From assembly GCA_035501255.1 (NCBI GenBank), contig DATJWM010000086.1, positions 8,203 through 72,202 on the forward strand: a DNA stretch of 64,000 nucleotides, given 5' to 3'. Each line of letters opens with the position of its first letter. The first letter of the stretch is position 1. The notes beneath the pieces are model-generated. The model was not told the DNA's origin and made no database searches. It worked only from the letters and a program-made list of their open reading frames with translations. Shown here one piece after another: positions 1 to 64,000 of this stretch. Both the position numbers and the translations under genes were made by a program. The DNA is from Mycobacteriales bacterium. Its GTDB lineage: Bacteria > Actinomycetota > Actinomycetes > JAFAQI01.

Positions 1-1
1 C

Positions 2-829
2 CCCCAGACCTACCGCAGGCCGACGCACCTCAATGTCACCGCGTCCTCGATTCCCCGCCGGGTCCTGGCCGCCTACGTCAACGCCGCCCGCCTCGCCGAC
101 CGGAACGACCAGGCCTGCGACCTGCAGTGGCAGACGATCGCCGGAATCGGGTTCATCGAATCCGACCACGCGCGTTCCGGGGGATCCGAGCAGCCACACT
201 GGGACGGCGTCGCGAATCCGCCGATCTACGGGCCTGCGCTCGACGGCGCGCATGGCTGGGCGCGCATCCCGAACACCGACCCCTCGATCGACGGTCCCGG
301 CCGCTGGGAGCGCGCCGTCGGACCGATGCAGTTCATTCCATCGACGTGGAACGCCTACGCCGCCGACGGCAACCATGACGGTGTCGAAAACCCGCAGGAC
401 ATCGACGACGCCACCCTCGCCGCCGCCGACTACCTCTGCGCCACGGGAAGCCACCTCGACCGACCCGCTGCGCTGATCCGGGCCGTTCACGCCTACAACC
501 ACTCCTATACCTACGTCCGCGAGGTCCTGACCGTCGCAGCGCACTACGAGGGCATCAACCCGGCCAAGCTCGGCGTGAACGGGTTGCCGGGCACCGCGAA
601 GCGCCGTGAACTTCGGCTCCGGATCACGATGCCGCCGGCCGACGCCACACCGACCCCGCCCGGACACCGGGGTTCAGGTTCATCGGCGCCGGACCCGACG
701 CCCACCTCGTCTCCGACCCATAGCCCGAAGCCGACGCCCTCCCAGCCACGACCGTCGGCGCCGACCTCGCCGACGACATCGCCATCCCCGACGGCGACCA
801 CGCTGCCCGGCCACGTGCCGGGCCACTAG
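2..829 (+). CDS. Lytic transglycosylase (SLT-like) domain protein, 5'-partial, with Pro/Thr/Ser-rich C-terminal tail
   Basis: Frame 2 is open from the window start. Motifs 'IAGIGFIESDHARSG' and 'RAVGPMQFIPSTWNAYAADGNHDGVENPQDIDDATLAAADYLC' are typical of actinobacterial transglycosylase SLT domains. The C-terminal PT-rich low-complexity tail ends at TAG 827-829. Confidence 0.6.
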   Translation, partial: PQTYRRPTHLNVTASSIPRRVLAAYVNAARLADRNDQACDLQWQTIAGIGFIESDHARSGGSEQPHWDGVANPPIYGPALDGAHGWARIPNTDPSIDGPGRWERAVGPMQFIPSTWNAYAADGNHDGVENPQDIDDATLAAADYLCATGSHLDRPAALIRAVHAYNHSYTYVREVLTVAAHYEGINPAKLGVNGLPGTAKRRELRLRITMPPADATPTPPGHRGSGSSAPDPTPTSSPTHSPKPTPSQPRPSAPTSPTTSPSPTATTLPGHVPGH

Positions 830-831
830 TC

Positions 832-1656
832 CTAGCCGAAGCGCCCGTGGACGTAGTCGGCGGTGCGCGCGTCCTTCGGGTTGTTGAAGATGTCCGTGGT
901 GAAACCGGATTCGACGATCGCGCCGGGAGTGCCCATCTCCGCGAGGAAGAACGCGCATTGCTGGGACACCCGCGCCGCCTGCTGCATGTTGTGGGTGACG
1001 ATCACGATCGTGACGTCATGATGCAGATCCGCGATCGTCTCCTCCACCCGCCGGGTCGAGGTCGGATCGAGCGCCGAACACGGCTCGTCCATCAGCAGCA
1101 CCTCCGGGCGCACCGCAAGGGCTCGGGCGATGCACAACCGCTGCTGCTGGCCTCCGGACAACGCCCCCCCGGCGTCTCCGAGGCGGTCCTTGACCTCACC
1201 CCAGAGACTGGCGCGGCTCAGGCATTCTTCGATCAAGTCTGCGCGTTCGGACTTCGACGGCGACGTGCCGGTCAACTTCAGGCCGGCCAGAACGTTGTCG
1301 CCGATCGACATCGTCGGGAACGGGTTCGGCTTTTGGAAGACCATGCCGATCTTGCGACGGGTCTCGGTGATCCGCTGACCAGGCGCATAGATGTCCACCC
1401 CGTCGAGAAGGACCTCGCCGGCTAGCTGCGCACTCGGTACCGATTCGTGCATCCGGTTGAGGATCCGCAAGAACGTCGACTTACCGCAACCCGAGGGACC
1501 GATCAGCGCGGTCACCGTCTTACCCGGCATCGCGAGGGACACCCGTTCGAGCACCTTGTTCGACCCGAACCAGGCGGAGATTCGCACCGCCTCGATCCCG
1601 CTGCCCTGGTTGGATTCGATGCGGAGCCCGGTGGCGGTCTCGTCAATCACCGACAC
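832..1656 (-). CDS. pstB: Phosphate ABC transporter ATP-binding protein PstB (orphan, PhoT-like)
   Basis: 274 aa with Walker A 'GPSGCGKST', signature 'LSGGQQQRL', Walker B 'LLMDEP' and the PstB-typical C-terminus '[19 protein letters not shown]'. Confidence 0.9.
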
Positions 1657-1871
1657 TGCGACGTCCCCTTCGTGTGAGCCTCGCTGTTGCGACCGCCGAG
1701 TGTGACCACAGCCTCGCGCCGGCTCTTCGATCGTAGAGTCGGAACGGCCCTGTGATGTCGGTTCAAGGCAGGCTGACGCCGACAGGTCATCCAGCGTTCA
1801 TCTCCCGGTCGCTTTGTGGTTGACCAACGCCGCGACCGTGGAGGATCCGACAACCACCAAAAGGATCGAGC

Positions 1872-2798
1872 GTGTCGCGAGACCAGGTGCGTCGCGGCGC
1901 CACGCTGGTCGCCATCCTCGCCGCCGCCGCAGGAATGTCGCTGACCTCGACGGCAACGGCCGCAATCGCCGCGCCGAAGGCGAAGTGCGACCTCGCAGTC
2001 ACGACGCCGTACTCGGCGGATCGACCGCTTCGCCTGCCCCTCGTTCTCGACTCGACCGGCAACGCCTACTCGGGGAGCGCGGTATTTCGCTCGATCACCG
2101 TGTCGGACACCAGACGTTCGAACAAGCGCTGGACGCTCAAGGCGCTCGCCGGCCCGTTGAGCTTGACGCCGGCGCAAGGCACCGCCGTGGGCGGCACGGG
2201 TGACGGCCAGATCAACTCCCAGAACGTCGGCATCTCGGAGCTGACCACCCTGCGCGCATGGCATGGCTTTTCTCTCGCCCATCACAACCTCACCCTGATC
2301 AACCGGACCGCGGCCTCCCCACCTGCGCCGGCGGCGGCGAGAGGAGGCCTCGGACTGGGTGGCTCGAAGGCGCACCCGATCGCGACCGCGCTCCATGGCC
2401 GTGGCTCCGTGCGCATCGGTGGCGTGCTCACGCTCGACGCGCCGACCTCGACAGCGGCCGGAAGCTTCGTCGGCGAGGTGACCTTCACCGTTGGCTGTGG
2501 GCGGGTGGTGGTTCCCGTCAAGCCGCCCAAGCACCATCACCATCACCATCACCATCACCACCACCACCCGCATTCGCCCAGGCCGACGCCGACCCCCTCA
2601 TCGACGGTGAAAGCCACCGGGGTGCCACGCGGGACCACCAACGGAGGCGGCAACGGCGGCTCGGGAGGCGTGATGCCGTTCACCGGCTTCGACCTCGCTG
2701 GATTCGTCGTCGCTGCGATCATCGCCTTGGCGCTCGGAGCGCTGTTGGTGGTGGCCGGTCGACGGCGTTGGTCGCAGCCGTCAGGTCCTGGGACCTGA
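1872..2798 (+). CDS. Secreted protein with 13-His tract, PT-rich linker and C-terminal sorting-signal-like anchor (MPFTG + TM + RRR)
   Basis: N-terminal signal peptide 'LVAILAAAAGMSLTSTATAAIAAPKA'. Run 'KHHHHHHHHHHHHHPH' at 2532-2576. The C-terminus 'GGVMPFTGFDLAGFVVAAIIALALGALLVVAGRRRW' has the tripartite layout of a sortase sorting signal. The internal module 'LTLDAPTSTAAGSFVGEVTFTV' is shared with the 4986-6842 protein. Confidence 0.6.
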   Translation: MSRDQVRRGATLVAILAAAAGMSLTSTATAAIAAPKAKCDLAVTTPYSADRPLRLPLVLDSTGNAYSGSAVFRSITVSDTRRSNKRWTLKALAGPLSLTPAQGTAVGGTGDGQINSQNVGISELTTLRAWHGFSLAHHNLTLINRTAASPPAPAAARGGLGLGGSKAHPIATALHGRGSVRIGGVLTLDAPTSTAAGSFVGEVTFTVGCGRVVVPVKPPKHHHHHHHHHHHHPHSPRPTPTPSSTVKATGVPRGTTNGGGNGGSGGVMPFTGFDLAGFVVAAIIALALGALLVVAGRRRWSQPSGPGT

Positions 2799-3728
2799 CG
2801 CCGCGGACCTCCGCCGCCAGAGATAGGCACCGCCAACCCCGACGAGAACGACCGCAACGATCACGCCCGCAATCGCGCCGGCATCCGAGCCGCCGCCGGA
2901 CGAGGACGCGTTGTCCTGCGACGCCGCGCCGCTCGTCGTGTCCGGGCCGGGAGAGGTCGTGCCTGAACCCGAGGCTTGGCTCGACGCTCCGCTCGACGGC
3001 TGGGAGGACGGGGTGGACGTGGAGGCACCGAGCGCGGCCGCGCGGGCGGCGATGTTCGCGGCACGACCGATCGGAGCGCCGACCGACTTGGCTGCCACAG
3101 GTGAGAGCAGCTGTGGTCGGCCACGTCCCTGCTTGTTCCACTTCGGCAGCGCGGACTCCGGTGACACGGCCCGACCGGCGGTGCAGTTCACCCGCACGTT
3201 TGTGACGCTGTGCCATGTCGTTCCCGTGACGTCGATGAACGAAGCCGCGTAATTCGTCGAGTAACCGGTGTCGACGCTGCTGTAGAGCACACGCAGCTCG
3301 ATGTAGTGGCCCGCCATCGCCGGGTAGTCGTTGAGAAAGTCCGACAGAGCGAGGTCGCGGGAGGTCGCCTGTGCCATCGGCACGGAAGCGTTGGTGTAAA
3401 CGCTCGCTGCGGTCAGCGTGTCACCGCTCCATTGGGCCGCGTCGATCCCGGGTCGAGGCTGGAAGGCGTAGAGCGTTGCCTTGCGCCCCTTTCCATTGAA
3501 CGGCTGCGGCGCGGCAGCGGTGCTCACTGCGCGCCAGACGAACGGCTTGTCGTACACGCTGCCGTGCGTGATCTGCTGACCGTGGCTGTTGCAGAATCCC
3601 ACGTGCCCCTGGGCGTAGGGGTCGCTCGGTACCGGTGCCGAGGCGCGAGCCGGCACGGCCGCGACGGCGAGGGATCCGGCCGCAATCAGCGCGGCGGCTG
3701 TCAGAGTCGAGGTTCGGATCAAGCGCAT
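2781..3728 (-). CDS. Surface-anchored hypothetical protein (signal peptide, Ser-rich linker, C-terminal TM + RRR)
   Basis: 315 aa. N-terminal signal 'LTAAALIAAGSLAVAAVPARA'. Ser/Gly-rich stretch, then 'AIAGVIVAVVLVGVGGAYLWRRRS' at the C-terminus. No recognisable catalytic motif. Confidence 0.5.
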   Translation of the reverse strand: MRLIRTSTLTAAALIAAGSLAVAAVPARASAPVPSDPYAQGHVGFCNSHGQQITHGSVYDKPFVWRAVSTAAAPQPFNGKGRKATLYAFQPRPGIDAAQWSGDTLTAASVYTNASVPMAQATSRDLALSDFLNDYPAMAGHYIELRVLYSSVDTGYSTNYAASFIDVTGTTWHSVTNVRVNCTAGRAVSPESALPKWNKQGRGRPQLLSPVAAKSVGAPIGRAANIAARAAALGASTSTPSSQPSSGASSQASGSGTTSPGPDTTSGAASQDNASSSGGGSDAGAIAGVIVAVVLVGVGGAYLWRRRSAASGPRT

Positions 3729-3746
3729 GCGGTGTGCCTACCCTTT

Positions 3747-4871
3747 TCAGGTTGTTCCTGCCGAAGCCGGTCCGGTCGTGACCCGGGTCCCCCGCCGGAC
3801 ATTGCGCCTCCGTCGCACCGCAAAGACGGCGGCAGCAACGACGACGAGGATGAGCGCGAGCAGGATCCAGGGGATCGCGAGAAACGTTGCGCTCGCGGAC
3901 GCCGGCTCGGCGCCAGGGTCGACATCGCCCTCAGGGATGAGCGGAGTGAGAACGACGTGCGAGTGGTCGAAGATCGCGGGAGTGACGTCCTGCGCGTGCA
4001 CGGTGATCGACGCGGAATTGCCGGGCAGGAGCGCCGGGACGTTGCTGGCCGCAACCTTGACCGTCGAGCCGATCCAGCTGCTGACCGTCACCAGCTGGCG
4101 CGCACCCAGGTTGACGTTGCCGGTGTTAACCACCCGGTAACTGATCGTGGCGCTCCCTTTCCCGATCGGGTCGAGTGTTGCCGAATACGAGGTGTGCAGG
4201 CCTTCGACCTGAAGTTGTGGGTGCACCGGCCCGGACACCCGGATAGCGACCGGGACGGCCACCCGCTGCTCGAGCTTCGGGTTGACCTTCAGTCCTTTCC
4301 GGGTCTTCACCGCGGCGCTCAGCGAGGAGATGATCCCTGCCGTGTGGTCGCCCGGCGTCGCGTGGCGCGGGACATGCACCTGGACCGCCACGATCGCGCG
4401 GGATCGCGCCGGCACCCGAAGCACATGTCCGTGGTGCGGAAGACCGAGCGTGATCCATGCCCCCGCGTCGCGCGGGGTAGCCGCCTGCGGCTGAAGCCCG
4501 AGCTGTCCGTTCGCAGCGTTCGTCGCATCCCGTGCGTACAGCGCGAGCGTCAGAGGTTTCTTGGAAAAGTTCTCGATCCCGACATGGTCGTGAACGACCG
4601 CTCCAGGACTCACGAACCACTTGAAGTCCGGCCGCCCGTCGATCTTGTGCGCGTTGGCTGGCCCGATGCCCCACGCCAAACTCTTCGGCGACGGCGCGTT
4701 GTGGGTCGGCTCGTTGGCCGCGGGAACCGTGGCCGAGCCTCGGTCGAGCCAGTGCGACGGGCCGACGGTCGTGGCGATGGCGATGGCGAGGACGAGGACA
4801 AGCGCGCGGCAGATCCGATTCGCGGCCCTGCGGGCGAAGCGGTCGCGCGGGGTGGCCACACCGCTAGCCAA
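3747..4871 (-). CDS. Cell-surface protein with N-terminal signal/TM and C-terminal TM + RRRR tail (possibly DUF916/CscA-like, uncertain)
   Basis: 374 aa. N-terminal hydrophobic 'ALVLVLAIAIATTV'. C-terminus 'FLAIPWILLALILVVVAAAVFAVRRRRNV'. The central beta-rich region carries no enzymatic motifs. Confidence 0.45.
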   Translation of the reverse strand: MASGVATPRDRFARRAANRICRALVLVLAIAIATTVGPSHWLDRGSATVPAANEPTHNAPSPKSLAWGIGPANAHKIDGRPDFKWFVSPGAVVHDHVGIENFSKKPLTLALYARDATNAANGQLGLQPQAATPRDAGAWITLGLPHHGHVLRVPARSRAIVAVQVHVPRHATPGDHTAGIISSLSAAVKTRKGLKVNPKLEQRVAVPVAIRVSGPVHPQLQVEGLHTSYSATLDPIGKGSATISYRVVNTGNVNLGARQLVTVSSWIGSTVKVAASNVPALLPGNSASITVHAQDVTPAIFDHSHVVLTPLIPEGDVDPGAEPASASATFLAIPWILLALILVVVAAAVFAVRRRRNVRRGTRVTTGPASAGTT

Positions 4872-4985
4872 GCCCGGGCGAGTGAACGCCCGTAAATCCG
4901 AGGATGAACAAGAAGCAAAGAGGTCCGGGCGGGCGCTCCACGCGCCCGCCCGGACCCTTGATCCTTCACGAACCTCCAGGGCCGG

Positions 4986-6842
4986 TTAGACCAGGCTTCC
5001 CACGAGGGTGAAGGTGATGGTGCCGGTGAACAAACCCGCCTCGGTGGAGCTCGGGGCGTTGAGGGTCAGCAGACCGGTCAGACCGATCGAACCAATCCCC
5101 TGCTGGGCCTGCGCGATGTCGTGCGCGCCGTTGCCCAGACCCGCAGTGCCGAGGTCCGTCGGCGCGACGGCCGGGTAGGCAGCCGGGTTGGCGAACGTCG
5201 TGAAGTTCGACGCGAGCCCGTTGAACCCGTTGCCACTGACCGGAACCTCGGTCAACCCGGTGAGACCGACGTCCTCACCACTGATCTGCGAACCGGCGTT
5301 GGACCCACCGTCACTCAGCGTCGACGCCGCCGCCTGGGCGGTCCAGGGCAGGTCACCGGCTCGGGTGTCGGTGACGTAGATGTCCTGCGTCGGGTCCGTC
5401 GCGCTTCCGCCGAAGGTAGCGCTCGCCGAATACACCGTGCCCGTGCTGTCCAGGTGCATGGTGCCCAGGTTCAGCGGGTTCTGGTTGGAGTACGGCGTGG
5501 TGATGCTCAGCACACCCTGCGGGATCGTGGCCTCGATGTTCTGCACGTCGGTGCACTGTGAACCGGTCGAGGCGCACGGACCGTTCGGGTTCGCCGACTG
5601 GCTGAACGTCGACGCCGCCGAGGTGGACGTTGCGCAAACCGTCGCGTCGGACGGGCTGAACACCGCGGTGATCGAGTGCGAGCCCGGCGAGTTGAACGTG
5701 TTGGTCGCGTCGAACTCGTTCGGCGTGCCCGGCTTCGGGCTAATCGGTCCTGCAACCTTCGTGGTGTCGTCGTAGAAGTTGACGGTACCGGTGCAGGCCG
5801 AAGCCGACCCGTAGTCCACCGTTGCCACGTAGCTGTTCTGGTCGCCGGCGTACTGACCCGGTGTCACCGACAGGTCGGTGCTCGTGGCCGGCGCCGGAGG
5901 CGCAACCGAGAACGGCACTGTTGCCGAGGTGGATGTCGTCAGGCTGGTGCCGATGTAGGGAGCGAACTGTGCCGTGAAGCTGTGCGTCGACGGGTTCGCA
6001 ACGCTGTCAGTCACGCTCGCCGTGTACGGGCCGGACCCGGACACGAGCTGGGTGGTCCCCACCTGGGTGGCGCCGTCGAAGAACGTCACCGTCCCGATCG
6101 GCCCGGTGTAGCTGCTCGGGACCGCGCTCGCGGCACTCACCGACGCGTTCAGCGTGACGCTCTCCGGGTTGTTCGAGGAGGTGTCCGGGCTGGTCGGCGA
6201 GGTGTGCAGCGTCGTGGTGGTCGTGTCCGTGGCGTCGGGGTAGGTGCCCGAAGCCGGGTACACGACCTGCCAGGTGTCCGCGCTCGGGTTGACCTGGATG
6301 TCGAGCGTGTCGTACTGCGTGGTGTCCGGCGGCTGGCCGGTTCCCGAGGTGTAGATCCGCAGCTGGTAGAGGTTCTGGTAGCCGCTGGTGCTCAGGTTGT
6401 TCGGGTACTCCCCGATGTAGTCGTTCATCGACAGGTCGGTCGACCCGCCGGTGACGAAAGGCAGCCCCGGAGTGCTGACGGCACTCGGCGTTCCGCTCGG
6501 AACCGGGCTGTAGGTCCCGGCGCTGAGCACGTCACTGCTCCAGGTCTGCGGGTTGCTTCCGGGCACCGGCGTAGCGACGTACAGCTGCGCCTTGGAGTCG
6601 CCCGAGCGACCGGCGTGGGACGCGATCGCGTAAGCGGCCAACGGGTGACCATCCAGGCTGCCGCCGGTAATCGGGGCACCCGAGGAGTTGAGCAGCGTGA
6701 TTGTTCCGATGGAGTTCGGGTCCGGTTCCCACCCGACGCTTGTCGTGGTGGCGGACGCGACGCCGCTCGCCGCGAGCACTAGCCCGCTCGCGAGCGCCAG
6801 GGATCCTGCCCCGGTAAGCGCACGTTTGAAGTTGGTTCGCAC
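4986..6842 (-). CDS. Large secreted Thr/Ser-rich repeat protein; N-terminal domain paralogous to the 16461-17585 product; C-terminal module shared with the 1872-2798 product
   Basis: 618 aa with signal peptide 'LALASGLVLAASGVASA'. N-terminus 'TTSVGWEPDPNSIGTITLLNSSGAPITGG...AYAIASHAGRSGD..QLY' matches 'TTPGWEPDPNAIGSITLYDSSGSPITSG...AYAVATHAGRSGD' in the 16461 gene. The C-terminus ends '...LTLNAPSSTEAGLFTGTITFTLVGSLV'. Confidence 0.6.
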   Translation of the reverse strand: MRTNFKRALTGAGSLALASGLVLAASGVASATTTSVGWEPDPNSIGTITLLNSSGAPITGGSLDGHPLAAYAIASHAGRSGDSKAQLYVATPVPGSNPQTWSSDVLSAGTYSPVPSGTPSAVSTPGLPFVTGGSTDLSMNDYIGEYPNNLSTSGYQNLYQLRIYTSGTGQPPDTTQYDTLDIQVNPSADTWQVVYPASGTYPDATDTTTTTLHTSPTSPDTSSNNPESVTLNASVSAASAVPSSYTGPIGTVTFFDGATQVGTTQLVSGSGPYTASVTDSVANPSTHSFTAQFAPYIGTSLTTSTSATVPFSVAPPAPATSTDLSVTPGQYAGDQNSYVATVDYGSASACTGTVNFYDDTTKVAGPISPKPGTPNEFDATNTFNSPGSHSITAVFSPSDATVCATSTSAASTFSQSANPNGPCASTGSQCTDVQNIEATIPQGVLSITTPYSNQNPLNLGTMHLDSTGTVYSASATFGGSATDPTQDIYVTDTRAGDLPWTAQAAASTLSDGGSNAGSQISGEDVGLTGLTEVPVSGNGFNGLASNFTTFANPAAYPAVAPTDLGTAGLGNGAHDIAQAQQGIGSIGLTGLLTLNAPSSTEAGLFTGTITFTLVGSLV

Positions 6843-7012
6843 TACAGTTTTCTCCTTTAGGAAGTGTCCAGATGCGAAAAGTCGGTCATCATGGACACGG
6901 GCTGGGCCCGTGCCCGGTCCAACGAGACCCTCTCCCCGGCGCCCGGTCCGAAGCCAAAGGCGCCGGGGAGAAGGGTTTTCTGCGGTTATTGCAACTTCAC
7001 CGCCAGGGTGAC

Positions 7013-8290
7013 TCAGCCGGATGAAACGTCGCCGAGGTCCTGGTAGTTCGGGGTGAAGTAGGCCGCGCTGATGTCCGGAGCGTTCGACGCCCGAGCGATC
7101 CAGCTGGTGCTGCCCTTCAGCAGGTCGTTCACGAAGTTCTTCGTGCCGCCTGGCTGGGAGGGCTTACAGCCGGAGTAGCTCGACGACGCACAAGTTCCCG
7201 AACCCGGCGTCAGGCCGAGGTCGTAGTCACGGGCGATGAAGTACAGCCCGCGGGTCGAGTCGTACACCGAGTCGCTGTGTGAAGTGTCGCTGTCGCTGGC
7301 CGGCTTCTGGTCAGCGGACGGGCAGTTCGGCGTCATGTCACCGGTGGTGCAGCCGCTGATCAGCGAGATGTTGAAGTTGGATGCGGGCTCCTGGCTGTTG
7401 CCGTAGTAGCCGCTCTGGATGAGGTTGATCTTGCCGACCGAGAACGGCTCGATCGCGTCCGCCGGAGTCGCCGCCAGCGTGACGCCGGTCGGGTCGTGCT
7501 CCTCACTGATCCGGATGCAAGTGCTCGAACTGATCGTCGAGTCGGACACACCGATGTCGGACTCGAAGAAGTTGCGAGTGCCCGAGCCGGACTGCGGGAT
7601 CACCGGAATGATGTGGTCGGTCGAGGCGCCGGAAGGCGCGCCCGGAACCTCAGCCCACTCGATTCCCTGGCTGCCGTCGCAGTGGCTGTAGATGTAGGCG
7701 AGTTGCGTGCCGTCAAGCGGGAAGCCGTTGAAGCTCACGCTCGACTTCGCGATCTCCAGGTTGTCGGTGGCGAACTGGAACACGTGCAGACCACCGCAGT
7801 CCGTGATACCGGCGCACGACGTCTGCTCCGAGCCCTTCGGCAACCGGGACGCACGGGAGAAGGTGAGCGACCCGGTTGGCAACCCTTGGTAGCCGCCGCC
7901 ACCGACCGAGTCCGCGATCAGCGCGCTGATACCCGCACCCGAGCCATCCGGACGCTCGACCGGCTTCGTGCCGGCCCGCAGCACCGCCGACGTTGTGCCG
8001 TTGCCGTAAAGCAACGCACCGGTGGAGTCGTAGAGCGCCCGGCCGTTGCCGTCACCGGTCGCGAAGTAGTTGTAGACGCTGTTCGTCTTGCCCGTGTTGT
8101 ACGCCGGGTCACCCGCGACGTCACCACTGAACAGGAAGTCCGCAGCGTTCTGAACCGTGTCAGAGCCGACAGCGACCGCGTCGCCCGGACGTGCTTGCGG
8201 ATCGGCCCACGCCGGCTGCATTGCAAACAGCAATGCGGCGGTGGTCCCCGCGGCACCGAGCGCCAGAGTCGCCCTTGCCTTTCTCGACAT
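7013..8290 (-). CDS. Secreted PstS-like (periplasmic binding protein superfamily) domain protein, divergent
   Basis: 425 aa with signal 'LALGAAGTTAALLFAMQPAWA'. 'AVGSDTVQNAADFLF' and 'IIPVIPQSGSGTRNFFESDIG' resemble the 'GSGSTW...' and 'IPIVPIVHSEGSGTSYQF' segments of the PstS at 12274-13956. Assigned by resemblance only. Confidence 0.4.
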   Translation of the reverse strand: MSRKARATLALGAAGTTAALLFAMQPAWADPQARPGDAVAVGSDTVQNAADFLFSGDVAGDPAYNTGKTNSVYNYFATGDGNGRALYDSTGALLYGNGTTSAVLRAGTKPVERPDGSGAGISALIADSVGGGGYQGLPTGSLTFSRASRLPKGSEQTSCAGITDCGGLHVFQFATDNLEIAKSSVSFNGFPLDGTQLAYIYSHCDGSQGIEWAEVPGAPSGASTDHIIPVIPQSGSGTRNFFESDIGVSDSTISSSTCIRISEEHDPTGVTLAATPADAIEPFSVGKINLIQSGYYGNSQEPASNFNISLISGCTTGDMTPNCPSADQKPASDSDTSHSDSVYDSTRGLYFIARDYDLGLTPGSGTCASSSYSGCKPSQPGGTKNFVNDLLKGSTSWIARASNAPDISAAYFTPNYQDLGDVSSG

Positions 8291-8460
8291 TCGCCCTCCT
8301 TGGAGGCAGTGCGGAGCCTTTCTCCGCCGGGGCGACCCTAGAGGCCCAATCGGGCTATCAAGCCGCTAGATCCTGAACAGCAGACGAACGATCACCACAA
8401 TCGCGCGATAGGCCTGCTATCGCGCGAGGCGGATGGGCTCCGTGTGACCACGGAGCGTCA

Positions 8461-9441
8461 TCACAGAAGGTTGGGGAGTAGCCGCGCTGCGGTCTCGGTC
8501 ACGACCCAGAGGATCGCGAGCATCGCCGGAACGCCGACCAGCCAGACCTGGCGGCCGCCCCATCGTCGATGCGCCCACACGAAGCCGATCCCGACGACGA
8601 CCAGCAGCTCCAACCAGAGCACCAGCGGGGTGAGCGCGGTGCGATCGATTGCCATCGCCACCTGGTTGGAGGGCTGAACCGTCGGTCCGCCTCCCGGCGA
8701 AGGTTGCGCCTTGCCGACCAGGTTGGCGTCGACGTAGACAACCTGAGAGGGCGCCCACCCACTGCGCCATCCGCTGCCCTCTGCGCTGACCAGAGTGAGG
8801 CGACCCTGGCCGGACGAGAGCAGCGGTGGTACCGGATCGCCAGGCCGTCGTACGTCGGTGACGCGATAGGTGAATGTGCCCTGACCGGTCACTGCCGTGA
8901 TGCCATCACCCGGTTGCAGCCGGGTGATGTGGGCAAACGGTGCACCAAAGGTGGCGCTCTTGCCAAAGACCACGCTCACGCCTGCCTGGCCGGGCAGAAC
9001 GGTGTCCACCCGGTGTCCCGGCCCCTTCTGCAAGTCGGTAGAGGTCGTGCCCTCCACCACAACGGCGCGGTTGATGCCGGCCTGGGAGGCGCTGATGAGA
9101 GCCACCGGCGCACCGTCGGTGATTTGCCCCCCCAGCGGCGCAACCTCGTTGGCCAGATCCGCCCGCAGGCTCGCGTACATCTGCGCCTGTGTGTGCCTCT
9201 CCTGAAAGCCGCTCAGCACCAACGCATACAGCACCACCCAAAACGCGAGTGCACACAACAGCGCGAGAACCACCAGGACCGTTCCGCCGGGTCCGGTGGA
9301 CGGCGGTCCGCCGGCCGCCCACACCGCGCGCATCCGTGCTCCGGACCGCTGGCGCCAACCCGCGAACCCTCCGGCCTCCGCCGGAGCTGACGCCGCGCCC
9401 GGATCGGAAGTGGGCGCCTTGTCCGCCACGCGGGTGCTCAT
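8461..9441 (-). CDS. Sortase-fold membrane protein (class E-like) lacking the catalytic cysteine (TLxTC replaced by 'TLVSA')
   Basis: 326 aa with an N-terminal TM helix. Sortase hallmarks 'GHRVDT', 'TFGAPFAHITRLQPGDGITAVTGQGTFTYRVTDV' (GAPF..L..GD.I......TY.V) and 'LTLVSAEG' at the TLxTC position. The DNA reads 'gtc agc gca', so the loss is not a single-base artefact. The only Cys lies in the TM helix. Two extra C-terminal TM helices. Confidence 0.6.
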   Translation of the reverse strand: MSTRVADKAPTSDPGAASAPAEAGGFAGWRQRSGARMRAVWAAGGPPSTGPGGTVLVVLALLCALAFWVVLYALVLSGFQERHTQAQMYASLRADLANEVAPLGGQITDGAPVALISASQAGINRAVVVEGTTSTDLQKGPGHRVDTVLPGQAGVSVVFGKSATFGAPFAHITRLQPGDGITAVTGQGTFTYRVTDVRRPGDPVPPLLSSGQGRLTLVSAEGSGWRSGWAPSQVVYVDANLVGKAQPSPGGGPTVQPSNQVAMAIDRTALTPLVLWLELLVVVGIGFVWAHRRWGGRQVWLVGVPAMLAILWVVTETAARLLPNLL

Positions 9442-9448
9442 CGGCCGA

Positions 9449-12325
9449 TCACGTCTTCGCGCCCGTTCGGCGCCAACCCCGGACCAACCGGGGTCCGATC
9501 ACCGCGATTGCGGTGACGACCGCCGCCAACAAGACGATCGGGATCGCGATACCCAACGGACCGACCGGCGTCGCGGGAGTCGCCACGGCGGCCGGGCTGG
9601 CACTCTCGCTCGGGGACGAAGCGGGAGACGACGCGGAGGTGGACGAACTCGGTTGTGGCGACGTTCCTCCGTCGCTGTGGGTCGAAGTCGGGCCGGGCGT
9701 TCGGGAGACCGGTGGCGTCGAGCGCTGTGACGACGGCTCGGTCTGGGTCGGTGTGGGGGTCGGATCAGGGCAACCCGACCACTTCGACCTCGTCTGCCCG
9801 GAGCCGTTGATGTTCGGGATTTCGCACTGCTGGTCCGAGACGGCCTGCGCTGCCCGAGCCGTATACGCCGACTCCGCGCCAAGGCCGTTCGCCGCGGTCA
9901 TCGGCAGGTAGCCCGGCGGAAGGTCGCCGAAGGAGTTGCCGGGCGTCTGCCCCGCCTTCGCCGCGAACGACAGCTGCTGGGCAAACGCGCTCGCCGCCTC
10001 AGACGACAACCCCGCACTCGGCACGCTCTCCGACACAAGCATCGTGCCCGGATATGCATGAGCAGTGCTGGAGCCGCTCCGCAGCTTGCCGTAGTCCATC
10101 GACCACGCGTTCATCGACGGATCGGGCTTCAGCGCACTCACTGCGCTGCGCATCGTCTTGGTTGATGCCCGCACGAACGTGCCATCCGCAGGGCCGTGGA
10201 TCTTCGACGTGGGTGACACCGACGACCGCGTCTCCAGCAGCGCGGTGTCGAGGTCGTAGCGTTTGGCCTCCGACAACGACACCACGCCGAGCATGAACCG
10301 CACGCCGGGCTGCTGACGAGGGTCGGCGCTGATCTTGTCGGCCGCCGCCACCGTGGCGATCGTGCAGTTGGTCGTCGAGTTCGGCAGTCCGAACTCCATG
10401 TCATAGGCGGCCGTGGACAGGCTCAGCACCGGGGCGGCAACCAGCGGGAGATACGGCACCTGGAACTGGGTCTGGGCGAAGCATCCTGACTTGTCGGCGT
10501 TGTAGGACTGGGTGGGGACGAAGGTGTCCTTGAGCGGCCAGAAGTCGACCGGAAGCTTCATCCCCTTGTATGCGGGATTGACCACCATCCCCCACGGATC
10601 GGGCTTGCCGTTGATGAACGCCCGGGCGGCCGGGTCAGCCTCGATGTAGGAGGTCAGGGCGCGCATGATGTCGGAGTTCGAGGACAACGCCATCAACTCG
10701 GCCCGGGCCTCGTAGTAGATCAGGTAACCCGGCTGCGGGCTCGCCTTCGGGATGTCGGGGTTAAGCGCTTGGAATTCCGGGTCATCGGTGATGTTCAGCG
10801 GGTTGTCGGCCATCGGACCGGGTGTCGTACCGCCGTCCGGAGAGCCGTCGTCCTGAGCAACCTCGTCGAGCACCGGGTAGGACTCGGTGAGTAACTTTGC
10901 GAGCAGCCTCGGGTCCAGCCTGACATCGAAGACCTCGTTATGGTCGCCGTCGTCGACCAGCGTGGCGATGGCAAACCCGTTGACCGCGACCGGTGCATTG
11001 ACGACGGGATGCCCCGACTTGCCCTCGGGTTTGGAAGGGTAGGTGTCATACGCAGCCTGAATGTTGCCTTCGGACAGGCTGTTGACGGAGGCCGGCTCCG
11101 CCTGCGGGACCTGTGTGAACGGCGTACGCTTCGGATCCGTGCAGAACGCCGGCGCCCACTGTTGGGCGGCCTCGGTCATCAGCTCCGAGCCGTACACGAA
11201 GACCGCGGGCTTGCTGCCGACCACCGAGCAGTAGTCCGCCGGCTTGGCAAAACTCAGCGGCACGGTGATGCGATTGCGCCAGTTCGACGCCGACCACCAC
11301 AAGGCGCCGGTGACGGACTCGAGCGCCATGTTTCCCGGATCACCATCAAGCTCGCGGGTTGCGTTCTCGGCCTGCCCCGACTGGTCGTCGGAGTAGGTGC
11401 AGTTGGCAATGTCCTGCGCACTGAGATCACCCCTGGCCTGCTCGTCACAACTCATCCCGTCGATCGGGATGACGACGAGCGAGCAGGGCACCGACGACGA
11501 ACAGCCGAGGGTCGCGTTGGTCTCGTCGCTCCAGAGAACGAACTTTGCGAGCCCGCTCCCATCGCTCCCGGTCGTGCCAAAAGTGGTGTTGTCCGGAAAG
11601 TCCGCCGTGAACGTACCCTGCTCGGGGGCCAGCTTGCTGCACGCCACCGTGGGACCGCTGTAGTAGGTCTTGCCATTGGCGCCGTCGAGAGGCTGGAAGT
11701 AGTCCGCCTCGTTGAGCGCGTACTTGCTGCAACCAGTGGGCAACGGCTTTGGAACGTTGTTGAAGGCGGGGAGATTTCCCGCGTAGCGATCCATTCGCCA
11801 CGGTGGGTAGTCAGTACCGGGCGCGGTCGCGTTGCGCTCACTCAGGTACTGCGTCCAGCAAGTGTTGGGGCTCAACCGCTGCGCAGCGGGCGCCTTGGAC
11901 GAGTCGACACCCCGGCACTCGAGGACCACGACCGGGTACTCCTCGAGGGTCGCCGCGGTCGAGGAGTTCGGGTCAGGATCGACGTAGTTGCTGGGATGCG
12001 CCCCCTTCCACGAAACGTTGATCTCCTGCAAGGTGCGCAGCTGCTTGGTCGCACTGACACTCACGGTCACTTTCCGCTTGTCGACGGTCTTGGTCTTCCC
12101 GTCCGGAAGAACGTCGCTGCGAGTGATCTGCTTACTGACCGTGACCGCGCCGGCGCCCGCAGCGCTCTTGGCCTGAGCCGCTCCCGAGGCGCCCGCGGCG
12201 CCTGCGACCTGCGCCAGGGAGCCGGCCGCGATCAAAGCCGCCGCAGCGATCGCGACCGCCCGACGCCGGCTGCTCACGACGCCGCACCCGGCGGCGGTGC
12301 GCCGGGCTTGGACCAGCGCCGCCAA
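9449..12325 (-). CDS. Large (~945 aa) surface-anchored Cys-containing hypothetical protein; PT/S-rich linker + C-terminal TM + RR tail
   Basis: Longest ORF on the track. The true start is probably the GTG near 12280 ('VSSRRRAVAIAAAALIAAGSLA' signal peptide), immediately after the pstS stop. The C-terminus reads 'PDPTPTPTQTEPSS...PVGPLGIAIPIVLLAAVVTAIAVIGPRLVRGWRR'. No recognised catalytic domain. Confidence 0.55.
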   Translation of the reverse strand: MAALVQARRTAAGCGVVSSRRRAVAIAAAALIAAGSLAQVAGAAGASGAAQAKSAAGAGAVTVSKQITRSDVLPDGKTKTVDKRKVTVSVSATKQLRTLQEINVSWKGAHPSNYVDPDPNSSTAATLEEYPVVVLECRGVDSSKAPAAQRLSPNTCWTQYLSERNATAPGTDYPPWRMDRYAGNLPAFNNVPKPLPTGCSKYALNEADYFQPLDGANGKTYYSGPTVACSKLAPEQGTFTADFPDNTTFGTTGSDGSGLAKFVLWSDETNATLGCSSSVPCSLVVIPIDGMSCDEQARGDLSAQDIANCTYSDDQSGQAENATRELDGDPGNMALESVTGALWWSASNWRNRITVPLSFAKPADYCSVVGSKPAVFVYGSELMTEAAQQWAPAFCTDPKRTPFTQVPQAEPASVNSLSEGNIQAAYDTYPSKPEGKSGHPVVNAPVAVNGFAIATLVDDGDHNEVFDVRLDPRLLAKLLTESYPVLDEVAQDDGSPDGGTTPGPMADNPLNITDDPEFQALNPDIPKASPQPGYLIYYEARAELMALSSNSDIMRALTSYIEADPAARAFINGKPDPWGMVVNPAYKGMKLPVDFWPLKDTFVPTQSYNADKSGCFAQTQFQVPYLPLVAAPVLSLSTAAYDMEFGLPNSTTNCTIATVAAADKISADPRQQPGVRFMLGVVSLSEAKRYDLDTALLETRSSVSPTSKIHGPADGTFVRASTKTMRSAVSALKPDPSMNAWSMDYGKLRSGSSTAHAYPGTMLVSESVPSAGLSSEAASAFAQQLSFAAKAGQTPGNSFGDLPPGYLPMTAANGLGAESAYTARAAQAVSDQQCEIPNINGSGQTRSKWSGCPDPTPTPTQTEPSSQRSTPPVSRTPGPTSTHSDGGTSPQPSSSTSASSPASSPSESASPAAVATPATPVGPLGIAIPIVLLAAVVTAIAVIGPRLVRGWRRTGAKT

Positions 12326-13956
12326 AGTAGCGGCGGAACGATCAGTGCGGCGAGGAACAGACCGACAGCGAGGAGCCCTAACGCCGTGCTGTTGTCCTGA
12401 CCGTCGGCGACCGTCACCGGCTCACCCTCAACGTTGGCGTTCGTGGTCCCCCCGGTCGATCCGACCCGCTGGCCGGTCACCGGATCGACCGGACCCGTGC
12501 TTGCCGATCCCGTCTTGGTCCGCCCGTTGCCGGATCCCGGCGAGGTCGGGCCCGGAGTCCCGCCTCCCTGGTTGGACCCGCCACCACCGTTCTTTTTGCC
12601 GCCGTCACCGCCCTGCGTTTTGCTCTGGTTCTGCTTCACGCTGGTGATCGAGGGGCCGGTCGAATCGTTGGGGGTCGTGCACGGTCCGTGACCCTGCTCA
12701 TCGCACAGCGGAGGCTCGGGGGCGATCTTGGCGAGGTAGTTCTCGGCGGGGTGGTTGGCGACGAAGGTCGGGTTCCCGCACGTGCTCACGTTCAGGTTGT
12801 TGAGCGAGACCTTCGAGTCAGCCTTGTGCAGCAACCCGATCTGCTGGAACCCTGCCTCCACCAGGTTGATCGGCAAGGCGGAGTACCCGAGGCCGCCGAC
12901 CGCGCCTTGGCCCTGGCAGATCGAGGTGTACAGAAAGTCGGCGAGAGTCTGGCGCTTCGGCGACGTCATCGTCCGGTCGCTGCTCGACGTAGGGATGATG
13001 CCGTAGGAGTACGACGAGACGGGATAGGTCCGTTTGTCGTTGTACCCGTATACGTCCTTCAAATTCTCGAGCAGGTAGTTGTTCGAGTGCCGGTTGTAGT
13101 TGATGATCGCTTTCGTCAACGCCACGGCCACGTTGTACTGCGTCGGGAGCGTGTAGTACCCCGCGGTGTTCTCGACCTTGGCGACCGGAATCTTCTTCGC
13201 GATCGCATAGGAATACTCGTCGTAGCCGATCGTCCCCTGCCCGGACGACGATGCGATGTAGTTCATCAACTGGTCCGAGCCGTTCTGAGCAATCTGTCCG
13301 GACTTGCCGCTCGGCCAGTACTCCGTCGGCTTGTCAGCTCCTGCAAAGCCGGTCCACAGGCTCCTGTCCTCCTGGGCGAGATACGCGGAGAACTGGTAGC
13401 TCGTGCCCGATCCCTCCGAATGCACGATCGGCACGATCGGGATCGAGGGGAACTTCCGACCGTTGTTGTCCGCAGAGATGTGGGAGTCGTCCCAGTTCTT
13501 GATCTGCCCGGTGAAGATCTTGGCAAGAGTCGGCCCTGACAACCGGAGGTTGCGCACGAGCTTGCCGGCCACGGTCAGGTGATATGGGAACGAGGTACCA
13601 CCGGCAACCAGTGGTACATAGGCGTATGGTCGCCCGTTGGACGTGTCGGACACGCCGGTCAGCGGGTCGTGACCCTGGAATCCGATGTCGGACACCGCGA
13701 AGTCGACCGCTTTGTTGGCGAAGTCCTGACGGCCCGCCGCCGAGCCGTTCCCGGTGAAGGTCACCCGCAGACCTTGTCCTGACACCTCGCCGATCCAGGC
13801 GTTGACCGCGTTGTAGGCCCAGGTCGAGCCGGAACCGTTGATCTGCGCCGTGCCGGTGGCGTACGACGGCGTCGCGGTCAGTGCGACCAGACCGGACGCG
13901 GCACACAGGGACAAAACCCGCGCCCGGGCGCGGCCGGCGCGGCGGTGTCCGGTCAT
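12274..13956 (-). CDS. pstS: Phosphate-binding protein PstS with Gly-rich C-terminal extension and C-terminal TM anchor
   Basis: Start ATG 13954-13956 overlaps the pstA stop (ATGA). Signal 'VLSLCAASGLVALTATPSYA'. PstS core motifs 'NGSGSTWAYNAVNAW', 'SAAGRQDFANKAVDFAVSD' and 'SEGSGTSYQF'. Then a 'GGDGGKKNGGGGSNQGGG' linker and 'ALGLLAVGLFLAALIVPPLLWRRW' at the C-terminus. The upstream part of ORF 12274-14271 is an unsupported extension. Confidence 0.8.
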   Translation of the reverse strand: MTGHRRAGRARARVLSLCAASGLVALTATPSYATGTAQINGSGSTWAYNAVNAWIGEVSGQGLRVTFTGNGSAAGRQDFANKAVDFAVSDIGFQGHDPLTGVSDTSNGRPYAYVPLVAGGTSFPYHLTVAGKLVRNLRLSGPTLAKIFTGQIKNWDDSHISADNNGRKFPSIPIVPIVHSEGSGTSYQFSAYLAQEDRSLWTGFAGADKPTEYWPSGKSGQIAQNGSDQLMNYIASSSGQGTIGYDEYSYAIAKKIPVAKVENTAGYYTLPTQYNVAVALTKAIINYNRHSNNYLLENLKDVYGYNDKRTYPVSSYSYGIIPTSSSDRTMTSPKRQTLADFLYTSICQGQGAVGGLGYSALPINLVEAGFQQIGLLHKADSKVSLNNLNVSTCGNPTFVANHPAENYLAKIAPEPPLCDEQGHGPCTTPNDSTGPSITSVKQNQSKTQGGDGGKKNGGGGSNQGGGTPGPTSPGSGNGRTKTGSASTGPVDPVTGQRVGSTGGTTNANVEGEPVTVADGQDNSTALGLLAVGLFLAALIVPPLLWRRWSKPGAPPPGAAS

Positions 13957-15059
13957 CGAACGGAGCCCTTCTGACGGGATGCGAGGAAACGAATGAGGAC
14001 GAAAACGACCAGCACGATGATGAGCAGCAGGCTCGCGGCACCGAAGGCGCGGGTGATGAAGTTGGGCTCGCCGCTGCGCACGCCCGAGTAGACGAACAGC
14101 GGCAAGGAGTTCATCGGGTTGTTGACCGGGTTCGTGTTGAAGTACGTCGACGCACCTGAGGTGATCAAAACTGGCGCTGTCTCGCCGACGGCCCGAGCGA
14201 ACGCGAGAATCAACGCGGTCGCGAGACCGGCTCCGGCCGTTGGCAGCACCACCCGCCAGACCATCCGCCACTTCGGAGCACCGAGCGCGAGCCCCGCCTC
14301 CCTCAGCCCGCCCGGCACAACCCGAAGCGAAAGCTCAGCCGATCGCGCGATGATCGGCAGCATGGTGATGGTGAGTGCGATCGCGGCGGCGAGTCCGCTC
14401 TTTTGCATCCCCAGGCCGACGATCAGCAGGGTGTAGACGAACAAACCGGCGATCAGGTCAGGAAGGGCGGTCATCGCCTCAACGACGGTTCGCACGGTAC
14501 GCGCGAGCGGGCCACCAACCTCCGTCATGTACACGGCGGTCGCGATTCCGAGCGGAAGTGCGACCGCGGTCGCGATCGCCAGTTCGATCAGGCTGCCGAC
14601 CACCGCGTGCAAGACACCACCGCGAGTCAGCGGATCCGTCGGCTGCACCGCGTTCATGTCCTGGGTGTAGAAGTTCATGTGGTGGAGCGCCGGCCACCCG
14701 CGAACGAACGTGTAGATGATCGTGGTGGCCAGGGCGAAGGCGACGATCCCCGCCCCGGCACAGATGATCGCGCGCATGAGTCGATCCACGACGACCGGGC
14801 GCGGGTGCGACATCGCGGTGACCGCGGTGTACAGCGCGAGGAAGCTGAGATACCAGCACACGATGAAGCCGAGCAGGCCATGTTCCGGAAGGAGCTCGCC
14901 GTAGACGATCCAGACGGCGCCGAGCGATCCGAACAGCGAGCCGAAGAAGGACAGCACGTCATCGGTCGTCCGGACGGCGAGCTCGCGCGGACGGTCCTCG
15001 CCGGCACCATCGGGGAGGTTGCCGGACACGGACGGCATCGGCAGTGACTCGGTCGACAT
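13953..15059 (-). CDS. pstA: Phosphate ABC transporter permease PstA
   Basis: 368 aa with 6 TM helices. ABC permease EAA-like region 'ARAVGETAPVLITSG'. Position after pstC and before pstS. Its stop overlaps the pstS start. Confidence 0.8.
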   Translation of the reverse strand: MSTESLPMPSVSGNLPDGAGEDRPRELAVRTTDDVLSFFGSLFGSLGAVWIVYGELLPEHGLLGFIVCWYLSFLALYTAVTAMSHPRPVVVDRLMRAIICAGAGIVAFALATTIIYTFVRGWPALHHMNFYTQDMNAVQPTDPLTRGGVLHAVVGSLIELAIATAVALPLGIATAVYMTEVGGPLARTVRTVVEAMTALPDLIAGLFVYTLLIVGLGMQKSGLAAAIALTITMLPIIARSAELSLRVVPGGLREAGLALGAPKWRMVWRVVLPTAGAGLATALILAFARAVGETAPVLITSGASTYFNTNPVNNPMNSLPLFVYSGVRSGEPNFITRAFGAASLLLIIVLVVFVLIRFLASRQKGSVR

Positions 15060-16243
15060 CAGATCTCCGTTGCCGCGCCACTACGGCTGCGAGTGACGAT
15101 CATCCCGGCGATCGTGTTCACGACCAGCGTCAGCGCGAAGAGGACAAAGCCGGCGGCGAGCAATGCCTTGAGCTGGAGTGAGGTCGAATCGCCGAAGCGA
15201 TCGGCAATCAACGACGAGGTCGTGATCGCACCGACCTGCAGCGCGTGAATGTTGACCTTGTAGACCAGCGAGATGATCAGCAAAACGGCGATCGTCTCGC
15301 CCAATGCGCGACCGAGTCCGAGCATCGTCCCCCCGATGATCCCGCCCCGACCGAATGGCAAGACGACCGTTCGAATCACGCCCCACTTGGTCGAACCCAG
15401 GGCAAGGGCGGCTTCACGTTCACCGATCGGTGCCTGCGCAAAAACGCCGCGCATGACCGCACACGTCAGCGGGGTCACCATCATCGCGACCGCGATCCCG
15501 GCGATGAACGCCGAAGCCGTGAACTGTGTCTCCGCCCAGGTCGCAGAGTGCGCATCGGTGTCGACGGACAGGAAGGGGATCCAACCGAAGTACTCCGCAA
15601 GCCAACGGGAAAGCCCGAGGACATGCGGTTGGAGGAGGAAGAAGCCCCACAGGCCATAGACGATGCTCGGCACCGCGGCCATCAGGTCGACGAGCGAGAC
15701 GAGGGTCGCCTTGATCCGCCTGGGCGCGAACTCGGTGATGAACAACGCCGTACACAACGCGAGCGGAAAGGCGATCGCGAGCGCGATCAGGCCGATCTCG
15801 ACCGTGCCGAACAGCGCAGCTGCCACACCCAACTTGTTCTGGTCCGGGTTCCAATCGGTTTCGGTGAAGAAGCTGAACCCGTAGTGCTTGATCGTCGGGA
15901 TCAGCTGAAGGGCCAGGAAGAACCCGATTGCGGCGGTCAGGACCAGAACGAGCACGCCGATGACCGTTGACACGCCGTTGAACGCACGGTCCGAAGGAGC
16001 CAGACCGGCATGGATGAACCGCGGTTTGTCAGGTGCTTCCGCGTCGAACGCGGTGATGTCGACGTCCGGCACTGTTACAGCCGTCGAACGGCGCTGGCCA
16101 CGCACCCAGCCACGGTGCTCGGGGTGGGCGACCACGGAGATGACTCGATCGAAACAGGTCGTGGCTTCGCAGCGAACAACAGGTGAACGACCACAACGCC
16201 CGGACGCCCAAGGCGGCCCCGGCAACGGGCAAAGCGGGTGCAA
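15059..16243 (-). CDS. pstC: Phosphate ABC transporter permease PstC (true start probably internal, ~16078)
   Basis: TM core 'FTETDWNPD', 'LGRALGETIAVLLI'. The annotated N-terminal ~55 aa ('MHPLCPLPGPPWASGRCGRSPVVRCE...') is non-membrane, Cys-rich and overlaps the PHO-box-like repeat. A GTG/ATG start around residues 46-63 is more plausible. Confidence 0.75.
   Translation of the reverse strand: MHPLCPLPGPPWASGRCGRSPVVRCEATTCFDRVISVVAHPEHRGWVRGQRRSTAVTVPDVDITAFDAEAPDKPRFIHAGLAPSDRAFNGVSTVIGVLVLVLTAAIGFFLALQLIPTIKHYGFSFFTETDWNPDQNKLGVAAALFGTVEIGLIALAIAFPLALCTALFITEFAPRRIKATLVSLVDLMAAVPSIVYGLWGFFLLQPHVLGLSRWLAEYFGWIPFLSVDTDAHSATWAETQFTASAFIAGIAVAMMVTPLTCAVMRGVFAQAPIGEREAALALGSTKWGVIRTVVLPFGRGGIIGGTMLGLGRALGETIAVLLIISLVYKVNIHALQVGAITTSSLIADRFGDSTSLQLKALLAAGFVLFALTLVVNTIAGMIVTRSRSGAATEI
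16160..16187 (-). promoter_or_regulatory. PHO-box-like direct repeat (GTTCACCTGTT GTTCGCTGCGA) upstream of pstCAS
   Basis: The minus strand reads 'GTCGTTCACCTGTTGTTCGCTGCGA': two 11-nt direct-repeat units with the GTTCACC core of actinobacterial PhoP/PHO boxes. It lies just upstream of the likely real pstC start. Confidence 0.4.
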
Positions 16244-16460
16244 TGGGTGGCGGCCAAGGTTAACGATCGGCGATTCATCGATGAAGCACAGATGACCATC
16301 TGAGGGAATCTGGTGCAGACCGCTCGAAACTGACCGTCAACCGCGCATGCTGTTGCGTCGCGGGGTGCGTTCCGAACCGGCCGGACGGACGGCCGGAGTC
16401 GCAACGCGCACCTGACGCATCGCAACCACCCAACTTTGCAGGCGGATACGGAGGACAGGA

Positions 16461-17585
16461 ATGGCACACCTTCGGCGACGAATCCTTGCCGGAATCGGCG
16501 CGCTTGCCGTCTCGGGGGTGACGGTCCTTGCGGCCGGCTCCTCGGCTTCGGCGGACTCGACCACCCCCGGCTGGGAGCCCGATCCGAACGCCATCGGCTC
16601 GATCACTCTCTACGACTCGAGCGGGAGCCCGATCACGAGCGGCAACCTCAGCGACGTACCGTTCGCGGCCTACGCCGTGGCGACCCACGCCGGCCGCAGT
16701 GGTGACGATCACGCCCAGCTTTACGCCTACACCCCCCAGGAGGGTGGCGCGAACCCACAAACCTGGAGCGGGGATGAGCTCGGCGCGAGCGCGTACAACC
16801 CGGTGCCCAACGGCACGCCTGCAGCGGTTTCGGCGAGCGGTAATCCGTTCGTGACCGGTACTGACCTGTCCATGGACGACTACATCGGCGAGTACCCGAA
16901 CAACCTCACCGACAGCGGCTATGCCGACCTCTACGAGTTGCGCATCTTCACCGCAGGCCCCTCCCAGCAGCCCGACACCTCCCAGTACGACCGGCTTGAC
17001 ATCTCGGTCGACTCCGGTGCGGGCACGTGGCAGGTCGTCTACCCGGGTTCGGCGCCGACGCTCAACGGCAGCGTCACCATTTCCGGCAAGGTGCGGGTCG
17101 GCAGCACCGTCACCTGTAACGCCTCCTTCACCGACGCCACGTCGACCAGCTACGCGTGGTCGGTCAACTCGGCGGCGATCAGCGGAGCCACCAAGAGCAC
17201 CTTCATGATCCCGGCGAAGGACTACAAGAAGTCGCTCACGTGTACCGCGACCGGCATGAACGGCGGCGGATCGACGCCAGGTACGAGTTCGGCCTCGAAG
17301 GTCGGGCTGGGCGCGGCCCTTCATGCGACGAAGAAGCCGACCATCTCCGGCAAGCCCGCCGTAGGCAAGACTGTGAAGGTCTCCCACGGCACCTGGTCGC
17401 CGGCGGCGAAGTCCTACGCCTACCAGTGGGAGCTCAACGGCAAGAAGATCAAGAAGGCCACCAAGGACAAGCTGAAGATCTCCAAGTCCGAAAAGGGGAA
17501 GAAGCTGTCCTGCAAGGTGACGGCGATCCTGACCGGTTACGCCGATGGTGCAACCACGACGAAGTCGGTCAAGGTCAAGAAGTAG
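16461..17585 (+). CDS. Secreted protein: N-terminal domain paralogous to the 4986-6842 product, plus two Lys-rich Ig-like tandem repeats
   Basis: 374 aa with signal 'ILAGIGALAVSGVTVLAAGSSASA'. The N-terminal ~200 aa are strongly similar to the 4986-6842 protein. The C-terminus has two ~65-aa repeats ('ISGKVRVGSTVTCNASF...YAWSVNSAAISGATKSTF...KKSLTCTATG' / 'ISGKPAVGKTVKVSHGTW...YAYQWELNGKKIKKATKDKL...KKLSCKVTA'). Confidence 0.7.
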   Translation: MAHLRRRILAGIGALAVSGVTVLAAGSSASADSTTPGWEPDPNAIGSITLYDSSGSPITSGNLSDVPFAAYAVATHAGRSGDDHAQLYAYTPQEGGANPQTWSGDELGASAYNPVPNGTPAAVSASGNPFVTGTDLSMDDYIGEYPNNLTDSGYADLYELRIFTAGPSQQPDTSQYDRLDISVDSGAGTWQVVYPGSAPTLNGSVTISGKVRVGSTVTCNASFTDATSTSYAWSVNSAAISGATKSTFMIPAKDYKKSLTCTATGMNGGGSTPGTSSASKVGLGAALHATKKPTISGKPAVGKTVKVSHGTWSPAAKSYAYQWELNGKKIKKATKDKLKISKSEKGKKLSCKVTAILTGYADGATTTKSVKVKK

Positions 17586-17605
17586 TTCAAGGCTCCGACC
17601 CACGA

Positions 17606-17655
17606 GCCGGCCGGGTCCCGCCGCATCGCGGTGGGACCCGGCCGGTTTCTTCGTA
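17606..17655 (+). terminator. Rho-independent terminator (bidirectional candidate) between convergent genes
   Basis: 'GCCGGCCGGGTCCCGCCGC atc GCGGTGGGACCCGGCCGG TTTCTT': a ~19-bp GC stem (one G-T wobble), 3-nt loop and T-tract, 20 nt after the stop of 16461-17585. Confidence 0.6.
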
Positions 17656-17675
17656 GGCGCGCGGTCCGGAGCGGC

Positions 17676-18173
17676 TCAACCAGGTTGAACGGAGGCGACG
17701 TCGGTGTCTGCCCCGCCTGCCTCGGCTTCCCGACGGCTCTCGAGCAATTGCCAGACCCGCGGAGGTTCGGAGTCCGACAGGCTCGCGGTGGCCGCCGCGG
17801 AGATGAAGGTGGTGAGGTTGTACGTGCACTCGCGGTGCCGTAAGTAACCACGGCTGGAGGTCGCCACCGCGGCGCCGTCGAGCGTGAGGCGCCACCCCCA
17901 GGTCGCGGTGTGGGGGACGGTCAGAATCTGCGTCTCCGCACTCGCGATGTCATCGCTGAGCCGCTGGGCGTCGGCCCGCGCCGCGCCAAGGTTCGGAAAG
18001 ACTCGAGCGCTGCGGCCGAGCTCCCGGTGGTTCGCGCCGGTCAGGCGCCAAGCCACCCAGGAACCGTCTGGGGCGACCTCACCCTCGAACGGTTGGTATG
18101 CGTCCGGCCAGACGGGATGGGCCGACATCCCGCTGCCGACACCGACCACGAAGAGAAACCGCGGCGGCTTCAC
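17676..18173 (-). CDS. YegP/DUF1508 family protein (tandem 'WRWRL' repeats)
   Basis: 165 aa with two half-domains: 'DGSWVAWRLTGANHRELGRSARVF' and 'TATWGWRLTLDGAAVATSSRGY', matching the DUF1508 'WRWRL..NGe.iA.S..Y' consensus. Confidence 0.5.
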   Translation of the reverse strand: MKPPRFLFVVGVGSGMSAHPVWPDAYQPFEGEVAPDGSWVAWRLTGANHRELGRSARVFPNLGAARADAQRLSDDIASAETQILTVPHTATWGWRLTLDGAAVATSSRGYLRHRECTYNLTTFISAAATASLSDSEPPRVWQLLESRREAEAGGADTDVASVQPG

Positions 18174-18336
18174 GGGTACCCTCCGGCGTCCGACCTCGGC
18201 CGCGGCGAGGGTCAGACTTCACAATCCGCGCTCGGCCATGCTGTGCAGCGAGTACACCCGATCGACGACGACGGCGGCTGAGCGGCAGACGAACACCAAA
18301 TGTGCGGTACGTGAACGAACGGTGGACGCCACCGCC

Positions 18337-19281
18337 TCACTGGTCTTCGAGCACGGTCTCTGGCGGACCGACCAGCACCGGATCCGCCATCGCCACCACC
18401 TCGTGGTTCTTTCCCGGATAGTCGAACAACGACAGGACGTAGCGCATTGATTCGAGTCGACCGCGCCGCTTGTCGTTGCTCTTGACGATCGTCCACGGGG
18501 TCCGCTCGGTATGCGTCGAGCGGAACATCTCCTCTTTCGCCGCGGTGTAGGCGTCCCACCGATCGAGCGAGGCCAGGTCCATGGGACTGAGCTTCCACTG
18601 CTTGACCGGGTCGACCCGGCGGAGAGTGAAGCGAGTGCGCTGCTCGCTGCGGGTCACCGAGAACCAGAACTTGATCAGGTCGACGCCGTCCTCGACAAGC
18701 ATCTGCTCCATCAGCGGAGCCTGGTGCATGAACAGCTCGTACTCCTCGTCGGTGCAAAAGCCCATGACCCGCTCGACGCCGGCCCGGTTGTACCAGGATC
18801 GGTCGAAGAGCACGATCTCTCCCGCCGACGGCAGTTGCTCGATGTAGCGCTGGAAGTACCACTGCCCGCGCTCCACCTCGGTCGGCTTCTCCAGCGCGAC
18901 GACCCGAGCACCACGCGGATTCAGGTGCTCGAGATACCGGCGAATCGTGCCCCCTTTGCCCGCCGCGTCACGCCCTTCGAACAGGAGCGCGAGCCGACGA
19001 CCGCTCTCCTTCACCCAGGACTGAAGCTTCAGCAGCTCAATCTGAAGGAGGCGCTTGGTCCGTTCGTACTCCAGCCGCGTGATCCGGGCGTCGTACGGGT
19101 AGCCCTCGCGCCAGGTCTCGATCGGACGCCCGTGGGCATCGAGAAGGGTCGGCTCACCGTCGTCATCGATCAAGACGTCGATCTCGAGGTCATCGAGGCT
19201 GTCGAAGAGTTCCTCGGCATCGATCAGACCACTGGTGAACTCGTCGACGACCTGGCGTATGTCGGTCAACCGTCCCTCCAA
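18337..19281 (-). CDS. ppk2: Polyphosphate kinase 2 (PPK2)
   Basis: 314 aa. 'LLFEGRDAAGKGGTIRRYLEHLNPRGARVVAL' (Walker A), 'WYFQRYIEQLPSAGEIVLFDRSWYNRAGVERVMGF' and 'LIKFWFSVTRSEQRTRF' are canonical PPK2 motifs. Confidence 0.9.
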   Translation of the reverse strand: MEGRLTDIRQVVDEFTSGLIDAEELFDSLDDLEIDVLIDDDGEPTLLDAHGRPIETWREGYPYDARITRLEYERTKRLLQIELLKLQSWVKESGRRLALLFEGRDAAGKGGTIRRYLEHLNPRGARVVALEKPTEVERGQWYFQRYIEQLPSAGEIVLFDRSWYNRAGVERVMGFCTDEEYELFMHQAPLMEQMLVEDGVDLIKFWFSVTRSEQRTRFTLRRVDPVKQWKLSPMDLASLDRWDAYTAAKEEMFRSTHTERTPWTIVKSNDKRRGRLESMRYVLSLFDYPGKNHEVVAMADPVLVGPPETVLEDQ

Positions 19282-19445
19282 CCGAGCAGTGCCACCAAGC
19301 CCTTGCTGGCGTCGAGGTTACTTGCCCGCAGTTCCAAGCGCCGGTCTGGCGAACGCCGGACGAAGGTTCATCAGGCTACGCCGTGCGCCGGCTGTGATTC
19401 CGCTCCGGTAACGACCGTCGGCAAGACGCTGGCACCCGGTTACTT

Positions 19446-21227
19446 TTGAGTCGTGCCTCGAGCAATCAGCGATCGAACGTGAACCCTCTGCTGCTGGCAA
19501 TCGGCTTCGTCGCCGGTCTGCTCACGATCGTCTCGCCCTGCATCCTGCCCGTGCTCCCGGCCGTGATCGCTTCAGGCGTGACGACCGGAGGGCGGCGACG
19601 CGCACTCGCCGTCGCCACCGGCCTCGCGCTCGCGTTCGGGCTGGCCGCACTGTTCAGCATTCGGGTTCTCGATGCGCTTCACTTGTCGCTCAACCTCCGC
19701 CGCGACGTGGCGGAGGTTGCCCTGTTCGCCCTGGCCCTCGGCCTGTTCTTCCCCATCATCGGACAGTGGCTCGAGCGCCCCTTCGCCCGACTGGGCTTCA
19801 ACCGCTCCCCCGACGCCGCCCGCAGCGGCCTGGTTCTCGGCGCGATGCTCGGCCTGCTGTACCTGCCGTGCGGCGGGCCGATTCTCAGCGCGATCTCCGC
19901 GGTCGGCCAGACGAACAGCATGATCGGGGCCCCGGTCGTCGGTCTGACCCTCGCGTACTCGCTCGGGATCGCGGCGCCGATCTTCGCGCTCGTGCTGATC
20001 ACCTCCCGGCTGACCACGACGACGACCTGGCTACGCACTCACGCACTCGCAGTCCGCCGGTCCGGCGCGGTCCTTCTCGCGGCCAGCGCGGCGGCGATCT
20101 CGCTCGGCGCTGCCATGTCGCTGCAATCCGACACCCCGTCGTTCGCGTCGGCGATCGAGCGGCACTTGACGAGCAACTCATCGGTGAGCTCGGACCTCGC
20201 CCACATCAGCAACCCGCACGAGAGCCGCAATGCGCAGAAGATCCACCGTTCGCTGAGCAGCAAGCCGGCAGCGTCCAGCGCATCGCACCCCGCAGCCCAA
20301 GCCGATGCCATCCCGGCGCTCAAGGCATCGGCGCTTCCGGACTTCGGCAAGGCGCCGAACTTCACCGACGCCACGCGCTGGTTCAACACCCCGGATGGCG
20401 CGCCGATCAACATCAGTCAGCTGCGCGGGAAGGTGGTGCTGATCGACTTCTGGACCTACTCGTGCATCAACTGCCTGCGCAGCCTTCCGCACGTCAAAGC
20501 CTGGTACGCCCGGTATCACTCTGCCGGACTGGACGTGATCGGGGTTCACACCCCCGAGTTCGATTTCGAGCACGTGCCTGCCAATGTCCAAGCAGCGATC
20601 CACCGACTCGGAATCACCTACCCGGTGGTCATGGACAACGACTACGGGACCTGGGACGCCTGGGGCAACAACTCCTGGCCTGCGGAGTACCTCGTCGACG
20701 CGCAAGGAAACGTGCGCTACGGCTCCATCGGTGAGAGCGACTATGGCACGACCGAGGCAGCGATTCGCGCGCTGCTGAACGAGAACGGCGCAAAGCTTCC
20801 ACCCAGCACCGACGTGCCCGATCGGACACCGACCGAACGCACGACTCCGGAGAGCTATCTCGGGTACGAGCGGCTCGCGCGCTATGTCGGTACCCCGATC
20901 GTCAAGAACCGTCCGGCGACGTACTCCTTTGCGTCCTCACTTCCTCGCAATGGTCTGAGCTACTCGGGCGTCTGGACGGTGCGCAACCTCGAGATCGCGG
21001 CGGGTGCCGGCGCGGCACTTCGGATCAACGTGAGCGCCGACGACGTCTACCTCGTGCTGTCCGGCAACGGCACTGTCACCGGCACCTTCAATGCAAAGCC
21101 GATCAGCGAGATCCATGTCTCGGGCGTTCCCGAGCTCTACCCGGTCCTGTCAGGCTCATCGCTGCACGGCGTTCTCCAGCTCGATGTCCCGTCGGGGATC
21201 ACGGCCTACGACTTCACCTTCGGCTGA
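19446..21227 (+). CDS. dipZ: DipZ-like cytochrome c-type biogenesis / thiol:disulfide interchange protein (CcdA membrane domain + thioredoxin-like CxxC domain + C-terminal beta domain)
   Basis: 593 aa, TTG start on the track. CcdA motif 'TIVSPCILPVLP' and multiple TM helices. Redoxin motif 'WTYSCINCLRSLPHVKAWY'. Architecture as M. tuberculosis DipZ. Confidence 0.75.
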   Translation: MSRASSNQRSNVNPLLLAIGFVAGLLTIVSPCILPVLPAVIASGVTTGGRRRALAVATGLALAFGLAALFSIRVLDALHLSLNLRRDVAEVALFALALGLFFPIIGQWLERPFARLGFNRSPDAARSGLVLGAMLGLLYLPCGGPILSAISAVGQTNSMIGAPVVGLTLAYSLGIAAPIFALVLITSRLTTTTTWLRTHALAVRRSGAVLLAASAAAISLGAAMSLQSDTPSFASAIERHLTSNSSVSSDLAHISNPHESRNAQKIHRSLSSKPAASSASHPAAQADAIPALKASALPDFGKAPNFTDATRWFNTPDGAPINISQLRGKVVLIDFWTYSCINCLRSLPHVKAWYARYHSAGLDVIGVHTPEFDFEHVPANVQAAIHRLGITYPVVMDNDYGTWDAWGNNSWPAEYLVDAQGNVRYGSIGESDYGTTEAAIRALLNENGAKLPPSTDVPDRTPTERTTPESYLGYERLARYVGTPIVKNRPATYSFASSLPRNGLSYSGVWTVRNLEIAAGAGAALRINVSADDVYLVLSGNGTVTGTFNAKPISEIHVSGVPELYPVLSGSSLHGVLQLDVPSGITAYDFTFG

Positions 21228-21243
21228 GGCGACGGCACATCAC

Positions 21244-21278
21244 AACGCCCCGCCGCGCGGCGCGCGGATCGGGGCGTT
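21244..21278. terminator. GC-rich hairpin between convergent dipZ and the aminotransferase gene (terminator candidate, no U-tract)
   Basis: 'AACGCCCCGCCGCGCG GCGCGCGGatCGGGGCGTT': a ~16-bp stem with a 2-nt bulge, 17 nt after the dipZ stop. Confidence 0.35.
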
Positions 21279-21512
21279 CGCTGATGTGCGTGACCTCAGG
21301 CAGACCGGTCAGTCATGCCAAGGGCCATATTCGTCGTCGTTCATGGCACTCTCCTTCTGTACTGCTCATCGGCAACTTCGCGCTCCTGTTGAGCCTGCGC
21401 GGGCGACGAGCCATTTGCTAGTGGGCCGCGGTGCGGCCTCAGGATCGAAACAACAGGTTTCGACAGCCTCGTCCGGGCTGGTACATCCAGGTTAACCGAA
21501 GCGCCCGATCGG

Positions 21513-23228
21513 CTATTCCGCCCCAGCGCCGGGCGATGCGATCACACACTCGGCCGGCAGGTCGAACCAGCGGAGCGCTTCGACGTCCGGTCTCAGGCCG
21601 GTCGCGCATCCGTCGACGACAGGACGATCGCGCGACGCCGCTAGCCGTCGGGCATCCGCGAGGTGATCGACGAGGACGGAGACGTCCGCTCGTGCCGTAT
21701 GCGCGGGGTAGACTAGCGCGTGCTGCCGCTCGTCGTAGCGGACGTCGTGAAGCCGCAGCGGCGGCAATGCAGGCGCGTCGCGATGCCGCCACAACCCGGT
21801 CTCCGGCTCGAAGGTGTAGTCGGTGAGGAAGCGCTCGCCCTCGCTCGCCACGAACCGCACCGCTTCGATGATGTAGTCGGCGACGGTCTCGTCGAGGAAG
21901 TAGGTGAAGTTCACCCGGACCCAACCGGGTTTGATCCCTTCGCAGCCCGCTGAGATCTCGTGCTGGAAGGCATGCGAATGTTCGATGTCGATCCCGAGCA
22001 GGCGGTGTCCGTACGGCCCGGCGCACGAGCAGCCGCCGCGGGACTGAATCCCGAACAGGTCGTTGAGCAGTGCAACGACGAAGTTGTGGTGAAGGTACTT
22101 CCCGCTGGGACGGCGGACGACGAAGGAAACGATCGAGAGTCGTTCGGCGGCGAGGTTGCCGAGCACCTCAATCGCCGGCTCCTGCGACCACGCGGTAATC
22201 GCGCGCTCGAGCAGGGCGTCCTCCACCGCCTTGATGAGAGAGACGCCCACGGCCTGCTTGAGCTGGAAGACCAGTCCGGCCCGGATCGCCCCGATGATGT
22301 CGGGGGTTCCGCCCTCCTCGCGGGCGACCGGATCGTCGAGGTAGACGTGCTCGAGCGGGTTGACGTAGGCGACTGTGCCACCGCCCGGAACCGTCGGCAC
22401 CCGATTGGTGACCAGCTCACGACGTACGGCGAGCACCCCCGGCGTACCGGGTCCTCCGATCAGCTTGTGCGGTGAGACGAACACCGCGTCGAGGCGGGCC
22501 TGCGGGTCGTCCTGCGGACACATCGTGATCTCGACGTACGGCGCGGCCGCCGCGAAGTCCCAGAACGACAGCGCACCGTGGCGATGGAGTGTTCGCGCGA
22601 CGCCAGCGGTGTCGGTCACGATCCCGGTGACGTTGGACGCGGCCGAGAACGAACCGATCCGCAGCGGACGATCCGCGAACTCGACGAGCCGCTCCTCAAG
22701 GACGCCGAGGTCGATGTGCCCATCGCGGTCGGCGGGGATCTCGATGACGTCGGCGATCGTTTCGCGCCAGGGCAGCTCGTTGGAATGGTGCTCGAACGGG
22801 CCGACGAAGACAACCGGGCGCTGGCCGGGCGGGATCAGCGAGGACAGCACATAGTCGTCCTCGAGCTGGGAGGGAATGCGCAGCCCGAGGATGCGCACGA
22901 GCTTGTCGATCGCTCCGGTCGCGCCGGACCCGGTGAAGATCACGAGGACGTCCTCGTCGCCGCCGAGAGCATCCCGGATCAGTTCACGGGCCTCCTCGCG
23001 GAGCCGGGTGGTCTGGCGGCCAGTGCCGCTGGACTCGGTGTGGGTGTTCGCGTACGTCGGAAGAACCGACTCGCGGATGAAGTCCTCGATGAACGACAGC
23101 GCTCGCCCGCTGGCGGTGTAGTCGGCGTAGGTCACCCGTCTCGGTCCGTACGGGCCGTCCATCAACGTGTCGTCGCCGATGACCGCGCCGCGGATCTGAT
23201 CGAGCAGATCGGACGCGGGCAAGCTCAT
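21513..23228 (-). CDS. Class V aminotransferase / cysteine desulfurase-like PLP-dependent enzyme
   Basis: 571 aa. 'VFVSPHKLIGGPGTPGVL' is a PLP-lysine motif region (SPHK). Fold-type I N-terminal 'YADYTASGRALSFIEDFI..YANTHTESS'. A long C-terminal extension is present. Confidence 0.7.
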   Translation of the reverse strand: MSLPASDLLDQIRGAVIGDDTLMDGPYGPRRVTYADYTASGRALSFIEDFIRESVLPTYANTHTESSGTGRQTTRLREEARELIRDALGGDEDVLVIFTGSGATGAIDKLVRILGLRIPSQLEDDYVLSSLIPPGQRPVVFVGPFEHHSNELPWRETIADVIEIPADRDGHIDLGVLEERLVEFADRPLRIGSFSAASNVTGIVTDTAGVARTLHRHGALSFWDFAAAAPYVEITMCPQDDPQARLDAVFVSPHKLIGGPGTPGVLAVRRELVTNRVPTVPGGGTVAYVNPLEHVYLDDPVAREEGGTPDIIGAIRAGLVFQLKQAVGVSLIKAVEDALLERAITAWSQEPAIEVLGNLAAERLSIVSFVVRRPSGKYLHHNFVVALLNDLFGIQSRGGCSCAGPYGHRLLGIDIEHSHAFQHEISAGCEGIKPGWVRVNFTYFLDETVADYIIEAVRFVASEGERFLTDYTFEPETGLWRHRDAPALPPLRLHDVRYDERQHALVYPAHTARADVSVLVDHLADARRLAASRDRPVVDGCATGLRPDVEALRWFDLPAECVIASPGAGAE

Positions 23229-23252
23229 GTACCGATCGTAGGCGCGATCACC

Positions 23253-24002
23253 TCAACTCACGCCGGTTGGCCGCCCATCGGCTTGGACGGTCGATGCGAT
23301 CCCACGGACCAAGATGTCGAGGCCAAACTCGAAGCGATGGTCACCGTCGCCATCGGTGAGCGGCCCGGCGAGCATGTGGAGATACGGGTACTTCTCGACC
23401 GGCAGCGAAATGAAGAAGTTCTGCAGCTCGACGTGGAAGTCCTCGCTCGCCTTCTCGCTTCCGGGAAAGCTGTCGAGGCTCTCCTCGTAGGCGGTCGCCG
23501 TGAGATACAGGCCAAGGATGTCGACCGACAACGAGGCAACTCGCTCGCTCACGCCACCGGCCAGGATCAGGCCAACGATCGCGTTCATCCCGGGCAGTGC
23601 GCCCTCGCCGGTCGGAATGTTGCCGAGGCCGGCGCGGGCGATATCACGATGACGACCGAGGGCGGCGCGCACCGACCGGCAGACGTCCTTGAGCTGCTCG
23701 TCCCAACGTTCGGCGTCGATCTGCTGCGGGTACTCCACTTCACTGAGCACGCGGTCGAAGACGAGTTGCACCATCTCGTCCTTGTCCGCGACGTGTGCGT
23801 ACAGCGACGCCGGGCCGGTGTTGAGCGCCTGGGCGACCCGGCGCATGGTCACGGCGTCGAGCCCTTCGGCGTCGAGGACCTGGAGGGCGGCATCCACGAT
23901 CGCCGCCCGGCTCAGGGTCCGGGGCCCGCGACGCGACACCGGCCGGGATTTGCCGTGCCGCCGGGGCCCGAGCGCAAGGGCGGCGGCGTCGATGTTCGCC
24001 AC
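23253..24002 (-). CDS. TetR/AcrR family transcriptional regulator (start taken as GTG 24000-24002; longest ORF extends to 24113)
   Basis: HTH 'LSRAAIVDAALQVLDAEGLDAVTMRRVAQALNTGPASLYAHVADKDEMV'. Divergent from an MFS transporter gene. The longer N-terminal extension would overlap the MFS start and the operators. Confidence 0.65.
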   Translation of the reverse strand: MANIDAAALALGPRRHGKSRPVSRRGPRTLSRAAIVDAALQVLDAEGLDAVTMRRVAQALNTGPASLYAHVADKDEMVQLVFDRVLSEVEYPQQIDAERWDEQLKDVCRSVRAALGRHRDIARAGLGNIPTGEGALPGMNAIVGLILAGGVSERVASLSVDILGLYLTATAYEESLDSFPGSEKASEDFHVELQNFFISLPVEKYPYLHMLAGPLTDGDGDHRFEFGLDILVRGIASTVQADGRPTGVS

Positions 24003-24025
24003 GGACGAAGTGTAGCGGTTGACAC

Positions 24026-24052
24026 GAACGGTGTTCGTTTGGAACAGTGTTC
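24026..24052. promoter_or_regulatory. Two adjacent palindromes (CGAACggtGTTCG and GAACAGTGTTC) in the TetR/MFS divergent region: candidate TetR operators
   Basis: 'aCGAACGGTGTTCGtttgGAACAGTGTTCga': both share the GAAC..GTTC half-sites. They sit immediately upstream of, or overlapping, the MFS start region. Confidence 0.45.
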
Positions 24053-25507
24053 GATATGACGAACGACGTTCGGACGCTACCGCCCGAAGAATCCCTTCCC
24101 GACCGGCACCCACGCTACGACCTGCGGTGGTGGATCCTCGCCGTCGTACTCGCCGCCGAGTGCATGGACCTGATCGACTCCACTGTCGTCAACGTCGCGG
24201 CACCGCAGATCGCCCGGGACTTCCACGCGTCGACGACCTCGCTGCAGTGGATCGTCGGTGGTTACCCACTCGCGATTGCGGTCGGGCTGATCATCGGTGG
24301 CCGACTCGGGGACCTGGTCGGCCGCAAAACGATGTTCATCCTCGGCTCAATCGGATTCGTCGGCGCCTCGGTCCTGTGCGGGCTCGCACCGAACTCCGGA
24401 GTCTTGATCTTTGCGCGACTCGTGCAAGGCGCCTTCTCCGCGATGATGCTCCCCCAGGGCTTCGGCATCATCCGCGAGGTGTTCCCCGAACAGGAACGCC
24501 AGAGCGCTTTCGCCGTCTTCGGGCCGGTCATCGGGTTCTCGGCCGTTCTCGGCCCGATCATCGGGGCCTCACTGATCAAGTGGAACCTGTTCGGGACCGG
24601 GTGGCGCATGGTCTTCTTGATCAACGTCCCACTTGGCGCGGCCGCGATCGCCGGCGCTATCCGGCTGCTCCCGGCGTCGATCCGCAACAGCGACACCAAG
24701 GTCGACTGGGTGGGAACCGCTCTGGTTACCGCGTTTTCGATCCTGCTCGTCTATCCGCTGATCCAAGGTCGCGAGTACGGCTGGCCGTGGTGGACGTTCG
24801 CGATGATGGCGACGAGCGTGGTCCTCATCGTGACCTTCGCCTGGCATCAGCGGCGGCGTGATCGCAACGGCCTCGCCCCGCTCGTCACCCCGAGCGTCTT
24901 CGGCCACCGTGGTTTCTCCGCCGGCATGGTCTTCCTCATGCTGTTCTTCGGCGGTTTCAGCGGCGTACTGCTCTGCTCGACCCTGTTCCTTCAGATCGGT
25001 CAGAGCTTCACCCCCATCCACGCCGCGCTGTGCACCGTCCCGATGACCGTCGGCCTGGTCATCGGGTCTGCGGCATCGGGGGGCTTCCTCGGGCCGCGTT
25101 ACGGTCGGCGGATCCTTCAGGCTGGGGTGGCGCTGAGCGGCCTGGGTTGGGTGTTGCTCGTGCTGGCGCTGCGCGACGCCGGCACGATCGGGTTCGTCGA
25201 CCTGATGCCCGGACTGTTTGTCGCCGGTCTTGGCTTCGGGCTCATCGTCGCCCCACTGTTCGACATTGTGCTCGCGTCAGTGACCGATGAAGAGACCGGT
25301 TCGGCATCCGGGGTCCTCAACGCGGGTCAGCAACTAGCGGCGTCGATCGGTGTCGCCGTGCTCGGAACCGTGTTCTTCGACGCCATCGGCCCCGGGAACT
25401 TCCATCATGCGCTGTCACAGGTGCTCGCCGTACAAGTGGCGGTCATGGTGGTGCTGCTGGTGATCTCACCGCTCCTGCCACGATTCGCGCGCGAACCAGC
25501 GGCGTAG
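24047..25507 (+). CDS. MFS transporter, DHA2 (14-TMS EmrB/QacA-like) drug:H+ antiporter
   Basis: 486 aa. 'LDLIDSTVVNVAAPQIARDF', 'GGRLGDLVGRKTMFILG' (motif A) and 14 predicted TM helices. An alternative ATG start lies at 24056. Confidence 0.8.
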   Translation: MFDMTNDVRTLPPEESLPDRHPRYDLRWWILAVVLAAECMDLIDSTVVNVAAPQIARDFHASTTSLQWIVGGYPLAIAVGLIIGGRLGDLVGRKTMFILGSIGFVGASVLCGLAPNSGVLIFARLVQGAFSAMMLPQGFGIIREVFPEQERQSAFAVFGPVIGFSAVLGPIIGASLIKWNLFGTGWRMVFLINVPLGAAAIAGAIRLLPASIRNSDTKVDWVGTALVTAFSILLVYPLIQGREYGWPWWTFAMMATSVVLIVTFAWHQRRRDRNGLAPLVTPSVFGHRGFSAGMVFLMLFFGGFSGVLLCSTLFLQIGQSFTPIHAALCTVPMTVGLVIGSAASGGFLGPRYGRRILQAGVALSGLGWVLLVLALRDAGTIGFVDLMPGLFVAGLGFGLIVAPLFDIVLASVTDEETGSASGVLNAGQQLAASIGVAVLGTVFFDAIGPGNFHHALSQVLAVQVAVMVVLLVISPLLPRFAREPAA

Positions 25508-25519
25508 TCGGCCTAGCCA

Positions 25520-26473
25520 CTAGCGTCCGGCGAGTGAGCGCGACCGGAACAGCTGCACCCCGCATCCGGTCAGCGTCACCTCGCCGACGGCCCGGGCTGA
25601 TGCACTTCGAGGGAGGTTGAGCATCGGACCGAGCTCACCGAAGTACCCGCCCGCCGAGATGGTGGTGACGTGCTCTTCCGACCCGTCCGCACGCACCCGG
25701 AAGATCTCGATCTCACCAGACTCGACGAAGTACACGAGATCGCTCTGGTCGCCCTGCGAAAACAGGACCTCACCGGGGGCGAGCGTCACCGTTGTCTCGA
25801 CGCGGTCGGAATCCTTGCGATGCGGGACCAGCTCGATGACCTGATCGGCGAGCTGGGTGATGCGATCGTCGTGGGTCGCGACGACCACTAACCGGCCGCG
25901 GCTCGCGATGTCACGGATCAGCCGCAGGATGCCCTCCACCTGGATGAAGTCGAGGTGCGCGGTTGGCTCGTCGGCAAGGACGAGCGGAGGGTTGTGCACG
26001 AGCGCCCGCGCGATCGCCACCCGCTGTTGCTGACCGCCGGAAAGCTGATCGGGGCGATGGTGCGCACGCTGCGCGAGATCGACCTGGGCGAGCAACTCCT
26101 CCGCCCGCGCGCGGGCGGAGGACGCGTTCATGCCGGCGAACCGGAGCGGCACCATGACGTTCCCTCGCGCCGACAGGCTGGGAATCAGGTTGAACGCTTG
26201 AAACACGACGCCGACACTGTCGCGACGGTAGGCGGACAGCGCCGACCCATGCAGGCTTGGGACCTCGACGTCGTCGAGCGTGATCGACCCGCTCGTCGGC
26301 GTGAGCAGTCCGGCCAGGCACGAGAGCAGCGTCGTCTTGCCGCAACCGGAAGGTCCGAGCAGGACGACGAGGTGGCCGTCGGCGCACTCGAACGACAACC
26401 CGTTGAGCGGACGCACCTTGTATCCACCCGAGGTGAACTCGACCGTGAGATCCGCAACCGACAGCGTCGCCAT
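25520..26473 (-). CDS. ABC transporter ATP-binding protein with C-terminal cyclic-nucleotide-binding domain
   Basis: Walker A 'GPSGCGKTT', '[15 protein letters not shown]', Walker B 'VLADEPT'. The C-terminal ~110 aa 'GEVLFSQGDQSDLVYFVESGEIEI...GGYFGELGPML..RSASARAVGEVTL' is a canonical cNMP-binding fold. Start taken at M19 (ATG 26471-26473), 1 nt after the permease stop; the ORF extends to 26527. Confidence 0.75.
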   Translation of the reverse strand: MATLSVADLTVEFTSGGYKVRPLNGLSFECADGHLVVLLGPSGCGKTTLLSCLAGLLTPTSGSITLDDVEVPSLHGSALSAYRRDSVGVVFQAFNLIPSLSARGNVMVPLRFAGMNASSARARAEELLAQVDLAQRAHHRPDQLSGGQQQRVAIARALVHNPPLVLADEPTAHLDFIQVEGILRLIRDIASRGRLVVVATHDDRITQLADQVIELVPHRKDSDRVETTVTLAPGEVLFSQGDQSDLVYFVESGEIEIFRVRADGSEEHVTTISAGGYFGELGPMLNLPRSASARAVGEVTLTGCGVQLFRSRSLAGR

Positions 26474-26474
26474 G

Positions 26475-27524
26475 TCAGGCCCCGAACGCCGAAACCGGAT
26501 CGGCTCCGGTCGCTGTCCGAAGGGCAACGAGGCTCGCGAGCATGCCCACCCCGACTGCGACCAGCGGCAGCGTGACGAACGCGCTGACCGGGATCGCGAT
26601 CGGTTGGGCGAACAACCCGGTCATGAAGTTGCACGCGACCGCCGCGAAGACCGCCGCGAAGAGCGTCACCACGATCGCCTGAAGACACAAACTCCCGAAC
26701 AACGCGCCCGAACTCGCCCCCAATGCCTTCAGCACCGCAAAGTCCCGGACCCGCTGGAGAGCCGAAACGTAGATCAGCGCGGCGATGATGATCGTCGCGA
26801 CCAGCCACATCAAGCCCCGGGTGTTCTTGATCGTGGCGATCGCGCTGGACATTCGCGCGAGCGTCTTGTCCTCAACCCGCTGGGTGGTCAACACATCGAG
26901 GTCGGCCGGCGCCGACGTCGGGGTTCCTTGCACCGTCACCGCGGTCACGAGCGGAAGACCACCGAAGCCGAACTGCTGCGCCGTTGCCAGCGGCACGTAG
27001 ACCACCGGCAACCCGCCGAGCAGGGTGCGGCCGTGGACCTTGCCGACGACGTGCAGGCTCGTCGAGCCGGCCGTCAACACATCACCGATCTGGCCGTGGA
27101 CCTTGGTGTCGATGATGGCGTCATTGCGATCCGACAATCCCGATCCGGTCACGTCCCCCGGTGCACCGAACCCCGTCGTAGGGACGCCGATGAGGTTGAC
27201 CAGGGTCGTCTTGCCGTTGAGGATCAGCGGCACCTGTGGGAGCACCGCAATCCCTGCAGCCTGTGTGACCGACGGTTCGTGCTCGATGGCCGCCACCGTC
27301 GTCTCGGGAAAGGTCGAGGCGGCGGTGAGCTGGCCTTCCGCCTTGTGGCTGAGAACCCAGTAGTCGGCGTGTTGCGCGTCGACCACCTGATTGATCTCCC
27401 ACGCGAAACCACTGACCAGGCCCGCGAGTAGCACGCCCATCGCCAGGACCATGCCGGCGCCGACCACCGCGATCAGGAACTGCCGGTACCGAAAGCGCAG
27501 GTCGGCGAAGGTCACGCTCAACAT
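26475..27524 (-). CDS. ABC transporter permease, FtsX/MacB-like (4 TM + large extracytoplasmic loop)
   Basis: 349 aa. N-terminal TM, ~200-aa loop, then three C-terminal TM helices ('LMWLVATIIIAALIYVSALQRVRDFAVLKALGAS'). Sits adjacent to the ATPase. Confidence 0.7.
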   Translation of the reverse strand: MLSVTFADLRFRYRQFLIAVVGAGMVLAMGVLLAGLVSGFAWEINQVVDAQHADYWVLSHKAEGQLTAASTFPETTVAAIEHEPSVTQAAGIAVLPQVPLILNGKTTLVNLIGVPTTGFGAPGDVTGSGLSDRNDAIIDTKVHGQIGDVLTAGSTSLHVVGKVHGRTLLGGLPVVYVPLATAQQFGFGGLPLVTAVTVQGTPTSAPADLDVLTTQRVEDKTLARMSSAIATIKNTRGLMWLVATIIIAALIYVSALQRVRDFAVLKALGASSGALFGSLCLQAIVVTLFAAVFAAVACNFMTGLFAQPIAIPVSAFVTLPLVAVGVGMLASLVALRTATGADPVSAFGA

Positions 27525-27693
27525 GCGGCAGCCCCCGCCGAGTTGGCCCTACGTGCCCGGTCGGACCTGAATGTAGACACCTCGGCCGAGCTTGTCGCCC
27601 GCGCGACCAGGACTCACGTGACAAGGCGGCACAACCGCGACATTCGCCGCCACGATGCCTGCCGGACGAACCGACCGAGGCGTCGCCCGGCGA

Positions 27694-28194
27694 TCAGTCG
27701 TCGAAGGTCTTCTGGATGCTCGGCAACAGCATTCCGAGCAGTCCGCGCGCGTTCGCGGAGAGGATGTCGGCCCAGTCGAAGTAATCCCGCCACAAGGTGA
27801 TCTCACCGGCGTCGTTGACCTCGAACGCACCGCACACCCAAAACTGAGCGCGGAACTTGCCCCACATCAACGCATCGGTTCGTTCGGTCATCACCGAGTT
27901 GCCGGTCTGGGTCATCCGATGGATCCGTACGTCGAAGCGGATCCCCCGCTCGCGCATCCGCTCCGCGCCTTTCGCGAACCGCTGCTTGCCGCGAATCGTG
28001 GGGAGCGAGACGTTCTCGTACACGAGGTCGTCGGCGACGAGGGCGACCGCCGCGTCAATATCACTGTCGGCGAGGACCGCGAAAAACCGTCGGACCACCT
28101 CCGATTCACGTGGCTCAGCTCCGTCGGTTGGTGGTTGTCCCGGTTCGGGACCGGAGTCTGGTTGCGGAACAGGATCGGGATCGGCGTCGGTCAC
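27694..28194 (-). CDS. Limonene-1,2-epoxide hydrolase family (NTF2/SnoaL-like) protein
   Basis: 166 aa. 'VVRRFFAVLADSDIDAAVALVADDLVYENVSLPTIRGKQRF' matches the EphG/LEH N-terminal signature. Pro-rich N-terminal tail. Confidence 0.6.
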   Translation of the reverse strand: MTDADPDPVPQPDSGPEPGQPPTDGAEPRESEVVRRFFAVLADSDIDAAVALVADDLVYENVSLPTIRGKQRFAKGAERMRERGIRFDVRIHRMTQTGNSVMTERTDALMWGKFRAQFWVCGAFEVNDAGEITLWRDYFDWADILSANARGLLGMLLPSIQKTFDD

Positions 28195-28270
28195 GGCGAA
28201 GCTCCTTCGCGAAACGAATCAGATCCAAACTCTGTCATGCCCATTCGCGTTGGTCACCACACCCGGTCAC

Positions 28271-29107
28271 TCACGGCTGATCGGGCAGGTTCGTCCAGCC
28301 GGGAGCGCCCGCCCGGCGGTACCAGCCGCTTGCCGCAAGCGTTCCGCCGTCGACGGGGATCGTGTGACCGGTCACGAATCGTGATTGTTCGCTGGCGAGA
28401 AAGAGCGCGACTTCGGCGTAGTCCTCCGGCACGCCGAAGCGTCCCAGCGGAACCCACGATCGGAGCAGTTGCGGGTCGCGACCTCCCAACATGCTCTCGG
28501 CCGGCGTCTGCGGAGTGTCGGCAAGGTCCGGAGCGATCGCGTTGACCCGCACTCCGGACCCTCCGACCTCGACGGCAAGGCTGCGGGTGAACGCCACAAC
28601 CGCCGCCTTGAACGCGGAGTACACCGTGTTGGCGGGAATCCCGCGATACGCCTCGACCGTCGAAACGTTGACGATGCTCCCGGCCTTGGCCTCGAGCATC
28701 GATGGAAGGACAGCCCGGGTGACTCGGAAGACGTGCCGCAGGTTGACGTCGTACTGTGCCTCCCAGTCCGCCTCGCTCGAGGTCACGAACCGCCCGTTCG
28801 GGCGGTAGTCCCCGACGTTGTTGACGAGTACGCCGATCCGGCCGGCAGCGACGTCGGTCGCCGTCGAGACGAGCGTCTCGACCGCGCGCGGATCACGAAC
28901 GTCGCCGGTGACCGTAATCAACCGACCGTCGGGTTCGACGATGCTCGCCGACAATGCCTCCAGCGCCGCGGCATCGGTGTCGAGCGCGACCACCGTGGCG
29001 CCGGCCAGCGCAAACCGACGGCTGATTCCGCCGCCAATGCCGGCAGCACCGCCGGTGACGACCGCGACGTCGCCCGCCAGCGGGAGTCGCGGTGAACGTT
29101 GGATCAC
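28271..29107 (-). CDS. SDR family oxidoreductase
   Basis: 'VAVVTGGAAGIGGGISRRF' (TGxxxGxG) and 'YSAFKAAVVAFTRSLA' (YxxxK). Confidence 0.85.
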   Translation of the reverse strand: MIQRSPRLPLAGDVAVVTGGAAGIGGGISRRFALAGATVVALDTDAAALEALSASIVEPDGRLITVTGDVRDPRAVETLVSTATDVAAGRIGVLVNNVGDYRPNGRFVTSSEADWEAQYDVNLRHVFRVTRAVLPSMLEAKAGSIVNVSTVEAYRGIPANTVYSAFKAAVVAFTRSLAVEVGGSGVRVNAIAPDLADTPQTPAESMLGGRDPQLLRSWVPLGRFGVPEDYAEVALFLASEQSRFVTGHTIPVDGGTLAASGWYRRAGAPGWTNLPDQP

Positions 29108-29145
29108 GAATGCACGCTAACCGCTCACCTCCCGACCCGATCAAA

Positions 29146-29220
29146 ACGGCGTCACGCCGTACCGGCTCGATCAAAACGGCGTCACGCCGTACCGGCTGGA
29201 GCGAAACGGCGTCACGCCGT
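29146..29220. repeat. Three tandem 30-bp repeats, each containing a perfect 15-bp palindrome ACGGCGTCACGCCGT: candidate triple operator in a divergent promoter region
   Basis: Palindromes at 29146-29160, 29176-29190 and 29206-29220, centre-to-centre 30 bp apart, between the SDR start (29107) and the HhH-GPD gene start (29233). Repeat unit 'gatcaaaacggcgtcacgccgtaccggctc'. Confidence 0.7.
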
Positions 29221-29232
29221 TACGGTGGGGCC

Positions 29233-29811
29233 ATGGCGCCCGAACTGCACCTCGCCCAGAAGCCGGACGCGGACGCCCTCTTGTCCGAGAACCCGTTAGC
29301 ACTGCTGATCGGCATGGTCCTCGACCAGCAGATCCCGCTCGAGTGGGCGTTCACCGGCCCGTTCACATTGAGCCAGCGACTCGGTCGCGATCTCGACGCC
29401 GCGGACCTGGCCGATCGTGACCCCGAGAAGCTGGCCGCGGTGTTCGCGACCCCGCCAGCGCTGCACCGCTTCCCCGCATCGATGGCCGCGCGCGTCCAGC
29501 AGCTGTGCGCTCAGATCGTCACGGATTACGACGGGCGGGCGGAGAACATCTGGACCGGAGTGACCACCGGATCCGAACTCCGCAAGCGGATCGAGAACCT
29601 GCCCGGCTTCGGCAAGCAGAAGGCGAAGATCTTCCTCGCGTTGCTCGGCAAGCAGTACGGCGTTCGACCGCGCGGGTGGCGAGAGCAGGCCGGGGAGTTC
29701 GGCCTCGCGAAGTCCTACTGCTCGGTCGCCGACATCGTGGATGACGCGTCGCTCGCCAAGGTCCGCGCATTCAAAAAGGACATGAAGGCGGCCGCCAAAG
29801 CGGCGTCGTAA
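29233..29811 (+). CDS. HhH-GPD superfamily (DNA glycosylase-like) protein
   Basis: Start at the M after the repeats ('MAPELHLAQKPDADALL'); the upstream part of ORF 29092-29811 is the repeat read in frame. HhH hairpin 'LPGFGKQKAKIFLALLG' and a downstream Asp-rich 'VADIVDDAS'. Confidence 0.45.
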   Translation: MAPELHLAQKPDADALLSENPLALLIGMVLDQQIPLEWAFTGPFTLSQRLGRDLDAADLADRDPEKLAAVFATPPALHRFPASMAARVQQLCAQIVTDYDGRAENIWTGVTTGSELRKRIENLPGFGKQKAKIFLALLGKQYGVRPRGWREQAGEFGLAKSYCSVADIVDDASLAKVRAFKKDMKAAAKAAS

Positions 29812-29815
29812 CACC

Positions 29816-30181
29816 TCACGTCGGGCGGGAGTGCGCGATCGCAGCCGCCACCGAATCAGGATCCCGAGCGACGTACGCCGTGCCGTCATCCGCAACGACG
29901 AGCGGCCGCTGGATCAGCATGGGGTTGGCGACGAGAACATCGATCCACGCATCGACATGAGCAGCGTCGCGGTCGGGCAGCGTGACTCCCGCACCGCGGG
30001 CGTCCGCGGTCCGGCAGATGTCCCACGGAGCCAGCGCGAGCCGGGCGAGTACGGCGCGAAGATCCGCCGGCGACGGCGGCTCCTGCAAGTAGTAACGCAA
30101 CTCATACGTCAGGCCGACCTCGTCCACGGCTTCCTTCGCGATCCGACACTTCGAGCACCGCGGGTTGAACCAGATCTCCAT
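29816..30181 (-). CDS. ArsC/Spx-family (YffB-like) thioredoxin-fold protein
   Basis: Start at internal ATG 30179-30181 'MEIWFNPRCSKCRIAKEAVDEVGLTYELRYYLQEPPS'. The ArsC-family CxxC/N-terminal Cys context is present. The 270-aa ORF extension upstream lacks support. Confidence 0.6.
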   Translation of the reverse strand: MEIWFNPRCSKCRIAKEAVDEVGLTYELRYYLQEPPSPADLRAVLARLALAPWDICRTADARGAGVTLPDRDAAHVDAWIDVLVANPMLIQRPLVVADDGTAYVARDPDSVAAAIAHSRPT

Positions 30182-30271
30182 CGAAACCTCGCTGTGGCGA
30201 GCGTCCCTCGCGCTCGCCGCCGCGACCTTACCGAGCAGAGACACCGACCGGGGCGGCACTAGGGTTCCGAT

Positions 30272-31009
30272 ATGAGGTTCGTGTTGGTTCACGGCGGCGG
30301 CTTCGACGCGCGCTGCTGGGACGAGATGATCCCCGCTCTGCGCGCTGACGCCATCGCCGTCGACCTGCCCGGACGCGGGCGTCACCCTGCGGACCTCGAC
30401 AGCGTCACCCTCGATGGCTGGGCCCACTCGGTCGTCGTCGACATCGCCGAGGTCGACGAGGTCGACGAGTCGAATCCCCCGGATCTCATTCTCGTCGGGC
30501 ACTCGATGGCCGGCCTGACGTTGCCGAGGGTCGTGAACCTCATCCCCGAGAGAATCCGACACGTGGTGTTCGTCTCGTGCTCGGTCCCCGCTCACGGTAG
30601 GACCATGCTCGACGTGCTCAGCGCTCATTTCGACCGGCAGATCTCCACCCGCGCAGGGGAGGCCGGCACCCAGGCCGAGAACCAGAGTGCGACGATGTCA
30701 GCCGACCTCGCGGTCGCGATGTTCTGCAACGACATGACTCCCGCACAGACCGAAACGACGCTGTCGTTGATGGTCCCGGAAGCCGCGGGACCCCTCGCCG
30801 AGCCGGCCGACAACTCGGGCCTCGCGCATCCAATCCCTCGAAGTTGGGTTCGCCTGAGCCGAGACGCCATCGTTTCCCCCGCCACCCAGGATCGATTCAT
30901 CGCGACCGTGGGTGACCTTGATGTCATCGATCTGGACGCCGGCCACATGGCGATGCTCAGCCGTCCCGATGAACTCGCCGCGATCCTCAACCGGATCGCG
31001 GATCTGTGA
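30272..31009 (+). CDS. Alpha/beta hydrolase fold protein
   Basis: 'RFVLVHGGGFDARCW', nucleophile elbow 'VGHSMAG', 'LDAGHMAML' (His). Confidence 0.75.
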   Translation: MRFVLVHGGGFDARCWDEMIPALRADAIAVDLPGRGRHPADLDSVTLDGWAHSVVVDIAEVDEVDESNPPDLILVGHSMAGLTLPRVVNLIPERIRHVVFVSCSVPAHGRTMLDVLSAHFDRQISTRAGEAGTQAENQSATMSADLAVAMFCNDMTPAQTETTLSLMVPEAAGPLAEPADNSGLAHPIPRSWVRLSRDAIVSPATQDRFIATVGDLDVIDLDAGHMAMLSRPDELAAILNRIADL

Positions 31010-31045
31010 CCACACCAAGTAGCTGATCACCCCCGAGGAGCGGCC

Positions 31046-31879
31046 ATGAGCGAGAGCCCGCCCGTTGTCATCGTCGAGACGAGCGAGCGCATTGCGACCG
31101 TGACGCTCAACCGACCCGAGGCCCGCAACGCCCTCAGCCGGCAGCTCATGAGAGCGCTTTGGGACGCGGTCACCACCGCCGACGCCGATCCCGACGTCTC
31201 GGTCATCATCCTGACCGGCGCCGATCCCGCCTTCTGCGGTGGCGTCGACTTGAAGGAAATCGCCGCGGACACTCAGCCTGCTCACCTCACCCCGCCCACG
31301 CAGCCGACCGAACCGCCGGGTCAGGGACCGTCCCGGTTCTCCAACGGACTGTTTCGATTCCTGCCGCTGACGACGACGCCGATCATCGGCGCGATCAACG
31401 GGGTCGCGGTCACCGGTGGTCTGGAGATCGCACTCCAGTGCACCTTCCTCGTTGCCTCGGAACGCGCCCGGTTTGCCGACACGCACGCGCGGATCGGAAT
31501 TCTGCCCGGAGGTGGGATCACCGTTTTCATGGCCGAGTCTCTCGGCCTCAGGCGAGCGATCGAGATGTCGTTGACCGGCAACTTCATCTCCGCCGACGAT
31601 GCGCTTCGTCTTGGCTTGGTCAACCACGTCACCTCACATGACGACCTCCTGCCCTTCACTCGCGGCCTCGCTCTCGACATCGCAAGCAACGACCAAGTTG
31701 CCGTCCGTCGGCTTCATGCGCACTACCAGCAGATCGCCAACGCCGCCACCCGCGACGAGGCGCACCGGATCGAAGGTGACATGGCGCAAAGCTGGCAGGC
31801 AGCGGTCGGCACCCGTCTCGTTGCGGACCGCCGGGCGCAGGTGACGGCACGAGGTCGGGCGCAAGCATCCGGATGCTGA
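31046..31879 (+). CDS. Enoyl-CoA hydratase/isomerase (crotonase) family
   Basis: 'IATVTLNRPEARNALS', 'ILTGADPAFCGGVDLKE', 'AINGVAVTGGLEIAL'. Strong SD GAGGAG upstream. Confidence 0.85.
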   Translation: MSESPPVVIVETSERIATVTLNRPEARNALSRQLMRALWDAVTTADADPDVSVIILTGADPAFCGGVDLKEIAADTQPAHLTPPTQPTEPPGQGPSRFSNGLFRFLPLTTTPIIGAINGVAVTGGLEIALQCTFLVASERARFADTHARIGILPGGGITVFMAESLGLRRAIEMSLTGNFISADDALRLGLVNHVTSHDDLLPFTRGLALDIASNDQVAVRRLHAHYQQIANAATRDEAHRIEGDMAQSWQAAVGTRLVADRRAQVTARGRAQASGC

Positions 31880-32859
31880 TCGACACCTACCTGTCCGGCA
31901 GCGAGCGCGCGGCACCGGAATCGGCCGCGGCGCAAGCCGCCGGGTACGACGGGGCGTTCACCGGCGAGGTCAACGCGGATCCCTTCCTGCCGCTCGCCAT
32001 CGCGGCGACGGCGACCGAACGCATCGACCTCGGTACGTCGATCGCGGTCGCGTTCGCGCGATCGCCAATGACCCTCGCCTATACCGCGTGGGACCTGCAA
32101 AGGCTCTCGCGAGGACGGTTCATGCTCGGGCTCGGGTCGCAGGTCAAGGCGCACATCACCCGGCGATACTCGATGGCGTGGGGACGACCCGTCGCCCAGA
32201 TGCGGGAGTTCCTCCTTGCGATGCAAGCAATCTGGTACAGCTGGGACTCCGGCGAGCCACTCTTCTTCGACAGTGAGCACTACCAGCACACGTTGATGCC
32301 CGCGAACTTCGTGCCAGCCTCGCACGGATTCGGACCACCGAAGGTGCTGGTCGCAGGCGTCGGAGACACCATGACGGCAATGGCGGGCGAGGTCGCGGAC
32401 GGATTCCTGTGCCACGCGTTCACCACCGAGCGCTGGTTTCGTGAGCACACCCTGCCGGCGCTACACACCGGCCTCGTCCGAGCCGGGAAGTCACCAGCGG
32501 ACTTCACGATCAAGGCCTCGACCTACCTTGCGACCGGCACGGACGAACAGATCACAGTCGCCCTCGACGAGATCCGCGGCCAGATCGCGTTCTATGCATC
32601 AACCCCTGCCTACCAACCGCTGCTCGAGTTGCATGGGTGGGGTGAGATCGGGGTCGAGCTGATCAGGATGTCGAAAGCCGGCCAGTGGGCTCGGATGGGC
32701 GCGCTCGTCGACGACGACATGGTGGCCGAGTTCGCGGTCGTCGGGTCGATCGAGGAGGTACCCGCCCTCCTCGACAAGCGCTACGCAGGCGTCCTCGACC
32801 GGGTCGCGTTCTTGGTGCAGGAGCCCAGCCCGGAGTTGCGCGAGGCACTGCGTCACTGA
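31873..32859 (+). CDS. LLM class F420-dependent oxidoreductase
   Basis: 'AGYDGAFTGE', 'RIDLGTSIAVAFARSPMTLA', 'SRGRFMLGLGSQVKAH'. Start overlaps the crotonase stop (ATGcTGA). Confidence 0.75.
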   Translation: MLIDTYLSGSERAAPESAAAQAAGYDGAFTGEVNADPFLPLAIAATATERIDLGTSIAVAFARSPMTLAYTAWDLQRLSRGRFMLGLGSQVKAHITRRYSMAWGRPVAQMREFLLAMQAIWYSWDSGEPLFFDSEHYQHTLMPANFVPASHGFGPPKVLVAGVGDTMTAMAGEVADGFLCHAFTTERWFREHTLPALHTGLVRAGKSPADFTIKASTYLATGTDEQITVALDEIRGQIAFYASTPAYQPLLELHGWGEIGVELIRMSKAGQWARMGALVDDDMVAEFAVVGSIEEVPALLDKRYAGVLDRVAFLVQEPSPELREALRH

Positions 32860-32874
32860 GGCGGTGACTCCCCG

Positions 32875-33420
32875 TCACCCGAGTAGCGAACGGACCGGAT
32901 CGCTTCCGTCCCAGTTCGCGGCGGCATCGCGCACGAGCGTCGCCATCCCTCGCGTCAGATCGGTGAGTTCCATGATTTCGACGATCGTCGCGGGACCGGA
33001 GTCCGGCGGCTCGACATAGGCATAGCGCGCCCCGCCGTCGCCTCCGCCGGACCACACAACCGGCCAACCCTCGGCGCCGACCGTCGCCATCGTGGCGTCG
33101 AAGTCCGACGCCCACCAAGCGAGCTGATGCATGCCCGCTCGGCCCGCGTCGAGGAATTCGGTATAGATGCTCGGCACCTCGTCGTCCTGGTGAATGAGCT
33201 CGATCTGAAGATCCCCGCTGTTCGCAAACGCGACCGACAGGGTCACGGTGCACGGATTCCCGCGGTAGTCGGCGGTTTGCTCGATCCCGCGGATGACGAA
33301 AAACGGACCGACCCCGAGCGCGAGCCAACCGGCAATCGCCGCATCGAGATCGCGAACGACGTACCCGATCTGGCGAAACTCACCGGGCAGGAACGCGAAC
33401 CCATGGCGGTCGTTTCCCAT
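32875..33420 (-). CDS. VOC (glyoxalase/bleomycin-resistance/dioxygenase) family protein
   Basis: 181 aa: 'IGYVVRDLDAAIAGW..LGVGPF' and a second beta-alpha-beta-beta-beta module 'HQLAWWASDFDATMATV'. Confidence 0.55.
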   Translation of the reverse strand: MGNDRHGFAFLPGEFRQIGYVVRDLDAAIAGWLALGVGPFFVIRGIEQTADYRGNPCTVTLSVAFANSGDLQIELIHQDDEVPSIYTEFLDAGRAGMHQLAWWASDFDATMATVGAEGWPVVWSGGGDGGARYAYVEPPDSGPATIVEIMELTDLTRGMATLVRDAAANWDGSDPVRSLLG

Positions 33421-33439
33421 GCCGACGAGCGTGCCACAG

Positions 33440-33495
33440 CGCCCCCGATTCGCCGTTTTCTTGACTTAGTCCATTCTTGGCGCGAGGATGCGGGT
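33440..33495 (+). promoter_or_regulatory. furA promoter / probable FurA autoregulatory site (TTGACT -35-like element)
   Basis: 'cgccgttttcTTGACTtagtccattcttggcgcgaggatgcgg' immediately upstream of the furA GTG start. Mycobacterial furA promoters carry a TTGACT -35 element overlapping the FurA box. Confidence 0.35.
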
Positions 33496-33927
33496 GTGCC
33501 CACAACCGCCGACCTCGAGCAGCTGTTGCGCGAGGCCGGGTTGCGGGTCACTCGCCCGCGGGTCGCCGTTCTCGCCACGGTCTATGCAAATCCCCACATC
33601 GACACCGACACCATCATCAGTGCGGTCCGCGACGACCTCGGCGAAGTCTCCCGCCAGGCGGTGTACGACGTCCTGCGAGCGTTTACCGACGTCTCCCTGG
33701 TACGCCGGATCGAGCCCGCCGGGTCGGTGGCCCGCTACGAGTCGCGGGTCGGCGACAACCACCATCACGTGGTCTGCCGATCGTGCGGCGTCATCAACGA
33801 CGTCGACTGTGCTGTCGGCGAGCGGCCGTGTTTGACCGCATCCGACGATCGCGGCTTCACCATCGATGAGGCCGAGGTCGTCTATTGGGGAATCTGCGCC
33901 GAGTGCGCAACCGCACCAGATCGTTAA
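33496..33927 (+). CDS. furA: Fur family transcriptional regulator FurA
   Basis: GTG start 33496. 'LRVTRPRVAVL', 'HIDTDTI', 'SRQAVYDVLRAF', 'ARYESRVGDNHHHVVCRSCGVINDVDCAVGERPCL' are near-identical in pattern to M. tuberculosis FurA. Immediately upstream of katG. Confidence 0.85.
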   Translation: MPTTADLEQLLREAGLRVTRPRVAVLATVYANPHIDTDTIISAVRDDLGEVSRQAVYDVLRAFTDVSLVRRIEPAGSVARYESRVGDNHHHVVCRSCGVINDVDCAVGERPCLTASDDRGFTIDEAEVVYWGICAECATAPDR

Positions 33928-36195
<2,268 letters not shown>

Positions 36196-36310
36196 TCACC
36201 TGGTTGACGGCTCCGGCCGGGTCGTCCGGTTCGAACGGGACGGCTCGGCCGGCGCGTCGCCGCGTCTATCGTGGACGAAACTCGGTACGGCGAACTCGGA
36301 GGCGGTCATC

Positions 36311-37480
36311 GTGAGGGTTCTCGTTCTTGGCGGAGACGGGTTCTGCGGCTGGCCGACGGCGCTCCACCTCTCCGCCGAGGGTCATGACGTCGTCATCGCC
36401 GACAACCTGGTCCGGCGCAAGATCGACGTCGAGCTCGAGGCCTCGTCGCTGACCCCGATCTCGCCGATCTCCACCCGGCTGGCTGCCTGGAACGAGGTTT
36501 CCGGACGGACGATCGAGTTCGAGAGCATCGATGTCGCGGATCAGTATCACCGGCTGTTGACACTGATCTCCGACTGGCAGCCAGACGCGATCGTTCACTT
36601 CGCCGAGCAGCGCGCCGCGCCGTACTCAATGAAGTCCTCGTGGCACAAGCGCTACACGGTCAGCAACAACCTCAACGCCACCAACAACCTGCTGGCAGCG
36701 ATCGTCGAGGCCGACCTCGATGTTCACGTCGTGCATCTGGGCACCATGGGTGTGTACGGCTACGGGACGGCGGGGGTGAAAATTCCCGAGGGATACCTAC
36801 GGGTGCACATTCCCGCTGAGGACGGAAGCATCGTCGAGAGCGAGATTCTCTACCCGCCGAATCCCGGTTCGATCTACCACCTCACCAAGACCCAAGATCA
36901 ACTCCTATTCGCCTACTACAACAAGAACGACGGAGTCCGGGTCACCGACTTGCACCAGGGCATCGTGTGGGGGACGCAGACGAAGGAGACCCGTTTGGAC
37001 GACCGGTTGATCAACCGGTTCGACTACGACGGCGACTACGGCACGGTCCTCAACCGGTTCCTCATGCAGGCGGCAATCGGATATCCACTGACCGTCCATG
37101 GCACGGGCGGACAGACTCGCGCCTTCATTCACATTCAGGACACGGTCAGATGCGTCCAGCTCGCGGTCGAGACACCGCCGCCCCCTGGTCAACGGGTTCG
37201 GGTGTTCAACCAGATGACCGAAACCCACCGGATCATCGATCTCGCGAAGCTGGTCTCCCGCCTGACCGATGCGGAGATCGACAACGTCGAAAACCCGCGC
37301 AACGAAGCCGCCGAGAACGACCTCGTCGTCGAAAACCGCCAGCTCATCGAGCTCGGCCTCGACCCCATCACTCTCGAAGAAGGTCTACTCGGCGAGGTCA
37401 CCGAGATCGCAAAGAAGTACGCGGATCGCGCCGACCTCGACAAGATCCCGTGCCGGTCCTTGTGGCGTCAGAAGCGCTGA
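36311..37480 (+). CDS. sqdB: UDP-sulfoquinovose synthase (SQD1/SqdB)-like NAD-dependent epimerase/dehydratase
   Basis: 389 aa, collinear with plant SQD1: 'VLVLGGDGFCGW', 'DNLVRRKIDVELEASSLTPIS', 'HFAEQRAAPYSM', 'HLGTMGVYGY', 'YHLTKTQD', 'GTVLNRFLMQAAIGYPLTVHGTGGQTRAFIHIQDTV', 'RVFNQMTE'. Confidence 0.7.
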   Translation: MRVLVLGGDGFCGWPTALHLSAEGHDVVIADNLVRRKIDVELEASSLTPISPISTRLAAWNEVSGRTIEFESIDVADQYHRLLTLISDWQPDAIVHFAEQRAAPYSMKSSWHKRYTVSNNLNATNNLLAAIVEADLDVHVVHLGTMGVYGYGTAGVKIPEGYLRVHIPAEDGSIVESEILYPPNPGSIYHLTKTQDQLLFAYYNKNDGVRVTDLHQGIVWGTQTKETRLDDRLINRFDYDGDYGTVLNRFLMQAAIGYPLTVHGTGGQTRAFIHIQDTVRCVQLAVETPPPPGQRVRVFNQMTETHRIIDLAKLVSRLTDAEIDNVENPRNEAAENDLVVENRQLIELGLDPITLEEGLLGEVTEIAKKYADRADLDKIPCRSLWRQKR

Positions 37481-37487
37481 TCGGTTC

Positions 37488-38186
37488 ATGACCCTCGACC
37501 GAAGCGACGCGCTTCGTGGTCTCGTCGAGAAGGCGGCCATCGAGCTCGCCGGGAGCGAGGCCGAGGACATCCTGCGCTGGGCGGATGAACAACTCGACGG
37601 CCGCCTGGTGGTGGCGACCAGCCTGCAGGACGCGGTCGTGCTCGATCTGGCAGCACGAGTTCGCCCAGGAATGGACGTCGTCTTCCTCGACACCGGGTAC
37701 CACTTCAGCGAAACGATCGGCATGCGCGACGCCGTGCAAGCGAGCTATCCGATCCGCCTGATCTCGGTCGAACCAGGTCAGACGGTCGCCGAGCAAGATG
37801 ATGTGCACGGCCCCGACCTTTTCGCCCGTAACCCGGACCTGTGCTGTCACCTTCGCAAGGTGCAGCCACTCAACGCGATGCTCGAGATGTACGACGGCTG
37901 GGTGACGGGCTTGCGTCGCAGTGAGACTCCCGAACGCCAGGACGTCCGGGCCGTCGACTGGGACGCTGCGCGAGAGATGGTCAAGGTCAACCCGATCGTC
38001 GACTGGGACGACGCGCGCATCGACGCCTACCTCGCCGAGCACGACGTGCTGGTCAATCCGTTGCGATCCGAGGGCTACCTATCGATCGGATGCGCCCCAT
38101 GCACGACCCGTTCGGCCGACCCGAACGACCCCCGATCCGGCCGGTGGGCCGGATTCGACAAGCGGGAGTGCGGCCTGCACCTGTAA
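37488..38186 (+). CDS. cysH: Phosphoadenosine phosphosulfate / adenylylsulfate reductase CysH (Fe-S cluster type)
   Basis: Start ATG 37488, 8 nt after the sqdB stop. 'VVFLDTGYHFSET', Cys pairs 'DLCCHLRKV' and 'GCAPC', C-terminal 'KRECGLH'. Confidence 0.85.
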   Translation: MTLDRSDALRGLVEKAAIELAGSEAEDILRWADEQLDGRLVVATSLQDAVVLDLAARVRPGMDVVFLDTGYHFSETIGMRDAVQASYPIRLISVEPGQTVAEQDDVHGPDLFARNPDLCCHLRKVQPLNAMLEMYDGWVTGLRRSETPERQDVRAVDWDAAREMVKVNPIVDWDDARIDAYLAEHDVLVNPLRSEGYLSIGCAPCTTRSADPNDPRSGRWAGFDKRECGLHL

Positions 38187-38317
38187 CTGGACACGGGTAG
38201 TCACGGTAAAACCGAACGGTGTTCGAATCTGTGGCCAGATCGAGACGTCATACCTGATGAATCGCGCCGCGTGATGCTCTAACGTGTGCCACCGGTAGCC
38301 AACTCAAGGGAGAGGTC

Positions 38318-39538
38318 ATGGCCCGAAGGTCTCGCGGTCTGATCGGTATCGCTGCACTCGTGACTGTGGCCGCAGTCGCCTGCAGTTCGGGCTCGTCAGG
38401 TGGCAGCAGCCCGAGCACCACCAAGACCATCAAGATCGGTCTGCTCACCGACGTGACCGGCCTCGCGGCGTCCGGTGAACAGCACATCCAGGACGGCGTC
38501 AAGGCCGGCATCTACGCCGCCGGTCAGGACGGTTACCACATCCAGTACGTCGTCGCCGACAGTCAGACCAGTCCTTCCGCCGTTCTCAGCGCTGCGCAGA
38601 AGCTGGTCAATCAGGATCACGTCCAGGCGGTCATCGCCTCGTCGGCGTTGACCTTCGGCGCCGCACCATGGCTGGCCGCCCACCACATCCCGGTCGTCGG
38701 TGCCGCGATCGACGGGCCGGAGTGGGCGAAGTACGCCAACATGTTCTCCGTCAACGGTCCGATCGACACCACGAAGGTGACCACGCTCGGCGGGGACTTC
38801 TTCAAGCTCGTGGGCGGCACGAACGTCGGATCGCTCGGCTACGCGATCTCGCCGACCTCCGCCGAATCGGCGAAGGCGACGGCGATCTCGGCCGAGCACG
38901 CCGGGCTGAAGGCCGGCTACGTCAACGCGGCCTTCCCGTTCGGCAGCACGAACGTGCAGCCGATCGCGATCGCGATGAAGAACAAGGGCATCGACTCGCT
39001 CGCTCCGCAGGTGGACCCGAACACCTCGTTCGCGTTGATCACCGCCCTTCGCAACGAGGGCGTCGACCTCAAGGCCGCACTGTTGCCGATCGGGTACGGC
39101 GGTGACCTGCTCGACGCGGGCCCGGGCGAGAAGCAGGCGGCACAAGGGGTCTACTTCACGGTGTTCTTCCAGCCGATCGAGATGGACACGCCGGGCACGA
39201 AGTCCTTCCTCGCGAACCTCAAGGCCAGCGGCGGCACGCAGACGCCGTCGCAGCCGACGTACACCGGTTACGTGTCGGTCTTGCTTCTCGAGGCTGGGCT
39301 GAAGAACGCGGGAGCAAACCCGACGTCCACCTCCATCCTCAACGGGCTGACGAAGGTCACGTCCTTCGACGCCGGTGGTCTCGCGAACGCGCCGTACAAC
39401 CCGAGAAACCTCGCCGACGTGAGCGGACCGAACAACTGCGAATACACGGTCAAGTTCGTCGGAGACGCGTTCCAGTTGGTCAAGGGCGCGGACCCGATCT
39501 GCGGGACGGTCATTCCCGGCGAGACCGTCTCGGGATGA
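38318..39538 (+). CDS. ABC transporter substrate-binding lipoprotein, LivJ/LivK-like (type I PBP)
   Basis: Signal + lipobox 'LVTVAAVACSSG'. 'IKIGLLTDVTGLAASGEQ'. Strong SD 'AAGGGAGAGG' upstream. Confidence 0.7.
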   Translation: MARRSRGLIGIAALVTVAAVACSSGSSGGSSPSTTKTIKIGLLTDVTGLAASGEQHIQDGVKAGIYAAGQDGYHIQYVVADSQTSPSAVLSAAQKLVNQDHVQAVIASSALTFGAAPWLAAHHIPVVGAAIDGPEWAKYANMFSVNGPIDTTKVTTLGGDFFKLVGGTNVGSLGYAISPTSAESAKATAISAEHAGLKAGYVNAAFPFGSTNVQPIAIAMKNKGIDSLAPQVDPNTSFALITALRNEGVDLKAALLPIGYGGDLLDAGPGEKQAAQGVYFTVFFQPIEMDTPGTKSFLANLKASGGTQTPSQPTYTGYVSVLLLEAGLKNAGANPTSTSILNGLTKVTSFDAGGLANAPYNPRNLADVSGPNNCEYTVKFVGDAFQLVKGADPICGTVIPGETVSG

Positions 39539-39539
39539 C

Positions 39540-40238
39540 TTACGCCCGCCTGGGCGGGCGGCGGGTCCCCGGATCCGCTCGCCCGCCCAGGGCGGCGTAG
39601 CAGAACGACCACAGCCGATCGGCAATTTCCTCGACCGACTCCTCGCTGCGCGCATATTCGTAGTGGTGAAACACCGCGATGACCAGCTGGGTCACGAGCC
39701 AGGCGTCGTGATCGGCATTGCTGGGCGCGAGCAGCCCCGCCGCCGTCGCGGCCCGGATCTGCGGGAGCAGCAGATCGGTGAACGCGCTCGTCGCCTGCGC
39801 GAGCTCCTGCGGGTGAAGGCGGTGCAGGCGCCAGTGCTCGGTCGTGATGAAGCGCGAGCCACGATCTCCCTGGCCGTTATCGATCCCGCCGACGACCGAT
39901 CGAACATAGAACTCCAGGCGGGACACCGGGTCCGGTAGGTCGCGAGCCGCGAGCTCGAGCCACGCGCAGGTTTCGGAGATGAGCTCCTCGAAGACGGCGA
40001 GAAGCACTTGGTCCTTGCCTTCAAAGTGCGTGTAGAAGGTCTGGACCGCGATCCCCGCCTCCTTGACCAACTCGTGTGTGGTGAACTCGGACCCCTTGAG
40101 TACGACGAGGCGACGGGCCGCATCCACGATCTGCTGCGCCCGTTCCGCACTGCGCTGACGCGATCGCTGCACCGAGGGGGACCGGTCGGCGGCGCGTTCC
40201 AACCAGGCGGCAGCGGCAGGCTGAGGATCGCCGGTCAT
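39540..40238 (-). CDS. TetR family transcriptional regulator (last gene of the catabolic operon)
   Basis: Start at internal ATG 40236-40238, which overlaps the thiolase stop (ATGA). HTH 'AERAQQIVDAARRLVVLKGSEFTTHELVKEAGIAVQTFYTHFEGKDQVL'. Confidence 0.7.
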   Translation of the reverse strand: MTGDPQPAAAAWLERAADRSPSVQRSRQRSAERAQQIVDAARRLVVLKGSEFTTHELVKEAGIAVQTFYTHFEGKDQVLLAVFEELISETCAWLELAARDLPDPVSRLEFYVRSVVGGIDNGQGDRGSRFITTEHWRLHRLHPQELAQATSAFTDLLLPQIRAATAAGLLAPSNADHDAWLVTQLVIAVFHHYEYARSEESVEEIADRLWSFCYAALGGRADPGTRRPPRRA

Positions 40239-41434
40239 CGGTCCGGCTCCGAGGTGTAGACGACGGCTCCACCGAGGTGCGGCGAAGCGTGGCACGCGAC
40301 GCCGACGGTCGCGTCGCGACGTTGGCGCGGTCCGGCCCGCCCAGACAGCTGCAGGTAACACTCGAGCATCTGCGGAATCCCGTGCATCCGGCCGTTACCG
40401 AGCGCTCCACCGCCGGACAGCACCGGCAGGCCGCCCTCGTCCGCGTCAAGACCACCGGACAGCGCGAGCTCGTGCGCCTCGCCAACGGCGCAGTAGCCGA
40501 GACACTCGAGCCAGAAGTAGACGAACGGCGAGAATCCGTCGTACACCTGCGGAAGGTCGACCTCGTCGACAGTGACCCCGCTTGCCCGCCACAGGCGGCG
40601 CGCAAGCGCCGCACCGACTTCCATGATGTCCTCGAGTGGCCAGTGCGCCGGCAGACGGCGAGTCCGCGGCTGGCCGGCGGCGAAACCACTGACGAATACC
40701 GGCCGATGAGGAAGGTCCTTGGCGCGTTCGACCGAGGTAAGGATGAAGGCGGCGACGCCGTCAACCGGAAGGTCGCAGTCATACCGGCAGATCGGATCGC
40801 TGATCAGCGGCGCGTTGAGGTACTCGGCGCTGGCCAACGGCCGGTCGTGCCAGAACGACCAAGGGATTCGGGCGCCCTGCCGACGGGCTTCGACCAGCAC
40901 CGCGGCCATCGCTTCACGGCTCGCGCCGTACCTCTGGACGTACTCGTTGTAGGTCAGCGCGATCATCGAGATCGGCCCGAAGAAACCCTGCGGCACGGTC
41001 CACTGGAGCGGCCCGCTGACCGAGGTCATCGGGTTTCGGTGGTATTGGCCGCGCGGGTTGTGCAACGCCCGGTGCATCAGCACGTAGTCGGCGGCGCCGC
41101 TCGCCACCGCGTTGACCGCCATCGCCACCGCCCCCGGAATCTGGCCGAACCCCTGAAAACCTGCGACGTAGCTCGGGTCGGAGCCGAGATGCTGCGCCAA
41201 CCAGTTGGCCGACACGATGCTGACGCCGTCGGTGATCTCGTGCGCTCCGGCCGTCGGAAACAGACTGCCGGTGACGAATCCGTCCATGTCCGCAACCGTC
41301 AGGCCGGCGTCGGAAATGGCCGCCCGCGCCGTGTCGACGGCCAGCGCGCCGAGCGGAACCGGAGCGTGCCGGGTGATCGGACTCTGCGCGTAGCCGACGA
41401 TCGCGACCTTGTTGCGCGCCTCGAATCCGCTCAT
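40235..41434 (-). CDS. Thiolase-like lipid-transfer protein (Ltp/SCP-x type, non-decarboxylating)
   Basis: 399 aa: 'KVAIVGYAQSP', thiolase-fold C-terminus 'GGALGNGRMHGIPQMLECYLQLSGRAG'. Paired with a DUF35 gene. Confidence 0.75.
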   Translation of the reverse strand: MSGFEARNKVAIVGYAQSPITRHAPVPLGALAVDTARAAISDAGLTVADMDGFVTGSLFPTAGAHEITDGVSIVSANWLAQHLGSDPSYVAGFQGFGQIPGAVAMAVNAVASGAADYVLMHRALHNPRGQYHRNPMTSVSGPLQWTVPQGFFGPISMIALTYNEYVQRYGASREAMAAVLVEARRQGARIPWSFWHDRPLASAEYLNAPLISDPICRYDCDLPVDGVAAFILTSVERAKDLPHRPVFVSGFAAGQPRTRRLPAHWPLEDIMEVGAALARRLWRASGVTVDEVDLPQVYDGFSPFVYFWLECLGYCAVGEAHELALSGGLDADEGGLPVLSGGGALGNGRMHGIPQMLECYLQLSGRAGPRQRRDATVGVACHASPHLGGAVVYTSEPDR

Positions 41435-41856
41435 TGCGTCTCGTCCAGGGTGAAGGCGGGAATCGAGACGCCCGGCGCGACATCCTCGAAGGTCACGCGC
41501 ACGCCGGCTCCGAGCCGAAGGTCGGCTGCCGTGCCATTGACCAAGCGGGCGACCATGCGCAAGTCGGCCTGATCGGCAAGCTCGACGTCGACGAGAACAT
41601 AGGGGACCTCATCGTCAAACCCCGCAAGGAACGACTGGCGCACGACGGTCCAGGACCGAACCACCCCGCGGTGGCTCACCGGCGTGAAACAGATGCCGGC
41701 AGACGTGCTCGCGCAGGACGCGCACACGCTGTCCGGCGGAAGACTCAGAGCCCCGCACGCCGAGCAACTTGCCATCGTGAGCGTGTGCTCCGCGGCCGCC
41801 TGCCAGTAGGGCGCGGACTGCTCATCGGGAACCGGGAGCGGGCGGGCCGCGGTCAC
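41431..41856 (-). CDS. DUF35 Zn-ribbon + OB-fold protein (ChsH2 C-terminal-like partner of Ltp thiolase)
   Basis: 141 aa: 'CSACGALSLPPDSVCASC' Zn-ribbon, then an OB-fold. Start overlaps the thiolase stop region. Confidence 0.7.
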   Translation of the reverse strand: MTAARPLPVPDEQSAPYWQAAAEHTLTMASCSACGALSLPPDSVCASCASTSAGICFTPVSHRGVVRSWTVVRQSFLAGFDDEVPYVLVDVELADQADLRMVARLVNGTAADLRLGAGVRVTFEDVAPGVSIPAFTLDETQ

Positions 41857-43070
41857 GGGATCGCGCTCGCTTCCTTGAGCTGGGCGACCCGATCCCAGTC
41901 GTAGCCCAACTCGATCAGGATGGACTCGGTATGCTCACCATGCTCCGGTGCGCGGCGAAGCGCCGCAGGCCGCCCGTCGAACTGGACGGGAACGTTGGGC
42001 AAGCGGTAGCTCCCGCCGTCGTGCGCAACCTCGCCGATATAGGAGTTCGCGATCACCTGCGGATCGTCGAGCAACTCCGGCACCGACTGCACCGGCGACC
42101 ACGGCGCGTCGATCCCCGACAGGAGCGTTTTCCACTCCTCGAAGGTCCGGCCCGCGAACTCGGCGTCCAGGATGGCGACACATGCGGCGCTGTTCGTCCG
42201 CCTCGCCGCGAGGTCGGCAAACCGGCGGTCGGTCGCGAGGTCCTCGCGGCCGATCAGGGCACAGAACTCACCCCAGTAGCGATCCCCCTCCAAGAACACG
42301 AGCTGGATGTGTCGCCCGTCCTTCGTGCGATAAACGCCGACGAGCGGGTTGGGGGTCGCACCCCGGTCGGGCATGTGCATCGGACCGCTCCCGTCGAGTG
42401 CGGCGAGAACGTCCGAGGACAGCGTCCACATCGCGGTCGCGAGGAGCGACACGTCAACGATCGCGCCACGACCGTGACGCTCGCGGTTGAACAGTGCGGT
42501 CGCAATTCCGAACGCCAGCGACATGGCACCGTTGCGGTCACCCATCGCCCCGCGTTGACTGATCGGGTAATCCCGATCGTCCGGGCTCAGCATGTGCGCC
42601 AACCCCCCGCGTGCCCAGAATGCAGAGGCGTCGTAACCGGCTTGGTTGGCGTCGGGCCCACGAACTCCGTAACCGTGTCCCCGGGCGTAGATCAGCCGGG
42701 GAAAGCGTTCGAGCACCCCCGCGGCCTCAAGTCCGAGGCGTTCGAGCGCGCGCGGACGAAGGCTCGTGAGGAACACGTCCGCGGACTCGAGGAGTCGATC
42801 GAGAACCTCGCGACCGGCGTCGCGACGGATGTCGAGCGCCAGTGATCTCTTTCCCCGGTTGGCGAGCGCCATGGACAGGTTCACCCCGGCGCGGTCCGCA
42901 CCGATGCCTTGGGTGAGCAACCCTCGGTAGGGATCTCCACTGGGCGGTTCGACATGAATGACGTCCGCACCCCAGTCCGCGAGCAACGCCCCCGCGACCG
43001 GTACGAAGACCCACTGGGCGAGCTCGACGACCCGGATCCCATCGAAAGCCTCGTCGAATGACGCGCTCAT
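41853..43070 (-). CDS. CoA-transferase family III (CaiB/BaiF)
   Basis: Start at internal ATG 43068-43070 (overlaps the upstream stop, ATGA). 'GIRVVELAQWVFVPVAGALLADWGADVIHVEPPSGDPYR'. Confidence 0.8.
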   Translation of the reverse strand: MSASFDEAFDGIRVVELAQWVFVPVAGALLADWGADVIHVEPPSGDPYRGLLTQGIGADRAGVNLSMALANRGKRSLALDIRRDAGREVLDRLLESADVFLTSLRPRALERLGLEAAGVLERFPRLIYARGHGYGVRGPDANQAGYDASAFWARGGLAHMLSPDDRDYPISQRGAMGDRNGAMSLAFGIATALFNRERHGRGAIVDVSLLATAMWTLSSDVLAALDGSGPMHMPDRGATPNPLVGVYRTKDGRHIQLVFLEGDRYWGEFCALIGREDLATDRRFADLAARRTNSAACVAILDAEFAGRTFEEWKTLLSGIDAPWSPVQSVPELLDDPQVIANSYIGEVAHDGGSYRLPNVPVQFDGRPAALRRAPEHGEHTESILIELGYDWDRVAQLKEASAIP

Positions 43071-44533
43071 CCGCCACGCGCCTCGACCAGCCGGCGCCGA
43101 TTCACTTTGGTTGCTTCGCTGCGCGGCATCGACTCGACCAGCTCGATCGACTTGGGAACCTTGTACGGCGACAGTCGCCCCTTTGCATAGGTCACCACCT
43201 CGTCCAGGGTCGGCGGATCCGCCACGTCGGACGGCTCGATGATCGCGTGGACCCGCCGACCCCACTCCTCGTCGCGAAGGCCCACGACGACGACGTCGGC
43301 AATCTTCGGGTGGTCGATCAGGGCCTTTTCCACCTCAGCCGGGAACACGTTGGCCCCACCCGTGATGATCAGGTCGACCCGGCGGTCGGCGATGTAGAGG
43401 TAGCCGTCGTCGTCGACGTAGCCCATGTCGCCGACCGTGCGAAACCCGTCCGGTGTCTCGCGGAGAGCAGGAGCGTCCCCGAGATACAGCGATCCCCCGT
43501 AAGTCGCCGATCGCAGGAAGATCTCACCGATCTCACCGGCTGGCACCTCGGCGCCATCGTCACCAACGATCCTGATCTCGGTGCCCCGCATCCCGCACCC
43601 GACGCTGCCCTCGTGAGCCATCCACTCGTCTCCCCGCAACGCGGTAATGCCCACCGCCTCGGTCATGCCGTAGGCCATGATGATCCGCTCCGGCCCGATC
43701 AGTGCCGCCCACCGATGCACCAGAGACGGAGGCATCGGCGCCGCTCCCTGCTGGATCCAGACCAGACTCGACAGATCCCGGTCATCGACACCCGGCGCAT
43801 CGGCCATTCGCTGGAGCATCGTCGGAGTCGCGGTGAAGGTGGTGATCCGATGCGTCTCGATCAGCTCGATGGCCAGCGACGCGTCGAATTTCTCCATCAC
43901 CACGAGGCGATCCCCGGCCAACAAGTTGTGTAGTGCGGTGAAGGCGTTGACGTGGTACATCGGGGCGAGAACGAGGATCGTCTGGGGTCGCGGAATCGGC
44001 ATCCAGTTCTCGGCCATCGGCGTACTGAAGACCGGGTTGAACACGGCAGGTGCCGCGCTCAGGATGATCTTCGGGGTGCCGGTGGAACCGCTGCTACAGA
44101 TTCCCTGGAGATGCGGCGCGATGAGGTCGGGAAGGACCGGCGCCTCCCGACCTGCGGTCGCCGCGATCCAGGGCACGTCGTCGGTGGACAGGTAGACCTT
44201 CGGGCTGATGACCTCCCGTAGGCGGGCGAGCTCCCAGTCGGGTACATCCCAGCGCACGGGCACCGGCACGGCGCCGAGCTTCCATGTGGCGAGTGCCGCA
44301 AGGACGAACTCCGGCGAGTTTCGCAGCCCGAGACCGACGCGGTCGCCGAAACCCACGCCACGCTCGGCCAACGCGCCTGCCAGTTCGCTGGAGCGGCGGT
44401 CGAGCCAACCGTAGGAATCAATGTTCTCGTGACCGTCGAGGCCAACGTGACGGCACGCCTCCTCGTCCGGGCGCTCCCGGGCGAGCACCGCGATCCGGCC
44501 CGCCTGGCTGATCGCACCTTCGGTCAGCGTCAC
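43067..44533 (-). CDS. AMP-dependent synthetase/ligase (acyl-CoA synthetase)
   Basis: GTG start. 'SSGSTGTPKIIL' (AMP-binding), 'YGMTEA', 'GDMGYVDDDGYLYIADRRVDLIITGG', 'PKSIELVESMPRSEATKV'. Confidence 0.85.
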   Translation of the reverse strand: MTLTEGAISQAGRIAVLARERPDEEACRHVGLDGHENIDSYGWLDRRSSELAGALAERGVGFGDRVGLGLRNSPEFVLAALATWKLGAVPVPVRWDVPDWELARLREVISPKVYLSTDDVPWIAATAGREAPVLPDLIAPHLQGICSSGSTGTPKIILSAAPAVFNPVFSTPMAENWMPIPRPQTILVLAPMYHVNAFTALHNLLAGDRLVVMEKFDASLAIELIETHRITTFTATPTMLQRMADAPGVDDRDLSSLVWIQQGAAPMPPSLVHRWAALIGPERIIMAYGMTEAVGITALRGDEWMAHEGSVGCGMRGTEIRIVGDDGAEVPAGEIGEIFLRSATYGGSLYLGDAPALRETPDGFRTVGDMGYVDDDGYLYIADRRVDLIITGGANVFPAEVEKALIDHPKIADVVVVGLRDEEWGRRVHAIIEPSDVADPPTLDEVVTYAKGRLSPYKVPKSIELVESMPRSEATKVNRRRLVEARGG

Positions 44534-44534
44534 C

Positions 44535-45002
44535 TCAACCCGCCTCGCCGGACCCCACCGGCGTCAGGGCCACCACCGGAATCGACCGCTGCGTTCGCGA
44601 CTGATACACGTCGTAGTTGGGCCAGACGGACGTGACGATGGCCCACGCTCGATCCTTGTCCTCCTCCGACACGGTCCTCGCCACGACGTCGATCGAGTCG
44701 GCCTTGACCTGGATCGACGCCCGCGGCGCGGCCGAGAGGTTCAGGTACCACTGCGGGTGCATCGGCGCACCGCCCATGGACGCGACCACGAGGTAGTCAT
44801 CGCCATCACGCGCGAAGATCAGCGGGGTCGTGTAAGCCTTCCCGCTCGTGCGGCCGGTGTGGGTGAGCAGCAAACTCGGAACGCCGTTCCAGATGTATCC
44901 GACCTCGCCACCCGTCTCCTGGTAGCGACGCACGTGCTCCGCTCCCAGGAGATCGATGTTCGGCTGCTGGTAGTTAGCCTCGGTCGCCGGTCCCTCAGTC
45001 AC
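44535..45002 (-). CDS. Nitroreductase-family deazaflavin (F420H2)-dependent oxidoreductase (Ddn-like, DUF385)
   Basis: 155 aa: 'LLLTHTGRTSGKAYTTPLIFARDGDDYLVVASMGGAPMHPQWYLNL..ASIQV'. Confidence 0.75.
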   Translation of the reverse strand: MTEGPATEANYQQPNIDLLGAEHVRRYQETGGEVGYIWNGVPSLLLTHTGRTSGKAYTTPLIFARDGDDYLVVASMGGAPMHPQWYLNLSAAPRASIQVKADSIDVVARTVSEEDKDRAWAIVTSVWPNYDVYQSRTQRSIPVVALTPVGSGEAG

Positions 45003-45014
45003 TGGCTCCGCCTT

Positions 45015-46262
45015 TCAGTCGAAGACAACCGGAATCGCGGTCGCGCCGCGTTCGTAAAACCCGATCAGCCTCGGTGGCTCCGCGTCCGGGTCGAGACGCA
45101 GGTTGGGCAGCCGGTCCAGCAGCGCGTTGACGCCGGTGGTCATCTCCGCTCGGGCAACGTGCATCCCGAGGCAGATATGTGAGCCGCTGCCGAACGCCAG
45201 CGACGCCTTCGGAGGTCGGTGAATGTCGTAGGCGTCCGGGCGGTCCCAGCGGGCGGGGTCACGGTTGGCCGCGCCGAGACACAGGTGGATCACCGACCCC
45301 TCCGGGATCCGCACTCCGAAATGCTCGACGTCGCGGGTGACCCAGCGGGAGAACATCGGGTCGGTGGGCTGCCAACGCAGGCACTCCTCGATTGCCGGCT
45401 TCAGCAACGACCGATCTGCCCGCACAGCCTCGAGCACTTCAGGCCGCTGGAGCAGCGCGGTGAGCAGGATGCCCATCTGTTTCCAGGTCGTACCGGAACC
45501 CGCAGCGAGCAAGAGCAGAGCGAAGGAGTGGATCTCCGCGTCCGTCAGGCGGTGACGCGTTCCGTCCTCGTCGGTGATCTCCGCCTCGACGAGCACGCTG
45601 ATCAAATCGTCCTCGGGCTGCTCGCGGCGGGCCGCCACGATCGGCGCGACGATCGCGAGGACCTCGTCCGGGCGCCCGAGTGCCGCCCGAACGTCGAGCG
45701 CCTGGGACACCGGTATGCCGAAGCTCCCAGTGATCGTGAGCACCGGGATCGCGGCGCAGAAGTCGACGTTCAGCTCACCGCGACCCTTGCCCGCGAGCTC
45801 GTCCACGAGCAGCGAAACCGTCTGTTCGATCCAGTTCCGAATCCACCACTGCGCCTTCGCGGGGACGAACGAGGGCTGGACCAGCGTTCGATAGCGGCGA
45901 TGCTGAGCACCGTTCATCGACAGCATGCTGTTCGTGATCCCAGGGGCGGCGTCAAGGTCGACCGCCTCGGCCGACGAGGCGAACGTCTCGGAATCCCGGT
46001 ACGCCGCATCGCAGGCGGCGAAGGAAAACGCCGAGAAGTGCGGTCGGTCCGGCTCGGGTAGCCCGTGAAAGTAGAGCGTGTCGTTGACGCCGCTCAACTC
46101 GTGCACAGTGCCCACGTGGACGGGTCGCTCCTCGCGGAGGCCGGCCCAGATGGGGTACGGGTCGTCGTCGTAGGCACCGCCCAGCAACGGCATGAAGCTG
46201 CTGCGCAGATCGAACAGCTCCCGCACCCGGGCGACGTCCAGCAAACCGCTCATCTCGGTCAT
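45015..46262 (-). CDS. Cytochrome P450
   Basis: Start at ATG 46260-46262 ('MTEMSGLL', overlapping the SDR stop). 'AGSGTT' I-helix, 'ECLRW' (ExxR), heme loop 'FGSGSHICLG'. The upstream extension to 46670 is unsupported. Confidence 0.9.
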   Translation of the reverse strand: MTEMSGLLDVARVRELFDLRSSFMPLLGGAYDDDPYPIWAGLREERPVHVGTVHELSGVNDTLYFHGLPEPDRPHFSAFSFAACDAAYRDSETFASSAEAVDLDAAPGITNSMLSMNGAQHRRYRTLVQPSFVPAKAQWWIRNWIEQTVSLLVDELAGKGRGELNVDFCAAIPVLTITGSFGIPVSQALDVRAALGRPDEVLAIVAPIVAARREQPEDDLISVLVEAEITDEDGTRHRLTDAEIHSFALLLLAAGSGTTWKQMGILLTALLQRPEVLEAVRADRSLLKPAIEECLRWQPTDPMFSRWVTRDVEHFGVRIPEGSVIHLCLGAANRDPARWDRPDAYDIHRPPKASLAFGSGSHICLGMHVARAEMTTGVNALLDRLPNLRLDPDAEPPRLIGFYERGATAIPVVFD

Positions 46263-47038
46263 CGGGCGACGTACCCCCCGTCGACCGGCAGGAGGACCCC
46301 AGTGATGTTTGCGGCCCGGTCCGAGCAGAGGAAGACCGCGGCCTCGGCACAGTCCTCTGCGCGGATCGGCTTGCCTAACGGATGCGTCGAACCCACCTGC
46401 TCGGCGATCCGCTGTAGATCCTCGCCGGAGGCCTGCAGTCCACCCGCGGCCATGAAGCCGGTGAAGGGCATCCCGGCAGGGCAGATCGCGTTGACCCGGA
46501 TGCCGAACGGAGCGACCTCCACAGCAACGGCACGAGTGAGTTGATGCACAGCGCCCTTTGTCGCGCCATACACGGTGCCGCCCCATCCGACCAGGCCGGC
46601 CACCGAGCCGGTGTTGAGGATGACACCGCCGTTGCCCTGTTGTTTGAACCGGATCACTGCCTGCTTGCAACCGAAGAAAACGCCGCGGAAGTTGATCGAG
46701 GTGAGGCGTTCGAAGTCCTCAGCCGTGTGATCCTCGAGCAACGAGCCAAGCCGGGGAGTCGGCACTCCCACATTGTTGTAAAGAACGTCCAGAGAACCGT
46801 AAGCAGCGATTGCGCTATCGACAAGTGCGACAACGTCCGGCTCGGAGGAGACGTCACACTGCTGCGCGACTGCCTCACCGCCCGCATCCGCGATCAGCGC
46901 GGCGGTCTCCTTTGCGGCATCAACGTTGATGTCCGCGCACACAACCCGGGCGCCCTCGGCGGCAAACCGCAACGCTGACACGCGGCCGACACCGGATCCC
47001 GAACCGGTGATGATCGCGGATTGGTCTTTGAGCAACAC
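46259..47038 (-). CDS. SDR family oxidoreductase
   Basis: 'AIITGSGSGVGR', 'NNVG', 'YGATKGAV'. Confidence 0.85.
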   Translation of the reverse strand: MLLKDQSAIITGSGSGVGRVSALRFAAEGARVVCADINVDAAKETAALIADAGGEAVAQQCDVSSEPDVVALVDSAIAAYGSLDVLYNNVGVPTPRLGSLLEDHTAEDFERLTSINFRGVFFGCKQAVIRFKQQGNGGVILNTGSVAGLVGWGGTVYGATKGAVHQLTRAVAVEVAPFGIRVNAICPAGMPFTGFMAAGGLQASGEDLQRIAEQVGSTHPLGKPIRAEDCAEAAVFLCSDRAANITGVLLPVDGGYVAR

Positions 47039-47043
47039 GCGTT

Positions 47044-47265
47044 CTACTCCCTCGGGTCAATGCTGGAGAGCGACAGCGCACCCGTCGGGCACGACTCGAC
47101 GGCCGCACGGATGGTGTCGAGCGAGTCGTTGGGGGGCGGGAGCACGATCGCCCGCGCGTCGTCGTCCTGGTCGAACGTTGCCGGCGCCCCCAACGTGCAC
47201 ACGCCGCTACCGATGCACCGGTCTCGGTCGACCACGACCGTCCAGCCCGCGGAGGCGTCAGGCAT
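47044..47265 (-). CDS. Ferredoxin (3Fe-4S/4Fe-4S, P450 redox partner type)
   Basis: Start at internal ATG 47263-47265. 'VVVDRDRCIGSGVCTLGAPATFDQDDD..AVESCPTGALSL'. Confidence 0.75.
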   Translation of the reverse strand: MPDASAGWTVVVDRDRCIGSGVCTLGAPATFDQDDDARAIVLPPPNDSLDTIRAAVESCPTGALSLSSIDPRE

Positions 47266-48472
47266 GGGCAGGCACCGGTGGCTCGGCGGGAGTAAACCGG
47301 TAGAGCGATTCGGCGTTGCCCCGCAACAACTTGTACTGAACCTCGGGCTCGAGATGGGCGATGAGTCCCTTCGCGGTGTCGATACAGTGCGGCCAGGTCG
47401 AGTCCGAGTGCGGATAGTCGGTCTCGCACATGACGTTGTCGACGCCGATCTCATCCAGGCTCGCGATGCCGTGGTGGTCCTCGATGAAGCAGCCGTACAC
47501 GTGGTCGTGGAACAGCGCGCGGATGTCGAGGGTGTCCAGGTCGACGTCCGTGCTCGCGTGGTTCATGAACTTCTGACCCTTGGCCACCCAGTAGCGCTGC
47601 TTGTCGAGCACCTGCTCGGCGCGCTCGAGGAAGTACGGCATCCAGCCGATCTCGCCCTCCGACAAGGCGATCTTTAGCCCGGGAAACCGGGTGAACATCC
47701 CGCTGAACAACCAGGACAGCATCGCGCCCGACGTGCGAATCGCTCCCCACGCGAGGTTGGCCATGAACGGCGAGTCGGGCGCGATCTGGGGGACCTGGGA
47801 GGAGGAGCCGACGTGCATCGACGCGACCATTCCGATCTCGGACGCCGCCGCCATCACGGGATCCCAGTAGCGGCTGGGGTCGTGGATGGTCGGCAGGCCG
47901 AGTGGCGCGGGATTCTCCGAGAACGCAAAGGCGGTTGCGCCTTTGGCCGCACAGCGCTGCATCTCCGTCGCCGCGAGGCTGGGATCCCACATCGGGATGA
48001 GAATGAGCGGGATGTAGCGCCCGGGAGCGCTTGCGCACCACTCGTCGATGATGAAGTCGTTGTACGCCTGCAGGCAGACGAACCCGAATTCACGGTCGCT
48101 CGCATCCATGAACAACTGGCCGCAGAACCGGGTGACCGTCGGGAAGCACAACGAGGCGAGGATCCCCGCGCGGTCCATGTCGGCAAGACGCGCTGTTGGG
48201 TCGTAACACCCCGGCCGCATCTCCTGATAGGTCACCGGCTCCGGACTGAACTCCTCCTTGGACTTGCCGGCCACCGCCGACAACCCGGAGCTGGGGAACT
48301 TCTTCCCGTCGTAGGTCCAGTACTCGCTCTCCCCGTCCTGCACCAGGCGAGGCGCGCGATCACGGTCCTTGGCGGCCACGCGATCGACCCACAGGTGAGC
48401 GGGCTCCAGGATGTGGTCGTCCACGGAGATCAGCCAGTCGAGGTTCGGTTGCGTGGTCATCGTTGACTCCAT
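47258..48472 (-). CDS. Amidohydrolase-2 family (ACMSD-like metal-dependent hydrolase/decarboxylase)
   Basis: Start ATG 48470-48472 ('MESTMTTQPNLDWLISVDDHILEP'). 'SLCFPT', 'GIDNVMCETDYPHSDSTWP'. The upstream extension to 48757 is unsupported. Confidence 0.75.
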   Translation of the reverse strand: MESTMTTQPNLDWLISVDDHILEPAHLWVDRVAAKDRDRAPRLVQDGESEYWTYDGKKFPSSGLSAVAGKSKEEFSPEPVTYQEMRPGCYDPTARLADMDRAGILASLCFPTVTRFCGQLFMDASDREFGFVCLQAYNDFIIDEWCASAPGRYIPLILIPMWDPSLAATEMQRCAAKGATAFAFSENPAPLGLPTIHDPSRYWDPVMAAASEIGMVASMHVGSSSQVPQIAPDSPFMANLAWGAIRTSGAMLSWLFSGMFTRFPGLKIALSEGEIGWMPYFLERAEQVLDKQRYWVAKGQKFMNHASTDVDLDTLDIRALFHDHVYGCFIEDHHGIASLDEIGVDNVMCETDYPHSDSTWPHCIDTAKGLIAHLEPEVQYKLLRGNAESLYRFTPAEPPVPAHA

Positions 48473-48500
48473 CCATTCCAATTCGCCGTCAGTCTGGACC

Positions 48501-49982
48501 TCATGGGCGCAACTCGCCGATCGCGAGGTGCTTGAGCTCCTGGAAGGCACGGATGCCGTCAACACCGCGCTCCCTGCCCAAGCCGCTCTGCTTGTATCCA
48601 CCGCCGGGGGCGTAGGCGCTGAACAAGCCAATGTTGACGTTGACCGCGCCGCTCCGAAGGCGCCGCGCGACCGCGGACGCCGATGCGACGTCGGTCCCGT
48701 AGACCTGCGCCGAGAGCCCATAAATGCTGTCGTTGGCCATTTCCACTGCATGATCAAGGTCGCGATACCCGATCACCGACAGCACGGGGCCGAAGATCTC
48801 CTCGCGCGCGGCCGGGTTGCTGTTGTCGGGAACGTCGAGAACCGTCGGCTCGAAGTAGTACCCGTGAGCGAGATGCGCCGGCCGCTTCCCGCCGAACGCG
48901 ACCGTGCCGCCGTACTCGGTGGCCAGTTCCACGTAGTGCTCGCACCGTGCCCGAGCGCTGGCGTTGATGACCGGTCCGATCAAGGTCGTCGGCTCGGTCG
49001 GGGGCCCCACCGCGAGCGCGCCGTACATCCCCGCCACCTTCGCGAGCACCTCGTCCTTGCTCTCCTGCGGCACGAACATGCGGGTCGCCGCGACGCAGGC
49101 CTGGCCTGACGTCATGGCCACCACCGCCGCGGCGCCCGTCGGCGCCCTGTCGACCGCATCCGGCAAGTAGATCTGCGCCGACTTGCCGCCGAGCTCGAGT
49201 GCGACCCGCTTCACGGTGTGAGCACCCTGGGCGAGGATCTGCTTGCCCACCGCGGTCGAACCGGTGAAGGACACCATGTCGACGCGCGGATCCTGCGTGA
49301 GCCGCTCGGCCACGGCGGAACCAGCCTCCGCCACCACGCTGAGCACGCCAGGAGGGATGCCCGCAGCATCCGCAGCGGACCCGAGCGCAAGCGAGGAGAT
49401 CGGGGTCAGGGGGCTGGGACGCAGGACCACCGAGTTGCCGGCCAACAACGCCGGAACGATCTTCTGAAAGGCCATGATGATCGCGGCGTTGTACGGCGTG
49501 ATGGCGGCGACTACCCCCGCCGGTTCCCAGCGCCGGACGCTCAGGGCGAGGCGACCGTCGGTCAGCTCATCAAGTGGCACCTGGTTGACCTGCTCGTCGG
49601 ACATCGACCGGTAGATGTCGATCAGGCCACGGGCGAGGGAGAGACCGCCACGCAACTGAGTCGTTTCGGCAAACCGGGTCGGTTGCCCGGCCTCGGCCAC
49701 CATGGTCGCGACGAGCGAGTCACCGAGCGACTCGACGTAATCGCAGAGCGCGCTGACCGCAGCCGCCCGCTCTCGCCGGTCCCGATCGGCCCACACGCCG
49801 CTGTCGAAGGAGCGCCGCGCGCCCGCGATCGCCTCGTCGGCGTCCGCCTCCGACGCGCCCAGCACCTCGCACACGGGCTGCTCGTCGGCCGGGTTCTCGA
49901 CCTCGAACGGTACGCCGTCGCTCGACCATCGACCCGCCAGGTAAGAGGCGCGCTCACCGATCAGGGTCGACATCCGGACCAT
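48501..49982 (-). CDS. Aldehyde dehydrogenase family protein
   Basis: 'VSFTGSTAVGKQI', 'ELGGKSAQI', 'MTSGQACVAATRMFV' (catalytic Cys), 'EEIFGPVLSV'. Confidence 0.9.
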   Translation of the reverse strand: MVRMSTLIGERASYLAGRWSSDGVPFEVENPADEQPVCEVLGASEADADEAIAGARRSFDSGVWADRDRRERAAAVSALCDYVESLGDSLVATMVAEAGQPTRFAETTQLRGGLSLARGLIDIYRSMSDEQVNQVPLDELTDGRLALSVRRWEPAGVVAAITPYNAAIIMAFQKIVPALLAGNSVVLRPSPLTPISSLALGSAADAAGIPPGVLSVVAEAGSAVAERLTQDPRVDMVSFTGSTAVGKQILAQGAHTVKRVALELGGKSAQIYLPDAVDRAPTGAAAVVAMTSGQACVAATRMFVPQESKDEVLAKVAGMYGALAVGPPTEPTTLIGPVINASARARCEHYVELATEYGGTVAFGGKRPAHLAHGYYFEPTVLDVPDNSNPAAREEIFGPVLSVIGYRDLDHAVEMANDSIYGLSAQVYGTDVASASAVARRLRSGAVNVNIGLFSAYAPGGGYKQSGLGRERGVDGIRAFQELKHLAIGELRP

Positions 49983-50138
49983 CCTCCGCTAGAACGGTGT
50001 TCTACCAAATCAGGACACCATAGTTCGTGTCAAGATGATCCGGTGTTGATCGGCGTCGCTCACGGGTGGGCGCGCGGGGGAACCAGGAGGCCGAACGGTG
50101 ATTGCGACAGCCATTGCCGCCACGCGGCACGACCCTCG

Positions 50139-51185
50139 ATGACCGTTCCGGTCCCCGACACGCTCGAGGAGGCACTCTCGCCGAGGTGGCTCTCGGCCGC
50201 ACTGCGCCCGCACCTCGGCGACATCGACGTCGTGGACGTCATTCCCGGGCCGGTTGTCAGCCGGATCACGACCAACGCCCGCTTCCGCATTGTGTGCTCG
50301 CGCCCGCTGCCGCCCACCTTCTCTGCGGACCTGTGCGTCAAGGGGTACTTCAACGACCTCGGCCGCGCGGCGCGCGTCGCCGGACCGCCCGAGGCGCTCT
50401 TCTACCGCGACCTCGCCGGCGAGGTCGGACTTCGGACGCTGCGCGCGGTGTACGCCGACGTCGACCGCGACTCCGGTCACGGCGTGATCGTCACCAGGGA
50501 CGTGATTGTGGACGGTACGTCGTTCCTTTCGGCGGCGAGCGAGTTCAGCGTCGACCAAGCGGCGACCAGCCTCGGCGAGCTAGCGCGCCTGCACGCCGCG
50601 ACCTGGAACCGCACCGACCTCGCCGAGCAACCGTGGCTGGCAAGTCGGTTCGACCGGATCGCCTGGCCGTCGAATGACGAACAGATTCGGCGGCAGTTCG
50701 CCGGACCCAACGCAGCAAACATGCCGGCCGCGGCGCGTGACGCGGATCGACTGCTCGCGGCATACCGCATCGTCGAGCAGCTGGCCTCGACCGCCGACCC
50801 GTGGTGCGTCATTCACGGCGATCCTCATCCGGGGAACCTGATCATCGATCGCGCCGGATGCCCGGGGTTCATCGACTGGCAGTTGGTCCAGTGCGGCCCG
50901 TGGTTCATCGACGTCGGGTATCACCTCGCGGCCGCGCTCACCACCGAGCAGCGCAGGACAGCGGGACACTCGCTGGTTCTGCACTACCTCGACGAGCTAT
51001 CCGGACACGGCATCATTCCCCCGGGCGAGCGCGATGCGTGGCAGGCCATCCGCGCTGGCATGGTCCACGGCTTGTTTCTCTGGGCTATCACCCGTTACGT
51101 CGATCCGCCGACGATCGCGATCATGTTGGAGCGTCTCGGCACCGCGGTGGTCGACCACGACGCGTTCGCATTGACGCCGGCCTGA
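50139..51185 (+). CDS. Phosphotransferase (APH/choline-kinase-like) family protein
   Basis: Start ATG 50139 ('MTVPVPDTLEEAL'). Brenner motif 'CVIHGDPHPGNLIID', 'FIDWQLV'. The upstream part of ORF 49218-51185 is antisense to the ALDH gene. Confidence 0.65.
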   Translation: MTVPVPDTLEEALSPRWLSAALRPHLGDIDVVDVIPGPVVSRITTNARFRIVCSRPLPPTFSADLCVKGYFNDLGRAARVAGPPEALFYRDLAGEVGLRTLRAVYADVDRDSGHGVIVTRDVIVDGTSFLSAASEFSVDQAATSLGELARLHAATWNRTDLAEQPWLASRFDRIAWPSNDEQIRRQFAGPNAANMPAAARDADRLLAAYRIVEQLASTADPWCVIHGDPHPGNLIIDRAGCPGFIDWQLVQCGPWFIDVGYHLAAALTTEQRRTAGHSLVLHYLDELSGHGIIPPGERDAWQAIRAGMVHGLFLWAITRYVDPPTIAIMLERLGTAVVDHDAFALTPA

Positions 51186-51198
51186 GTACATTCTTGGT

Positions 51199-51978
51199 GT
51201 GTCGCGTCGCGAACTCGAAGCGGCCATGGGGCTCGTGATCACCAGCACGGACGCCGCGGAGCGGTTCCGTGCCGATCCGGTGCGCTTTGCCGGCGACCTC
51301 GAGATGACCGACGTCGAACGTCGTTGGCTGGTCGAGATGGTCACCGACCTGACCGGGCTCACTCCGAGCTTCGTGGAGAAGCGGCGCCGCCAGCTGTCAA
51401 ACGCGGCGAACCTCACCCTTCGGTTCCTCGGAAGCCGCGGTGACCGCTGGCTGGACAGGTACATCGAGGCCAACCCGCCGGTGCCTGTCGTTGCCGATGA
51501 CCCGGCGCGGTGGATCAGTTGGCTCGTGGCCGAGATCGACGCCCACTCTGCCGACATTGATGGCGTCGCGCTGATCCGCTCGATGGCACAGCTGGATCAC
51601 ATGCGCCACCGCGCGTTTCGGACACCAGGACCGTTGACGCACCACGACGTCGGGGGACCGCCGTCCGCCTCGACGCCGCTTCGGCTCGCCGCCCCCACCG
51701 ACCTCGGCCGATTCGACTACGACGTACGCAAGCTCCGGGACATCCCACCCGAAACCGCCGCGCAGGTCCCCCCGGACCCGTGCTACTTGCTCGTCTACCG
51801 CCAGCCCGGTGGGCGAGTGATGTTCGAGCGAATCGAGAACGAGGCAGTCCTCGACGCGTTGATCGACCTTTCCGGACAGGCCCATCCGATTGACGATCTG
51901 GTTAGCGTGAGCCATCACCCCGACGGGCTGCGGGCCCGGCTGACCCGACTCTACGAAATGGGGGCGTTGACAACATGA
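51199..51978 (+). CDS. Hypothetical protein (possible DUF692 partner, MbnC/DUF2063-like; unverified)
   Basis: 259 aa with no recognised motifs. Sits 13 nt after the kinase and overlaps the DUF692 start (ATGA). Confidence 0.4.
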   Translation: MSRRELEAAMGLVITSTDAAERFRADPVRFAGDLEMTDVERRWLVEMVTDLTGLTPSFVEKRRRQLSNAANLTLRFLGSRGDRWLDRYIEANPPVPVVADDPARWISWLVAEIDAHSADIDGVALIRSMAQLDHMRHRAFRTPGPLTHHDVGGPPSASTPLRLAAPTDLGRFDYDVRKLRDIPPETAAQVPPDPCYLLVYRQPGGRVMFERIENEAVLDALIDLSGQAHPIDDLVSVSHHPDGLRARLTRLYEMGALTT

Positions 51979-52820
51979 CGGCGACGCCGCTGATTGGAGC
52001 GGGCTTCCGACCGGAACTTCCCGGGTTGTTCAACGACCCGGCGGCCGCCGGAATCGACGTGGCTGAACTGATCGCGGATCGGTACTTCGCCGCGGAGGGA
52101 TTCAACCGAGCGTGGGAGCTCGACCTGCTCCGAGAACACCAGGTGCCCACCGTTATCCACGGTCTGTCCGGCAACGCCGCCTCCGCGACCGGTCCGACCC
52201 GTGAGTACCTCGCCACCATCCGGACGCTCGCGGACGCGGTGGACTGCATCGCCTACAGCGACCACCTCGCGCTCACCGGCACGACCGAGCGCTCGCTTGG
52301 CCACCTCGCTCCCAACCGGTTCGACGACGACCTGCTCGCTCATGTCGTGACCAACATCGATCTGATGGCAGACATGACCGACCGGCGACCGAGGCTGGAA
52401 AACCTCGCGACGACGATCATGATGAGCGGATCGACGTACTCCGTTGAAGAGTTCTATCTGCGTCTGTTGGATGCCAGCGACAGGTGGGATTGCCTGGTCG
52501 ACGTCACGAACCTCTGGATCAACGCGCAGAACCGCGAGCTCGACCCGTACGCCTTTGTCGATGCGATCCCGCCGGACCGGCTCCGCTACGTCCACCTTGC
52601 CGGCGGTCACTTCATGCACGGTGAGTGGGTCGACTCACACTCGCACGCCGTGCATGACGGCGCGTTCGACATCCTCGAGCACCTTCTGACGCACGCCGTT
52701 CCCGACGTGATCATCGTCGAGCGCGATACCAACTGGGAAGGGGCCGAGGAGCAGGTGCGCGCCGACATCGCCCGCGCACGCTCACTCGTCGCCGCCTCTC
52801 CTCTCCTCGTGGCCGCCTGA
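51975..52820 (+). CDS. DUF692 (UPF0276; MbnB/TglH-like multinuclear non-heme iron enzyme, TIM-barrel)
   Basis: 281 aa: 'IGAGFRPEL', 'PTVIHGLSGN', 'SDHLALTG', 'LENLATTIMMSGSTYSVEEFY', 'LVDVTNLWINAQN', 'VHLAGGH', 'IIVERDTNW'. These are the conserved metal-ligand / TIM-barrel motifs of DUF692. Confidence 0.75.
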   Translation: MTATPLIGAGFRPELPGLFNDPAAAGIDVAELIADRYFAAEGFNRAWELDLLREHQVPTVIHGLSGNAASATGPTREYLATIRTLADAVDCIAYSDHLALTGTTERSLGHLAPNRFDDDLLAHVVTNIDLMADMTDRRPRLENLATTIMMSGSTYSVEEFYLRLLDASDRWDCLVDVTNLWINAQNRELDPYAFVDAIPPDRLRYVHLAGGHFMHGEWVDSHSHAVHDGAFDILEHLLTHAVPDVIIVERDTNWEGAEEQVRADIARARSLVAASPLLVAA

Positions 52821-52821
52821 C

Positions 52822-54066
52822 ATGAGTCAGATCGACGGTCAGGTCGAACCCGGCGTCGCACTCACCGACCCGTGCGAGACCGCTCGAGTGGTGGGTGAGC
52901 GAGCCGCGCCGTACGTCGCGATTCACGACCGCGAAGGAAGTTTCGTCGTGGAGGGGTACACCGCGGTCCGCGAGAGCGGGTACGGCGTCCTTGCGATTCC
53001 GGCCGATCTCGGTGGTGACGACGCCGACCTCGGGGAGGTGTGTCGGGCGCAGCAGGTTCTTGCCGGCTACTGCGCGAGCACGGCACTTGCCATCGCCATG
53101 CACCACCACACCGTGCTGTCGCTGGCCGTTCGTTGGCGTGCAGGGGACGACGCTGTGGGGACCTTCCTTCAGCGGGTTGCCAGCGAGAACCTGATCCTGT
53201 GCTCGAGCGGCACCGTCGACCCCTCGAAACCCGGCCTGCGCGCCACTCGGGTTGCGGGCGGCTTCCGAGTCTCCGGTCGCCGGCCCTACGCCAGCGGTGT
53301 GCCCGGTGCCGACTTCTTGCTTGCGCTCGCCGGCGACACCAACGGCGAGTGGATCATCAACGTAGTCATCGATCCCGCCGCTGATGGAGTCGTCATCCAC
53401 GACGACTGGAACGGCATGGGGATGCGCGGATCCGGGTCAAATTCGGTCACGCTCAGCGACGTCTTCGTCGCCGACGCGGACACGTACATGCAACGCCCCT
53501 GGCCGCGGCGCGGGCGTCGGCCGCGAGCGGGGGCCGACGGCGCCCAAACGCCTGCACCGCCCCAGGGCACGGTGTCTCCGGCACTGCGACGGCTCCCGTT
53601 GCGGATCCATGGCCTGATGGTGGCGCTTCCGGTGATCACCGCGGTGTACGTCGGTGCAGGCACTGCGATGTACGAACGGGCGGTAGCCCTCCTGAGCGAA
53701 GGTCGACGCGCACACGAAGAGGTCACCTACCGCCTGGTCGGCGAGATGGCCTCCCACCAGCACACGGCTGCGACGGCGCTCGAATCGATGGTCAGTGAGG
53801 TCCACGACGACGCGCTCGGATCCGAAGACCTCTACGTGCGGGTCATGCTGGCCAAACGTCAGGCCGTGCTGGCGTCGATCTCGACGGTGGAGCTTGGGAT
53901 GGAAGCGCTCGGAGCCATGTCCTATGACCGCGACCAACCTTTCGAGCAGGCGCTGCGTGATCTTCGGGCCGGCATCACCCACCCGCTCCCACCTGAACAC
54001 ACCCTCCGCGGAGTCGGTCGCTCGATCATGGTCCGTGCCGACTGGGCTCGCGGAGCGACCGACTGA
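52822..54066 (+). CDS. Acyl-CoA dehydrogenase family (ACAD-like flavoenzyme)
   Basis: 414 aa: 'AIPADLGGDDADL', 'HDDWNGMGMRGSGSNSVTLSDVFV'. Contains a Pro/Arg-rich insertion 'RPWPRRGRRPRAGADG'. Confidence 0.6.
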   Translation: MSQIDGQVEPGVALTDPCETARVVGERAAPYVAIHDREGSFVVEGYTAVRESGYGVLAIPADLGGDDADLGEVCRAQQVLAGYCASTALAIAMHHHTVLSLAVRWRAGDDAVGTFLQRVASENLILCSSGTVDPSKPGLRATRVAGGFRVSGRRPYASGVPGADFLLALAGDTNGEWIINVVIDPAADGVVIHDDWNGMGMRGSGSNSVTLSDVFVADADTYMQRPWPRRGRRPRAGADGAQTPAPPQGTVSPALRRLPLRIHGLMVALPVITAVYVGAGTAMYERAVALLSEGRRAHEEVTYRLVGEMASHQHTAATALESMVSEVHDDALGSEDLYVRVMLAKRQAVLASISTVELGMEALGAMSYDRDQPFEQALRDLRAGITHPLPPEHTLRGVGRSIMVRADWARGATD

Positions 54067-55178
54067 TGGGGAAGAAGTCGACGACCTCCGGCACCAAGGC
54101 CCGCAAGCACAAGAGGAACAAGAAGGTCGAAAGCCGCGGCAACGATCACCCCAACAGCACCGGCCGCCCGGAGAACGAACAGGTGTCGCCGGACTGGCAG
54201 CAGTGGGCGGCGCAGCGGCTCCTCAGCGGCGCACCTCTTGCCGAGGTGATCGCGGCCCTGGTCGCATCGGGGGTGTCCGAACACACGGCCGCGACGCTGT
54301 GCGCGCACACCTATGCCGATCCAATCTTCGACGCGGCGCGGTCGGTCTCCCAACAACTGCGAAAGATCAACTCCACGCTGGCGATTCGCGCCTCGCTCGC
54401 CGCGTTGAATCCCGCGCTGGCGGACGTCGAACGGCGCAGTCGGTTGAGCGCCCGCTCCTTCGTGGAGAAGTACTACGCCGCCAACCGACCGGTGGTTATC
54501 ACCGACGCCGCGAGCCGCTGGCCGGCGATCGAGCGCTGGACGCCCGACTACCTCGTCGAGCAGGTCGGCGGCGAGGAGGTGGAGGTGATGTCGGGCCGCG
54601 ACGCCGACCCCAACTACGAGGTCAACTCCGCCTCCCACAAACACGTCATGCCGTTCGACGAGTACGTGCGCAAGGTTGTCGACACGGGTGCCAGCAACGA
54701 CATCTATCTGGTTGCGAACAACCATCTACTGGACTCGGCTGCCGCCGACGGCCTGTGGTCCGACGTCACGTTGGATAAGCGCTATCTCAACCCGGCCCGC
54801 GCTCGCGGACACACGTTCCTGTGGTTCGGCCCAGCCGGCACCGTCACGCCGTTGCACCACGACACGATGAACGTCATGTTCCATCAGGTCCTCGGGCGAA
54901 AGCGGATCACGCTCATCTCGCCGCTGGACACGCGCTACCTCTACAACTCGCGGTCCGTGTACTCCGACGTTCGCCTCGAGGAACCCGACCTCGAGCGATT
55001 TCCGGAGTTCACCCGCGCGACCCGGACACAGGTCATCGTCGAGCCTGGAGAGGCGCTGTTCATCCCGGTCGGCTGGTGGCACCACGTTGAGGCTCTCGAT
55101 CTCAGCATCAGCGTGTCGAGCACCGCGTTCATTGCCGTCAACAGCTTCGACTGGTTCTTGCCCGACCCGGTCGGATGA
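54066..55178 (+). CDS. JmjC / cupin-8 family Fe(II)/2OG-type hydroxylase-like protein with Lys-rich N-terminal tail
   Basis: 370 aa: 'HTFLWFGPAGTVTPLHHDTMNVMFHQVLGRKRI', 'LFIPVGWWHHVEAL'. N-terminus 'MGKKSTTSGTKARKHKRNKKVE'. Confidence 0.65.
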   Translation: MGKKSTTSGTKARKHKRNKKVESRGNDHPNSTGRPENEQVSPDWQQWAAQRLLSGAPLAEVIAALVASGVSEHTAATLCAHTYADPIFDAARSVSQQLRKINSTLAIRASLAALNPALADVERRSRLSARSFVEKYYAANRPVVITDAASRWPAIERWTPDYLVEQVGGEEVEVMSGRDADPNYEVNSASHKHVMPFDEYVRKVVDTGASNDIYLVANNHLLDSAAADGLWSDVTLDKRYLNPARARGHTFLWFGPAGTVTPLHHDTMNVMFHQVLGRKRITLISPLDTRYLYNSRSVYSDVRLEEPDLERFPEFTRATRTQVIVEPGEALFIPVGWWHHVEALDLSISVSSTAFIAVNSFDWFLPDPVG

Positions 55179-56074
55179 CGGAGCCGGCACCGCCGAGGCG
55201 CCGCGGAGAGCCGCATCAAGGCCCGTTTCGGATTCTGGCGGCACCCGACCCGCGCGGCACGACGATCACGACCTGCGGCTTGGTCGCGACGTTGCCTCGC
55301 TCGGGCAGCTGGCTCCTCTCCGACGCTCTTGCATCGACCGGACTCGTGGGTCAACCGGCCGAATTCTTCCGGCCCGACTACCTCGCGGCGTACCGGCGCT
55401 CGTGGGGTCTTGCTGCGGATTGCTCGACGACCTCCTACGTCGAGGCGGCCATCGACCGCACGGCGTCGGACAGCGGCATCTTCACCGCGAAGTTGCACTG
55501 GTATCAGTTCGAGTGGTTGTGCGAGGAACTTGCGATCGAGCTCGGCGTCGAGTCCCCTCCAACACTCGACCTCATCGCTCCGTACTTTCCGCAACTGCGA
55601 GTCATTCGCCTGACTCGTCGCGACCGTGCCCGCCAGGCACTGTCGTACTACGTCGCGATTCACTCGCAGCGCTGGTTCGACCACGCCCCGCCCGCGGCCA
55701 GGCTGACCGACGATCCCGACTGGGCACCGGATCTCCAGCAGGTGCGGTTCCTCGACGATGCGCTGGCGAATCACGAATCCTGCTGGGAGCGGGTTCTCGC
55801 GAGTGCGTCAGCCCCGACCCTGACCGTCGCCTACGAGGACCTCGTCGCCGACCGGGAGCTGACCTTGACAACGGTGCTGCGCTTCCTCGGTGTTGAGGCC
55901 GATCCGCAACTGGTCAGTGCTCCGGCGGGTCTGAGTCGACAAGCCGGGAAATACACCGACATGTGGGTACGCCGCTACGAGGGGGTTCGTGACCTGCTGC
56001 AACCGCTCACGAGCGCGCACGTCTGGTCCGATCAGGTCGGCGGGTACGTGCCTCGGGACTCCGCCGACGGGTAG
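55175..56074 (+). CDS. Stf0-family sulfotransferase (PAPS-dependent carbohydrate sulfotransferase-like)
   Basis: 299 aa: 'TLPRSGSWLLSDALASTGLVGQPAEFF' (5'-PSB loop), 'TAKLHWYQFEWL', 'IRLTRRDRARQALSYYVAIHSQRW'. Start overlaps the JmjC stop. Confidence 0.6.
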   Translation: MTEPAPPRRRGEPHQGPFRILAAPDPRGTTITTCGLVATLPRSGSWLLSDALASTGLVGQPAEFFRPDYLAAYRRSWGLAADCSTTSYVEAAIDRTASDSGIFTAKLHWYQFEWLCEELAIELGVESPPTLDLIAPYFPQLRVIRLTRRDRARQALSYYVAIHSQRWFDHAPPAARLTDDPDWAPDLQQVRFLDDALANHESCWERVLASASAPTLTVAYEDLVADRELTLTTVLRFLGVEADPQLVSAPAGLSRQAGKYTDMWVRRYEGVRDLLQPLTSAHVWSDQVGGYVPRDSADG

Positions 56075-56214
56075 CGACCGTCACGCGCCAGCGAGGTGTG
56101 TCACACTCGCTGTCAACCCTGGGTGACATCGGGTTCGCCGAGCACTATCGTTCCCCACCGGAGCCCCAATCGTCGGGTGATCCAGGTCCACCGCCGCATT
56201 CCAGGGGTTGTGAC

Positions 56215-57108
56215 ATGTCAGAGGACGAGCTTGCCAGGCGCTACATCCAAGGGCGGATCGATCGACGGGCGTTGATTCGCGGGCTGGTTGGATCCGGCCT
56301 GACGATGGCGGCGGCCGCCACGTTCGCCGAGGCGCTCGCCACCCCGGCTGCGGCAGCAGCCACCGCCACGGTGGGGAAAGCCGGCTCGAAGAAGCCATCC
56401 AACCGACCGGTCATCTCCTCGCTCTCGCCGGACCATGGCACGACGCACGGCGGCACCAGGGTCACGATTCGCGGTCACCACCTCTCTGGCGCGACCGCGG
56501 TCCACTTCGGCGGCAAGAAGGCGAAGATCCACAAAGAGGTGTCATCCTCCGAACTTCAGGTGACCTCCCCCAAAGAGGGTTCGGGCACCGTGTTGGTGAC
56601 GGTGACGACCGGGCACGGGACGTCGGCCAAGACCGGCGCCTCGGCGTTCACTTACCACCACCCGGCGGCGCCCGTCGTCCACTCCGTGTCGCCGTCCTCG
56701 GGACCGGCAGCCGGCGGGACGACAGTGACAATCTCCGGTAGCAATCTGTCGAAGCCGAAGTCCGTGCACTTCGGATCCCACAAGGCAACGATCACAAGTT
56801 CCTCCGCCTCCAAGGTCGTCGTCACGTCTCCGGCGGGTACCGGACTGGTCGACGTGACCGTGACCACGACCGGTGGCACCTCACACAAGCACGCCTCGGC
56901 CTCCTTCACCTACACGTCGACGCCCACACCGACCCCCACACCGACCCCGACACCGACGCCGACTCCCGGATGTGGCTGCGGCGGGTGCGGCGGATGTGGC
57001 GGGTGCGGCTGCGGCGGCTGCGGCGGGTGCGGCTTCGGCTGCGGCGGCTGCGGCGGGTGCGGCGGATGCGGCTGCGGGTGCGGACCGAGCGGGAACGCGA
57101 AGAAGTAA
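56215..57108 (+). CDS. Tat-secreted protein with two IPT/TIG domains, (TP)10 linker and C-terminal poly(Cys-Gly-Gly) tail
   Basis: Start taken at ATG 56215 (the ORF opens at 56098). Tat signal 'DRRALIRGLVGSGLTMAAAATFAEALATPAA'. Two ~90-aa repeats 'PVISSLSPDHGTTHGGTRVTIRGHHLSGATAVHFGG..A' / 'PVVHSVSPSSGPAAGGTTVTISGSNLSKPKSVHFGS..A' (IPT/TIG). Then 'TPTPTPTPTPTPTPTPG' followed by 'CGCGGCGGCGGCGCGGCGGCGFGCGGCGGCGGCGCGCG' (14 Cys). Confidence 0.6.
   Translation: MSEDELARRYIQGRIDRRALIRGLVGSGLTMAAAATFAEALATPAAAAATATVGKAGSKKPSNRPVISSLSPDHGTTHGGTRVTIRGHHLSGATAVHFGGKKAKIHKEVSSSELQVTSPKEGSGTVLVTVTTGHGTSAKTGASAFTYHHPAAPVVHSVSPSSGPAAGGTTVTISGSNLSKPKSVHFGSHKATITSSSASKVVVTSPAGTGLVDVTVTTTGGTSHKHASASFTYTSTPTPTPTPTPTPTPTPGCGCGGCGGCGGCGCGGCGGCGFGCGGCGGCGGCGCGCGPSGNAKK
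56917..57084. repeat. Coding microsatellite: (ACNCCN)n followed by (TGCGGCGGC)n-like GC-rich tandem repeat
   Basis: 56917-56966 encodes (TP)n. 56968-57084 is an imperfect tandem repeat of 'ggctgcggcgggtgcggcgga'. It is open in several frames on both strands (spurious ORFs 56873-57151, 56906-57115, 56970-57266). Confidence 0.8.
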
Positions 57109-57154
57109 CCACCACCAGCGCGGGTCAGGTCGATCGGCCCTCAGGGAATAGCGA

Positions 57155-57913
57155 TTACCCGTGCGTCCAACGGATCCGGAACGTGTGCCTCCGATCCGCG
57201 ATCACACCCGGCCTGGATCGGACCGTGCCCGCGCGCCGCATGGTGACCGCGCGGGTGTGTGGGTAGGCGGTGATGGCCTGCGAACCCTGACCGGTCGAGG
57301 CCCGGGTGCGTGAGAAGCTCACGGGAGTGAACCGGGCAAGCGGGTCGTACCCGCACGTCTGGCAGCTCCTGGGCGAGGAGACGATCCACTCGGCCGACGC
57401 GGCCTTAGCGGTCCCCTTCCGGGTTGTCGCAAACGACCAACCGGCACTGTTCGTCAGGCGCAGCCGGTAGCGCGAACCGGTGCGCCGCACGGTCGCTGTC
57501 AGCCGGTCCCCCGGGACTACCGGGTACGTCGTCGCCGCGAGGAAGTGCACCGGCTTCGGCCACATCTGCCACCACACCCGATAGCGAGGCGTGCCGTCGA
57601 CACACGTCGTCTTCGAGCCGATCTGCTCGACGGTTCGGCTGCGGTAGCCATCGAGGCCGTCCCAGATCGCTACCGATGCATGCCCGGTCGAATCGGGACA
57701 CCGAACGGTGGGCTCCTTCCAGGTCCCGACCACAGCGGCGAACCGGTGCGGGGAGAGCACGACGTACCCGGACCAGTTCGGCGAGTGCACCGCACGGGGG
57801 GCCGCGGCGTGATTCGGCAGGCCGATGGCCGGCGGGACGAGGGCCAGGACGCCGGCTGCGGCTGTGAGCACCAACCGCCAGCCGATCCGGGCACCGATAC
57901 CGACCATCGTCAA
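57155..57913 (-). CDS. Peptidase A4 / G1 (glutamic peptidase, scytalidoglutamic-type) family secreted protein
   Basis: 252 aa. N-terminal TM/signal. G1 hallmark 'SPNWSGYVV', beta-sandwich, conserved 'AEWIVS'. Confidence 0.5.
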   Translation of the reverse strand: MTMVGIGARIGWRLVLTAAAGVLALVPPAIGLPNHAAAPRAVHSPNWSGYVVLSPHRFAAVVGTWKEPTVRCPDSTGHASVAIWDGLDGYRSRTVEQIGSKTTCVDGTPRYRVWWQMWPKPVHFLAATTYPVVPGDRLTATVRRTGSRYRLRLTNSAGWSFATTRKGTAKAASAEWIVSSPRSCQTCGYDPLARFTPVSFSRTRASTGQGSQAITAYPHTRAVTMRRAGTVRSRPGVIADRRHTFRIRWTHG

Positions 57914-59226
57914 CCCCCGACGAGCTCAGCGAGCGCGGTGGTGATCGCGACCGTTGGGCCGTCGGGTCGGCGCCACTCACCGAGCTCCTCGATCAAGCTC
58001 CGGCCGCGCGATCCGACCTCATGCAGAGCTGCGGGATCGGACAGCCAGGAACGCAAGGTATCCGCCAGGGCATGCCGGTCGGTGGGATCGTCGACCCGAA
58101 TGTAGTTCTGCCCCGGGACCAATCGCGCCCGGAACGGCACCTTGTCGGCAATCTCACCGGACAGCACGAGCGGCCGGCCGCGGCTCATTACCTCCTGCGG
58201 CACGCGACTGCGGTGCAGCGGCACATCGAAACGGCGCTCGAGCACGCACACCATCGAGCACGCGTCGAGGAATCCCGGAACCCGCCACGGGGCGATGAAC
58301 GGGAAGAGCACGGCCCGCTGCCCGATCCGATCAGTGCGGGCCACCTGGTTGAGATAGCTGCGATGGAGGCCGTCCGGGCCCCCGATCGCGCCGAGGAGGG
58401 TGATCTTCCGGGTCTCTCCCACCTGGTCGAGCGCACTAAGCAGATCGTAGGAACCTTTCGATTCGGCCACTTTGCCGTAGATACCGATCGTCGGGGCGCC
58501 CAGAAGGTCGCCGCTGCGAGCCAGGTTGTCGACCAGGACGCGTCGGGTCGACGGCGACAGTCCCATCGACCGGTACCTGTCCGCGCCCAGCGCCGCGAGC
58601 TCCTCAAAGTCCGTCATCGCGTCGGCCGACGCGAAGTACTCGGGGATCCGGCCACGCTCAACCATTCGCAGGATTGTCGGATCGGCCCCAAGCTTCTCCA
58701 GCAGTTTGGCGCTGCCCGGGCCGGTCAGGATCCGGTCTGCCTGCTTGGTCAACCAGCGGTACGCCGATCGGAGCTCCGGTTGGCGGGCGAGCCTGCCCAC
58801 GTCGCTCCCGGCGTGACGCACGATCAGCGGAATCCCGGCCGCCGTCGCCACTTGTGCGGCCACCAGGGCATAGGGCTCCCAATACCACCCGAGGACTGCG
58901 TCGTAGTCGTTGGTCTCGGTGAGCTGCGACCCAAGCCCGAACAGCTGCGACGCGAACGGTTTGGCCCAGGGGACGTAACTGCTGTCCTCGAGCGCGGTCG
59001 TGTGGTGAACCTTCACCCACCCTCCGGTCGGTGAGGCAGGAGGCTCGCTCAATCGCACCCGGTCACTGTCGGTCATCAGCGCGCGAACCGACGGTTCCGC
59101 TTGCTCGGCGTTGGTGACCACGTCGACACCGTGCCCGGCCTCGGCGATCAGTCGGGTGGTCAGGTAGGTCTGACTGGCGGTGCCCCCCTCGATCGGCGGG
59201 TACTTGCCGAACACCAGAAGCCGCAC
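57910..59226 (-). CDS. Glycosyltransferase family 4 (GT-B)
   Basis: 438 aa: 'RLLVFGKYPPIEGGTASQTY' N-terminal GT4 motif, C-terminal 'E..G.P' region 'RGRPLVLSGEIADKVP'. Confidence 0.65.
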   Translation of the reverse strand: MRLLVFGKYPPIEGGTASQTYLTTRLIAEAGHGVDVVTNAEQAEPSVRALMTDSDRVRLSEPPASPTGGWVKVHHTTALEDSSYVPWAKPFASQLFGLGSQLTETNDYDAVLGWYWEPYALVAAQVATAAGIPLIVRHAGSDVGRLARQPELRSAYRWLTKQADRILTGPGSAKLLEKLGADPTILRMVERGRIPEYFASADAMTDFEELAALGADRYRSMGLSPSTRRVLVDNLARSGDLLGAPTIGIYGKVAESKGSYDLLSALDQVGETRKITLLGAIGGPDGLHRSYLNQVARTDRIGQRAVLFPFIAPWRVPGFLDACSMVCVLERRFDVPLHRSRVPQEVMSRGRPLVLSGEIADKVPFRARLVPGQNYIRVDDPTDRHALADTLRSWLSDPAALHEVGSRGRSLIEELGEWRRPDGPTVAITTALAELVGG

Positions 59227-59350
59227 CCGCGAACGTTACCGCGATAAGACCGCCTCCCTGGACCGTTCGGGCGGCCCGCGGAGCCCGCCCCTTCACGCCG
59301 ACTTCGCAGTCCGGGAGACACCGTCCGAGCGCGCAGTGCAGGATGGTCCG

Positions 59351-62300
59351 ATGCTGCGCCGCCTCCTGCTCTCCCTCGCCGCTATCTCGGTCGTCGTCGT
59401 TGCCGTCGCCCTTCCGGTCGGCCGCGCCACCGCGAGCTCGGCGAGCTCCGACACCGCGGGGTCGACACTGGGCGACACGACGATCTCGGTGAACGACCTG
59501 CGCGACGGCTGGGACCAGGACGAACCCCAACTGTCGCCTTCGATCGTCGGCAGCTCGGACTTCGGTCAGCTGTTCAGCACGCAGGTGGACGGCCAGGTGT
59601 ATGCCGCGCCACTCGTCGTTGACCGCACCGACACCTCGCCCGGAATCCTGATCGTCGCGACCGAGAACAACGACGTCTACGGGTTGAACCCGGTCGACGG
59701 ATCGATCGAGTGGGGGCCGATCAATCTCGGGACGCCGTGGTCAGCGAGCGTTCTGGGGTGCGGCGACCTCACGCCGAACCTGGGCGTGACGTCGACACCG
59801 GTGTTCGACCCGTCAACGGACACGGTGTATGTCATGGCCAAGGACGCTCCCGACGGGGCGACGAGCACCGACCCCCGGTTCCAGTTGCACGCGCTCGACG
59901 CCCAGACCGGGGTGGAGCGCACGGGCTGGCCGGTGACGATCAGCGGGCACCCGGACAACGATCCAACCCGGACGTTCAACCCGGAGACCGCCGCACAACG
60001 CCCCGGCCTCCTGCTCCTCAACGGCGTGATCTACGCCGGCTTCGCGAGCCACTGCGACTACGGGCCCTACGTCGGGTACGTCGTCGGCGTGAGCACCTCA
60101 ACCGCAACCAGGACCGCAATGTTCTCCACCGAGGCCGGATCGGACAATGGAGAAGGCGGGATCTGGCAGGGCGGTGGAGGTCTGGTCTCCGATGGGGACA
60201 ACCAGATCATCGTCTCCACCGGAAACGGCAACACCGCCCCGGTCGCGCCGAGCGACGCACCGCCCGCCGACCTCAGCGAGGCGGTCGTGCGACTTCAGGT
60301 GCAATCCGACGGCACTCTGAAGCCGACCGACTGGTTCAGCCCGGCGAACGGCGCATCGCTCAACCAGACCGACTCCGACCTCGGGTCCGGCGGTCCACTC
60401 GCGATTCCCGACGGCTACGGAACGTCGAGCTATCCGCACCTGTTGGTGCAAGCGGGCAAGGACGGGCGGGTCTTCCTGCTGAACCGCGACGAGCTCGGCG
60501 GGGAGGCCCAGGGGCCGGGCGGCACGGACGACGTCTTGAACATGATCCAGCTGGGGCACGGACAGTGGGGTCACCCGGCGTTTTGGGGAGGGACGCCGGA
60601 CACCGACTCGGCGGGTGGCTACGTCTACATCGACCCATCCGAGAGCAGCCTGCAGGCCCTCAAGCTCACCGCGAACGGCTCGGGAACACCGCAGCTCGTG
60701 GCGACGGCCACCAGCGCCAATATCTTCCACTACACCTCCGGCTCACCGATCGTCACCTCGGACGGAACGACCGCAGGCAGTGCGCTCGTCTGGGTCGTGA
60801 GCGTTCATGACTCGAGCGGTGCGCAACCGATGCTCTACGCCTACAACGCCGAGCCCGACAACGGCGTCCTCGACAAGGTTTACAGCGCACCGCTCGATCC
60901 GCCAGGGGTCGCGAACACCGACGCACGGGGGGTGAAGTTCACCACCGTGGCCACCGACAACGGACGGGTCTTCGTCGGCACCCGCGATGGCTACGTGTTC
61001 GGGTTCGGCCATCCGTCGGGTTCGCCGGTGTATGCACCGCACACCGACTTCGGACCCGTGCCCGTCGGGACGAGCTCGTCCACGGTTGCGGTGACCCTGA
61101 CGGCCTCCCGGCCAGTCGAGGTGACCGGTGTCTCGACGAATGCGCCGTTCCACCTCGTCGACACGACGCCGGCGCTTCCCGTGACCCTCGACACAAACGA
61201 CACGATGACGGTCGACCTCACGATGACACCGACCGTCCCGGGCGACCAATCCGGGACGCTCACCGTGGACACCGCCGAAGCAGGAGGGGCGATCACCGGC
61301 ACGGTCGACTTCGGTCTGTCCGGTTACGGCACCAGCCCGGGTCTGGTGGCGAACCCATCGTTCGTCGACTTCGGGACCGTACCGATTCCCGGTTACGCCT
61401 CCGAGGGGGTGAACCTCGTCAACACATCGGGGGAGGACGAGACGATCTCGAGCGTGACCCCGCTGAGCGCGCCGTTCTCCTCCACCGACCTGCAGTCATT
61501 GGTGGGCCAGGTGCTGCCGGCGGGCGCATCGATCGCCGTGCCGTTGGTGTACTCGCCGACAATCGCGTCGACCAACGACGCGGCCACGCTCACGATCAGT
61601 GTCACCAGTCAAGACAACCCCGACCCTGTGCCCGTGTCGATCCCATTGTCGGGCGCGGCGATCGTCGGCGCGCCGAAGCTGGTGCGCAAGCCACGCACCC
61701 TCGACTTCGGGCCGGTCGCCCAAGGTGCGTCCCGCACGTTGACGTTCCAGATCTACAACGCGGGCAACGTCTTGCTGAAGATCGACAAGGCCAAGGCGCC
61801 GTTCGGTCAGTTCTACGCTGCACTGCCAGTCGATGAAGGGGCGACGATCCAGCCCGACCAGGCCATCGTTCAATCGGTGACCTTCGCGCCAACGAAGAAG
61901 GGCACGTCGACCGCGACGTACGAGGTCACCGGCAATGACTCCTCGGGAGCGCAGTACGAACAACTGGTCGGCCTCGACGACCAACTCACCGATCGCTACA
62001 ACCGCGATCAAGCGCTGCAGAGCCAACTCGGGAAGCCCCACGGCCCGACCACCAAGGTGGGCGGAGGATACGAACGGCTCTTCGCGCACGGCGAGATGTT
62101 CTGGTCAACCAAGGGTGGAATTCGTGCGTTGACGCGGCCCATTCTCACCAAGTACCTCGCGTTGGGTGGTCCGAGCGCCGCGATCGGCTACCCGTCGTCC
62201 AACGTCGTCGCGCTGTCGCCCAAGGGCCATCGGGTGCGGTTCGTCAGCGGCTGGTCGATCTACTCATCGAAGCGTTCGGGCGCCTGGTCGGTGCACGGGC

Positions 62301-62458
62301 GCACGGGCACGAAGTGGATCAAGCTCGGCGCGCAGCACTCCTCCCTCGGTTTTCCGACGAGCGATCCGAAGGCGATCGCCGGCGGGACCAAGCAGACCTT
62401 CGAGCACGGCTCGATCACCTGGACGAGGGCGCACGGGTACGTGGTCACCCACACCTGA
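59351..62458 (+). CDS. Large secreted protein: PQQ-like beta-propeller + Ig-like/choice-of-anchor-D-like domains + C-terminal LGFP repeats
   Basis: Start at ATG 59351 ('MLRRLLLSLAAISVVVVAVALPVGRATA'). Propeller repeats 'NDVYGLNPVDGSIEWG', 'DTVYVMAKD..LHALDAQTGVERTGWP'. C-terminal LGFP repeats 'LGKPHGPTTKVGGGYERLFAHGEMFW' and 'LGFPTSDPKAIAGGTKQTFEHGSITW'. Confidence 0.65.
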   Translation: MLRRLLLSLAAISVVVVAVALPVGRATASSASSDTAGSTLGDTTISVNDLRDGWDQDEPQLSPSIVGSSDFGQLFSTQVDGQVYAAPLVVDRTDTSPGILIVATENNDVYGLNPVDGSIEWGPINLGTPWSASVLGCGDLTPNLGVTSTPVFDPSTDTVYVMAKDAPDGATSTDPRFQLHALDAQTGVERTGWPVTISGHPDNDPTRTFNPETAAQRPGLLLLNGVIYAGFASHCDYGPYVGYVVGVSTSTATRTAMFSTEAGSDNGEGGIWQGGGGLVSDGDNQIIVSTGNGNTAPVAPSDAPPADLSEAVVRLQVQSDGTLKPTDWFSPANGASLNQTDSDLGSGGPLAIPDGYGTSSYPHLLVQAGKDGRVFLLNRDELGGEAQGPGGTDDVLNMIQLGHGQWGHPAFWGGTPDTDSAGGYVYIDPSESSLQALKLTANGSGTPQLVATATSANIFHYTSGSPIVTSDGTTAGSALVWVVSVHDSSGAQPMLYAYNAEPDNGVLDKVYSAPLDPPGVANTDARGVKFTTVATDNGRVFVGTRDGYVFGFGHPSGSPVYAPHTDFGPVPVGTSSSTVAVTLTASRPVEVTGVSTNAPFHLVDTTPALPVTLDTNDTMTVDLTMTPTVPGDQSGTLTVDTAEAGGAITGTVDFGLSGYGTSPGLVANPSFVDFGTVPIPGYASEGVNLVNTSGEDETISSVTPLSAPFSSTDLQSLVGQVLPAGASIAVPLVYSPTIASTNDAATLTISVTSQDNPDPVPVSIPLSGAAIVGAPKLVRKPRTLDFGPVAQGASRTLTFQIYNAGNVLLKIDKAKAPFGQFYAALPVDEGATIQPDQAIVQSVTFAPTKKGTSTATYEVTGNDSSGAQYEQLVGLDDQLTDRYNRDQALQSQLGKPHGPTTKVGGGYERLFAHGEMFWSTKGGIRALTRPILTKYLALGGPSAAIGYPSSNVVALSPKGHRVRFVSGWSIYSSKRSGAWSVHGRTGTKWIKLGAQHSSLGFPTSDPKAIAGGTKQTFEHGSITWTRAHGYVVTHT

Positions 62459-62549
62459 GCACGCCACAGGCTGCACGGCCGGATAGGCGCGTGGACGATC
62501 GGCTCGGCGCGTATTGCCGGGTGGCCGGAATCATGTAAAGGTATCGGCC

Positions 62550-64000
62550 ATGACGGCGTACGTCTCGTTCCTTTTGCTCGGCCTGGCAAACGGGGCGACG
62601 TACGCGGCGCTGGGTCTCGCGCTGGTCGTGACCTACCGCAGCTCGAAGGTGATGAACCTCGCGGTGAGCGCGATCGCGCTCTTTGCAGCGACCATCTACG
62701 CCGGCTTGCGAAGCGGCCAGGTACCGCTGCTGCTTCCGGGGCTCCCTGAAACCTGGAACATCGGCGGCGAGCTCGGATTCCTGCCGGCGGCCCTGCTGGC
62801 CCTGGCCGTCACCGCGGCTCTCGGTCTGATCCTCTACCTCCTCGTGTTCCGACCTCTGCGCTCGGCGCCGGGAGTCGCCACCGCGGTCGCCTCGCTCGGA
62901 ATCTCCGTAGTGCTGACGAGCCTCATCGCCTTGCGTAGCGGCACGGCTCCCCCACCGGTCCCCGAGGTATTCCCCTCGGGCCTGATCCACATCGGCGGAG
63001 TGTCCGTGCCGAAGGACCGGGTCTGGTTCGCACTCACGGTGATCGCGATTGCACTGGTCGTCGGTGCGATCTGGAAACACACCCGGTTCGGCCTAATCAG
63101 CCGCGCGGTCTCGCAGAACGAAAAGGGGGCGTTCGTCTCGGGGATCCCCGCGGACCGGGTGGCCGCGGCGAGCTGGATGATCAGCACGATGGTCGCCGGT
63201 CTCGCCGGGATCCTGATGGCGCCGATCGTCGCCCCGGTTCCGATCAACTACGCCTTGTTCCTCGTCCCCGCCCTCGCGGTCGCGACCCTCGGCGGTTTCG
63301 AGTCGATTTGGGCGGCCGTGGCGGGTGGGCTCGCCGTCGGGATGATCCAATCGGTGCTCAACTACGCGCAGGCGAAGCACACCTGGTTGCCGAGTTCGGG
63401 ACTTGCCGAGTTCGTGCCGCTGGCGTTGTTGCTGATTGTTCTGGTCGTACGGGCCAAACCGCTGCCGAGCCGCGGAATGTACGAGGCCCGCCGCCTGGGC
63501 CACGCCCCGCGGGCTTACCACCTGCTTCCCACCGCAGCAGCAGCGACGGTCGTGGCGGCGGTCGGGCTCGGGCTCCTTCACCACCAGTGGCGGGCGGCGT
63601 TGCTCGTCACCGTGATCTTCGCGTTGATCTCTCTGTCGCAGATGGTCGTGACCGGCTTGTCCGGGCAGATCTCCCTGGTGCAACTCCCCCTGGCCGGGGT
63701 GGCAGCCTTCCTGACCGCGGAGCTTTCCGCCTATTGGACGATGCCGTGGGGTGGACACCTGCCGTTCCCGCTGACCACGTTGGTTGCCGCCCTCGGCGCC
63801 ACCGTGGTCGGGGTCGTCTTCGCACTCCCGGCCGTGCGGATTCGCGGCCTGGCCGTCGCGGTGCTGACCCTTGCCCTCGGCGTGGAGTTGGAAGCGTTGT
63901 GGTTCCGCAACTACGACATCGTGGGGGCGTCGGGGAAGAACGTGGACGGCCCGTCGCTGTTCGGCTGGGATCTGTCGGTGGGTGGCGGAGCCGGATACCC
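62550..64000 (+). CDS. Branched-chain amino acid ABC transporter permease, fused LivH-LivM type (3'-partial)
   Basis: Hand-translated continuous frame from ATG 62550 to the window end ('MTAYVSFLLLGLANGATYAALGLALVVTYRSSKVMNLAVSA...'). Not on the ORF track because no stop occurs in the window. Polytopic, with LivH-like then LivM-like halves. Confidence 0.7.
   Translation, partial: MTAYVSFLLLGLANGATYAALGLALVVTYRSSKVMNLAVSAIALFAATIYAGLRSGQVPLLLPGLPETWNIGGELGFLPAALLALAVTAALGLILYLLVFRPLRSAPGVATAVASLGISVVLTSLIALRSGTAPPPVPEVFPSGLIHIGGVSVPKDRVWFALTVIAIALVVGAIWKHTRFGLISRAVSQNEKGAFVSGIPADRVAAASWMISTMVAGLAGILMAPIVAPVPINYALFLVPALAVATLGGFESIWAAVAGGLAVGMIQSVLNYAQAKHTWLPSSGLAEFVPLALLLIVLVVRAKPLPSRGMYEARRLGHAPRAYHLLPTAAAATVVAAVGLGLLHHQWRAALLVTVIFALISLSQMVVTGLSGQISLVQLPLAGVAAFLTAELSAYWTMPWGGHLPFPLTTLVAALGATVVGVVFALPAVRIRGLAVAVLTLALGVELEALWFRNYDIVGASGKNVDGPSLFGWDLSVGGGAGY

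Follow-up and report, generated by a model that had tools for sequence, protein, structure and literature searches.

A conserved actinobacterial gene module of a Pst-like transporter, a sortase homologue and surface proteins, with a possible role in phosphate capture

The Pst-like region of the window, the whole stretch of 64,000 nucleotides analyzed here, is one copy of a conserved, previously undescribed actinobacterial module, not a broken pst operon. A literature search found no paper describing the module. As best reading, given an even chance of being right, it would serve as a capture and import apparatus induced by phosphate limitation. A phosphate-starvation surface or scavenging module had been part of the original prediction. 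This idea fits the recurrent PHO-box-type repeats and the permease arginines; the insertion into a pst operon that came with it does not hold, and the co-transcript is unlikely.

Homologues of the 942-aa protein number 744, and 441 genomic places encode this family. Synteny was counted in the best 80 of these 441 loci, all of them (80/80) from Actinomycetota. Across the 80 loci, the partnership of Pst-like B, C, A and S with the 942-aa and the sortase-like protein spans Acidimicrobiia to Mycobacteriales. The core, pstB-pstC-pstA-pstS-942aa-sortase-like, is overlapping and near-invariant. Adjacency was found in 75 loci for 942/sortase-like, 74 for PstS/942, 71 for pstA/PstS, 66 for pstC/pstA and 49 for pstB/pstC. 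Four of the five core junctions have a median gap of -4 nt, pstC/pstA one of about +4 nt. Beside the core, the loci examined encode a PstS-family protein and a surface set of WxL/DUF916 type. Most loci having sufficient flanking DNA show this accessory set linked to the core, and it switches sides of the core between loci as a block. Phosphatase, nuclease and phoU genes were not found within the module. The usual gene order is B-C-A-S. The pstB orthologue immediately precedes pstC in 41 loci, and six loci besides the window have it at the distal end; in the nearest relative (L001) it lies upstream. In the window, pstC and pstA precede pstS on the minus strand as predicted, and pstB, expected about 11 kb downstream, was found 10.6 kb past the PstS-like stop.

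The pstC-like ABC permease (15059-16072, minus strand) carries the Pfam domain BPD_transp_1 and matches E. coli PstC with E 6.5e-48. Its longest open reading frame begins at 16243, GC3 drops upstream of 16072, and GTG at 16072 is the probable start. The conserved motif GLGRALGET contains the equivalents of Arg237 and Glu241, present in 67 and 66 of 68 orthologues, respectively. The pstA-like permease (13953-15059, minus strand) shares one base with the pstC-like gene (TGATG). It reaches 212 bits with TIGR00974 (PstA), above the cutoff of 193, and E 1.4e-33 with E. coli PstA. The Arg220 and Glu224 equivalents lie in ARAVGET and occur in 67 and 66 of 69 orthologues. PstC Arg237 and PstA Arg220 of E. 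coli are reported determinants of Pi specificity in the transmembrane domain (PMC12976172). The pstB-like ATPase (832-1656, minus strand) forms its own transcription unit and scores 333.5 bits with TIGR00972, just below the cutoff of 343.2. Its Walker A, signature, Walker B and H-loop motifs show next to no variation, being kept in 59-61 of 61 orthologues. The module has the Arg237/Arg220 pair in PstC/PstA, intact PstB motifs, a PstS-fold binding protein and upstream PHO-box-type repeats in common with PstSCAB of E. coli and the Pst systems of M. tuberculosis. It differs in gene order (B-C-A-S or C-A-S ... B), in the absence of phoU and in its obligate neighbors, namely two further PstS-fold proteins, a dead sortase and a wall complex. 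Its binding protein sits on a long stalk anchored through a C-terminal transmembrane helix instead of being free or a lipoprotein, lacks Arg135 and scores under the PstS equivalog cutoff.

This PstS-like substrate-binding protein (12274-13956, minus strand) matches PBP_like_2 with E 4e-33 and PstS in the PDB with E 1e-21. The predicted ATGA overlap with pstA is present. A signal peptide is followed by the PstS domain, a low-complexity stalk of about 100 aa and a C-terminal transmembrane anchor (..VPP..RR). The score of 174.7 bits with TIGR00975 lies below the NCBIfam equivalog cutoff of 205. Judged from its sequence, the protein is a divergent paralogue, membrane-anchored at the C-terminus. 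In the window copy, Arg135 of the pocket is replaced by His and Asp137 by Glu. The 68 orthologues fall into covarying pocket types, with Asp137 invariably Glu. An Asp is situated at either 38 or 56, swapping in step with His or Gln at 135; one Asp is always retained. Asp56 of E. coli PstS is the hydrogen-bond acceptor for protonated phosphate. Two pocket types can share one genome (L013 and L015). The pocket is under selection. The canonical phosphate-binding Arg135 is missing from all three PstS-fold proteins, so that binding of orthophosphate with high affinity cannot be taken for granted.

The gene for the 942-aa ectoprotein (9449-12277, minus strand) overlaps the PstS-like stop codon as GTGA. 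The overlap had been predicted, together with a product of 958 aa; the GTGA overlap instead assigns 942 aa from GTG 12277, not 958 aa from TTG 12325. The protein comprises a Cys-rich beta domain (about 45-340), a very divergent PstS-fold domain (about 355-830), a disordered stalk and a C-terminal transmembrane helix. Searches by sequence gave neither a Pfam nor a PDB match. An AlphaFold2 model (pLDDT 84, pTM 0.83) superimposes on M. tuberculosis PstS3 with a TM-score of 0.80 to the target, and all of the top 26 Foldseek matches in the PDB are phosphate-binding or DING proteins. The model thus predicts a second, very divergent PstS fold. Within this domain, a conserved Glu apparently takes the place of a PstS Thr/Ser. 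Fusions with the sortase-like gene occur (P0072, P0105, L020).

The sortase-like membrane protein (8461-9441, minus strand) starts 7 nt from the 942-aa stop; the junction 9449/9441 is tight, not overlapping as had been proposed. It matches Pfam Sortase with E 6e-11 and the class E sortase model with 64 bits, below the cutoff of 160. NCBI labels it 'class E sortase'. An N-terminal transmembrane segment is combined with a conserved C-terminal transmembrane pair (RWG..W.VG.P ... LLPN). In the window copy, GKS stands at the His site and TLVSA at the TLxTC site. Cys occupies the TLxTC position in none of 76 orthologues (0/76), many of which are entirely devoid of Cys; at the His site, 56 have R, 18 K and two H. 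The homologue is predicted to be catalytically dead. Homology to class E sortases such as Streptomyces SrtE1 (PDB 5CUW, 5GO5, 5UUS; E 1e-9 to 5UUS) includes the N-terminal membrane anchor and a conserved GPGH motif. In contrast to these enzymes, Ser or Ala replaces the TLxTC Cys in 76/76 module proteins, His is nearly always Arg or Lys, the C-terminal transmembrane pair is additional, and the gene lies inside a transporter operon, sometimes fused to that of the 942-aa protein.

The accessory set begins with a secreted 425-aa PstS-family binding protein without anchor (7013-8290, minus strand). Its family profile matches 1TWY (E 1.6e-10), DING and other phosphate-binding proteins in the PDB. 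Conserved motifs are GSDT.Q, NGSGAG, F.R.S and PQSGSGTR; the Arg135 equivalent is an invariant Pro. In the 618-aa secreted 'large WxL-like' protein (4986-6842, minus strand), a novel N-domain (about 160 aa) precedes two Big_3_5 Ig-like domains, and the C-terminus is formed by a WxL-like beta domain with GLFTGTITFTL at its end. A 374-aa protein (3747-4871, minus strand), similar to the WxL-interacting protein (DUF916), contains an (A/V)PW motif and is anchored by a C-terminal transmembrane segment. Its window copy matches WxLIP_PGBD at E 1.8e-5 and 25.2 bits, under the cutoff of 27.3, and 16 of 29 orthologues match, the best at 1.3e-10. The 315-aa protein (2781-3728, minus strand) begins 18 nt past the stop of this gene (median gap at the junction -4 nt in 31 loci) and combines the shared N-domain with a Ser/Gly-rich stalk and a C-terminal transmembrane anchor. 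A 308-aa protein (1872-2798, plus strand) has a WxL-like domain (RWTLKA) 41% identical to the 618-aa C-domain, a run of 12 His and a sorting-signal-like tail of MPFTG, transmembrane segment and RRR; LPxTG/LAxTG tails occur among its equivalents elsewhere. Divergent from pstC, a secreted 374-aa paralogue (16461-17585, plus strand) carries the shared N-domain, 64% identical to that of the 618-aa protein, and Ig-like repeats. L001 has the same gene in the same place. All seven intervening genes encode a signal peptide or membrane anchor, in agreement with the prediction of secreted or surface-anchored products, and the two PstS-like domains foreseen among them were recovered, by predicted fold in the 942-aa and by family profile in the 425-aa protein.

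Known WxL proteins belong to more than 91% to Firmicutes, and WxL/Csc clusters comprise a small WxL, a large WxL, a DUF916-DUF3324 and an LPxTG protein (PMC9772566). With the clusters of Lactobacillales and Listeria (PMC9772566) the module shares a DUF916-like protein with C-terminal anchor, a large multi-domain protein with C-terminal WxL-like beta domain, a shorter protein with the same domain, and LPxTG-type tails. The module differs in its high-GC actinobacterial host, in TFT as second 'WxL' motif and in matching Pfam WxL at borderline score, only in homologues of its proteins. Its set is also coupled to an ABC importer and PstS-fold proteins and has a novel shared N-domain.

Hairpins and gaps of 114-215 nt divide the region into about six transcription units, against the prediction of one fused operon. 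Gaps of 170 nt with hairpins follow the sortase-like gene, at the boundary between core operon and 425-aa gene (8401-8427, minus strand), and the 425-aa gene. A putative intrinsic terminator of a 15-bp GC stem and T-tract lies downstream of the 618-aa gene (4921-4957, minus strand). Co-orientation of all intervening genes, also predicted, fails at the seventh. The plus-strand frame 1872-2798 has GC3 0.82 versus 0.66 for the minus-strand frame 1647-2573, and the L001 orthologue likewise lies on the opposite strand. The minus-strand candidate was rejected for this GC3 and an Arg-rich nonsense translation. With the 308-aa gene on the plus strand, pstB cannot be co-transcribed with the rest. Both the terminators and the gene of opposite orientation make a single Pi-dependent co-transcript of the whole region unlikely.

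The predicted GTTCACC-type repeat upstream of pstC is present as two 11-nt direct repeat units, GTTCACCTGTT GTTCGCTGCGA (16167-16188, minus strand), which precede the GTG by about 100 nt; weaker units lie further upstream (16254-16297). In L039, L061, L065 and L077, comparable sites precede the first core gene by 71-170 nt. After the hairpin, PHO-box-like units GTTCGTCTGCT GTTCAGGATCT (8368-8389, minus strand) lie 99 nt upstream of the 425-aa start. They are degenerate, with four mismatches. The corresponding site of orthologues, (G/A)TTCATCCCTCGTTCAY, mostly precedes the gene by 94-108 nt and was found with at most three mismatches in 20/52 loci in forward orientation and in 0/52 as reverse complement. 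Three units, GTTCATCCTCG GATTTACGGGC GTTCACTCGCC (4877-4909, minus strand), follow the terminator upstream of the DUF916-like gene; similar repeats precede its orthologue by 40-53 nt in L061, L074 and L084. The region shared divergently by the 308-aa gene and pstB holds further PHO-box-like units (1785-1817). Within the window by itself the repeat does not reach significance (two sites with at most two mismatches, 0.59 expected; 11 of 100 shuffles reach two), and its significance derives solely from the comparison across loci. With at most two mismatches, GTTCACC-N4-GTTCACC occurs in 102 kb of intergenic DNA at 25 sites on the coding strand and two on the other, and at 14 sites in 966 kb of genic DNA. 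Composition-matched permuted 7-mers (n=419) average 0.7 sites; the maximum, 21, belongs to a one-base shift of the motif. Across loci, the sites precede the 425-aa, the DUF916-like and the first core gene by fixed distances. GTTCACC in 11-nt direct repeats is the Streptomyces PHO-box unit (PMC2691820, PMC6988585); other OmpR-family regulators, e.g. MtrA and GlnR, also bind repeats of 11-nt periodicity (PMC6988585). The module repeats share with Streptomyces PhoP boxes (PMC2691820) the half-site, the periodicity, two to three units per site and the position upstream of a Pst-type transporter, but are putative sites, several of them degenerate in the window (two to four mismatches). Enrichment and fixed placing are consistent with PhoP control, the motif being the pointer to the regulator.

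From these features we infer the following mechanism. Under phosphate limitation, a PhoP-type regulator would act on the GTTCACC direct repeats before the units. The translationally coupled core operon encodes a paralogous Pst-type importer, the tethered PstS-like protein, the 942-aa ectoprotein and the dead sortase. Adjoining separate units encode the third, secreted PstS-family protein and a WxL/DUF916-type wall-associated complex, comprising the large WxL-like protein, the DUF916-like anchor, stalked proteins with the shared novel N-domain and the LPxTG-like-tailed protein. Assembly of the surface proteins in and on the wall would follow. Phosphate, or else a phosphoryl ligand, may be captured by the PstS-fold proteins and passed on to the tethered PstS-like protein, which would dock on PstCA, with PstB driving import. 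The dead sortase most likely serves as non-enzymatic membrane scaffold or receptor for C-terminally anchored partners. The NCBIfam equivalog scores of the PstS-like protein and PstB, both under cutoff, argue against this reading, as do the missing Arg135, the lack of phosphatase, nuclease and phoU genes in the module, the 11-nt periodicity common to other OmpR-family regulators and the degenerate boxes before the 425-aa gene of the window.

The original prediction assumed that a surface cassette had split a canonical pstSCAB-type operon, orphaning pstB 11 kb away, with all genes co-transcribed under Pi limitation. The gene order of the window looks so, start and stop codons overlap tightly from pstC through the 942-aa gene, and a PHO-like box lies upstream of pstC. 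Synteny already contradicts this account, which is very improbable: the partnership is ancient and conserved in 80/80 loci examined, pstB comes first in the usual order, also in L001, and the surface genes of relatives stay linked to Pst-like genes. The PstS-like protein, moreover, is a divergent membrane-anchored paralogue, and one plus-strand gene and three gaps with hairpins or terminators interrupt the array.

A less probable but serious alternative to phosphate capture under PhoP is that the module imports or senses something else than orthophosphate (a different oxyanion, a phosphorylated wall component or organic molecule, a metal-phosphate complex), Pst-like parts having been recruited to this end, or that an envelope-related OmpR-family regulator is in charge. 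The loss of Arg135 from three binding proteins, the invariable Glu at 137, the coexisting covarying pocket types and the equivalog scores favor another ligand, while the transmembrane Arg pair for Pi specificity (E. coli PstCA) is conserved and one pocket Asp is always there, as required to accept the protonated-phosphate hydrogen bond. MtrA and GlnR sites have the same motif spacing, but the half-site is GTTCACC itself, and no permuted 7-mer reached its site number. It is improbable that the surface genes form a non-transport WxL/Csc-type adhesion or wall-decoration cluster, tied to Pst by shared regulation or assembly only. DUF916-like, WxL-like and LPxTG-type-tailed proteins do recall Firmicutes Csc clusters (PMC9772566), and the accessory set changes sides as a block with its own promoters and terminators. 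This block, however, includes a PstS-family protein, is found next to the core in the majority of loci with sufficient flanking DNA and bears the same repeat motif, and the transporter operon itself contains, with overlapping codons, the genes of the 942-aa PstS-fold protein and of the dead sortase.

In transcription order on the minus strand, a pstC-like gene (15059-16072) is followed by a pstA-like gene (13953-15059), a gene for a PstS-like protein (12274-13956), a gene for a 942-aa protein (9449-12277), a sortase-like gene (8461-9441) and genes for proteins of 425 aa (7013-8290), 618 aa (4986-6842), 374 aa (DUF916-like, 3747-4871) and 315 aa (2781-3728). The pstB-like gene (832-1656, minus strand) is located beyond a plus-strand gene for a 308-aa protein (1872-2798), which lies between it and the 315-aa gene. 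A gene for a 374-aa paralogue is placed divergently upstream of pstC (16461-17585, plus strand). Identical proteins are recorded for a Mycobacteriales MAG, with accessions between HTR70003 and HTR70014. Their public names are "hypothetical" for the 942-, 425- and 315-aa proteins and "substrate-binding domain-containing protein" for the PstS-like protein.

The original prediction described a single pst operon fused to seven co-oriented surface-protein genes, with an orphan pstB. Close junctions were found between pstC and pstA (TGATG) and, as predicted, between pstA and the PstS-like gene (ATGA overlap), together with a 7-nt gap between the 942-aa and sortase-like genes and the distant pstB, 10.6 kb past the PstS-like stop. 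The predicted overlap of the PstS-like stop with the next gene (GTGA) also holds. The length of 958 aa given to that gene did not hold; its TTG start was dropped for a GTG at 12277 that lies within this overlap and yields 942 aa. Real genes were distinguished from antisense reading frames by third-position GC (GC3), in DNA with a G+C content of about 66%. The supposed seventh co-oriented gene lies on the opposite strand, with a GC3 of 0.82 versus 0.66 in the covering minus-strand frame, and has the same orientation in the closest relative. That frame (1647-2573), probably the gene originally meant, was discarded on account of its low GC3 and Arg-rich translation. Gaps of 170 nt with hairpins follow the sortase-like and the 425-aa gene, a strong terminator follows the 618-aa gene, and a divergent region of 215 nt precedes pstB. 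The array is therefore divided into about six transcription units and does not form one fused operon. A sigma-70 promoter scan gave no match, as expected for high-GC DNA. The 3' end of the 308-aa gene overlaps the convergent 315-aa gene by 18 nt (2781-2798) in a near-palindrome, and both proteins terminate in SGP(G/R)T.

The importer genes encode a predicted Pst-type transporter. Both permeases are BPD_transp_1 proteins of the PstC and PstA type. The PstC-like protein matches E. coli PstC (E 6.5e-48) with GRALGET aligned, and the PstA-like protein matches E. coli PstA (E 1.4e-33) with ARxxGET aligned and TIGR00974 with 212 bits, above the cutoff of 193. A cryo-EM study of 2026 reported that Arg220 of PstA and Arg237 of PstC set the Pi specificity in the transmembrane domain (PMC12976172). 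Both arginines are present in the window permeases. The Arg237 equivalent is kept in 67 of 68 orthologues and the Arg220 equivalent in 67 of 69, and the pairs Arg237/Glu241 (PstC) and Arg220/Glu224 (PstA) are kept in 66-67 of 68-69 sequences. PstB-like proteins hardly vary in the Walker A, signature, Walker B and H-loop motifs (kept in 59-61 of 61 orthologues); the window copy scores 333.5 bits with TIGR00972, just below the equivalog cutoff of 343.2. Second 'pstB' matches in other loci were weak (56-119 bits) and not Pst. A contiguous pstS-pstC-pstA-pstB(-phoU) operon is absent: the window genes run C-A-S ... B, those of most loci B-C-A-S, and phoU was found neither in the window nor in the flanks seen of other loci. 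A search for a canonical pst operon, phoU and phoPR elsewhere in the window yielded only an unrelated ABC ATPase.

In the PstS-like protein, a signal peptide precedes the PstS domain, and a low-complexity stalk (about 100 aa) connects this domain to a C-terminal transmembrane helix whose end is conserved as VPP..RR. It scores 174.7 bits with TIGR00975, below the equivalog cutoff of 205. Its pocket was compared with the canonical phosphate pocket of E. coli PstS (Thr10, Ser38, Asp56, Arg135, Ser139-Gly-Thr141). The PstS fold and most hydrogen-bond donors are kept. The canonical pocket is not: among 68 orthologues, position 135 is never Arg (His in 50, Gln in 16), position 137, Asp in the canonical protein, is always Glu, and Asp56 is variable. 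Two pocket types with covarying residues occur, Ser38/Asp56/His135 as in the window and Asp38/(Ser or Ala)56/Gln135 mainly in Acidimicrobiia. One pocket Asp is retained in every PstS-like protein, and the Arg of G[SD]AxGRxDF is conserved across all sequences inspected. These residue patterns indicate that the pocket is under selection yet remodelled. Two MAGs carry two modules each, JAFAZI01 (loci L013 and L015) and CAYNDD01 (loci L021 and L026). The paired modules differ in the PstS-like pocket (Ser38/Asp56/His135 versus Asp38/Ser56/Gln135) and in the placement of accessory genes, which hints at two module sub-families with different ligand or pH preferences.

Two further proteins are assigned to the PstS fold. 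Searches with the 942-aa protein in Pfam and PDB (single sequence) and in PDB with an 81-sequence profile gave nothing useful, and it was identified solely through its predicted fold. In the AlphaFold2 model (pLDDT 84, pTM 0.83), a Cys-rich beta domain precedes a PstS fold that carries large insertions; beyond these come a disordered stalk and a transmembrane helix. In a Foldseek search against PDB, the top 26 matches were all phosphate-binding proteins, the best being M. tuberculosis PstS3 (TM-score to target 0.80). Searched as a family profile, the 425-aa protein finds phosphate-binding proteins of Pst type and DING proteins among solved structures (1TWY, E 1.6e-10). The family keeps the motifs GSDT, NGSGAG, R.S and SGSGTR and has an invariant Pro at the position of Arg135.

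The sortase-like protein contains a sortase beta-barrel domain (Pfam PF04203, E 6.2e-11; PDB 5UUS, E 1.2e-9) and scores 64 bits with the class E sortase model, below the cutoff of 160. The window copy has Lys (GKS) in place of the catalytic His and Ala (TLVSA) in place of the TLxTC cysteine. None of 76 orthologues has the catalytic Cys at TLxTC (S37/A31/T4/G2/V1), the catalytic His position is occupied by R56/K18/H2, and many members lack any cysteine. Conserved in the family is a C-terminal membrane segment, RWG..W.VG.P...LLPN. Judged from these residues, the sortase-like protein is a pseudo-enzyme. A literature search on pseudosortases found nothing relevant. The window protein HTR70009.1 (8461-9441, minus strand) is publicly named 'class E sortase', though the catalytic Cys is absent from it and from 75 orthologues, and the His from nearly all of them; the label looks like a systematic misannotation across the whole family. 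The 942-aa protein is fused to the dead sortase in locus L020 (1211-aa ORF) and in the homologues P0072 and P0105. Such Rosetta-stone-type fusions suggest that the two proteins act together.

The remaining surface proteins resemble WxL/DUF916 systems. The 374-aa protein (3747-4871) is a DUF916/WxLIP_PGBD relative with a C-terminal anchor. PF06030 is matched by 16 of its 29 orthologues (best 1.3e-10), while the window copy reaches 25.2 bits versus a cutoff of 27.3. The 618-aa protein has a novel N-domain, two Big_3_5 Ig-like domains and a C-terminal beta domain with the motifs DTRAGDLPW and GLFTGTITFTL. Two Trp-x-Leu motifs served as the criterion for a WxL domain in large and small proteins, and the 618-aa C-domain is homologous to a region in a relative just under the Pfam WxL cutoff. 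The same type of C-domain is present in the plus-strand 308-aa protein (RWTLKA), which ends in a sorting-signal-like tail of MPFTG, a transmembrane segment and RRR. Equivalent genes of other loci encode LPFTG, LPRTG, LARTG, LASTG or LPHTG tails. Between the WxL-like domain and the MPFTG tail, the 308-aa protein carries 12 uninterrupted histidines (2532-2567). The N-domain (about 160 aa, PPWEPDPN ... YQLR ... W) has no Pfam match and occurs three times per module, in the 618-aa (6243-6842, minus strand), 315-aa (3129-3728, minus strand) and divergent 374-aa proteins (16461-17060, plus strand). It is conserved across all loci and predicted to be mostly beta-stranded. No sorting motif is common to all C-terminal anchors of the module; the anchor motifs are family-specific, with VPP in the PstS-like and (A/V)PW in the DUF916-like protein. 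WxL clusters are described as more than 91% Firmicutes (PMC9772566). Like the Firmicutes WxL/Csc clusters, the module has an anchored DUF916 protein and an LPxTG-type-tailed protein. Nothing relevant was found in the literature on WxL together with PstS.

In Streptomyces, each 11-nt unit of a PHO box begins with the heptamer GTTCACC, and a box requires two such units (PMC2691820; PMC6988585). The direct repeat predicted upstream of pstC was located at 16167-16188 (GTTCACCTGTT GTTCGCTGCGA); judged within the window alone, it is not beyond chance. A degenerate site (8368-8389) precedes the 425-aa gene, and a site of three units (4877-4909) precedes the DUF916-like gene. Others lie in front of a small upstream gene (18306-18327) and in the divergent region common to the 308-aa gene and pstB (1785-1817). 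The window sites agree with the PHO-box definition by sequence (at least two 11-nt direct units, GTTCACC, upstream of a gene). GTTCACC-N4-GTTCACC was counted with up to 2 mismatches in the module spans of the retrieved loci and the window. The coding strand of 102 kb of intergenic DNA contained 25 sites versus 2 on the other strand, and both strands of 966 kb of genic DNA contained 14. As a control, 419 permuted 7-mers of the same composition averaged 0.7 sites; the highest, with 21 sites, was a one-base shift of the motif. Upstream of the 425-aa gene, where sites are mostly found at a distance of 94-108 nt, 20 of 52 loci had a site with up to 3 mismatches versus 0 of 52 for the reverse complement. 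Upstream distances are likewise fixed for the DUF916-like gene (40-53 nt), for WxL-like genes (66-136 nt) and for the first core gene (71-170 nt). The comparison across loci thus gives good evidence of a common OmpR-family operator of PhoP type, with PhoP as the candidate regulator.

A pattern scan of one genome per species revealed 441 genomic places encoding a relative of the 942-aa protein. The best 80 of these all belong to Actinomycetota, with representatives in Mycobacteriales, Frankiales, Acidothermaceae, Jatrophihabitans, Nocardioides/Marmoricola, Pseudonocardiales, Streptosporangiaceae, Micromonosporaceae (including cultured Dactylosporangium), Nanopelagicales and Acidimicrobiia. Several module-bearing genomes have bog, palsa or SPRUCE (peatland) sample names. 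Mapping of the window proteins onto these loci by tblastn revealed a nearly invariant core of pstB-pstC-pstA-PstS-942-sortase-like (adjacency counts 49 to 75), with a median gap of -4 nt at four of five junctions and about +4 nt at pstC/pstA. The accessory set, comprising the 425-aa, large WxL-like, DUF916-like and 315-aa types and a second WxL-like or Ig protein, is placed either downstream or upstream of the core. In 41 loci, pstB directly precedes pstC; in 8, among them the closest relative (L001), it is upstream of pstC but separated from it by a single gene. The distal placement of pstB in the window is shared by 6 other loci, from Marmoricola, Nocardioides and Jatrophihabitans. The original prediction of a surface cassette inserted into a pst operon is contradicted by this recurrent permutation. 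Since the core is conserved and the distal pstB recurs, the window layout represents a permutation of an old module, and insertion is given little weight.

On the genomic evidence, and with about even confidence, the region is best read as encoding a capture and import apparatus that would be controlled by phosphate limitation and centred on a paralogous Pst importer. Besides a binding protein tethered to the membrane, this apparatus would contain two more proteins of the PstS fold, a sortase-fold scaffold without catalytic function and a wall complex of WxL/DUF916 type. The ligand is the main doubt, because Arg135 is missing from all three binding proteins, a loss that would favour a different ligand. 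The permeases nevertheless keep the Pi-specificity arginines and the pocket Asp is retained; a different ligand or regulator is regarded as a less likely alternative. The predictions of the phosphate apparatus are directly testable, since cultured carriers exist: Dactylosporangium among the loci examined, and Jatrophihabitans endophyticus among the organisms with homologous proteins.

In the usual picture of phosphate capture by Gram-positive actinobacteria, PstCAB is fed by a lipoprotein PstS. The module suggests a second, more elaborate phosphate-capture apparatus in soil, peat and freshwater lineages, which are mostly uncultured. More speculative, and rather improbable, is a relay that would carry phosphate across the wall of monoderm high-GC bacteria and has so far gone unrecognised. 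A secreted PstS-fold protein would dock on the WxL/DUF916-type wall complex, the 942-aa protein would extend on its long stalk, and the third PstS-fold protein would be tethered beside the permease. Positioned at different envelope depths, the three might hand phosphate inward to a dedicated PstCAB. The dead sortase may have been repurposed as a membrane scaffold recognising C-terminal anchors, and the replacement of Arg by His or Gln in the pocket could adapt binding to soils and peat that are acidic and poor in phosphate. The parts are already known in kind (Pst importer, PstS fold, sortase fold, WxL/DUF916 clusters, PHO boxes), and no literature linking these module components was found. 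No earlier description seems to exist of their obligate combination, of a PstS-like protein tethered at its C-terminus, of the giant PstS-fold protein or of the conserved dead sortase. The module would extend WxL/DUF916-type complexes, regarded as a Firmicutes feature, to Actinomycetota with a nutrient-related role, and it provides a clear case of a sortase fold retained without its chemistry.

Several neighbouring genes were recorded. A small cytoplasmic protein with a duplicated WRL..N.RxLGRS motif (17676-18173, minus strand) adjoins the module. Its relatives show sub-threshold DUF1508 matches, and in 16 loci it is a direct neighbour of pstB. Its gene in the window is preceded by a PHO-like box, with a PPK2 polyphosphate kinase further upstream (18337-19281, minus strand). 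PPK2 was rejected as a module member, being adjacent in just 3 loci. An SLT_2 lytic transglycosylase gene (2-829, plus strand) flanks the module and recurs at the module border in the loci L001, L006, L007, L008, L015, L032, L035, L038 and L066; its product may have a part in inserting the complex into the wall. An unusual fusion of an ABC ATPase with a cyclic-nucleotide-binding domain is encoded beside an FtsX-type permease (25520-26620 and 26475-27548, both minus strand) and is unrelated to the module.

Follow-up and report, generated by a model that had tools for sequence, protein, structure and literature searches.

WxL proteins are known chiefly from the Firmicutes, which account for more than 91% of the known WxL sequences, and their WxL domains have been described as always C-terminal and non-covalently bound (PMC9772566, PMC5817068). 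The closest counterparts of the protein described here, which we call P1, are the small WxL proteins of Lactobacillales and Listeria (CscB / Swp; PF13731), in which, as in P1, a signal peptide is followed by a single beta-sandwich domain of about 180 residues carrying a W-x-L motif. Another resemblance to WxL/Csc clusters lies in the neighbours of P1, a large Ig-domain WxL protein and a DUF916/WxLIP membrane protein. These clusters also have one LPXTG-class anchored component each, a small protein of the CscD type (NF053819, EF2685/EF0750 family). A further group that invites comparison is the class E sortase substrates (LAXTG; NF058583, NF058582; SrtE1, PMC5148588), which share with P1 a tripartite C-terminal signal and a high-GC actinobacterial host.

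P1 is encoded in a 64-kb stretch of DNA from an uncultured soil actinobacterium, referred to below as the window. The genes around it are as follows.

832 to 1656, minus strand: pstB (phosphate ABC transporter ATPase), flanking P1.
1860 to 1865, plus strand: Shine-Dalgarno-like AAAGGA, 6 nt 5' of the GTG start, read from the sequence.
1872 to 2798, plus strand: P1, tethered small WxL-like protein of 308 aa (ORF list; GC3 0.816; identical copies; five subfamily orthologs).
2781 to 3728, minus strand: P2, secreted protein of 315 aa with a C-terminal transmembrane (TM) anchor, no known domain, a conserved member of the cluster.
3747 to 4871, minus strand: P3, WxL-interacting-protein (DUF916/WxLIP_PGBD)-like, with a C-terminal TM anchor (Pfam PF06030, 25.2 bits).
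4986 to 6842, minus strand: P4, 'large WxL-like' protein of 618 aa with Ig-like Big_3_5 domains and an acidic (pI 4.05) C-terminal WxL-type domain, anchorless.
7013 to 8290, minus strand: P5, secreted paralog of PstS/PBP_like_2-type binding proteins (consensus 56.8 bits).
8461 to 9441, minus strand: P6, membrane protein of sortase fold lacking the catalytic Cys.
9449 to 12325, minus strand: P7, secreted protein of about 940 aa with a C-terminal TM anchor, no known domain, a conserved member of the cluster.
12274 to 16243: a pstS-like gene and two permease (pstC/pstA-type) genes.

The open reading frame at 1872-2798 on the plus strand is genuine and encodes a cell-surface protein. Long spurious frames are common in high-GC DNA and three overlapping ones of 308-315 aa occur here, as would be expected if P1 were a chance open frame or if the antisense ORF 1647-2573 were the true gene. 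GC by codon position is 0.66/0.61/0.82 in P1, a pattern typical of coding DNA in a window of 67% GC, against 0.76/0.60/0.66 in the antisense frame, which reads the His tract described below as (MV)n and had been called almost certainly spurious in the initial annotation; the third-position values (0.66 vs 0.82) uphold that call. An overlapping +2 ORF at 2258-3205 was also rejected on codon-position GC. P1 further has a Shine-Dalgarno sequence and a start codon, its domain belongs to a family with 392 representatives, it has orthologs in syntenic positions, and its AF2 model is confident; together with the GC3 values these have already refuted the chance-ORF or antisense reading, whose probability we take to be practically nil. 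Three further metagenome assemblies, independent of this one (L001, L002 and L015), encode an identical protein, His tract included, so the tract is no assembly artefact. A scan of positions 1600-3000 found no promoters or terminators, and no source searched gave the P1 orthologs any name beyond 'hypothetical protein'.

The segments of P1 are the following.

1872 to 1970, plus strand: Sec-type signal peptide, residues 1-33 (basic n-region, hydrophobic core, AxA site).
1971 to 2507, plus strand: basic (pI 10.6) WxL-type beta-sandwich domain, residues 34-212 (paralogy, family consensus, AF2 model).
2532 to 2573, plus strand: His tract, H12-P-H, encoded by (CACCAT)4(CAC)4 CCG CAT.
2574 to 2672, plus strand: Pro/Thr/Gly-rich linker or stalk, seen in the sequence and unalignable between orthologs.
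2673 to 2687, plus strand: MPFTG pentapeptide, residues 268-272, LPXTG-class with Met at position 1, seen in the sequence.
2688 to 2768, plus strand: TM segment (residues 273-296, 24 residues) and RRR stop-transfer tail (297-299), seen in the sequence and kept in 6/6 subfamily members.

The initial annotation made no mention of what appears to be a divergent WxL-type beta-sandwich domain filling the N-terminal two thirds of P1. It follows a signal peptide with a predicted cleavage site at AIA/AP and contains W87-T88-L89 as its proximal and VTFTV as its distal motif. An exhaustive profile search gathered the 392 representatives of its family, and the C-terminal domain of the 618-aa neighbour P4 is 41% identical to it (E 2e-26). 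P1 alone has no Pfam match at E<=0.1, and searching PDB sequences with the domain profile gave no match. Weak individual matches to the Pfam WxL model were found for 10 of 113 family members, while the consensus of 148 family domains matches PF13731 with 26.8 bits against a gathering threshold (GA) of 25 (E 6e-6), over model positions 84-210 of 214. The WxL assignment of P1 would rest on this family consensus, which is barely above threshold. The AF2 model of the domain is a confident beta-sandwich (pLDDT 93.4). We consider it very probable that P1 is a subunit of a WxL-type surface complex.

Judged from its sequence, the locus belongs with the WxL/Csc-type surface clusters, here in an actinobacterium and lying within a pst phosphate-transport operon. 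The assignment draws on the domain shared by P1 and P4, on the family consensus that passes the Pfam WxL model and on the WxLIP/DUF916 character of P3, for which the consensus of 11 orthologs matches WxLIP_PGBD with 40.6 bits (GA 27.3). The 3' ends of P2 and P1 overlap by 18 nt, and the gene order is conserved at loci L004, L008, L009, L011 and L019-L024.

P1 differs from the small WxL proteins in its host, a member of the Actinomycetota, and in its distal motif, GEVTFTV, which has F-x-V where WxL has W-x-L (YxxxLTWxLxxxP). Its domain is basic rather than acidic, with a pI of 10.0-11.0 in all six members of the P1 subfamily against a median of 4.28 (maximum 8.0) in 144 other family domains. 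Nor does the domain stand at the C-terminus: it extends to about residue 212 of the 308, and a stalk and a membrane or wall anchor come next. Among the best 150 family representatives, 143 proteins end with the domain, a stalk and anchor come after it only in the six-member P1 subfamily, and one other representative has a short extension of 20 residues.

Only six sequences make up the P1 subfamily, and conservation statistics drawn from it are thin. Their alignment has in common C39 and C209, a VVPVKPP segment, a His-rich segment, the motif, the TM segment and RRR. C39 and C209, the only two cysteines of P1, are invariant and bracket the domain, and W87-T88-L89 is likewise invariant. Between the same genomes P1 is 37-45% identical and its neighbours 54-78%, so that P1 evolves much faster than they do, which could reflect relaxed constraint. 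Genome and metagenome scans yielded no further members of the subfamily. A word index returned no full-length homologs of P1, its 8000 candidates being dominated by low-complexity words, and a word search with the subfamily profile found only 4 proteins.

Between the domain and the anchor lies a cationic stalk of about 55 residues, rich in His, Pro and Thr. The initial annotation had reported an uninterrupted H13 tract encoded by (CAC CAT)n, and a PT linker. The linker is present in the sequence and there are indeed 13 His within 14 residues, but the run itself is H12 (residues 221-232) followed by P-H, and the coding repeat is (CACCAT)4 followed by (CAC)4. Orthologs too are enriched in His at this point, just behind the conserved KPP, with H8 in P0007, HHHEHHHKHHHKHH in P0089 and a His-Pro pattern in P0051. 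The density of His and its recurrence after KPP are what would be expected if P1 served mainly in metal handling, with H12-P-H, for which the initial annotation had suggested Ni, Zn or Cu binding, binding or storing these metals at the surface and the rest of the protein acting as a display scaffold. However, the length and composition of the tract vary, with only 2-3 scattered His in P0021 and P0049; its coding DNA is a hexanucleotide microsatellite, prone to expansion; and the cluster has no metal transporter or regulator and is tied to phosphate uptake instead. P1 resembles poly-His metal-binding proteins such as Helicobacter Hpn in its long homo-His run. It differs from them in that it is extracytoplasmic, its tract sits in a linker and is not conserved in length, and its gene context has nothing related to metals. 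A main role in metal handling is in our judgement unlikely, and the tract may instead contribute positive charge to the stalk, with metal binding as a potential property.

P1 alone among the ORFs in the six frames of the window combines an x[PA]x[TSA]G motif, a TM segment and a basic C-terminus. Its tail had been described as resembling a sorting signal, and as an architecture this is borne out, since MPFTG, a hydrophobic segment and RRR were all found. The arrangement is also inherited, the pentapeptide, TM segment and basic tail standing at the same place in the five other subfamily members, one of which has the canonical LPFTG. P269, T271 and G272 conform to the rule of Pro/Ala at position 2, Thr at 4 and Gly at 5, and position 1 is Met rather than Leu. 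The best signal-HMM matches of the tail, to actinobacterial LAXTG/LAVTG models, are weak and fall far below the curated cut-offs (21-22 bits vs 65 for NF058583; 14-18 bits vs 27 for NF058582), and none of the other NCBIfam LPXTG models matched it. Signals of the PEP-CTERM, GlyGly-CTERM and PGF-CTERM type were rejected, as their motifs are absent from the tail and the best HMM matches are LAXTG-class. A literature search on MPXTG, MPFTG, LPFTG and SPFTG motifs retrieved nothing relevant.

Across the subfamily the motifs are MPFTG, SPFTG (in P0007), TAFTG, LPFTG, LRLTG and LPALAG, the last counting as lost, and the first four continue as MPFTGFD, SPFTGLD, TAFTGFD and LPFTGAP. The initial annotation had held that its interpretation would fail if the motif were not conserved while the TM tail was. 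This is partly what we see: the TM segment and basic tail occur in 6/6 sequences, x[PA]FTG in 4/6, and LRLTG and LPALAG in 1/6 each, the LPALAG ortholog (L008) having lost T and G while retaining its TM segment and basic tail.

P1 shares with class E sortase substrates its best, if weak, HMM matches to LAXTG/LAVTG models and, in one ortholog (TAFTG), an Ala at position 2. It differs from them in scoring far under the cut-offs, in having M, S or T at position 1 in 3/6 subfamily sequences, and in its surroundings, as no catalytic class E sortase is seen in the window and the cluster's own 'class E sortase' has no catalytic Cys. Sorting signals with a residue other than Leu at position 1 can be functional, as in the (S/P)PXTG motif of Clostridioides difficile SrtB. 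The SPFTG of P0007 resembles that motif; the lineage and sortase class are different, and no matching sortase was found at the loci analyzed here. Canonical signals, LPFTG and LPLTG, are present in the related clusters L017 and L014. The former contains, right after the large WxL-like gene, a separate small protein of 174 aa that ends LPFTG-TM-RSKRR and weakly matches NF053819. The tail of P1 aligns to this signal, and outside it the two proteins have no significant similarity. Unlike the CscD-type proteins, P1 has its signal fused to a WxL-type domain and begins its motif with Met.

These observations bear on whether the signal is still used. The motif could be a decaying relic of an ancestral LPFTG; P1 would then go unprocessed, a type-I membrane protein for which the TM segment and RRR serve as the anchor. 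No ortholog lacks the TM segment or the basic tail, and the motifs are 0-2 substitutions from LPFTG at varied positions (M1, S1, T1/A2, R2/L3, L4/A5), a scatter that has the look of erosion rather than of a new specificity. Moreover P2, P3, P7 and the PstS-like protein are all anchored by a C-terminal TM segment and RR with no motif, the sorting-signal HMM scores lie under their cut-offs, and the sole sortase-family gene in reach is catalytically dead; neither the window nor any fetched locus contains a catalytic sortase or a second sortase paralog. Against a relic, the motif and the following [FL]-D are better conserved than the TM segment and far better than the linker, in orthologs whose domains are only 42-53% identical, a sign that the motif is under some selection. 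In the window protein P, T and G, the motif residues on which sortases depend most, are intact, and related clusters have canonical LPxTG signals. We regard the relic as possible but doubtful, and cleavage of the P1 signal by a sortase in this organism as a tentative proposition, a little short of even odds.

The sortase homolog P6 had been described as adjacent to P1 and Cys-less. It lies 5.66 kb away on the opposite strand with four genes between, within the same conserved syntenic gene cluster. The catalytic Cys is indeed absent (TLVSAEG for TLxTC), and one Cys remains in the N-terminal membrane helix. P6 has a full sortase beta-barrel fold. A catalytic-site Cys was found in 0/55 aligned relatives and in 0/88 motif windows located by regular expression, the motif being TLV[TAS][ASVL], and His143 is retained in 51/55 relatives. 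Two extra TM helices at the C-terminus are highly conserved. Such pseudo-sortases make up a family of no fewer than 120 clusters, at identities of 49% and above. As an observation in its own right, these 'class E sortases' form a large, mis-annotated Cys-less family that is co-operonic with pst phosphate-transport genes. A literature search on pseudo-sortases retrieved nothing relevant.

The initial annotation had implied that P1 and the Cys-less homolog are paired. In the same operon type the pseudo-sortase occurs at six further loci (L011, L013 and L026-L029), and the DNA examined there has no P1-type gene or xPxTG tail; P6 is therefore no dedicated partner of P1, and the idea that the motif depends on being paired with the Cys-less sortase was rejected. 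A looser association would have xPFTG as a non-covalent ligand of P6, a pseudo-enzyme scaffold with its binding groove retained, which would capture P1 into a membrane-bound complex; the peptide posited for the groove of its ectodomain is GGVMPFTGFDLA. The retained His143 and extra TM pair accord with such a scaffold, as does the strong conservation of P6 (67-70% identity vs 37-45% for P1), and conserved F3 and [FL]D beside a position 1 that varies do not resemble the way sortases classically recognize their substrates. Against this, the pseudo-sortases are a large family, the six loci just named speak against a general partnership, and in L008 the P1 ortholog adjoins the pseudo-sortase yet has lost its motif. 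We therefore judge this reading very unlikely. A fuller version, in which an ancestral sortase-substrate pair was turned, with P6 as receptor and xPFTG[FL]D as uncleaved ligand, into a non-covalent assembly module for a WxL-type, phosphate-scavenging complex in the pst operon, has only a slender chance of being right.

We propose that, in an actinobacterial cell-surface protein complex of the WxL/Csc type, P1 plays the part of the 'small WxL' subunit, here in tethered form. After Sec export, its domain would be stapled by a C39-C209 disulfide and held off the membrane by the stalk, and it could offer a fixed site at which the acidic large WxL-like protein, anionic wall polymers or both would dock. 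MPFTG would have descended from LPFTG under weak constraint, and most likely a catalytic sortase (class E-type), with its gene outside the window, would still cleave it and so attach P1 covalently to the wall. Loss of the motif would be tolerated in the family, the same segment then acting as a plain type-I membrane anchor. P6, with no catalytic Cys, presumably cannot be a transpeptidase and would not be specifically paired with P1. For this proposal as a whole, including the sortase cleavage step, we estimate a probability of about 45%.

The P1 cluster represents no new type of system; lactic acid bacteria have the surface-protein kit of which it is an unusual variant. WxL proteins have been regarded as a speciality of the Firmicutes, and here the same kit of large WxL protein, DUF916/WxLIP protein and small WxL protein is found in a lineage of soil actinobacteria. 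Its small subunit is reversed in charge, a polyhistidine stalk links it to an LPXTG-class or membrane anchor, and the P1 orthologs present a sorting signal at different stages of erosion. The pst context of the Cys-less 'class E sortase' may be of wider interest than P1 itself. For the WxL family, a basic subunit that is tethered and would dock an acidic partner lacking an anchor offers a natural test of how WxL complexes hold together.

The gene under study, P1, encodes a secreted protein made up in order of a basic WxL-type domain, a stalk that is cationic and rich in His and Pro, and, at the C-terminus, a signal of the LPXTG class. The gene lies within a WxL/WxLIP cluster. Its main features are as follows.

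1872-2798, + strand: P1 open reading frame, 308 aa, with a GTG start six bases after AAAGGA
Residues 268-272, + strand: MPFTG pentapeptide, read from the sequence
Residues 273-296, + strand: hydrophobic segment of 24 residues, read from the sequence
Residues 297-299, + strand: basic RRR, read from the sequence

The GC content of P1 at codon positions 1, 2 and 3 (0.66/0.61/0.82) is the coding signature of this 67% GC window. An antisense ORF at 1647-2573 (0.76/0.60/0.66) and an overlapping ORF at 2258-3205 (0.73/0.74/0.65) differ from this signature and were therefore rejected as spurious, as the initial annotation had already held for the former. That annotation described an uninterrupted H13 tract encoded by (CAC CAT)n; the sequence reads H12 (residues 221-232) followed by Pro-His, and CACCAT repeats are present but the actual DNA is (CACCAT)4(CAC)4. 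The sorting-signal-like C-terminus that it reported is there in all three parts, and in a six-frame search of the whole window P1 was the sole ORF with x[PA]x[TSA]G, a transmembrane (TM) segment and a basic C-terminus. Three other metagenome contigs encode the identical protein, His tract included. The 3' ends of P1 and the convergent gene P2 (2781-3728(-)) overlap by 18 nt (window 2781-2798), and no terminator-like structure was found between them. Elsewhere in the window, 56098-57108(+) encodes a 336-aa protein with a Tat-like signal (DRRALIRG), two IPT/TIG-like repeats, a (PT)9 linker and a C-terminal tail of about 45 residues that are nearly all Cys and Gly (GCGCGGCGGCGGCGCGGCGGCGFGCGG...), ending in PSGNAKK.

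P1 alone had no match in a Pfam search. Between its residues 41-207 and the final 170 of P4, a 618-aa protein at 4986-6842(-), identity is 41% (E 2e-26), and a profile built from these two copies and searched against 1.84 billion representative proteins recovered 392 relatives, 272 of them at E<=1e-10. Among the best 150 family representatives the domain forms the very end of the protein in 143, most often with Big_3_5 Ig-like domains ahead of it. A consensus built from 148 domains of the family matches Pfam WxL (PF13731) at 26.8 bits, against a gathering score of 25, over model positions 84-210 of 214; individual matches were found for 10/113 members, and the model is passed only by the family consensus, not by P1 itself. 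P1 retains the literal W87-T88-L89 with VTFTV as the distal motif, and AlphaFold2 confidently models residues 34-220 as an all-beta sandwich (pLDDT 93.4, pTM 0.88). Sequence profiles and gene context indicate that the domain probably has the WxL fold. In P1 the domain lacks one defining feature of the WxL family, a C-terminal location.

The neighboring protein P3 (3747-4871(-)), which ends in a TM anchor, matches WxLIP_PGBD (DUF916) at 25.2 bits, and the consensus of 11 orthologs reaches 40.6 bits versus a gathering score of 27.3. In the WxL clusters described in the literature three components are always present, namely a small WxL protein (signal peptide followed at once by a single domain of about 180 aa), a large WxL protein and a DUF916 protein; a small LPxTG protein usually accompanies them. 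Of the WxL proteins known, more than 91% come from Firmicutes (PMC9772566; PMC5817068). In the window P4 takes the part of the large WxL protein and P3 that of the WxLIP, with P1 having small-WxL architecture. Because the WxL-type domains and WxLIP match the published content, we regard the cluster as an actinobacterial version of the WxL kit. P1 can be likened to the small WxL subunit (CscB/Swp) of Firmicute clusters merged with their small LPxTG component (CscD-like).

The cluster is syntenic in other contigs (L004, L008, L009, L011, L013 and L019-L029), L008 being the MAG 'uncultured Actinomycetota MFD05502.bin.1.113'. Its order is pstB, a small gene, two permease genes (pstC/pstA-type), a TM-anchored PstS-like protein, P7 (~940 aa), a Cys-less sortase-fold protein, a PBP_like_2 protein, the large WxL-like protein, WxLIP and P2. 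The pst phosphate ABC-transporter operon surrounds the WxL-like/WxLIP/Cys-less-sortase genes (window 832-17603; L008, L009, L011, L013, L026-L029), the cluster has a further two PstS/PBP_like_2 paralogs, of which one is anchored by a C-terminal TM segment, and PhoU and a two-component system adjoin it in L029, which suggests that it encodes a phosphate-regulated or phosphate-scavenging surface complex. Every P1-type gene has an SLT_2 lytic transglycosylase gene on one side and P2 on the other, and runs convergently to the cluster. The SLT_2 gene is directly upstream on the same strand, with an NlpC/P60 gene beside it (L003, L004, L007, L008, L009; window 326-829); only in the window is pstB, on the other strand, inserted between SLT_2 and P1.

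Residues past the domain, 94-133 in number, are found in P1 and only five others of the best 150 representatives (P0007, P0021, P0049, P0051 and P0089). These six sequences, all metagenomic and the whole basis of the subfamily statistics, are mutual best matches, and database sources give them no name beyond 'hypothetical protein'. The domain is followed by a conserved VVPVKPP, a stretch rich in His or in His and Pro, a linker that cannot be aligned, the pentapeptide, the TM segment and RRR. Domain pI is 10.0-11.0 in all six, whereas the remaining 144 domains of the family are acidic (median 4.28, maximum 8.0), and that of P4 in the same cluster has a pI of 4.05. Charge is thus reversed between paralogous domains at window 1971-2507 (P1) and 4989-5525 (P4). 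P1 evolves much faster than its neighbors, with 37-45% identity versus 54-78% for P2-P7 in the same genome pairs. A Cys before the first strand and VGC after the last are invariant in the subfamily (C39 and C209, the sole cysteines of P1), and for this reason a disulfide would be expected to staple the domain. The simplest reading of the His tract, whose length is not conserved among orthologs, is that it forms a cationic portion of the stalk that can expand; it may also bind metal.

The initial annotation looked to orthologs for the motif, and it is conserved in part: the pentapeptide is intact in five of six (MPFTG in the window, SPFTG, TAFTG, LPFTG and LRLTG) but lost in P0089, where the aligned segment is LPALAG, while all six retain the TM segment and the basic tail. 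The loss is recent, since the P0089 domain is 62% identical to that of LPFTG-bearing P0049. The P1 tail scores weakly with the sorting-signal HMMs LAXTG_small_WW (21-22 bits, cut-off 65) and Microco_LAVTG (14-18 bits, cut-off 27), so that by these scores and at pentapeptide position 1 P1 falls outside strict LPXTG substrates; no mention of MPxTG-type motifs was found in the literature searched. An uncleaved type-I membrane anchor carrying a relic motif is possible, if somewhat less favored. In the subfamily tail conservation of the motif exceeds that of the TM segment and greatly exceeds that of the linker, each sequence lies 0-2 substitutions from LPFTG at differing positions, and [FLV]-[DE] directly follows the motif in four of the five intact pentapeptides. 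L017 (47-2476) has a gene for a large WxL-like protein of 633 aa and, 3 nt after it, a separate gene for a 174-aa protein with a signal peptide and the ending GGKLPFTG-TM-RSKRR. The C-terminal signal of the latter can be aligned with that of P1, and the 174-aa protein shows a weak match to the small LPXTG proteins of the EF2685/EF0750 family, which come from WxL clusters of enterococci. This pair is an unfused counterpart of the P1 architecture. In L014, a Mycobacteriales MAG, the P7 homolog (868-aa open frame, 5005-7611) ends LPLTG-TM-RYAGRVRRR; P7 in the window (9449-12325(-)) has a TM anchor only, so presence of the signal is lineage-dependent. LPxTG-class signals therefore belong to these actinobacterial clusters, and P1 resembles a fusion of such a signal with a small-WxL domain. 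Our preferred reading, at a probability of roughly 0.45, is that the anchor is cleaved by a catalytic sortase encoded elsewhere.

The Cys-less sortase homolog P6 (8461-9441(-)), described initially as adjacent to P1, is 5.66 kb and four genes away. It matches Pfam Sortase at 42.6 bits; against NCBIfam class E sortase it scores 64 bits, well short of the 160-bit cut-off. Its family, of sortase-fold membrane proteins, is large (the best 120 clusters at the 90% identity level, P0151-P0270, are all at least 49% identical to the window protein), is annotated publicly as 'class E sortase' or 'sortase A', and includes relatives labelled as Mycobacteriales, Jatrophihabitans and Frankiaceae MAGs, labels that point to the probable taxonomic surroundings. 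An extra C-terminal TM helix pair ending LLPNL is conserved. The catalytic-position His is retained in 51/55 aligned relatives, and the TLxTC cysteine position holds A, S, V, L or T in all 55; cysteine is also absent from 88/88 motif windows located by regex. Judging from this alignment, P6 cannot be the transpeptidase for MPFTG. Co-occurrence with xPxTG C-termini, which the initial annotation proposed to look for, was not seen in six other loci: the available DNA of L011, L013 and L026-L029, of the same operon type, has the P6-type gene with neither a P1-type gene nor an xPxTG tail, L011 stopping at a contig edge just beyond P2, and judged by these six loci P6 is not specifically co-inherited with MPFTG. 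Non-covalent recognition of the P1 tail by P6 is improbable.

With its anchor cleaved by a sortase encoded elsewhere, as we prefer, or retained, P1 would hold its domain off the membrane on the stalk, and may serve as a fixed docking partner, complementary in charge, for the large WxL-like protein, which is acidic and has no anchor, for anionic wall polymers, or for both.

Follow-up and report, generated by a model that had tools for sequence, protein, structure and literature searches.

C-terminal membrane anchors of several origins beside a catalytically dead sortase look-alike in an actinobacterial Pst-type transporter and WxL-like surface protein locus

Five surface proteins encoded in a gene cluster of a Mycobacteriales bacterium end in similar tails next to a sortase-like gene, raising the question of whether these tails form one degenerate sorting-signal family that is serviced, or merely recognised, by the neighbouring protein, as the initial annotation proposed, or are ordinary membrane anchors. 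The window analysed is a 64,000 nucleotide stretch of contig DATJWM010000086.1, and all positions are counted from its first letter. The five open reading frames and their tails are all real: each encodes an N-terminal signal-like segment and, towards the C-terminus, a stalk of low complexity followed by a ~22-aa hydrophobic helix and a cluster of Arg, although the span first given for them, 2781-12325, omits two of the genes. Gly, Ser, Thr, Pro and Ala make up 47-82% of the 60 aa N-terminal to each helix. The five proteins and their tail features are:

1872..2798, plus strand: A308, with a WxL-like domain, His12 tract (2532-2567), stalk, MPFTG (2673-2687; aa 268-272), an uncharged 22-aa transmembrane (TM) helix (2694-2759; aa 275-296) and RRRW
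2781..3728, minus strand: B315, with an N-terminal domain homologous to that of D618, a Ser/Gly stalk, a 22-aa TM helix (2817-2882; aa 283-304) and RRRS
3747..4871, minus strand: C374, WxLIP/DUF916-like, with FLAIPW, a TM helix (3816-3884; aa 330-352) and RRRRNVRR
9449..12325, minus strand: G958, with a signal peptide, Cys-rich beta domain(s), PstS-fold domain, disordered stalk and TM helix
9467..9583, minus strand: tail of G958, with a juxtamembrane island (aa 915-923), TM helix (aa 924-945; ..IAIP..) and RLVRGWRR
12274..13956, minus strand: PstS-long, 560 aa, with a signal peptide, PstS domain, ~150-aa stalk, C-terminal TM helix and basic tail
12307..12384, minus strand: TM helix of PstS-long (aa 525-545, end ...IVPPLLW) and RRWSK
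12472..12486, minus strand: DPVTG island in the PstS-long stalk (aa 491-495)

The combination of a signal peptide and a single C-terminal TM helix occurs in 5/12 genes of the 12 kb cluster and in 0/43 elsewhere in the window (about 55 GC3-supported genes; Fisher p = 2e-4). Across 76 related loci it is found in 29% of module ORFs and 7% of flank ORFs, a crude test which also counts 22 pseudo-sortase ORFs among the positives. A lack of enrichment near sortase-like genes had been named as grounds for dismissing a link with the sortase-like protein, and both comparisons instead reveal enrichment. As all five proteins carry N-terminal signal peptides, they would adopt a type I topology; they are thus not tail-anchored in the strict sense, while the proposal of C-terminal membrane anchors lacking LPXTG stands for four of the five. 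Similarly, the count of a single pentapeptide-like motif is correct for the position immediately before the membrane, but overlooks the DPVTG of PstS-long, ~30 aa before its helix. The tails look alike because any anchor or LPXTG sorting signal obeys the hydrophobic-plus-positive-inside rule.

The neighbouring product, termed pseudo-sortase here, has a sortase fold and lacks the catalytic His and Cys:

8461..9441, minus strand: pseudo-sortase, 326 aa, with TM1 (aa 54-76), a long helix, a barrel (aa ~110-245) and a C-terminal TM hairpin (aa 270-290 and 299-315; end LLPNLL)
8947..8967, minus strand: FGKSATF, with Lys161 at the site of the catalytic His (AGH-R) in the alignment to 5uus, 5go5 and 5go6
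8776..8799, minus strand: LTLVSAEG, equivalent to TLxTC, with Ala220 replacing the catalytic Cys

The Pfam Sortase domain covers only aa 125-198, and the NCBIfam class_E_sortase model gives 64 bits (cutoff: 160), while the AF2 model (pLDDT 85) matches sortases in Foldseek with target-normalised TM-scores of 0.71-0.78. Among 91 aligned sequences, the catalytic-His column contains Arg (73) or Lys (18) and the catalytic-Cys column Ala (39), Ser (38), Val (6), Thr (5) or Leu (3) and in no case Cys. With both residues missing in 91/91 relatives, the pseudo-sortase would therefore perform no cleavage or transfer, and the suggestion that it services the tails falls away. With the class E sortases (Streptomyces coelicolor SrtE1, S. 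avermitilis SrtE and Corynebacterium diphtheriae SrtF) it shares an N-terminal TM anchor, an eight-stranded barrel (Foldseek target-normalised TM-score: 0.71; 31% identity to 5go5) and the motifs VVEGT, GPGH, PGQ.G, G.PF and GD.I. Unlike these enzymes, it has not kept the class E Tyr along with the catalytic pair, carries an additional C-terminal TM hairpin with invariant Trp, Pro and LLPNL across relatives, and has its gene in a Pst operon and not beside those of LAXTG substrates. Relatives are labelled 'class E sortase' or 'sortase A' by NCBI and JGI. The sole G958-pseudo-sortase gene fusion (P0184) is located on a nanopore MAG contig on which the PstS-long gene is broken, and may therefore be an artefact.

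Three further genes belong to the Pst-type module:

15059..16243, minus strand: pstC permease, first gene of the operon (TIGR02138 PstC, 244 bits; cutoff: 196), overlapping the pstA start by 1 nt
13953..15059, minus strand: pstA permease (TIGR00974 PstA, 212 bits; cutoff: 193), its stop overlapping the PstS-long ATG by 4 nt
832..1656, minus strand: pstB ATPase (TIGR00972, 333.5 bits, just below the cutoff of 343.2)

From pstC through the pseudo-sortase gene all junctions are overlaps of 4 nt or 1 nt, or gaps of 7 nt; G958 is annotated as 958 aa in length, and its true start is likely the GTG at 12277, in a 4-nt overlap with the stop of PstS-long. A PPK2 polyphosphate kinase is encoded near the Pst genes. 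In 48 independent actinobacterial loci with at least 7 kb of upstream sequence, the pseudo-sortase forms part of a pstC-pstA-PstS-long-G958-pseudosortase-pstB module in 47, with the permease present in 48, G958, PstS-long and PstB in 47 each and the WxL block in 33. Its gene is located directly downstream of G958 (38) or PstS-long (8) in 46/62 loci. No published description of this module was found. Mere recognition of tails by the pseudo-sortase, the weaker form of the original proposal, is possible only for PstS-long and G958, because of this linkage and the translational coupling, while WxL-block proteins are missing from about one third of the loci.

In canonical importers PstS normally has a length of about 320-370 aa and is either lipid-anchored or periplasmic. 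The module resembles canonical PstSCAB in that PstC and PstA exceed the equivalog cutoffs, PstS-long aligns with the E. coli and M. tuberculosis PstS structures (80 bits) and G958 has a PstS fold, but it comprises two or three PstS-fold proteins, two of which have a long stalk and a C-terminal helix, while one is extended by ~300 residues at its N-terminus. PstS-long matches Pfam PBP_like_2 (e-value: 4e-33) and falls below the NCBIfam PstS cutoff (TIGR00975, 175 bits; cutoff: 205), while the canonical Arg/Asp pair (Arg135/Asp137 equivalents) is His/Glu in the window, and a phosphate ligand is therefore not secure. Comparable tethers are known elsewhere. The ZnuE, ZnuF and Hta/Cht-type heme proteins of C. 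diphtheriae, likewise actinobacterial, have a signal peptide, C-terminal TM helix and positive end without a sortase motif, and their genes adjoin an ABC importer; ZnuE fractionates with the membrane (PMC12445094). Their ligands and folds differ, however, and no pseudo-sortase has been reported there. Archaeal oligopeptide-class binding proteins of ABC importers (Sulfolobus, Aeropyrum) also start with an SPase I signal peptide and end in a TM segment that follows a stalk rich in Ser and Thr (PMC3387779), but belong to another binding protein class and lack a sortase-fold partner.

Two further proteins and one repeat belong to the same stretch:

4986..6842, minus strand: D618, large WxL-like protein with a B315-like N-terminal domain, Big_3_5 repeats (e-value: 9e-10) and a C-terminal WxL-like domain, without an anchor
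7013..8290, minus strand: E425, secreted, with a weak PstS-like match (TIGR02136; e-value: 0.004), without an anchor
2763..2816, no strand: inverted repeat across the 3' ends of A308 and B315, which overlap

The WxL block recalls the WxL/Csc clusters of Lactobacillales and Bacillales (CscA = WxLIP, CscB, CscC and CscD; PMC1534035, PMC10599100), from which WxL proteins have been described almost entirely (PMC10599100), with the same cast represented by the DUF916-like C374 with its C-terminal TM helix, the large WxL-like D618 and the small WxL-like A308 with its LPXTG-type anchor. In contrast to those clusters, the present one is found in Actinomycetota, its own proteins score below Pfam cutoffs (C374 against WxLIP_PGBD: 25.2 bits; cutoff: 27.3), the second 'WxL' reads (T/S)F(T/S)(V/L), the LPXTG signal is borne by the small WxL protein itself and the block is physically joined to a Pst-type transporter. 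The C-terminal 230 aa of D618 align with orthologs, 4/12 of which match Pfam WxL (PF13731; best e-value: 2e-5). The N-terminal 223 aa of A308 share 40% identity with the D618 WxL-like domain, and B315 matches D618 with an e-value of 1e-11 (BLASTP). A terminator-like hairpin (4957-4921) lies beside D618. No C-terminal TM helix was found in 34 E425 orthologs.

Rather than forming one sorting-signal family, the tails go back to four or more independent origins and differ in family-specific features. In A308, the xPFTG motif, conserved in relatives, is, judged from sequence, a true LPXTG-type sorting signal and the only real one of the five; relatives end in LPFTG, SPFTG, TAFTG or LRLTG followed by a TM helix and RRR, and NCBIfam LAXTG models match A308 weakly. 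An active sortase encoded outside the window would therefore be needed. B315 has a plain anchor, with the helix found in 20/28 orthologs, whereas a Dactylosporangium homolog (38% identity; e-value: 1e-29) ends in LPRTG, a TM helix and RRR. The two genes are convergent and overlap by 18 nt, their products ending in ...SGPGT and ...SGPRT, encoded by the two strands of the inverted repeat (arms 2763-2788 and 2791-2816; complementarity: 77%; perfect stem of 9 nt: GTCAGGTCC/GGACCTGAC), and the likeness of these cytoplasmic ends is therefore not independent. The F(W/L)A(I/V)PW motif, TM helix and polyArg of C374 are kept in 28/30 orthologs, a strict LPXTG-like motif precedes the helix in 0/28 tails, and a C-terminal TM helix is part of the definition of the WxLIP family (PMC10599100) and likewise present in CscA (PMC1534035). 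For G958, the C-terminal helix (924-952 in the AF2 model) is found in 44/55 orthologs and a strict LPXTG-like motif before it in 0/44 tails; 55-56 orthologs yield the consensus G-x-T-x-x-x-x-x-G..G..LP..L.LA.L.G......GR.R, in which Thr916 is kept in at least 90%. The helix of PstS-long is found in 45/52 orthologs, with the tail consensus ..L(E)LL......PP....RRR. The five tails are ordinary anchors with differing histories.

We consider it fairly probable that the tails act as stop-transfer membrane anchors and that the pseudo-sortase serves, without catalytic activity, as a scaffold of sortase fold for a phosphate importer with tethered PstS. Each of the five proteins would be exported via its Sec signal peptide, placing the main domain outside on a flexible stalk, with one membrane helix and the Arg cluster in the cytoplasm. 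They fall into two adjoining conserved modules. The first comprises a Pst-type, putatively phosphate-importing ABC transporter (pstC, pstA and pstB), PstS-long, G958 and the pseudo-sortase, with the C-terminal helices of the two PstS-fold binding proteins replacing the usual N-terminal lipid as membrane tether; the second is an actinobacterial WxL/Csc-like surface cluster of C374, D618, B315 and A308, the last a putative substrate of an active sortase encoded elsewhere. Anatomy, folds, synteny, conserved tails and the missing catalytic residues are shown directly; we infer that the pseudo-sortase associates physically with the PstS-fold proteins, keeping them at the PstCA permease through its sortase-fold ectodomain and/or the conserved TM hairpin, and that the system functions in phosphate uptake.

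Alternatively, although we think this unlikely, the pseudo-sortase may be a non-catalytic receptor that holds the (D/N)PxTG of PstS-long, and perhaps the GxTxG of G958, in its LPXTG-binding groove, a degenerate signal thus being paired with a degenerate enzyme. The [DN]P.TG motif occurs in 31/51 orthologous PstS-long tails (shuffled mean: 0.58; maximum: 4), where it forms an island amid unconserved low-complexity sequence. Its spacing from the helix is fixed, the distance to the C-terminus being 63-81 aa in every case but that of a frameshifted ORF (L033; 106 aa), and it resembles LPXTG and the class B NPXTG/NPQTN motifs. Furthermore, barrel residues are still conserved despite loss of the nucleophile, Arg226 (88%) is a possible counterpart of the substrate-binding Arg, and one B315-family tail (L011) contains DPMTG ~9 aa before the helix. 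The class E Tyr, which reads the Ala of LAXTG (PMC5148588), is kept in only 4/91 sequences, which would permit Pro. However, the island logo, (V/I/C)(D/N)PxTG(Q)(V/P/C)(V/I)G, with Cys at -1 and +6 in some lineages, better suits a small beta-hairpin, as V/I (-1) and V (+6) jointly become Cys...Cys in Micrococcales (C-DADSG-V-C). In a DPETG (chignolin-type) turn, these two positions pair with each other. The island is also farther from the helix than canonical signals, and G958, more often the direct neighbour, has such a pentapeptide in 0/55 orthologs.

It is improbable that another locus supplies an enzyme, be it an active class E/F sortase of relaxed specificity or a system such as that implied for C. 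diphtheriae ZnuF, that cleaves some tails without LPXTG and links the proteins to the wall. ZnuF, with the same kind of tail, is wall-associated independently of six sortases (PMC12445094), and membrane retention should therefore not be assumed from sequence alone; A308 further implies that an active sortase must exist in the organism. Two Marmoricola PstS-long proteins have LAQTG, but it is ~22 aa away from the helix and not conserved. Strict LPXTG-like motifs occur in 3/45 PstS-long tails, each separated from the helix by about 22 aa or more. The conserved intramembrane motifs (LELL..PP in PstS-long and LP...G in G958) suggest instead that the helices persist in the mature proteins, and a binding protein has to remain close to its permease.

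That the pseudo-sortase is unrelated to the tails, these being generic anchors of co-regulated envelope proteins, appears distinctly improbable. Its partner might then be PstCA only, or peptidoglycan/lipid II, or it might act as regulator of an active sortase; the permease by itself could serve as docking site of the TM hairpin, and pseudo-sortase TM2 (E/Q) showed no simple residue covariation with the helix of PstS-long (E/none). In at least 46/62 loci, however, the gene directly adjoins a PstS-fold gene whose product has a TM tether and is translationally coupled to that gene, and in a locus with an additional canonical pstSCAB (L048) the C-terminal helix is found on the PstS paralog of the module and not on the canonical PstS. 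A single degenerate family of five tails recognised or handled by the pseudo-sortase is very improbable and already disfavoured by synteny, in spite of five tails within 12 kb of each other beside its gene and the alternation of B315 relatives between a plain anchor and LPRTG, since the tails differ in features and histories, 15/48 loci keep the pseudo-sortase without WxL-block genes, Firmicutes likewise have the WxLIP helix but no partner of this kind (PMC10599100) and the catalytic residues are gone.

The notable element of the locus is a widespread, catalytically dead sortase look-alike that travels with a putative phosphate-uptake system whose binding proteins are membrane-tethered.

All five proteins that the initial annotation singled out for a shared C-terminal anchoring pattern (A308, B315, C374, G958 and the PstS homolog PstS-long) have a signal-like hydrophobic N-terminus with an Ala-x-Ala-type site and a low-complexity stalk (47-82% G/S/T/P/A), followed by an uncharged helix of ~22 amino acids and 3-7 Arg/Lys in the next 12 residues. 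Among the ~55 window genes of a GC3-based call, this bitopic architecture is found in 5/12 cluster genes and 0/43 others (p = 2e-4). An absence of enrichment near the sortase-like gene was thus not what the window revealed, and the tail pattern is therefore both real and clustered. Elsewhere in the window, only polytopic permeases have a C-terminal helix. The five genes do exist as a cluster, but the span first named for it misses two of them; the full row is as follows.

Genes of the Pst-type, sortase-like and WxL-like row (coordinates, strand, product)
16243-15059, minus: pstC (NCBIfam PstC, 244 bits; cutoff 196)
15059-13953, minus: pstA (NCBIfam PstA, 212 bits; cutoff 193)
13956-12274, minus: PstS-long, 560-amino acid PstS homolog
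12325-9449, minus: G958, 958-amino acid protein
9441-8461, minus: pseudo-sortase, 326 amino acids
8290-7013, minus: E425, 425 amino acids, weakly PstS-like
6842-4986, minus: D618, 618-amino acid Ig-repeat protein
4871-3747, minus: C374, 374 amino acids, DUF916-like
3728-2781, minus: B315, 315 amino acids
1872-2798, plus: A308, 308 amino acids, convergent to the minus-strand row
1656-832, minus: pstB (NCBIfam PstB, 333.5 bits; marginally under the cutoff of 343.2)

The window has a high GC content (~66-69%), and one of its proteins is 100% identical to its counterpart in a Mycobacteriales MAG (P0121). From pstC through the pseudo-sortase gene, all junctions are 1- or 4-nt overlaps or 7-nt gaps. 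A strong, GC-rich, terminator-like hairpin of 16 bp lies directly 3′ of D618 (4921-4957, minus strand) and divides the row into two transcription units, pstC...D618 and C374-B315. The A308 and B315 genes overlap by 18 nt, and the extreme ends of their products (SGPGT-stop and SGPRT-stop, respectively) come from opposite strands of one inverted repeat. The arms of this repeat (2763-2816) are 26 nt long, 77% complementary and include a perfect 9-nt stem, GTCAGGTCC/GGACCTGAC. The repeat covers the convergent overlap, codes for RRRWSQPSGPGT-stop on one strand and RRRSAASGPRT-stop on the other, and may be a bidirectional terminator doubling as coding sequence.

Additional genes can be observed on either side of the row. 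A PPK2 polyphosphate kinase (TIGR03707; 373 bits, cutoff 302) is encoded at 18337-19281 (minus strand), 2 kb from the Pst-like operon, which is consistent with a phosphate-related neighbourhood. Divergent from pstC, the gene at 16461-17585 (plus strand) codes for a secreted 374-amino acid protein with a weak match to the ZirU family (Ig-like), and many related loci have homologs of this protein at their ends. Judged by eye, short peptides of this product (ATHAGRSGDDHAQLYAYTP, TDLSMDDYI) resemble the D618 N-terminal domain, while a BLASTP comparison with D618 returned no significant match. Adjoining pstB, the ORF at 326-829 (plus strand) matches lytic transglycosylases over a short N-terminal part of its product (MltB; E = 5e-6), after which comes a tail rich in Pro, Thr and Ser.

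The tails had been read either as C-terminal tail-anchors or as a degenerate family of sorting signals, serviced or recognised by the adjoining sortase-like protein. The former reading fails, as all five proteins have signal-like N-termini and extracytoplasmic domain types (PstS, WxL, Ig-like, or many conserved Cys). The hydrophobic segment and C-terminal basic cluster of sorting signals are present in all five, but the tails do not form one family. They are family-specific type I anchors from at least four origins, and their shared grammar is the ordinary, common logic of stop-transfer anchors. The helix and basic cluster are kept in 45/52 PstS-long, 44/55 G958, 28/30 C374 and 20/28 B315 orthologs, and in 0/34 orthologs of the unanchored neighbour E425. 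The tail of PstS-long has the consensus ..L(E)LL......PP....RRR together with two stalk islands, that of G958 has G-x-T-x..., then LP where the helix begins (Thr916 conserved in at least 90%), and that of C374 has F(W/L)A(I/V)PW, the helix and polyArg. The observation that a pentapeptide occurs in only one of the five stands for the position before the helix, where A308 has MPFTG and the other four have none in the window. Among relatives, a strict LPXTG-like motif precedes the helix in 0/44 G958, 0/28 C374, 3/45 PstS-long and 3/20 B315 tails, the three in PstS-long all lying ~22 amino acids or more from the helix. A C-terminal helix is also found in 3/31 D618-like proteins, all three with LPXTG-type signals (LPHTG, LASTG and LPRTG).

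Several individual motifs were considered and set aside. LAQTG in two Marmoricola PstS-long tails, ~22 amino acids from the helix, and LPLTG at one further related locus (L078) are unconserved and were rejected as sorting signals, while a match of C374 to NCBIfam GVDTG_CTERM (19 bits; cutoff 29) was taken as noise from transmembrane and Arg composition. LPXTG-type signals (LPHTG, LASTG, LPRTG) do occur on paralogs within the same clusters, on D618-like proteins at loci L011, L024, L026 and L027 and on a B315 homolog at L020 and L021; a lipobox (LLAAC) is additionally present in the B315 homolog of Dactylosporangium. At Acidimicrobiia-type loci (L044, L045, L047, L052, L053, L061, L073 and L080), recurrent proteins of ~250-340 amino acids, matched to none of the families of this analysis, are encoded upstream of the Pst-type module and end in ...LTWR(L/V)P..., a transmembrane helix and a basic tail. 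They are probably further members of the module.

The adjoining sortase-like protein has a sortase fold. Its AF2 model (pLDDT 85, pTM 0.76) comprises an N-terminal transmembrane helix that extends into a long helix, then a barrel of eight strands and a transmembrane hairpin at the C-terminus, and matches 4d70, 5go5 and 5uus in a Foldseek comparison (E = 1e-8 to 1e-10), with target-normalised TM-scores of 0.71-0.78 between the barrel and sortase structures. Pfam PF04203 covers only amino acids 125-198 (42.6 bits, above the 26.6 cutoff), and NCBIfam class_E_sortase scores 64.2 bits, below its cutoff of 160. In an alignment with class E and F sortases of solved structure, the position of the catalytic His after strand β4 (AGH-R; His251 in SrtE1) is occupied by Lys161 (FGKS), and the sequence reads LTLVSA where TLxTC harbors the catalytic Cys (Cys320 in SrtE1). 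Across 91 relatives, the His column holds Arg (73) or Lys (18), and the Cys column Ala (39), Ser (38), Val (6), Thr (5) or Leu (3) and Cys in none, with Cys found anywhere in the ectodomain in only 7/91. The candidate for the strand β8 Arg, Arg226 (80/91), lies six residues past the Cys position, compared to nine in SrtE1 (PMC5148588). Class E sortases read the Ala of LAXTG through a Tyr (PMC5148588), a column with Tyr in 4/91 relatives. Since the two defining features, His and Cys, were tested for and are both lacking, the protein lies outside the sortase enzyme family. With these residues missing in 91/91 relatives, the suggestion that it services the tails is not tenable, and its sequence indicates that it cannot perform the thioacyl chemistry described for sortases (PMC5148588).

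The pseudo-sortase is nevertheless a conserved pseudoenzyme and not a decayed gene. The family comprises 1559 matches, the top 120 of which score at least 289 bits, and those members that bear a name are annotated 'class E sortase' or 'sortase A'. The C-terminal hairpin of the family has invariant Trp and Pro residues and ends in LLPNL. No description of the family or of its Pst-linked module was found in Pfam, NCBIfam or the searched literature, and nothing relevant to natural sortase pseudoenzymes or a PstS-sortase link was located in a literature search that was incomplete and is thus not proof of absence. Two apparent gene fusions were also noted. A 'PstS::G958 fusion' (P0222) is an artefact with an Arg-rich, out-of-frame middle. 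The other (P0184; locus L081) is a 1,211-amino acid in-frame G958::pseudo-sortase fusion of consistent topology, on a nanopore MAG contig where the PstS-long gene is fragmented; this single, doubtful fusion is possibly an assembly artefact and constitutes weak evidence only.

One genome per species was scanned for related loci, yielding 76 loci from Actinomycetes (Mycobacteriales, Frankiales, Micromonosporaceae, Streptosporangiaceae, Kitasatospora, Nocardioidaceae, Micrococcales, Bifidobacteriaceae and Nanopelagicales) and also from Acidimicrobiia. In the set of 48 independent loci that extend 7 kb or more upstream, all 48 contain a Pst permease and 47 each contain G958, PstS-long and PstB, while genes of the E425-D618-C374-B315 block are present in 33. 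The pseudo-sortase gene is located directly 3′ of G958 (38 loci) or PstS-long (eight loci) in 46/62 loci, the others being ambiguous from overlapping high-GC ORFs, and gene-call tables for three homolog contigs agree with this order and likewise have 4-nt overlaps. The pseudo-sortase is thus joined to a Pst-type importer and two transmembrane-tethered PstS-fold proteins in a near-obligate, translationally coupled association, of which the WxL-like block is a facultative part. In an uncultured Actinomycetes MAG (L048), a canonical pstSCAB is located head-to-tail with the module, with genes on both strands, and its 419-amino acid PstS lacks a C-terminal helix. The module therefore represents a paralogous, second Pst-type system.

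The PstC and PstA proteins of the operon exceed their NCBIfam equivalog cutoffs, while PstS-long scores 175 bits on TIGR00975 (cutoff 205). Its pocket retains the equivalents of Thr10, Asp56 and GSGT. In the window, His and Glu take the places of Arg135 and Asp137 of E. coli PstS, where many orthologs have RSD. Across the orthologs (L005-L080), the pocket comes as V(V)RSDGSG, with the canonical Arg/Asp, or as V(V/L)H(S/A)EGSG, as in the window, which hints that some members of the family have shifted in ligand or in pH optimum. G958 is a second PstS-fold protein, with ~300 extra N-terminal residues containing many conserved Cys, a disordered stalk (amino acids 861-924) and a transmembrane helix (amino acids 924-952). 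No sequence similarity was detected between E425 and G958.

The stalk of PstS-long contains DPVTG at amino acids 491-495 (12472-12486), a conserved island in a stalk that is unconserved elsewhere. The pattern [DN]P.TG is found in 31/51 orthologous stalks, against a mean of 0.58 matches in shuffled tails, and lies 63-81 amino acids from the C-terminus, with the L033 ORF, which is frameshifted, as the one exception. The island follows the logo (V/I/C)(D/N)PxTG(Q)(V/P/C)(V/I)G. In Micrococcales, positions -1 and +6 are both Cys (C-DADSG-V-C); we take these positions to be cross-strand partners of a DPETG-type β-hairpin. DPVTG resembles a sortase pentapeptide and adjoins a dead sortase gene, as a mimic of a sorting signal might, but we rate this explanation below that of a small hairpin that may serve in docking. 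Another stalk island, P(V/T)x(L/V), is located ~12 amino acids before the helix.

The WxL-like block resembles the Csc/WxL clusters in its cast, which in those clusters comprises a DUF916 protein anchored by a C-terminal transmembrane segment, WxL proteins both large and small, and an LPXTG element (PMC1534035). C374 scores 25.2 bits on WxLIP_PGBD (DUF916; cutoff 27.3) and has a transmembrane helix, while its L002 homolog gives a weak match. The WxLIP family is defined by DUF916, DUF3324 and a transmembrane helix (PMC10599100), and the helix of C374 is therefore probably a family property. The N-terminal domain of A308 and the C-terminal domain of D618 are homologs (40% identity), and Pfam WxL (PF13731) matches 4/12 aligned D618-family C-terminal domains (best E = 2e-5), but neither D618 nor A308 of the window; A308 does contain a 'WTL' motif. 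The N-terminal domains of B315 and D618 are likewise homologous (E = 1e-11). LPRTG, a helix and RRR form the end of the Dactylosporangium B315 homolog, which is 38% identical in the N-terminal domain, while the B315 tail in the window is plain; the anchor type thus interchanges within this family.

The A308 tail differs in that its motif is a genuine sorting signal. MPFTG lies two amino acids before the helix, relatives have LPFTG, SPFTG or TAFTG, and 5/6 full-length relatives carry (L/M/S/T)(P/A/R)(F/L)TG immediately ahead of the helix, in one case as the canonical LPFTG. No active sortase or further LPXTG-type signal is encoded in the window. A308 also contains a run of 12 His after ...VVVPVKPPK (amino acids 221-232; 2532-2567), and a His-rich stretch is likewise seen in its relatives (KPPKRHHHEHHHKHHHKHH, HPKHHHHHHHHKKPHH), suggesting that the stalk of this small WxL-like protein binds metal.

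C-terminal transmembrane anchors are known from transporter-associated proteins of Corynebacterium (PMC12445094), from archaeal oligopeptide-binding proteins (PMC3387779) and from WxLIP/CscA. In C. diphtheriae ZnuF, such a tail is no guarantee of membrane retention (PMC12445094). We propose that the tails, with the exception of that of A308, would stay in the membrane, with stalks by which the binding domains may extend into the wall or across it. The pseudo-sortase would serve as a scaffold, through its transmembrane hairpin and/or its ectodomain, holding the tethered receptors at PstCA, and the WxL-like layer may add wall-bound partners. A simple comparison of charged and polar residues between the second transmembrane segment of the pseudo-sortase (WLE/QLL) and the PstS-long helix (LELL or none) showed no covariation pattern. 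We tentatively suggest, as a possibility that we hold to be rather unlikely at present, that a sortase turned pseudoenzyme has become a fixed subunit of a phosphate ABC importer, its dead ectodomain and transmembrane hairpin docking two tethered PstS-fold receptors, perhaps via stalk islands such as (D/N)PxTG, in a surface-reaching capture complex, often with a WxL-type wall-bound layer.

The module is built of known kinds, namely a sortase fold, a Pst importer and a WxL cluster, but joins three things not linked before: a sortase-fold pseudoenzyme, a Pst-type importer with C-terminally tethered PstS-fold receptors and, beyond the Firmicutes, a WxL/Csc-like cluster. Its carriers in culture include Curtobacterium, Kitasatospora phosalacinea, Dactylosporangium, Rugosimonospora, Rarobacter and Glaciihabitans. 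The catalytic His and Cys are lacking in more than 1000 database proteins that bear the label 'class E sortase' or 'sortase A', and these should be excluded as sortases when the anchoring of surface proteins is predicted in Actinomycetota. The module also bears on a question raised by ZnuF, the placement in the envelope of actinobacterial proteins with a signal peptide, C-terminal transmembrane helix and basic tail and no sortase motif. If the tentative reading as an importer subunit is true, the pseudo-sortase would be the first natural non-catalytic sortase and would represent a new class of accessory subunit for binding-protein-dependent importers in Actinomycetota.
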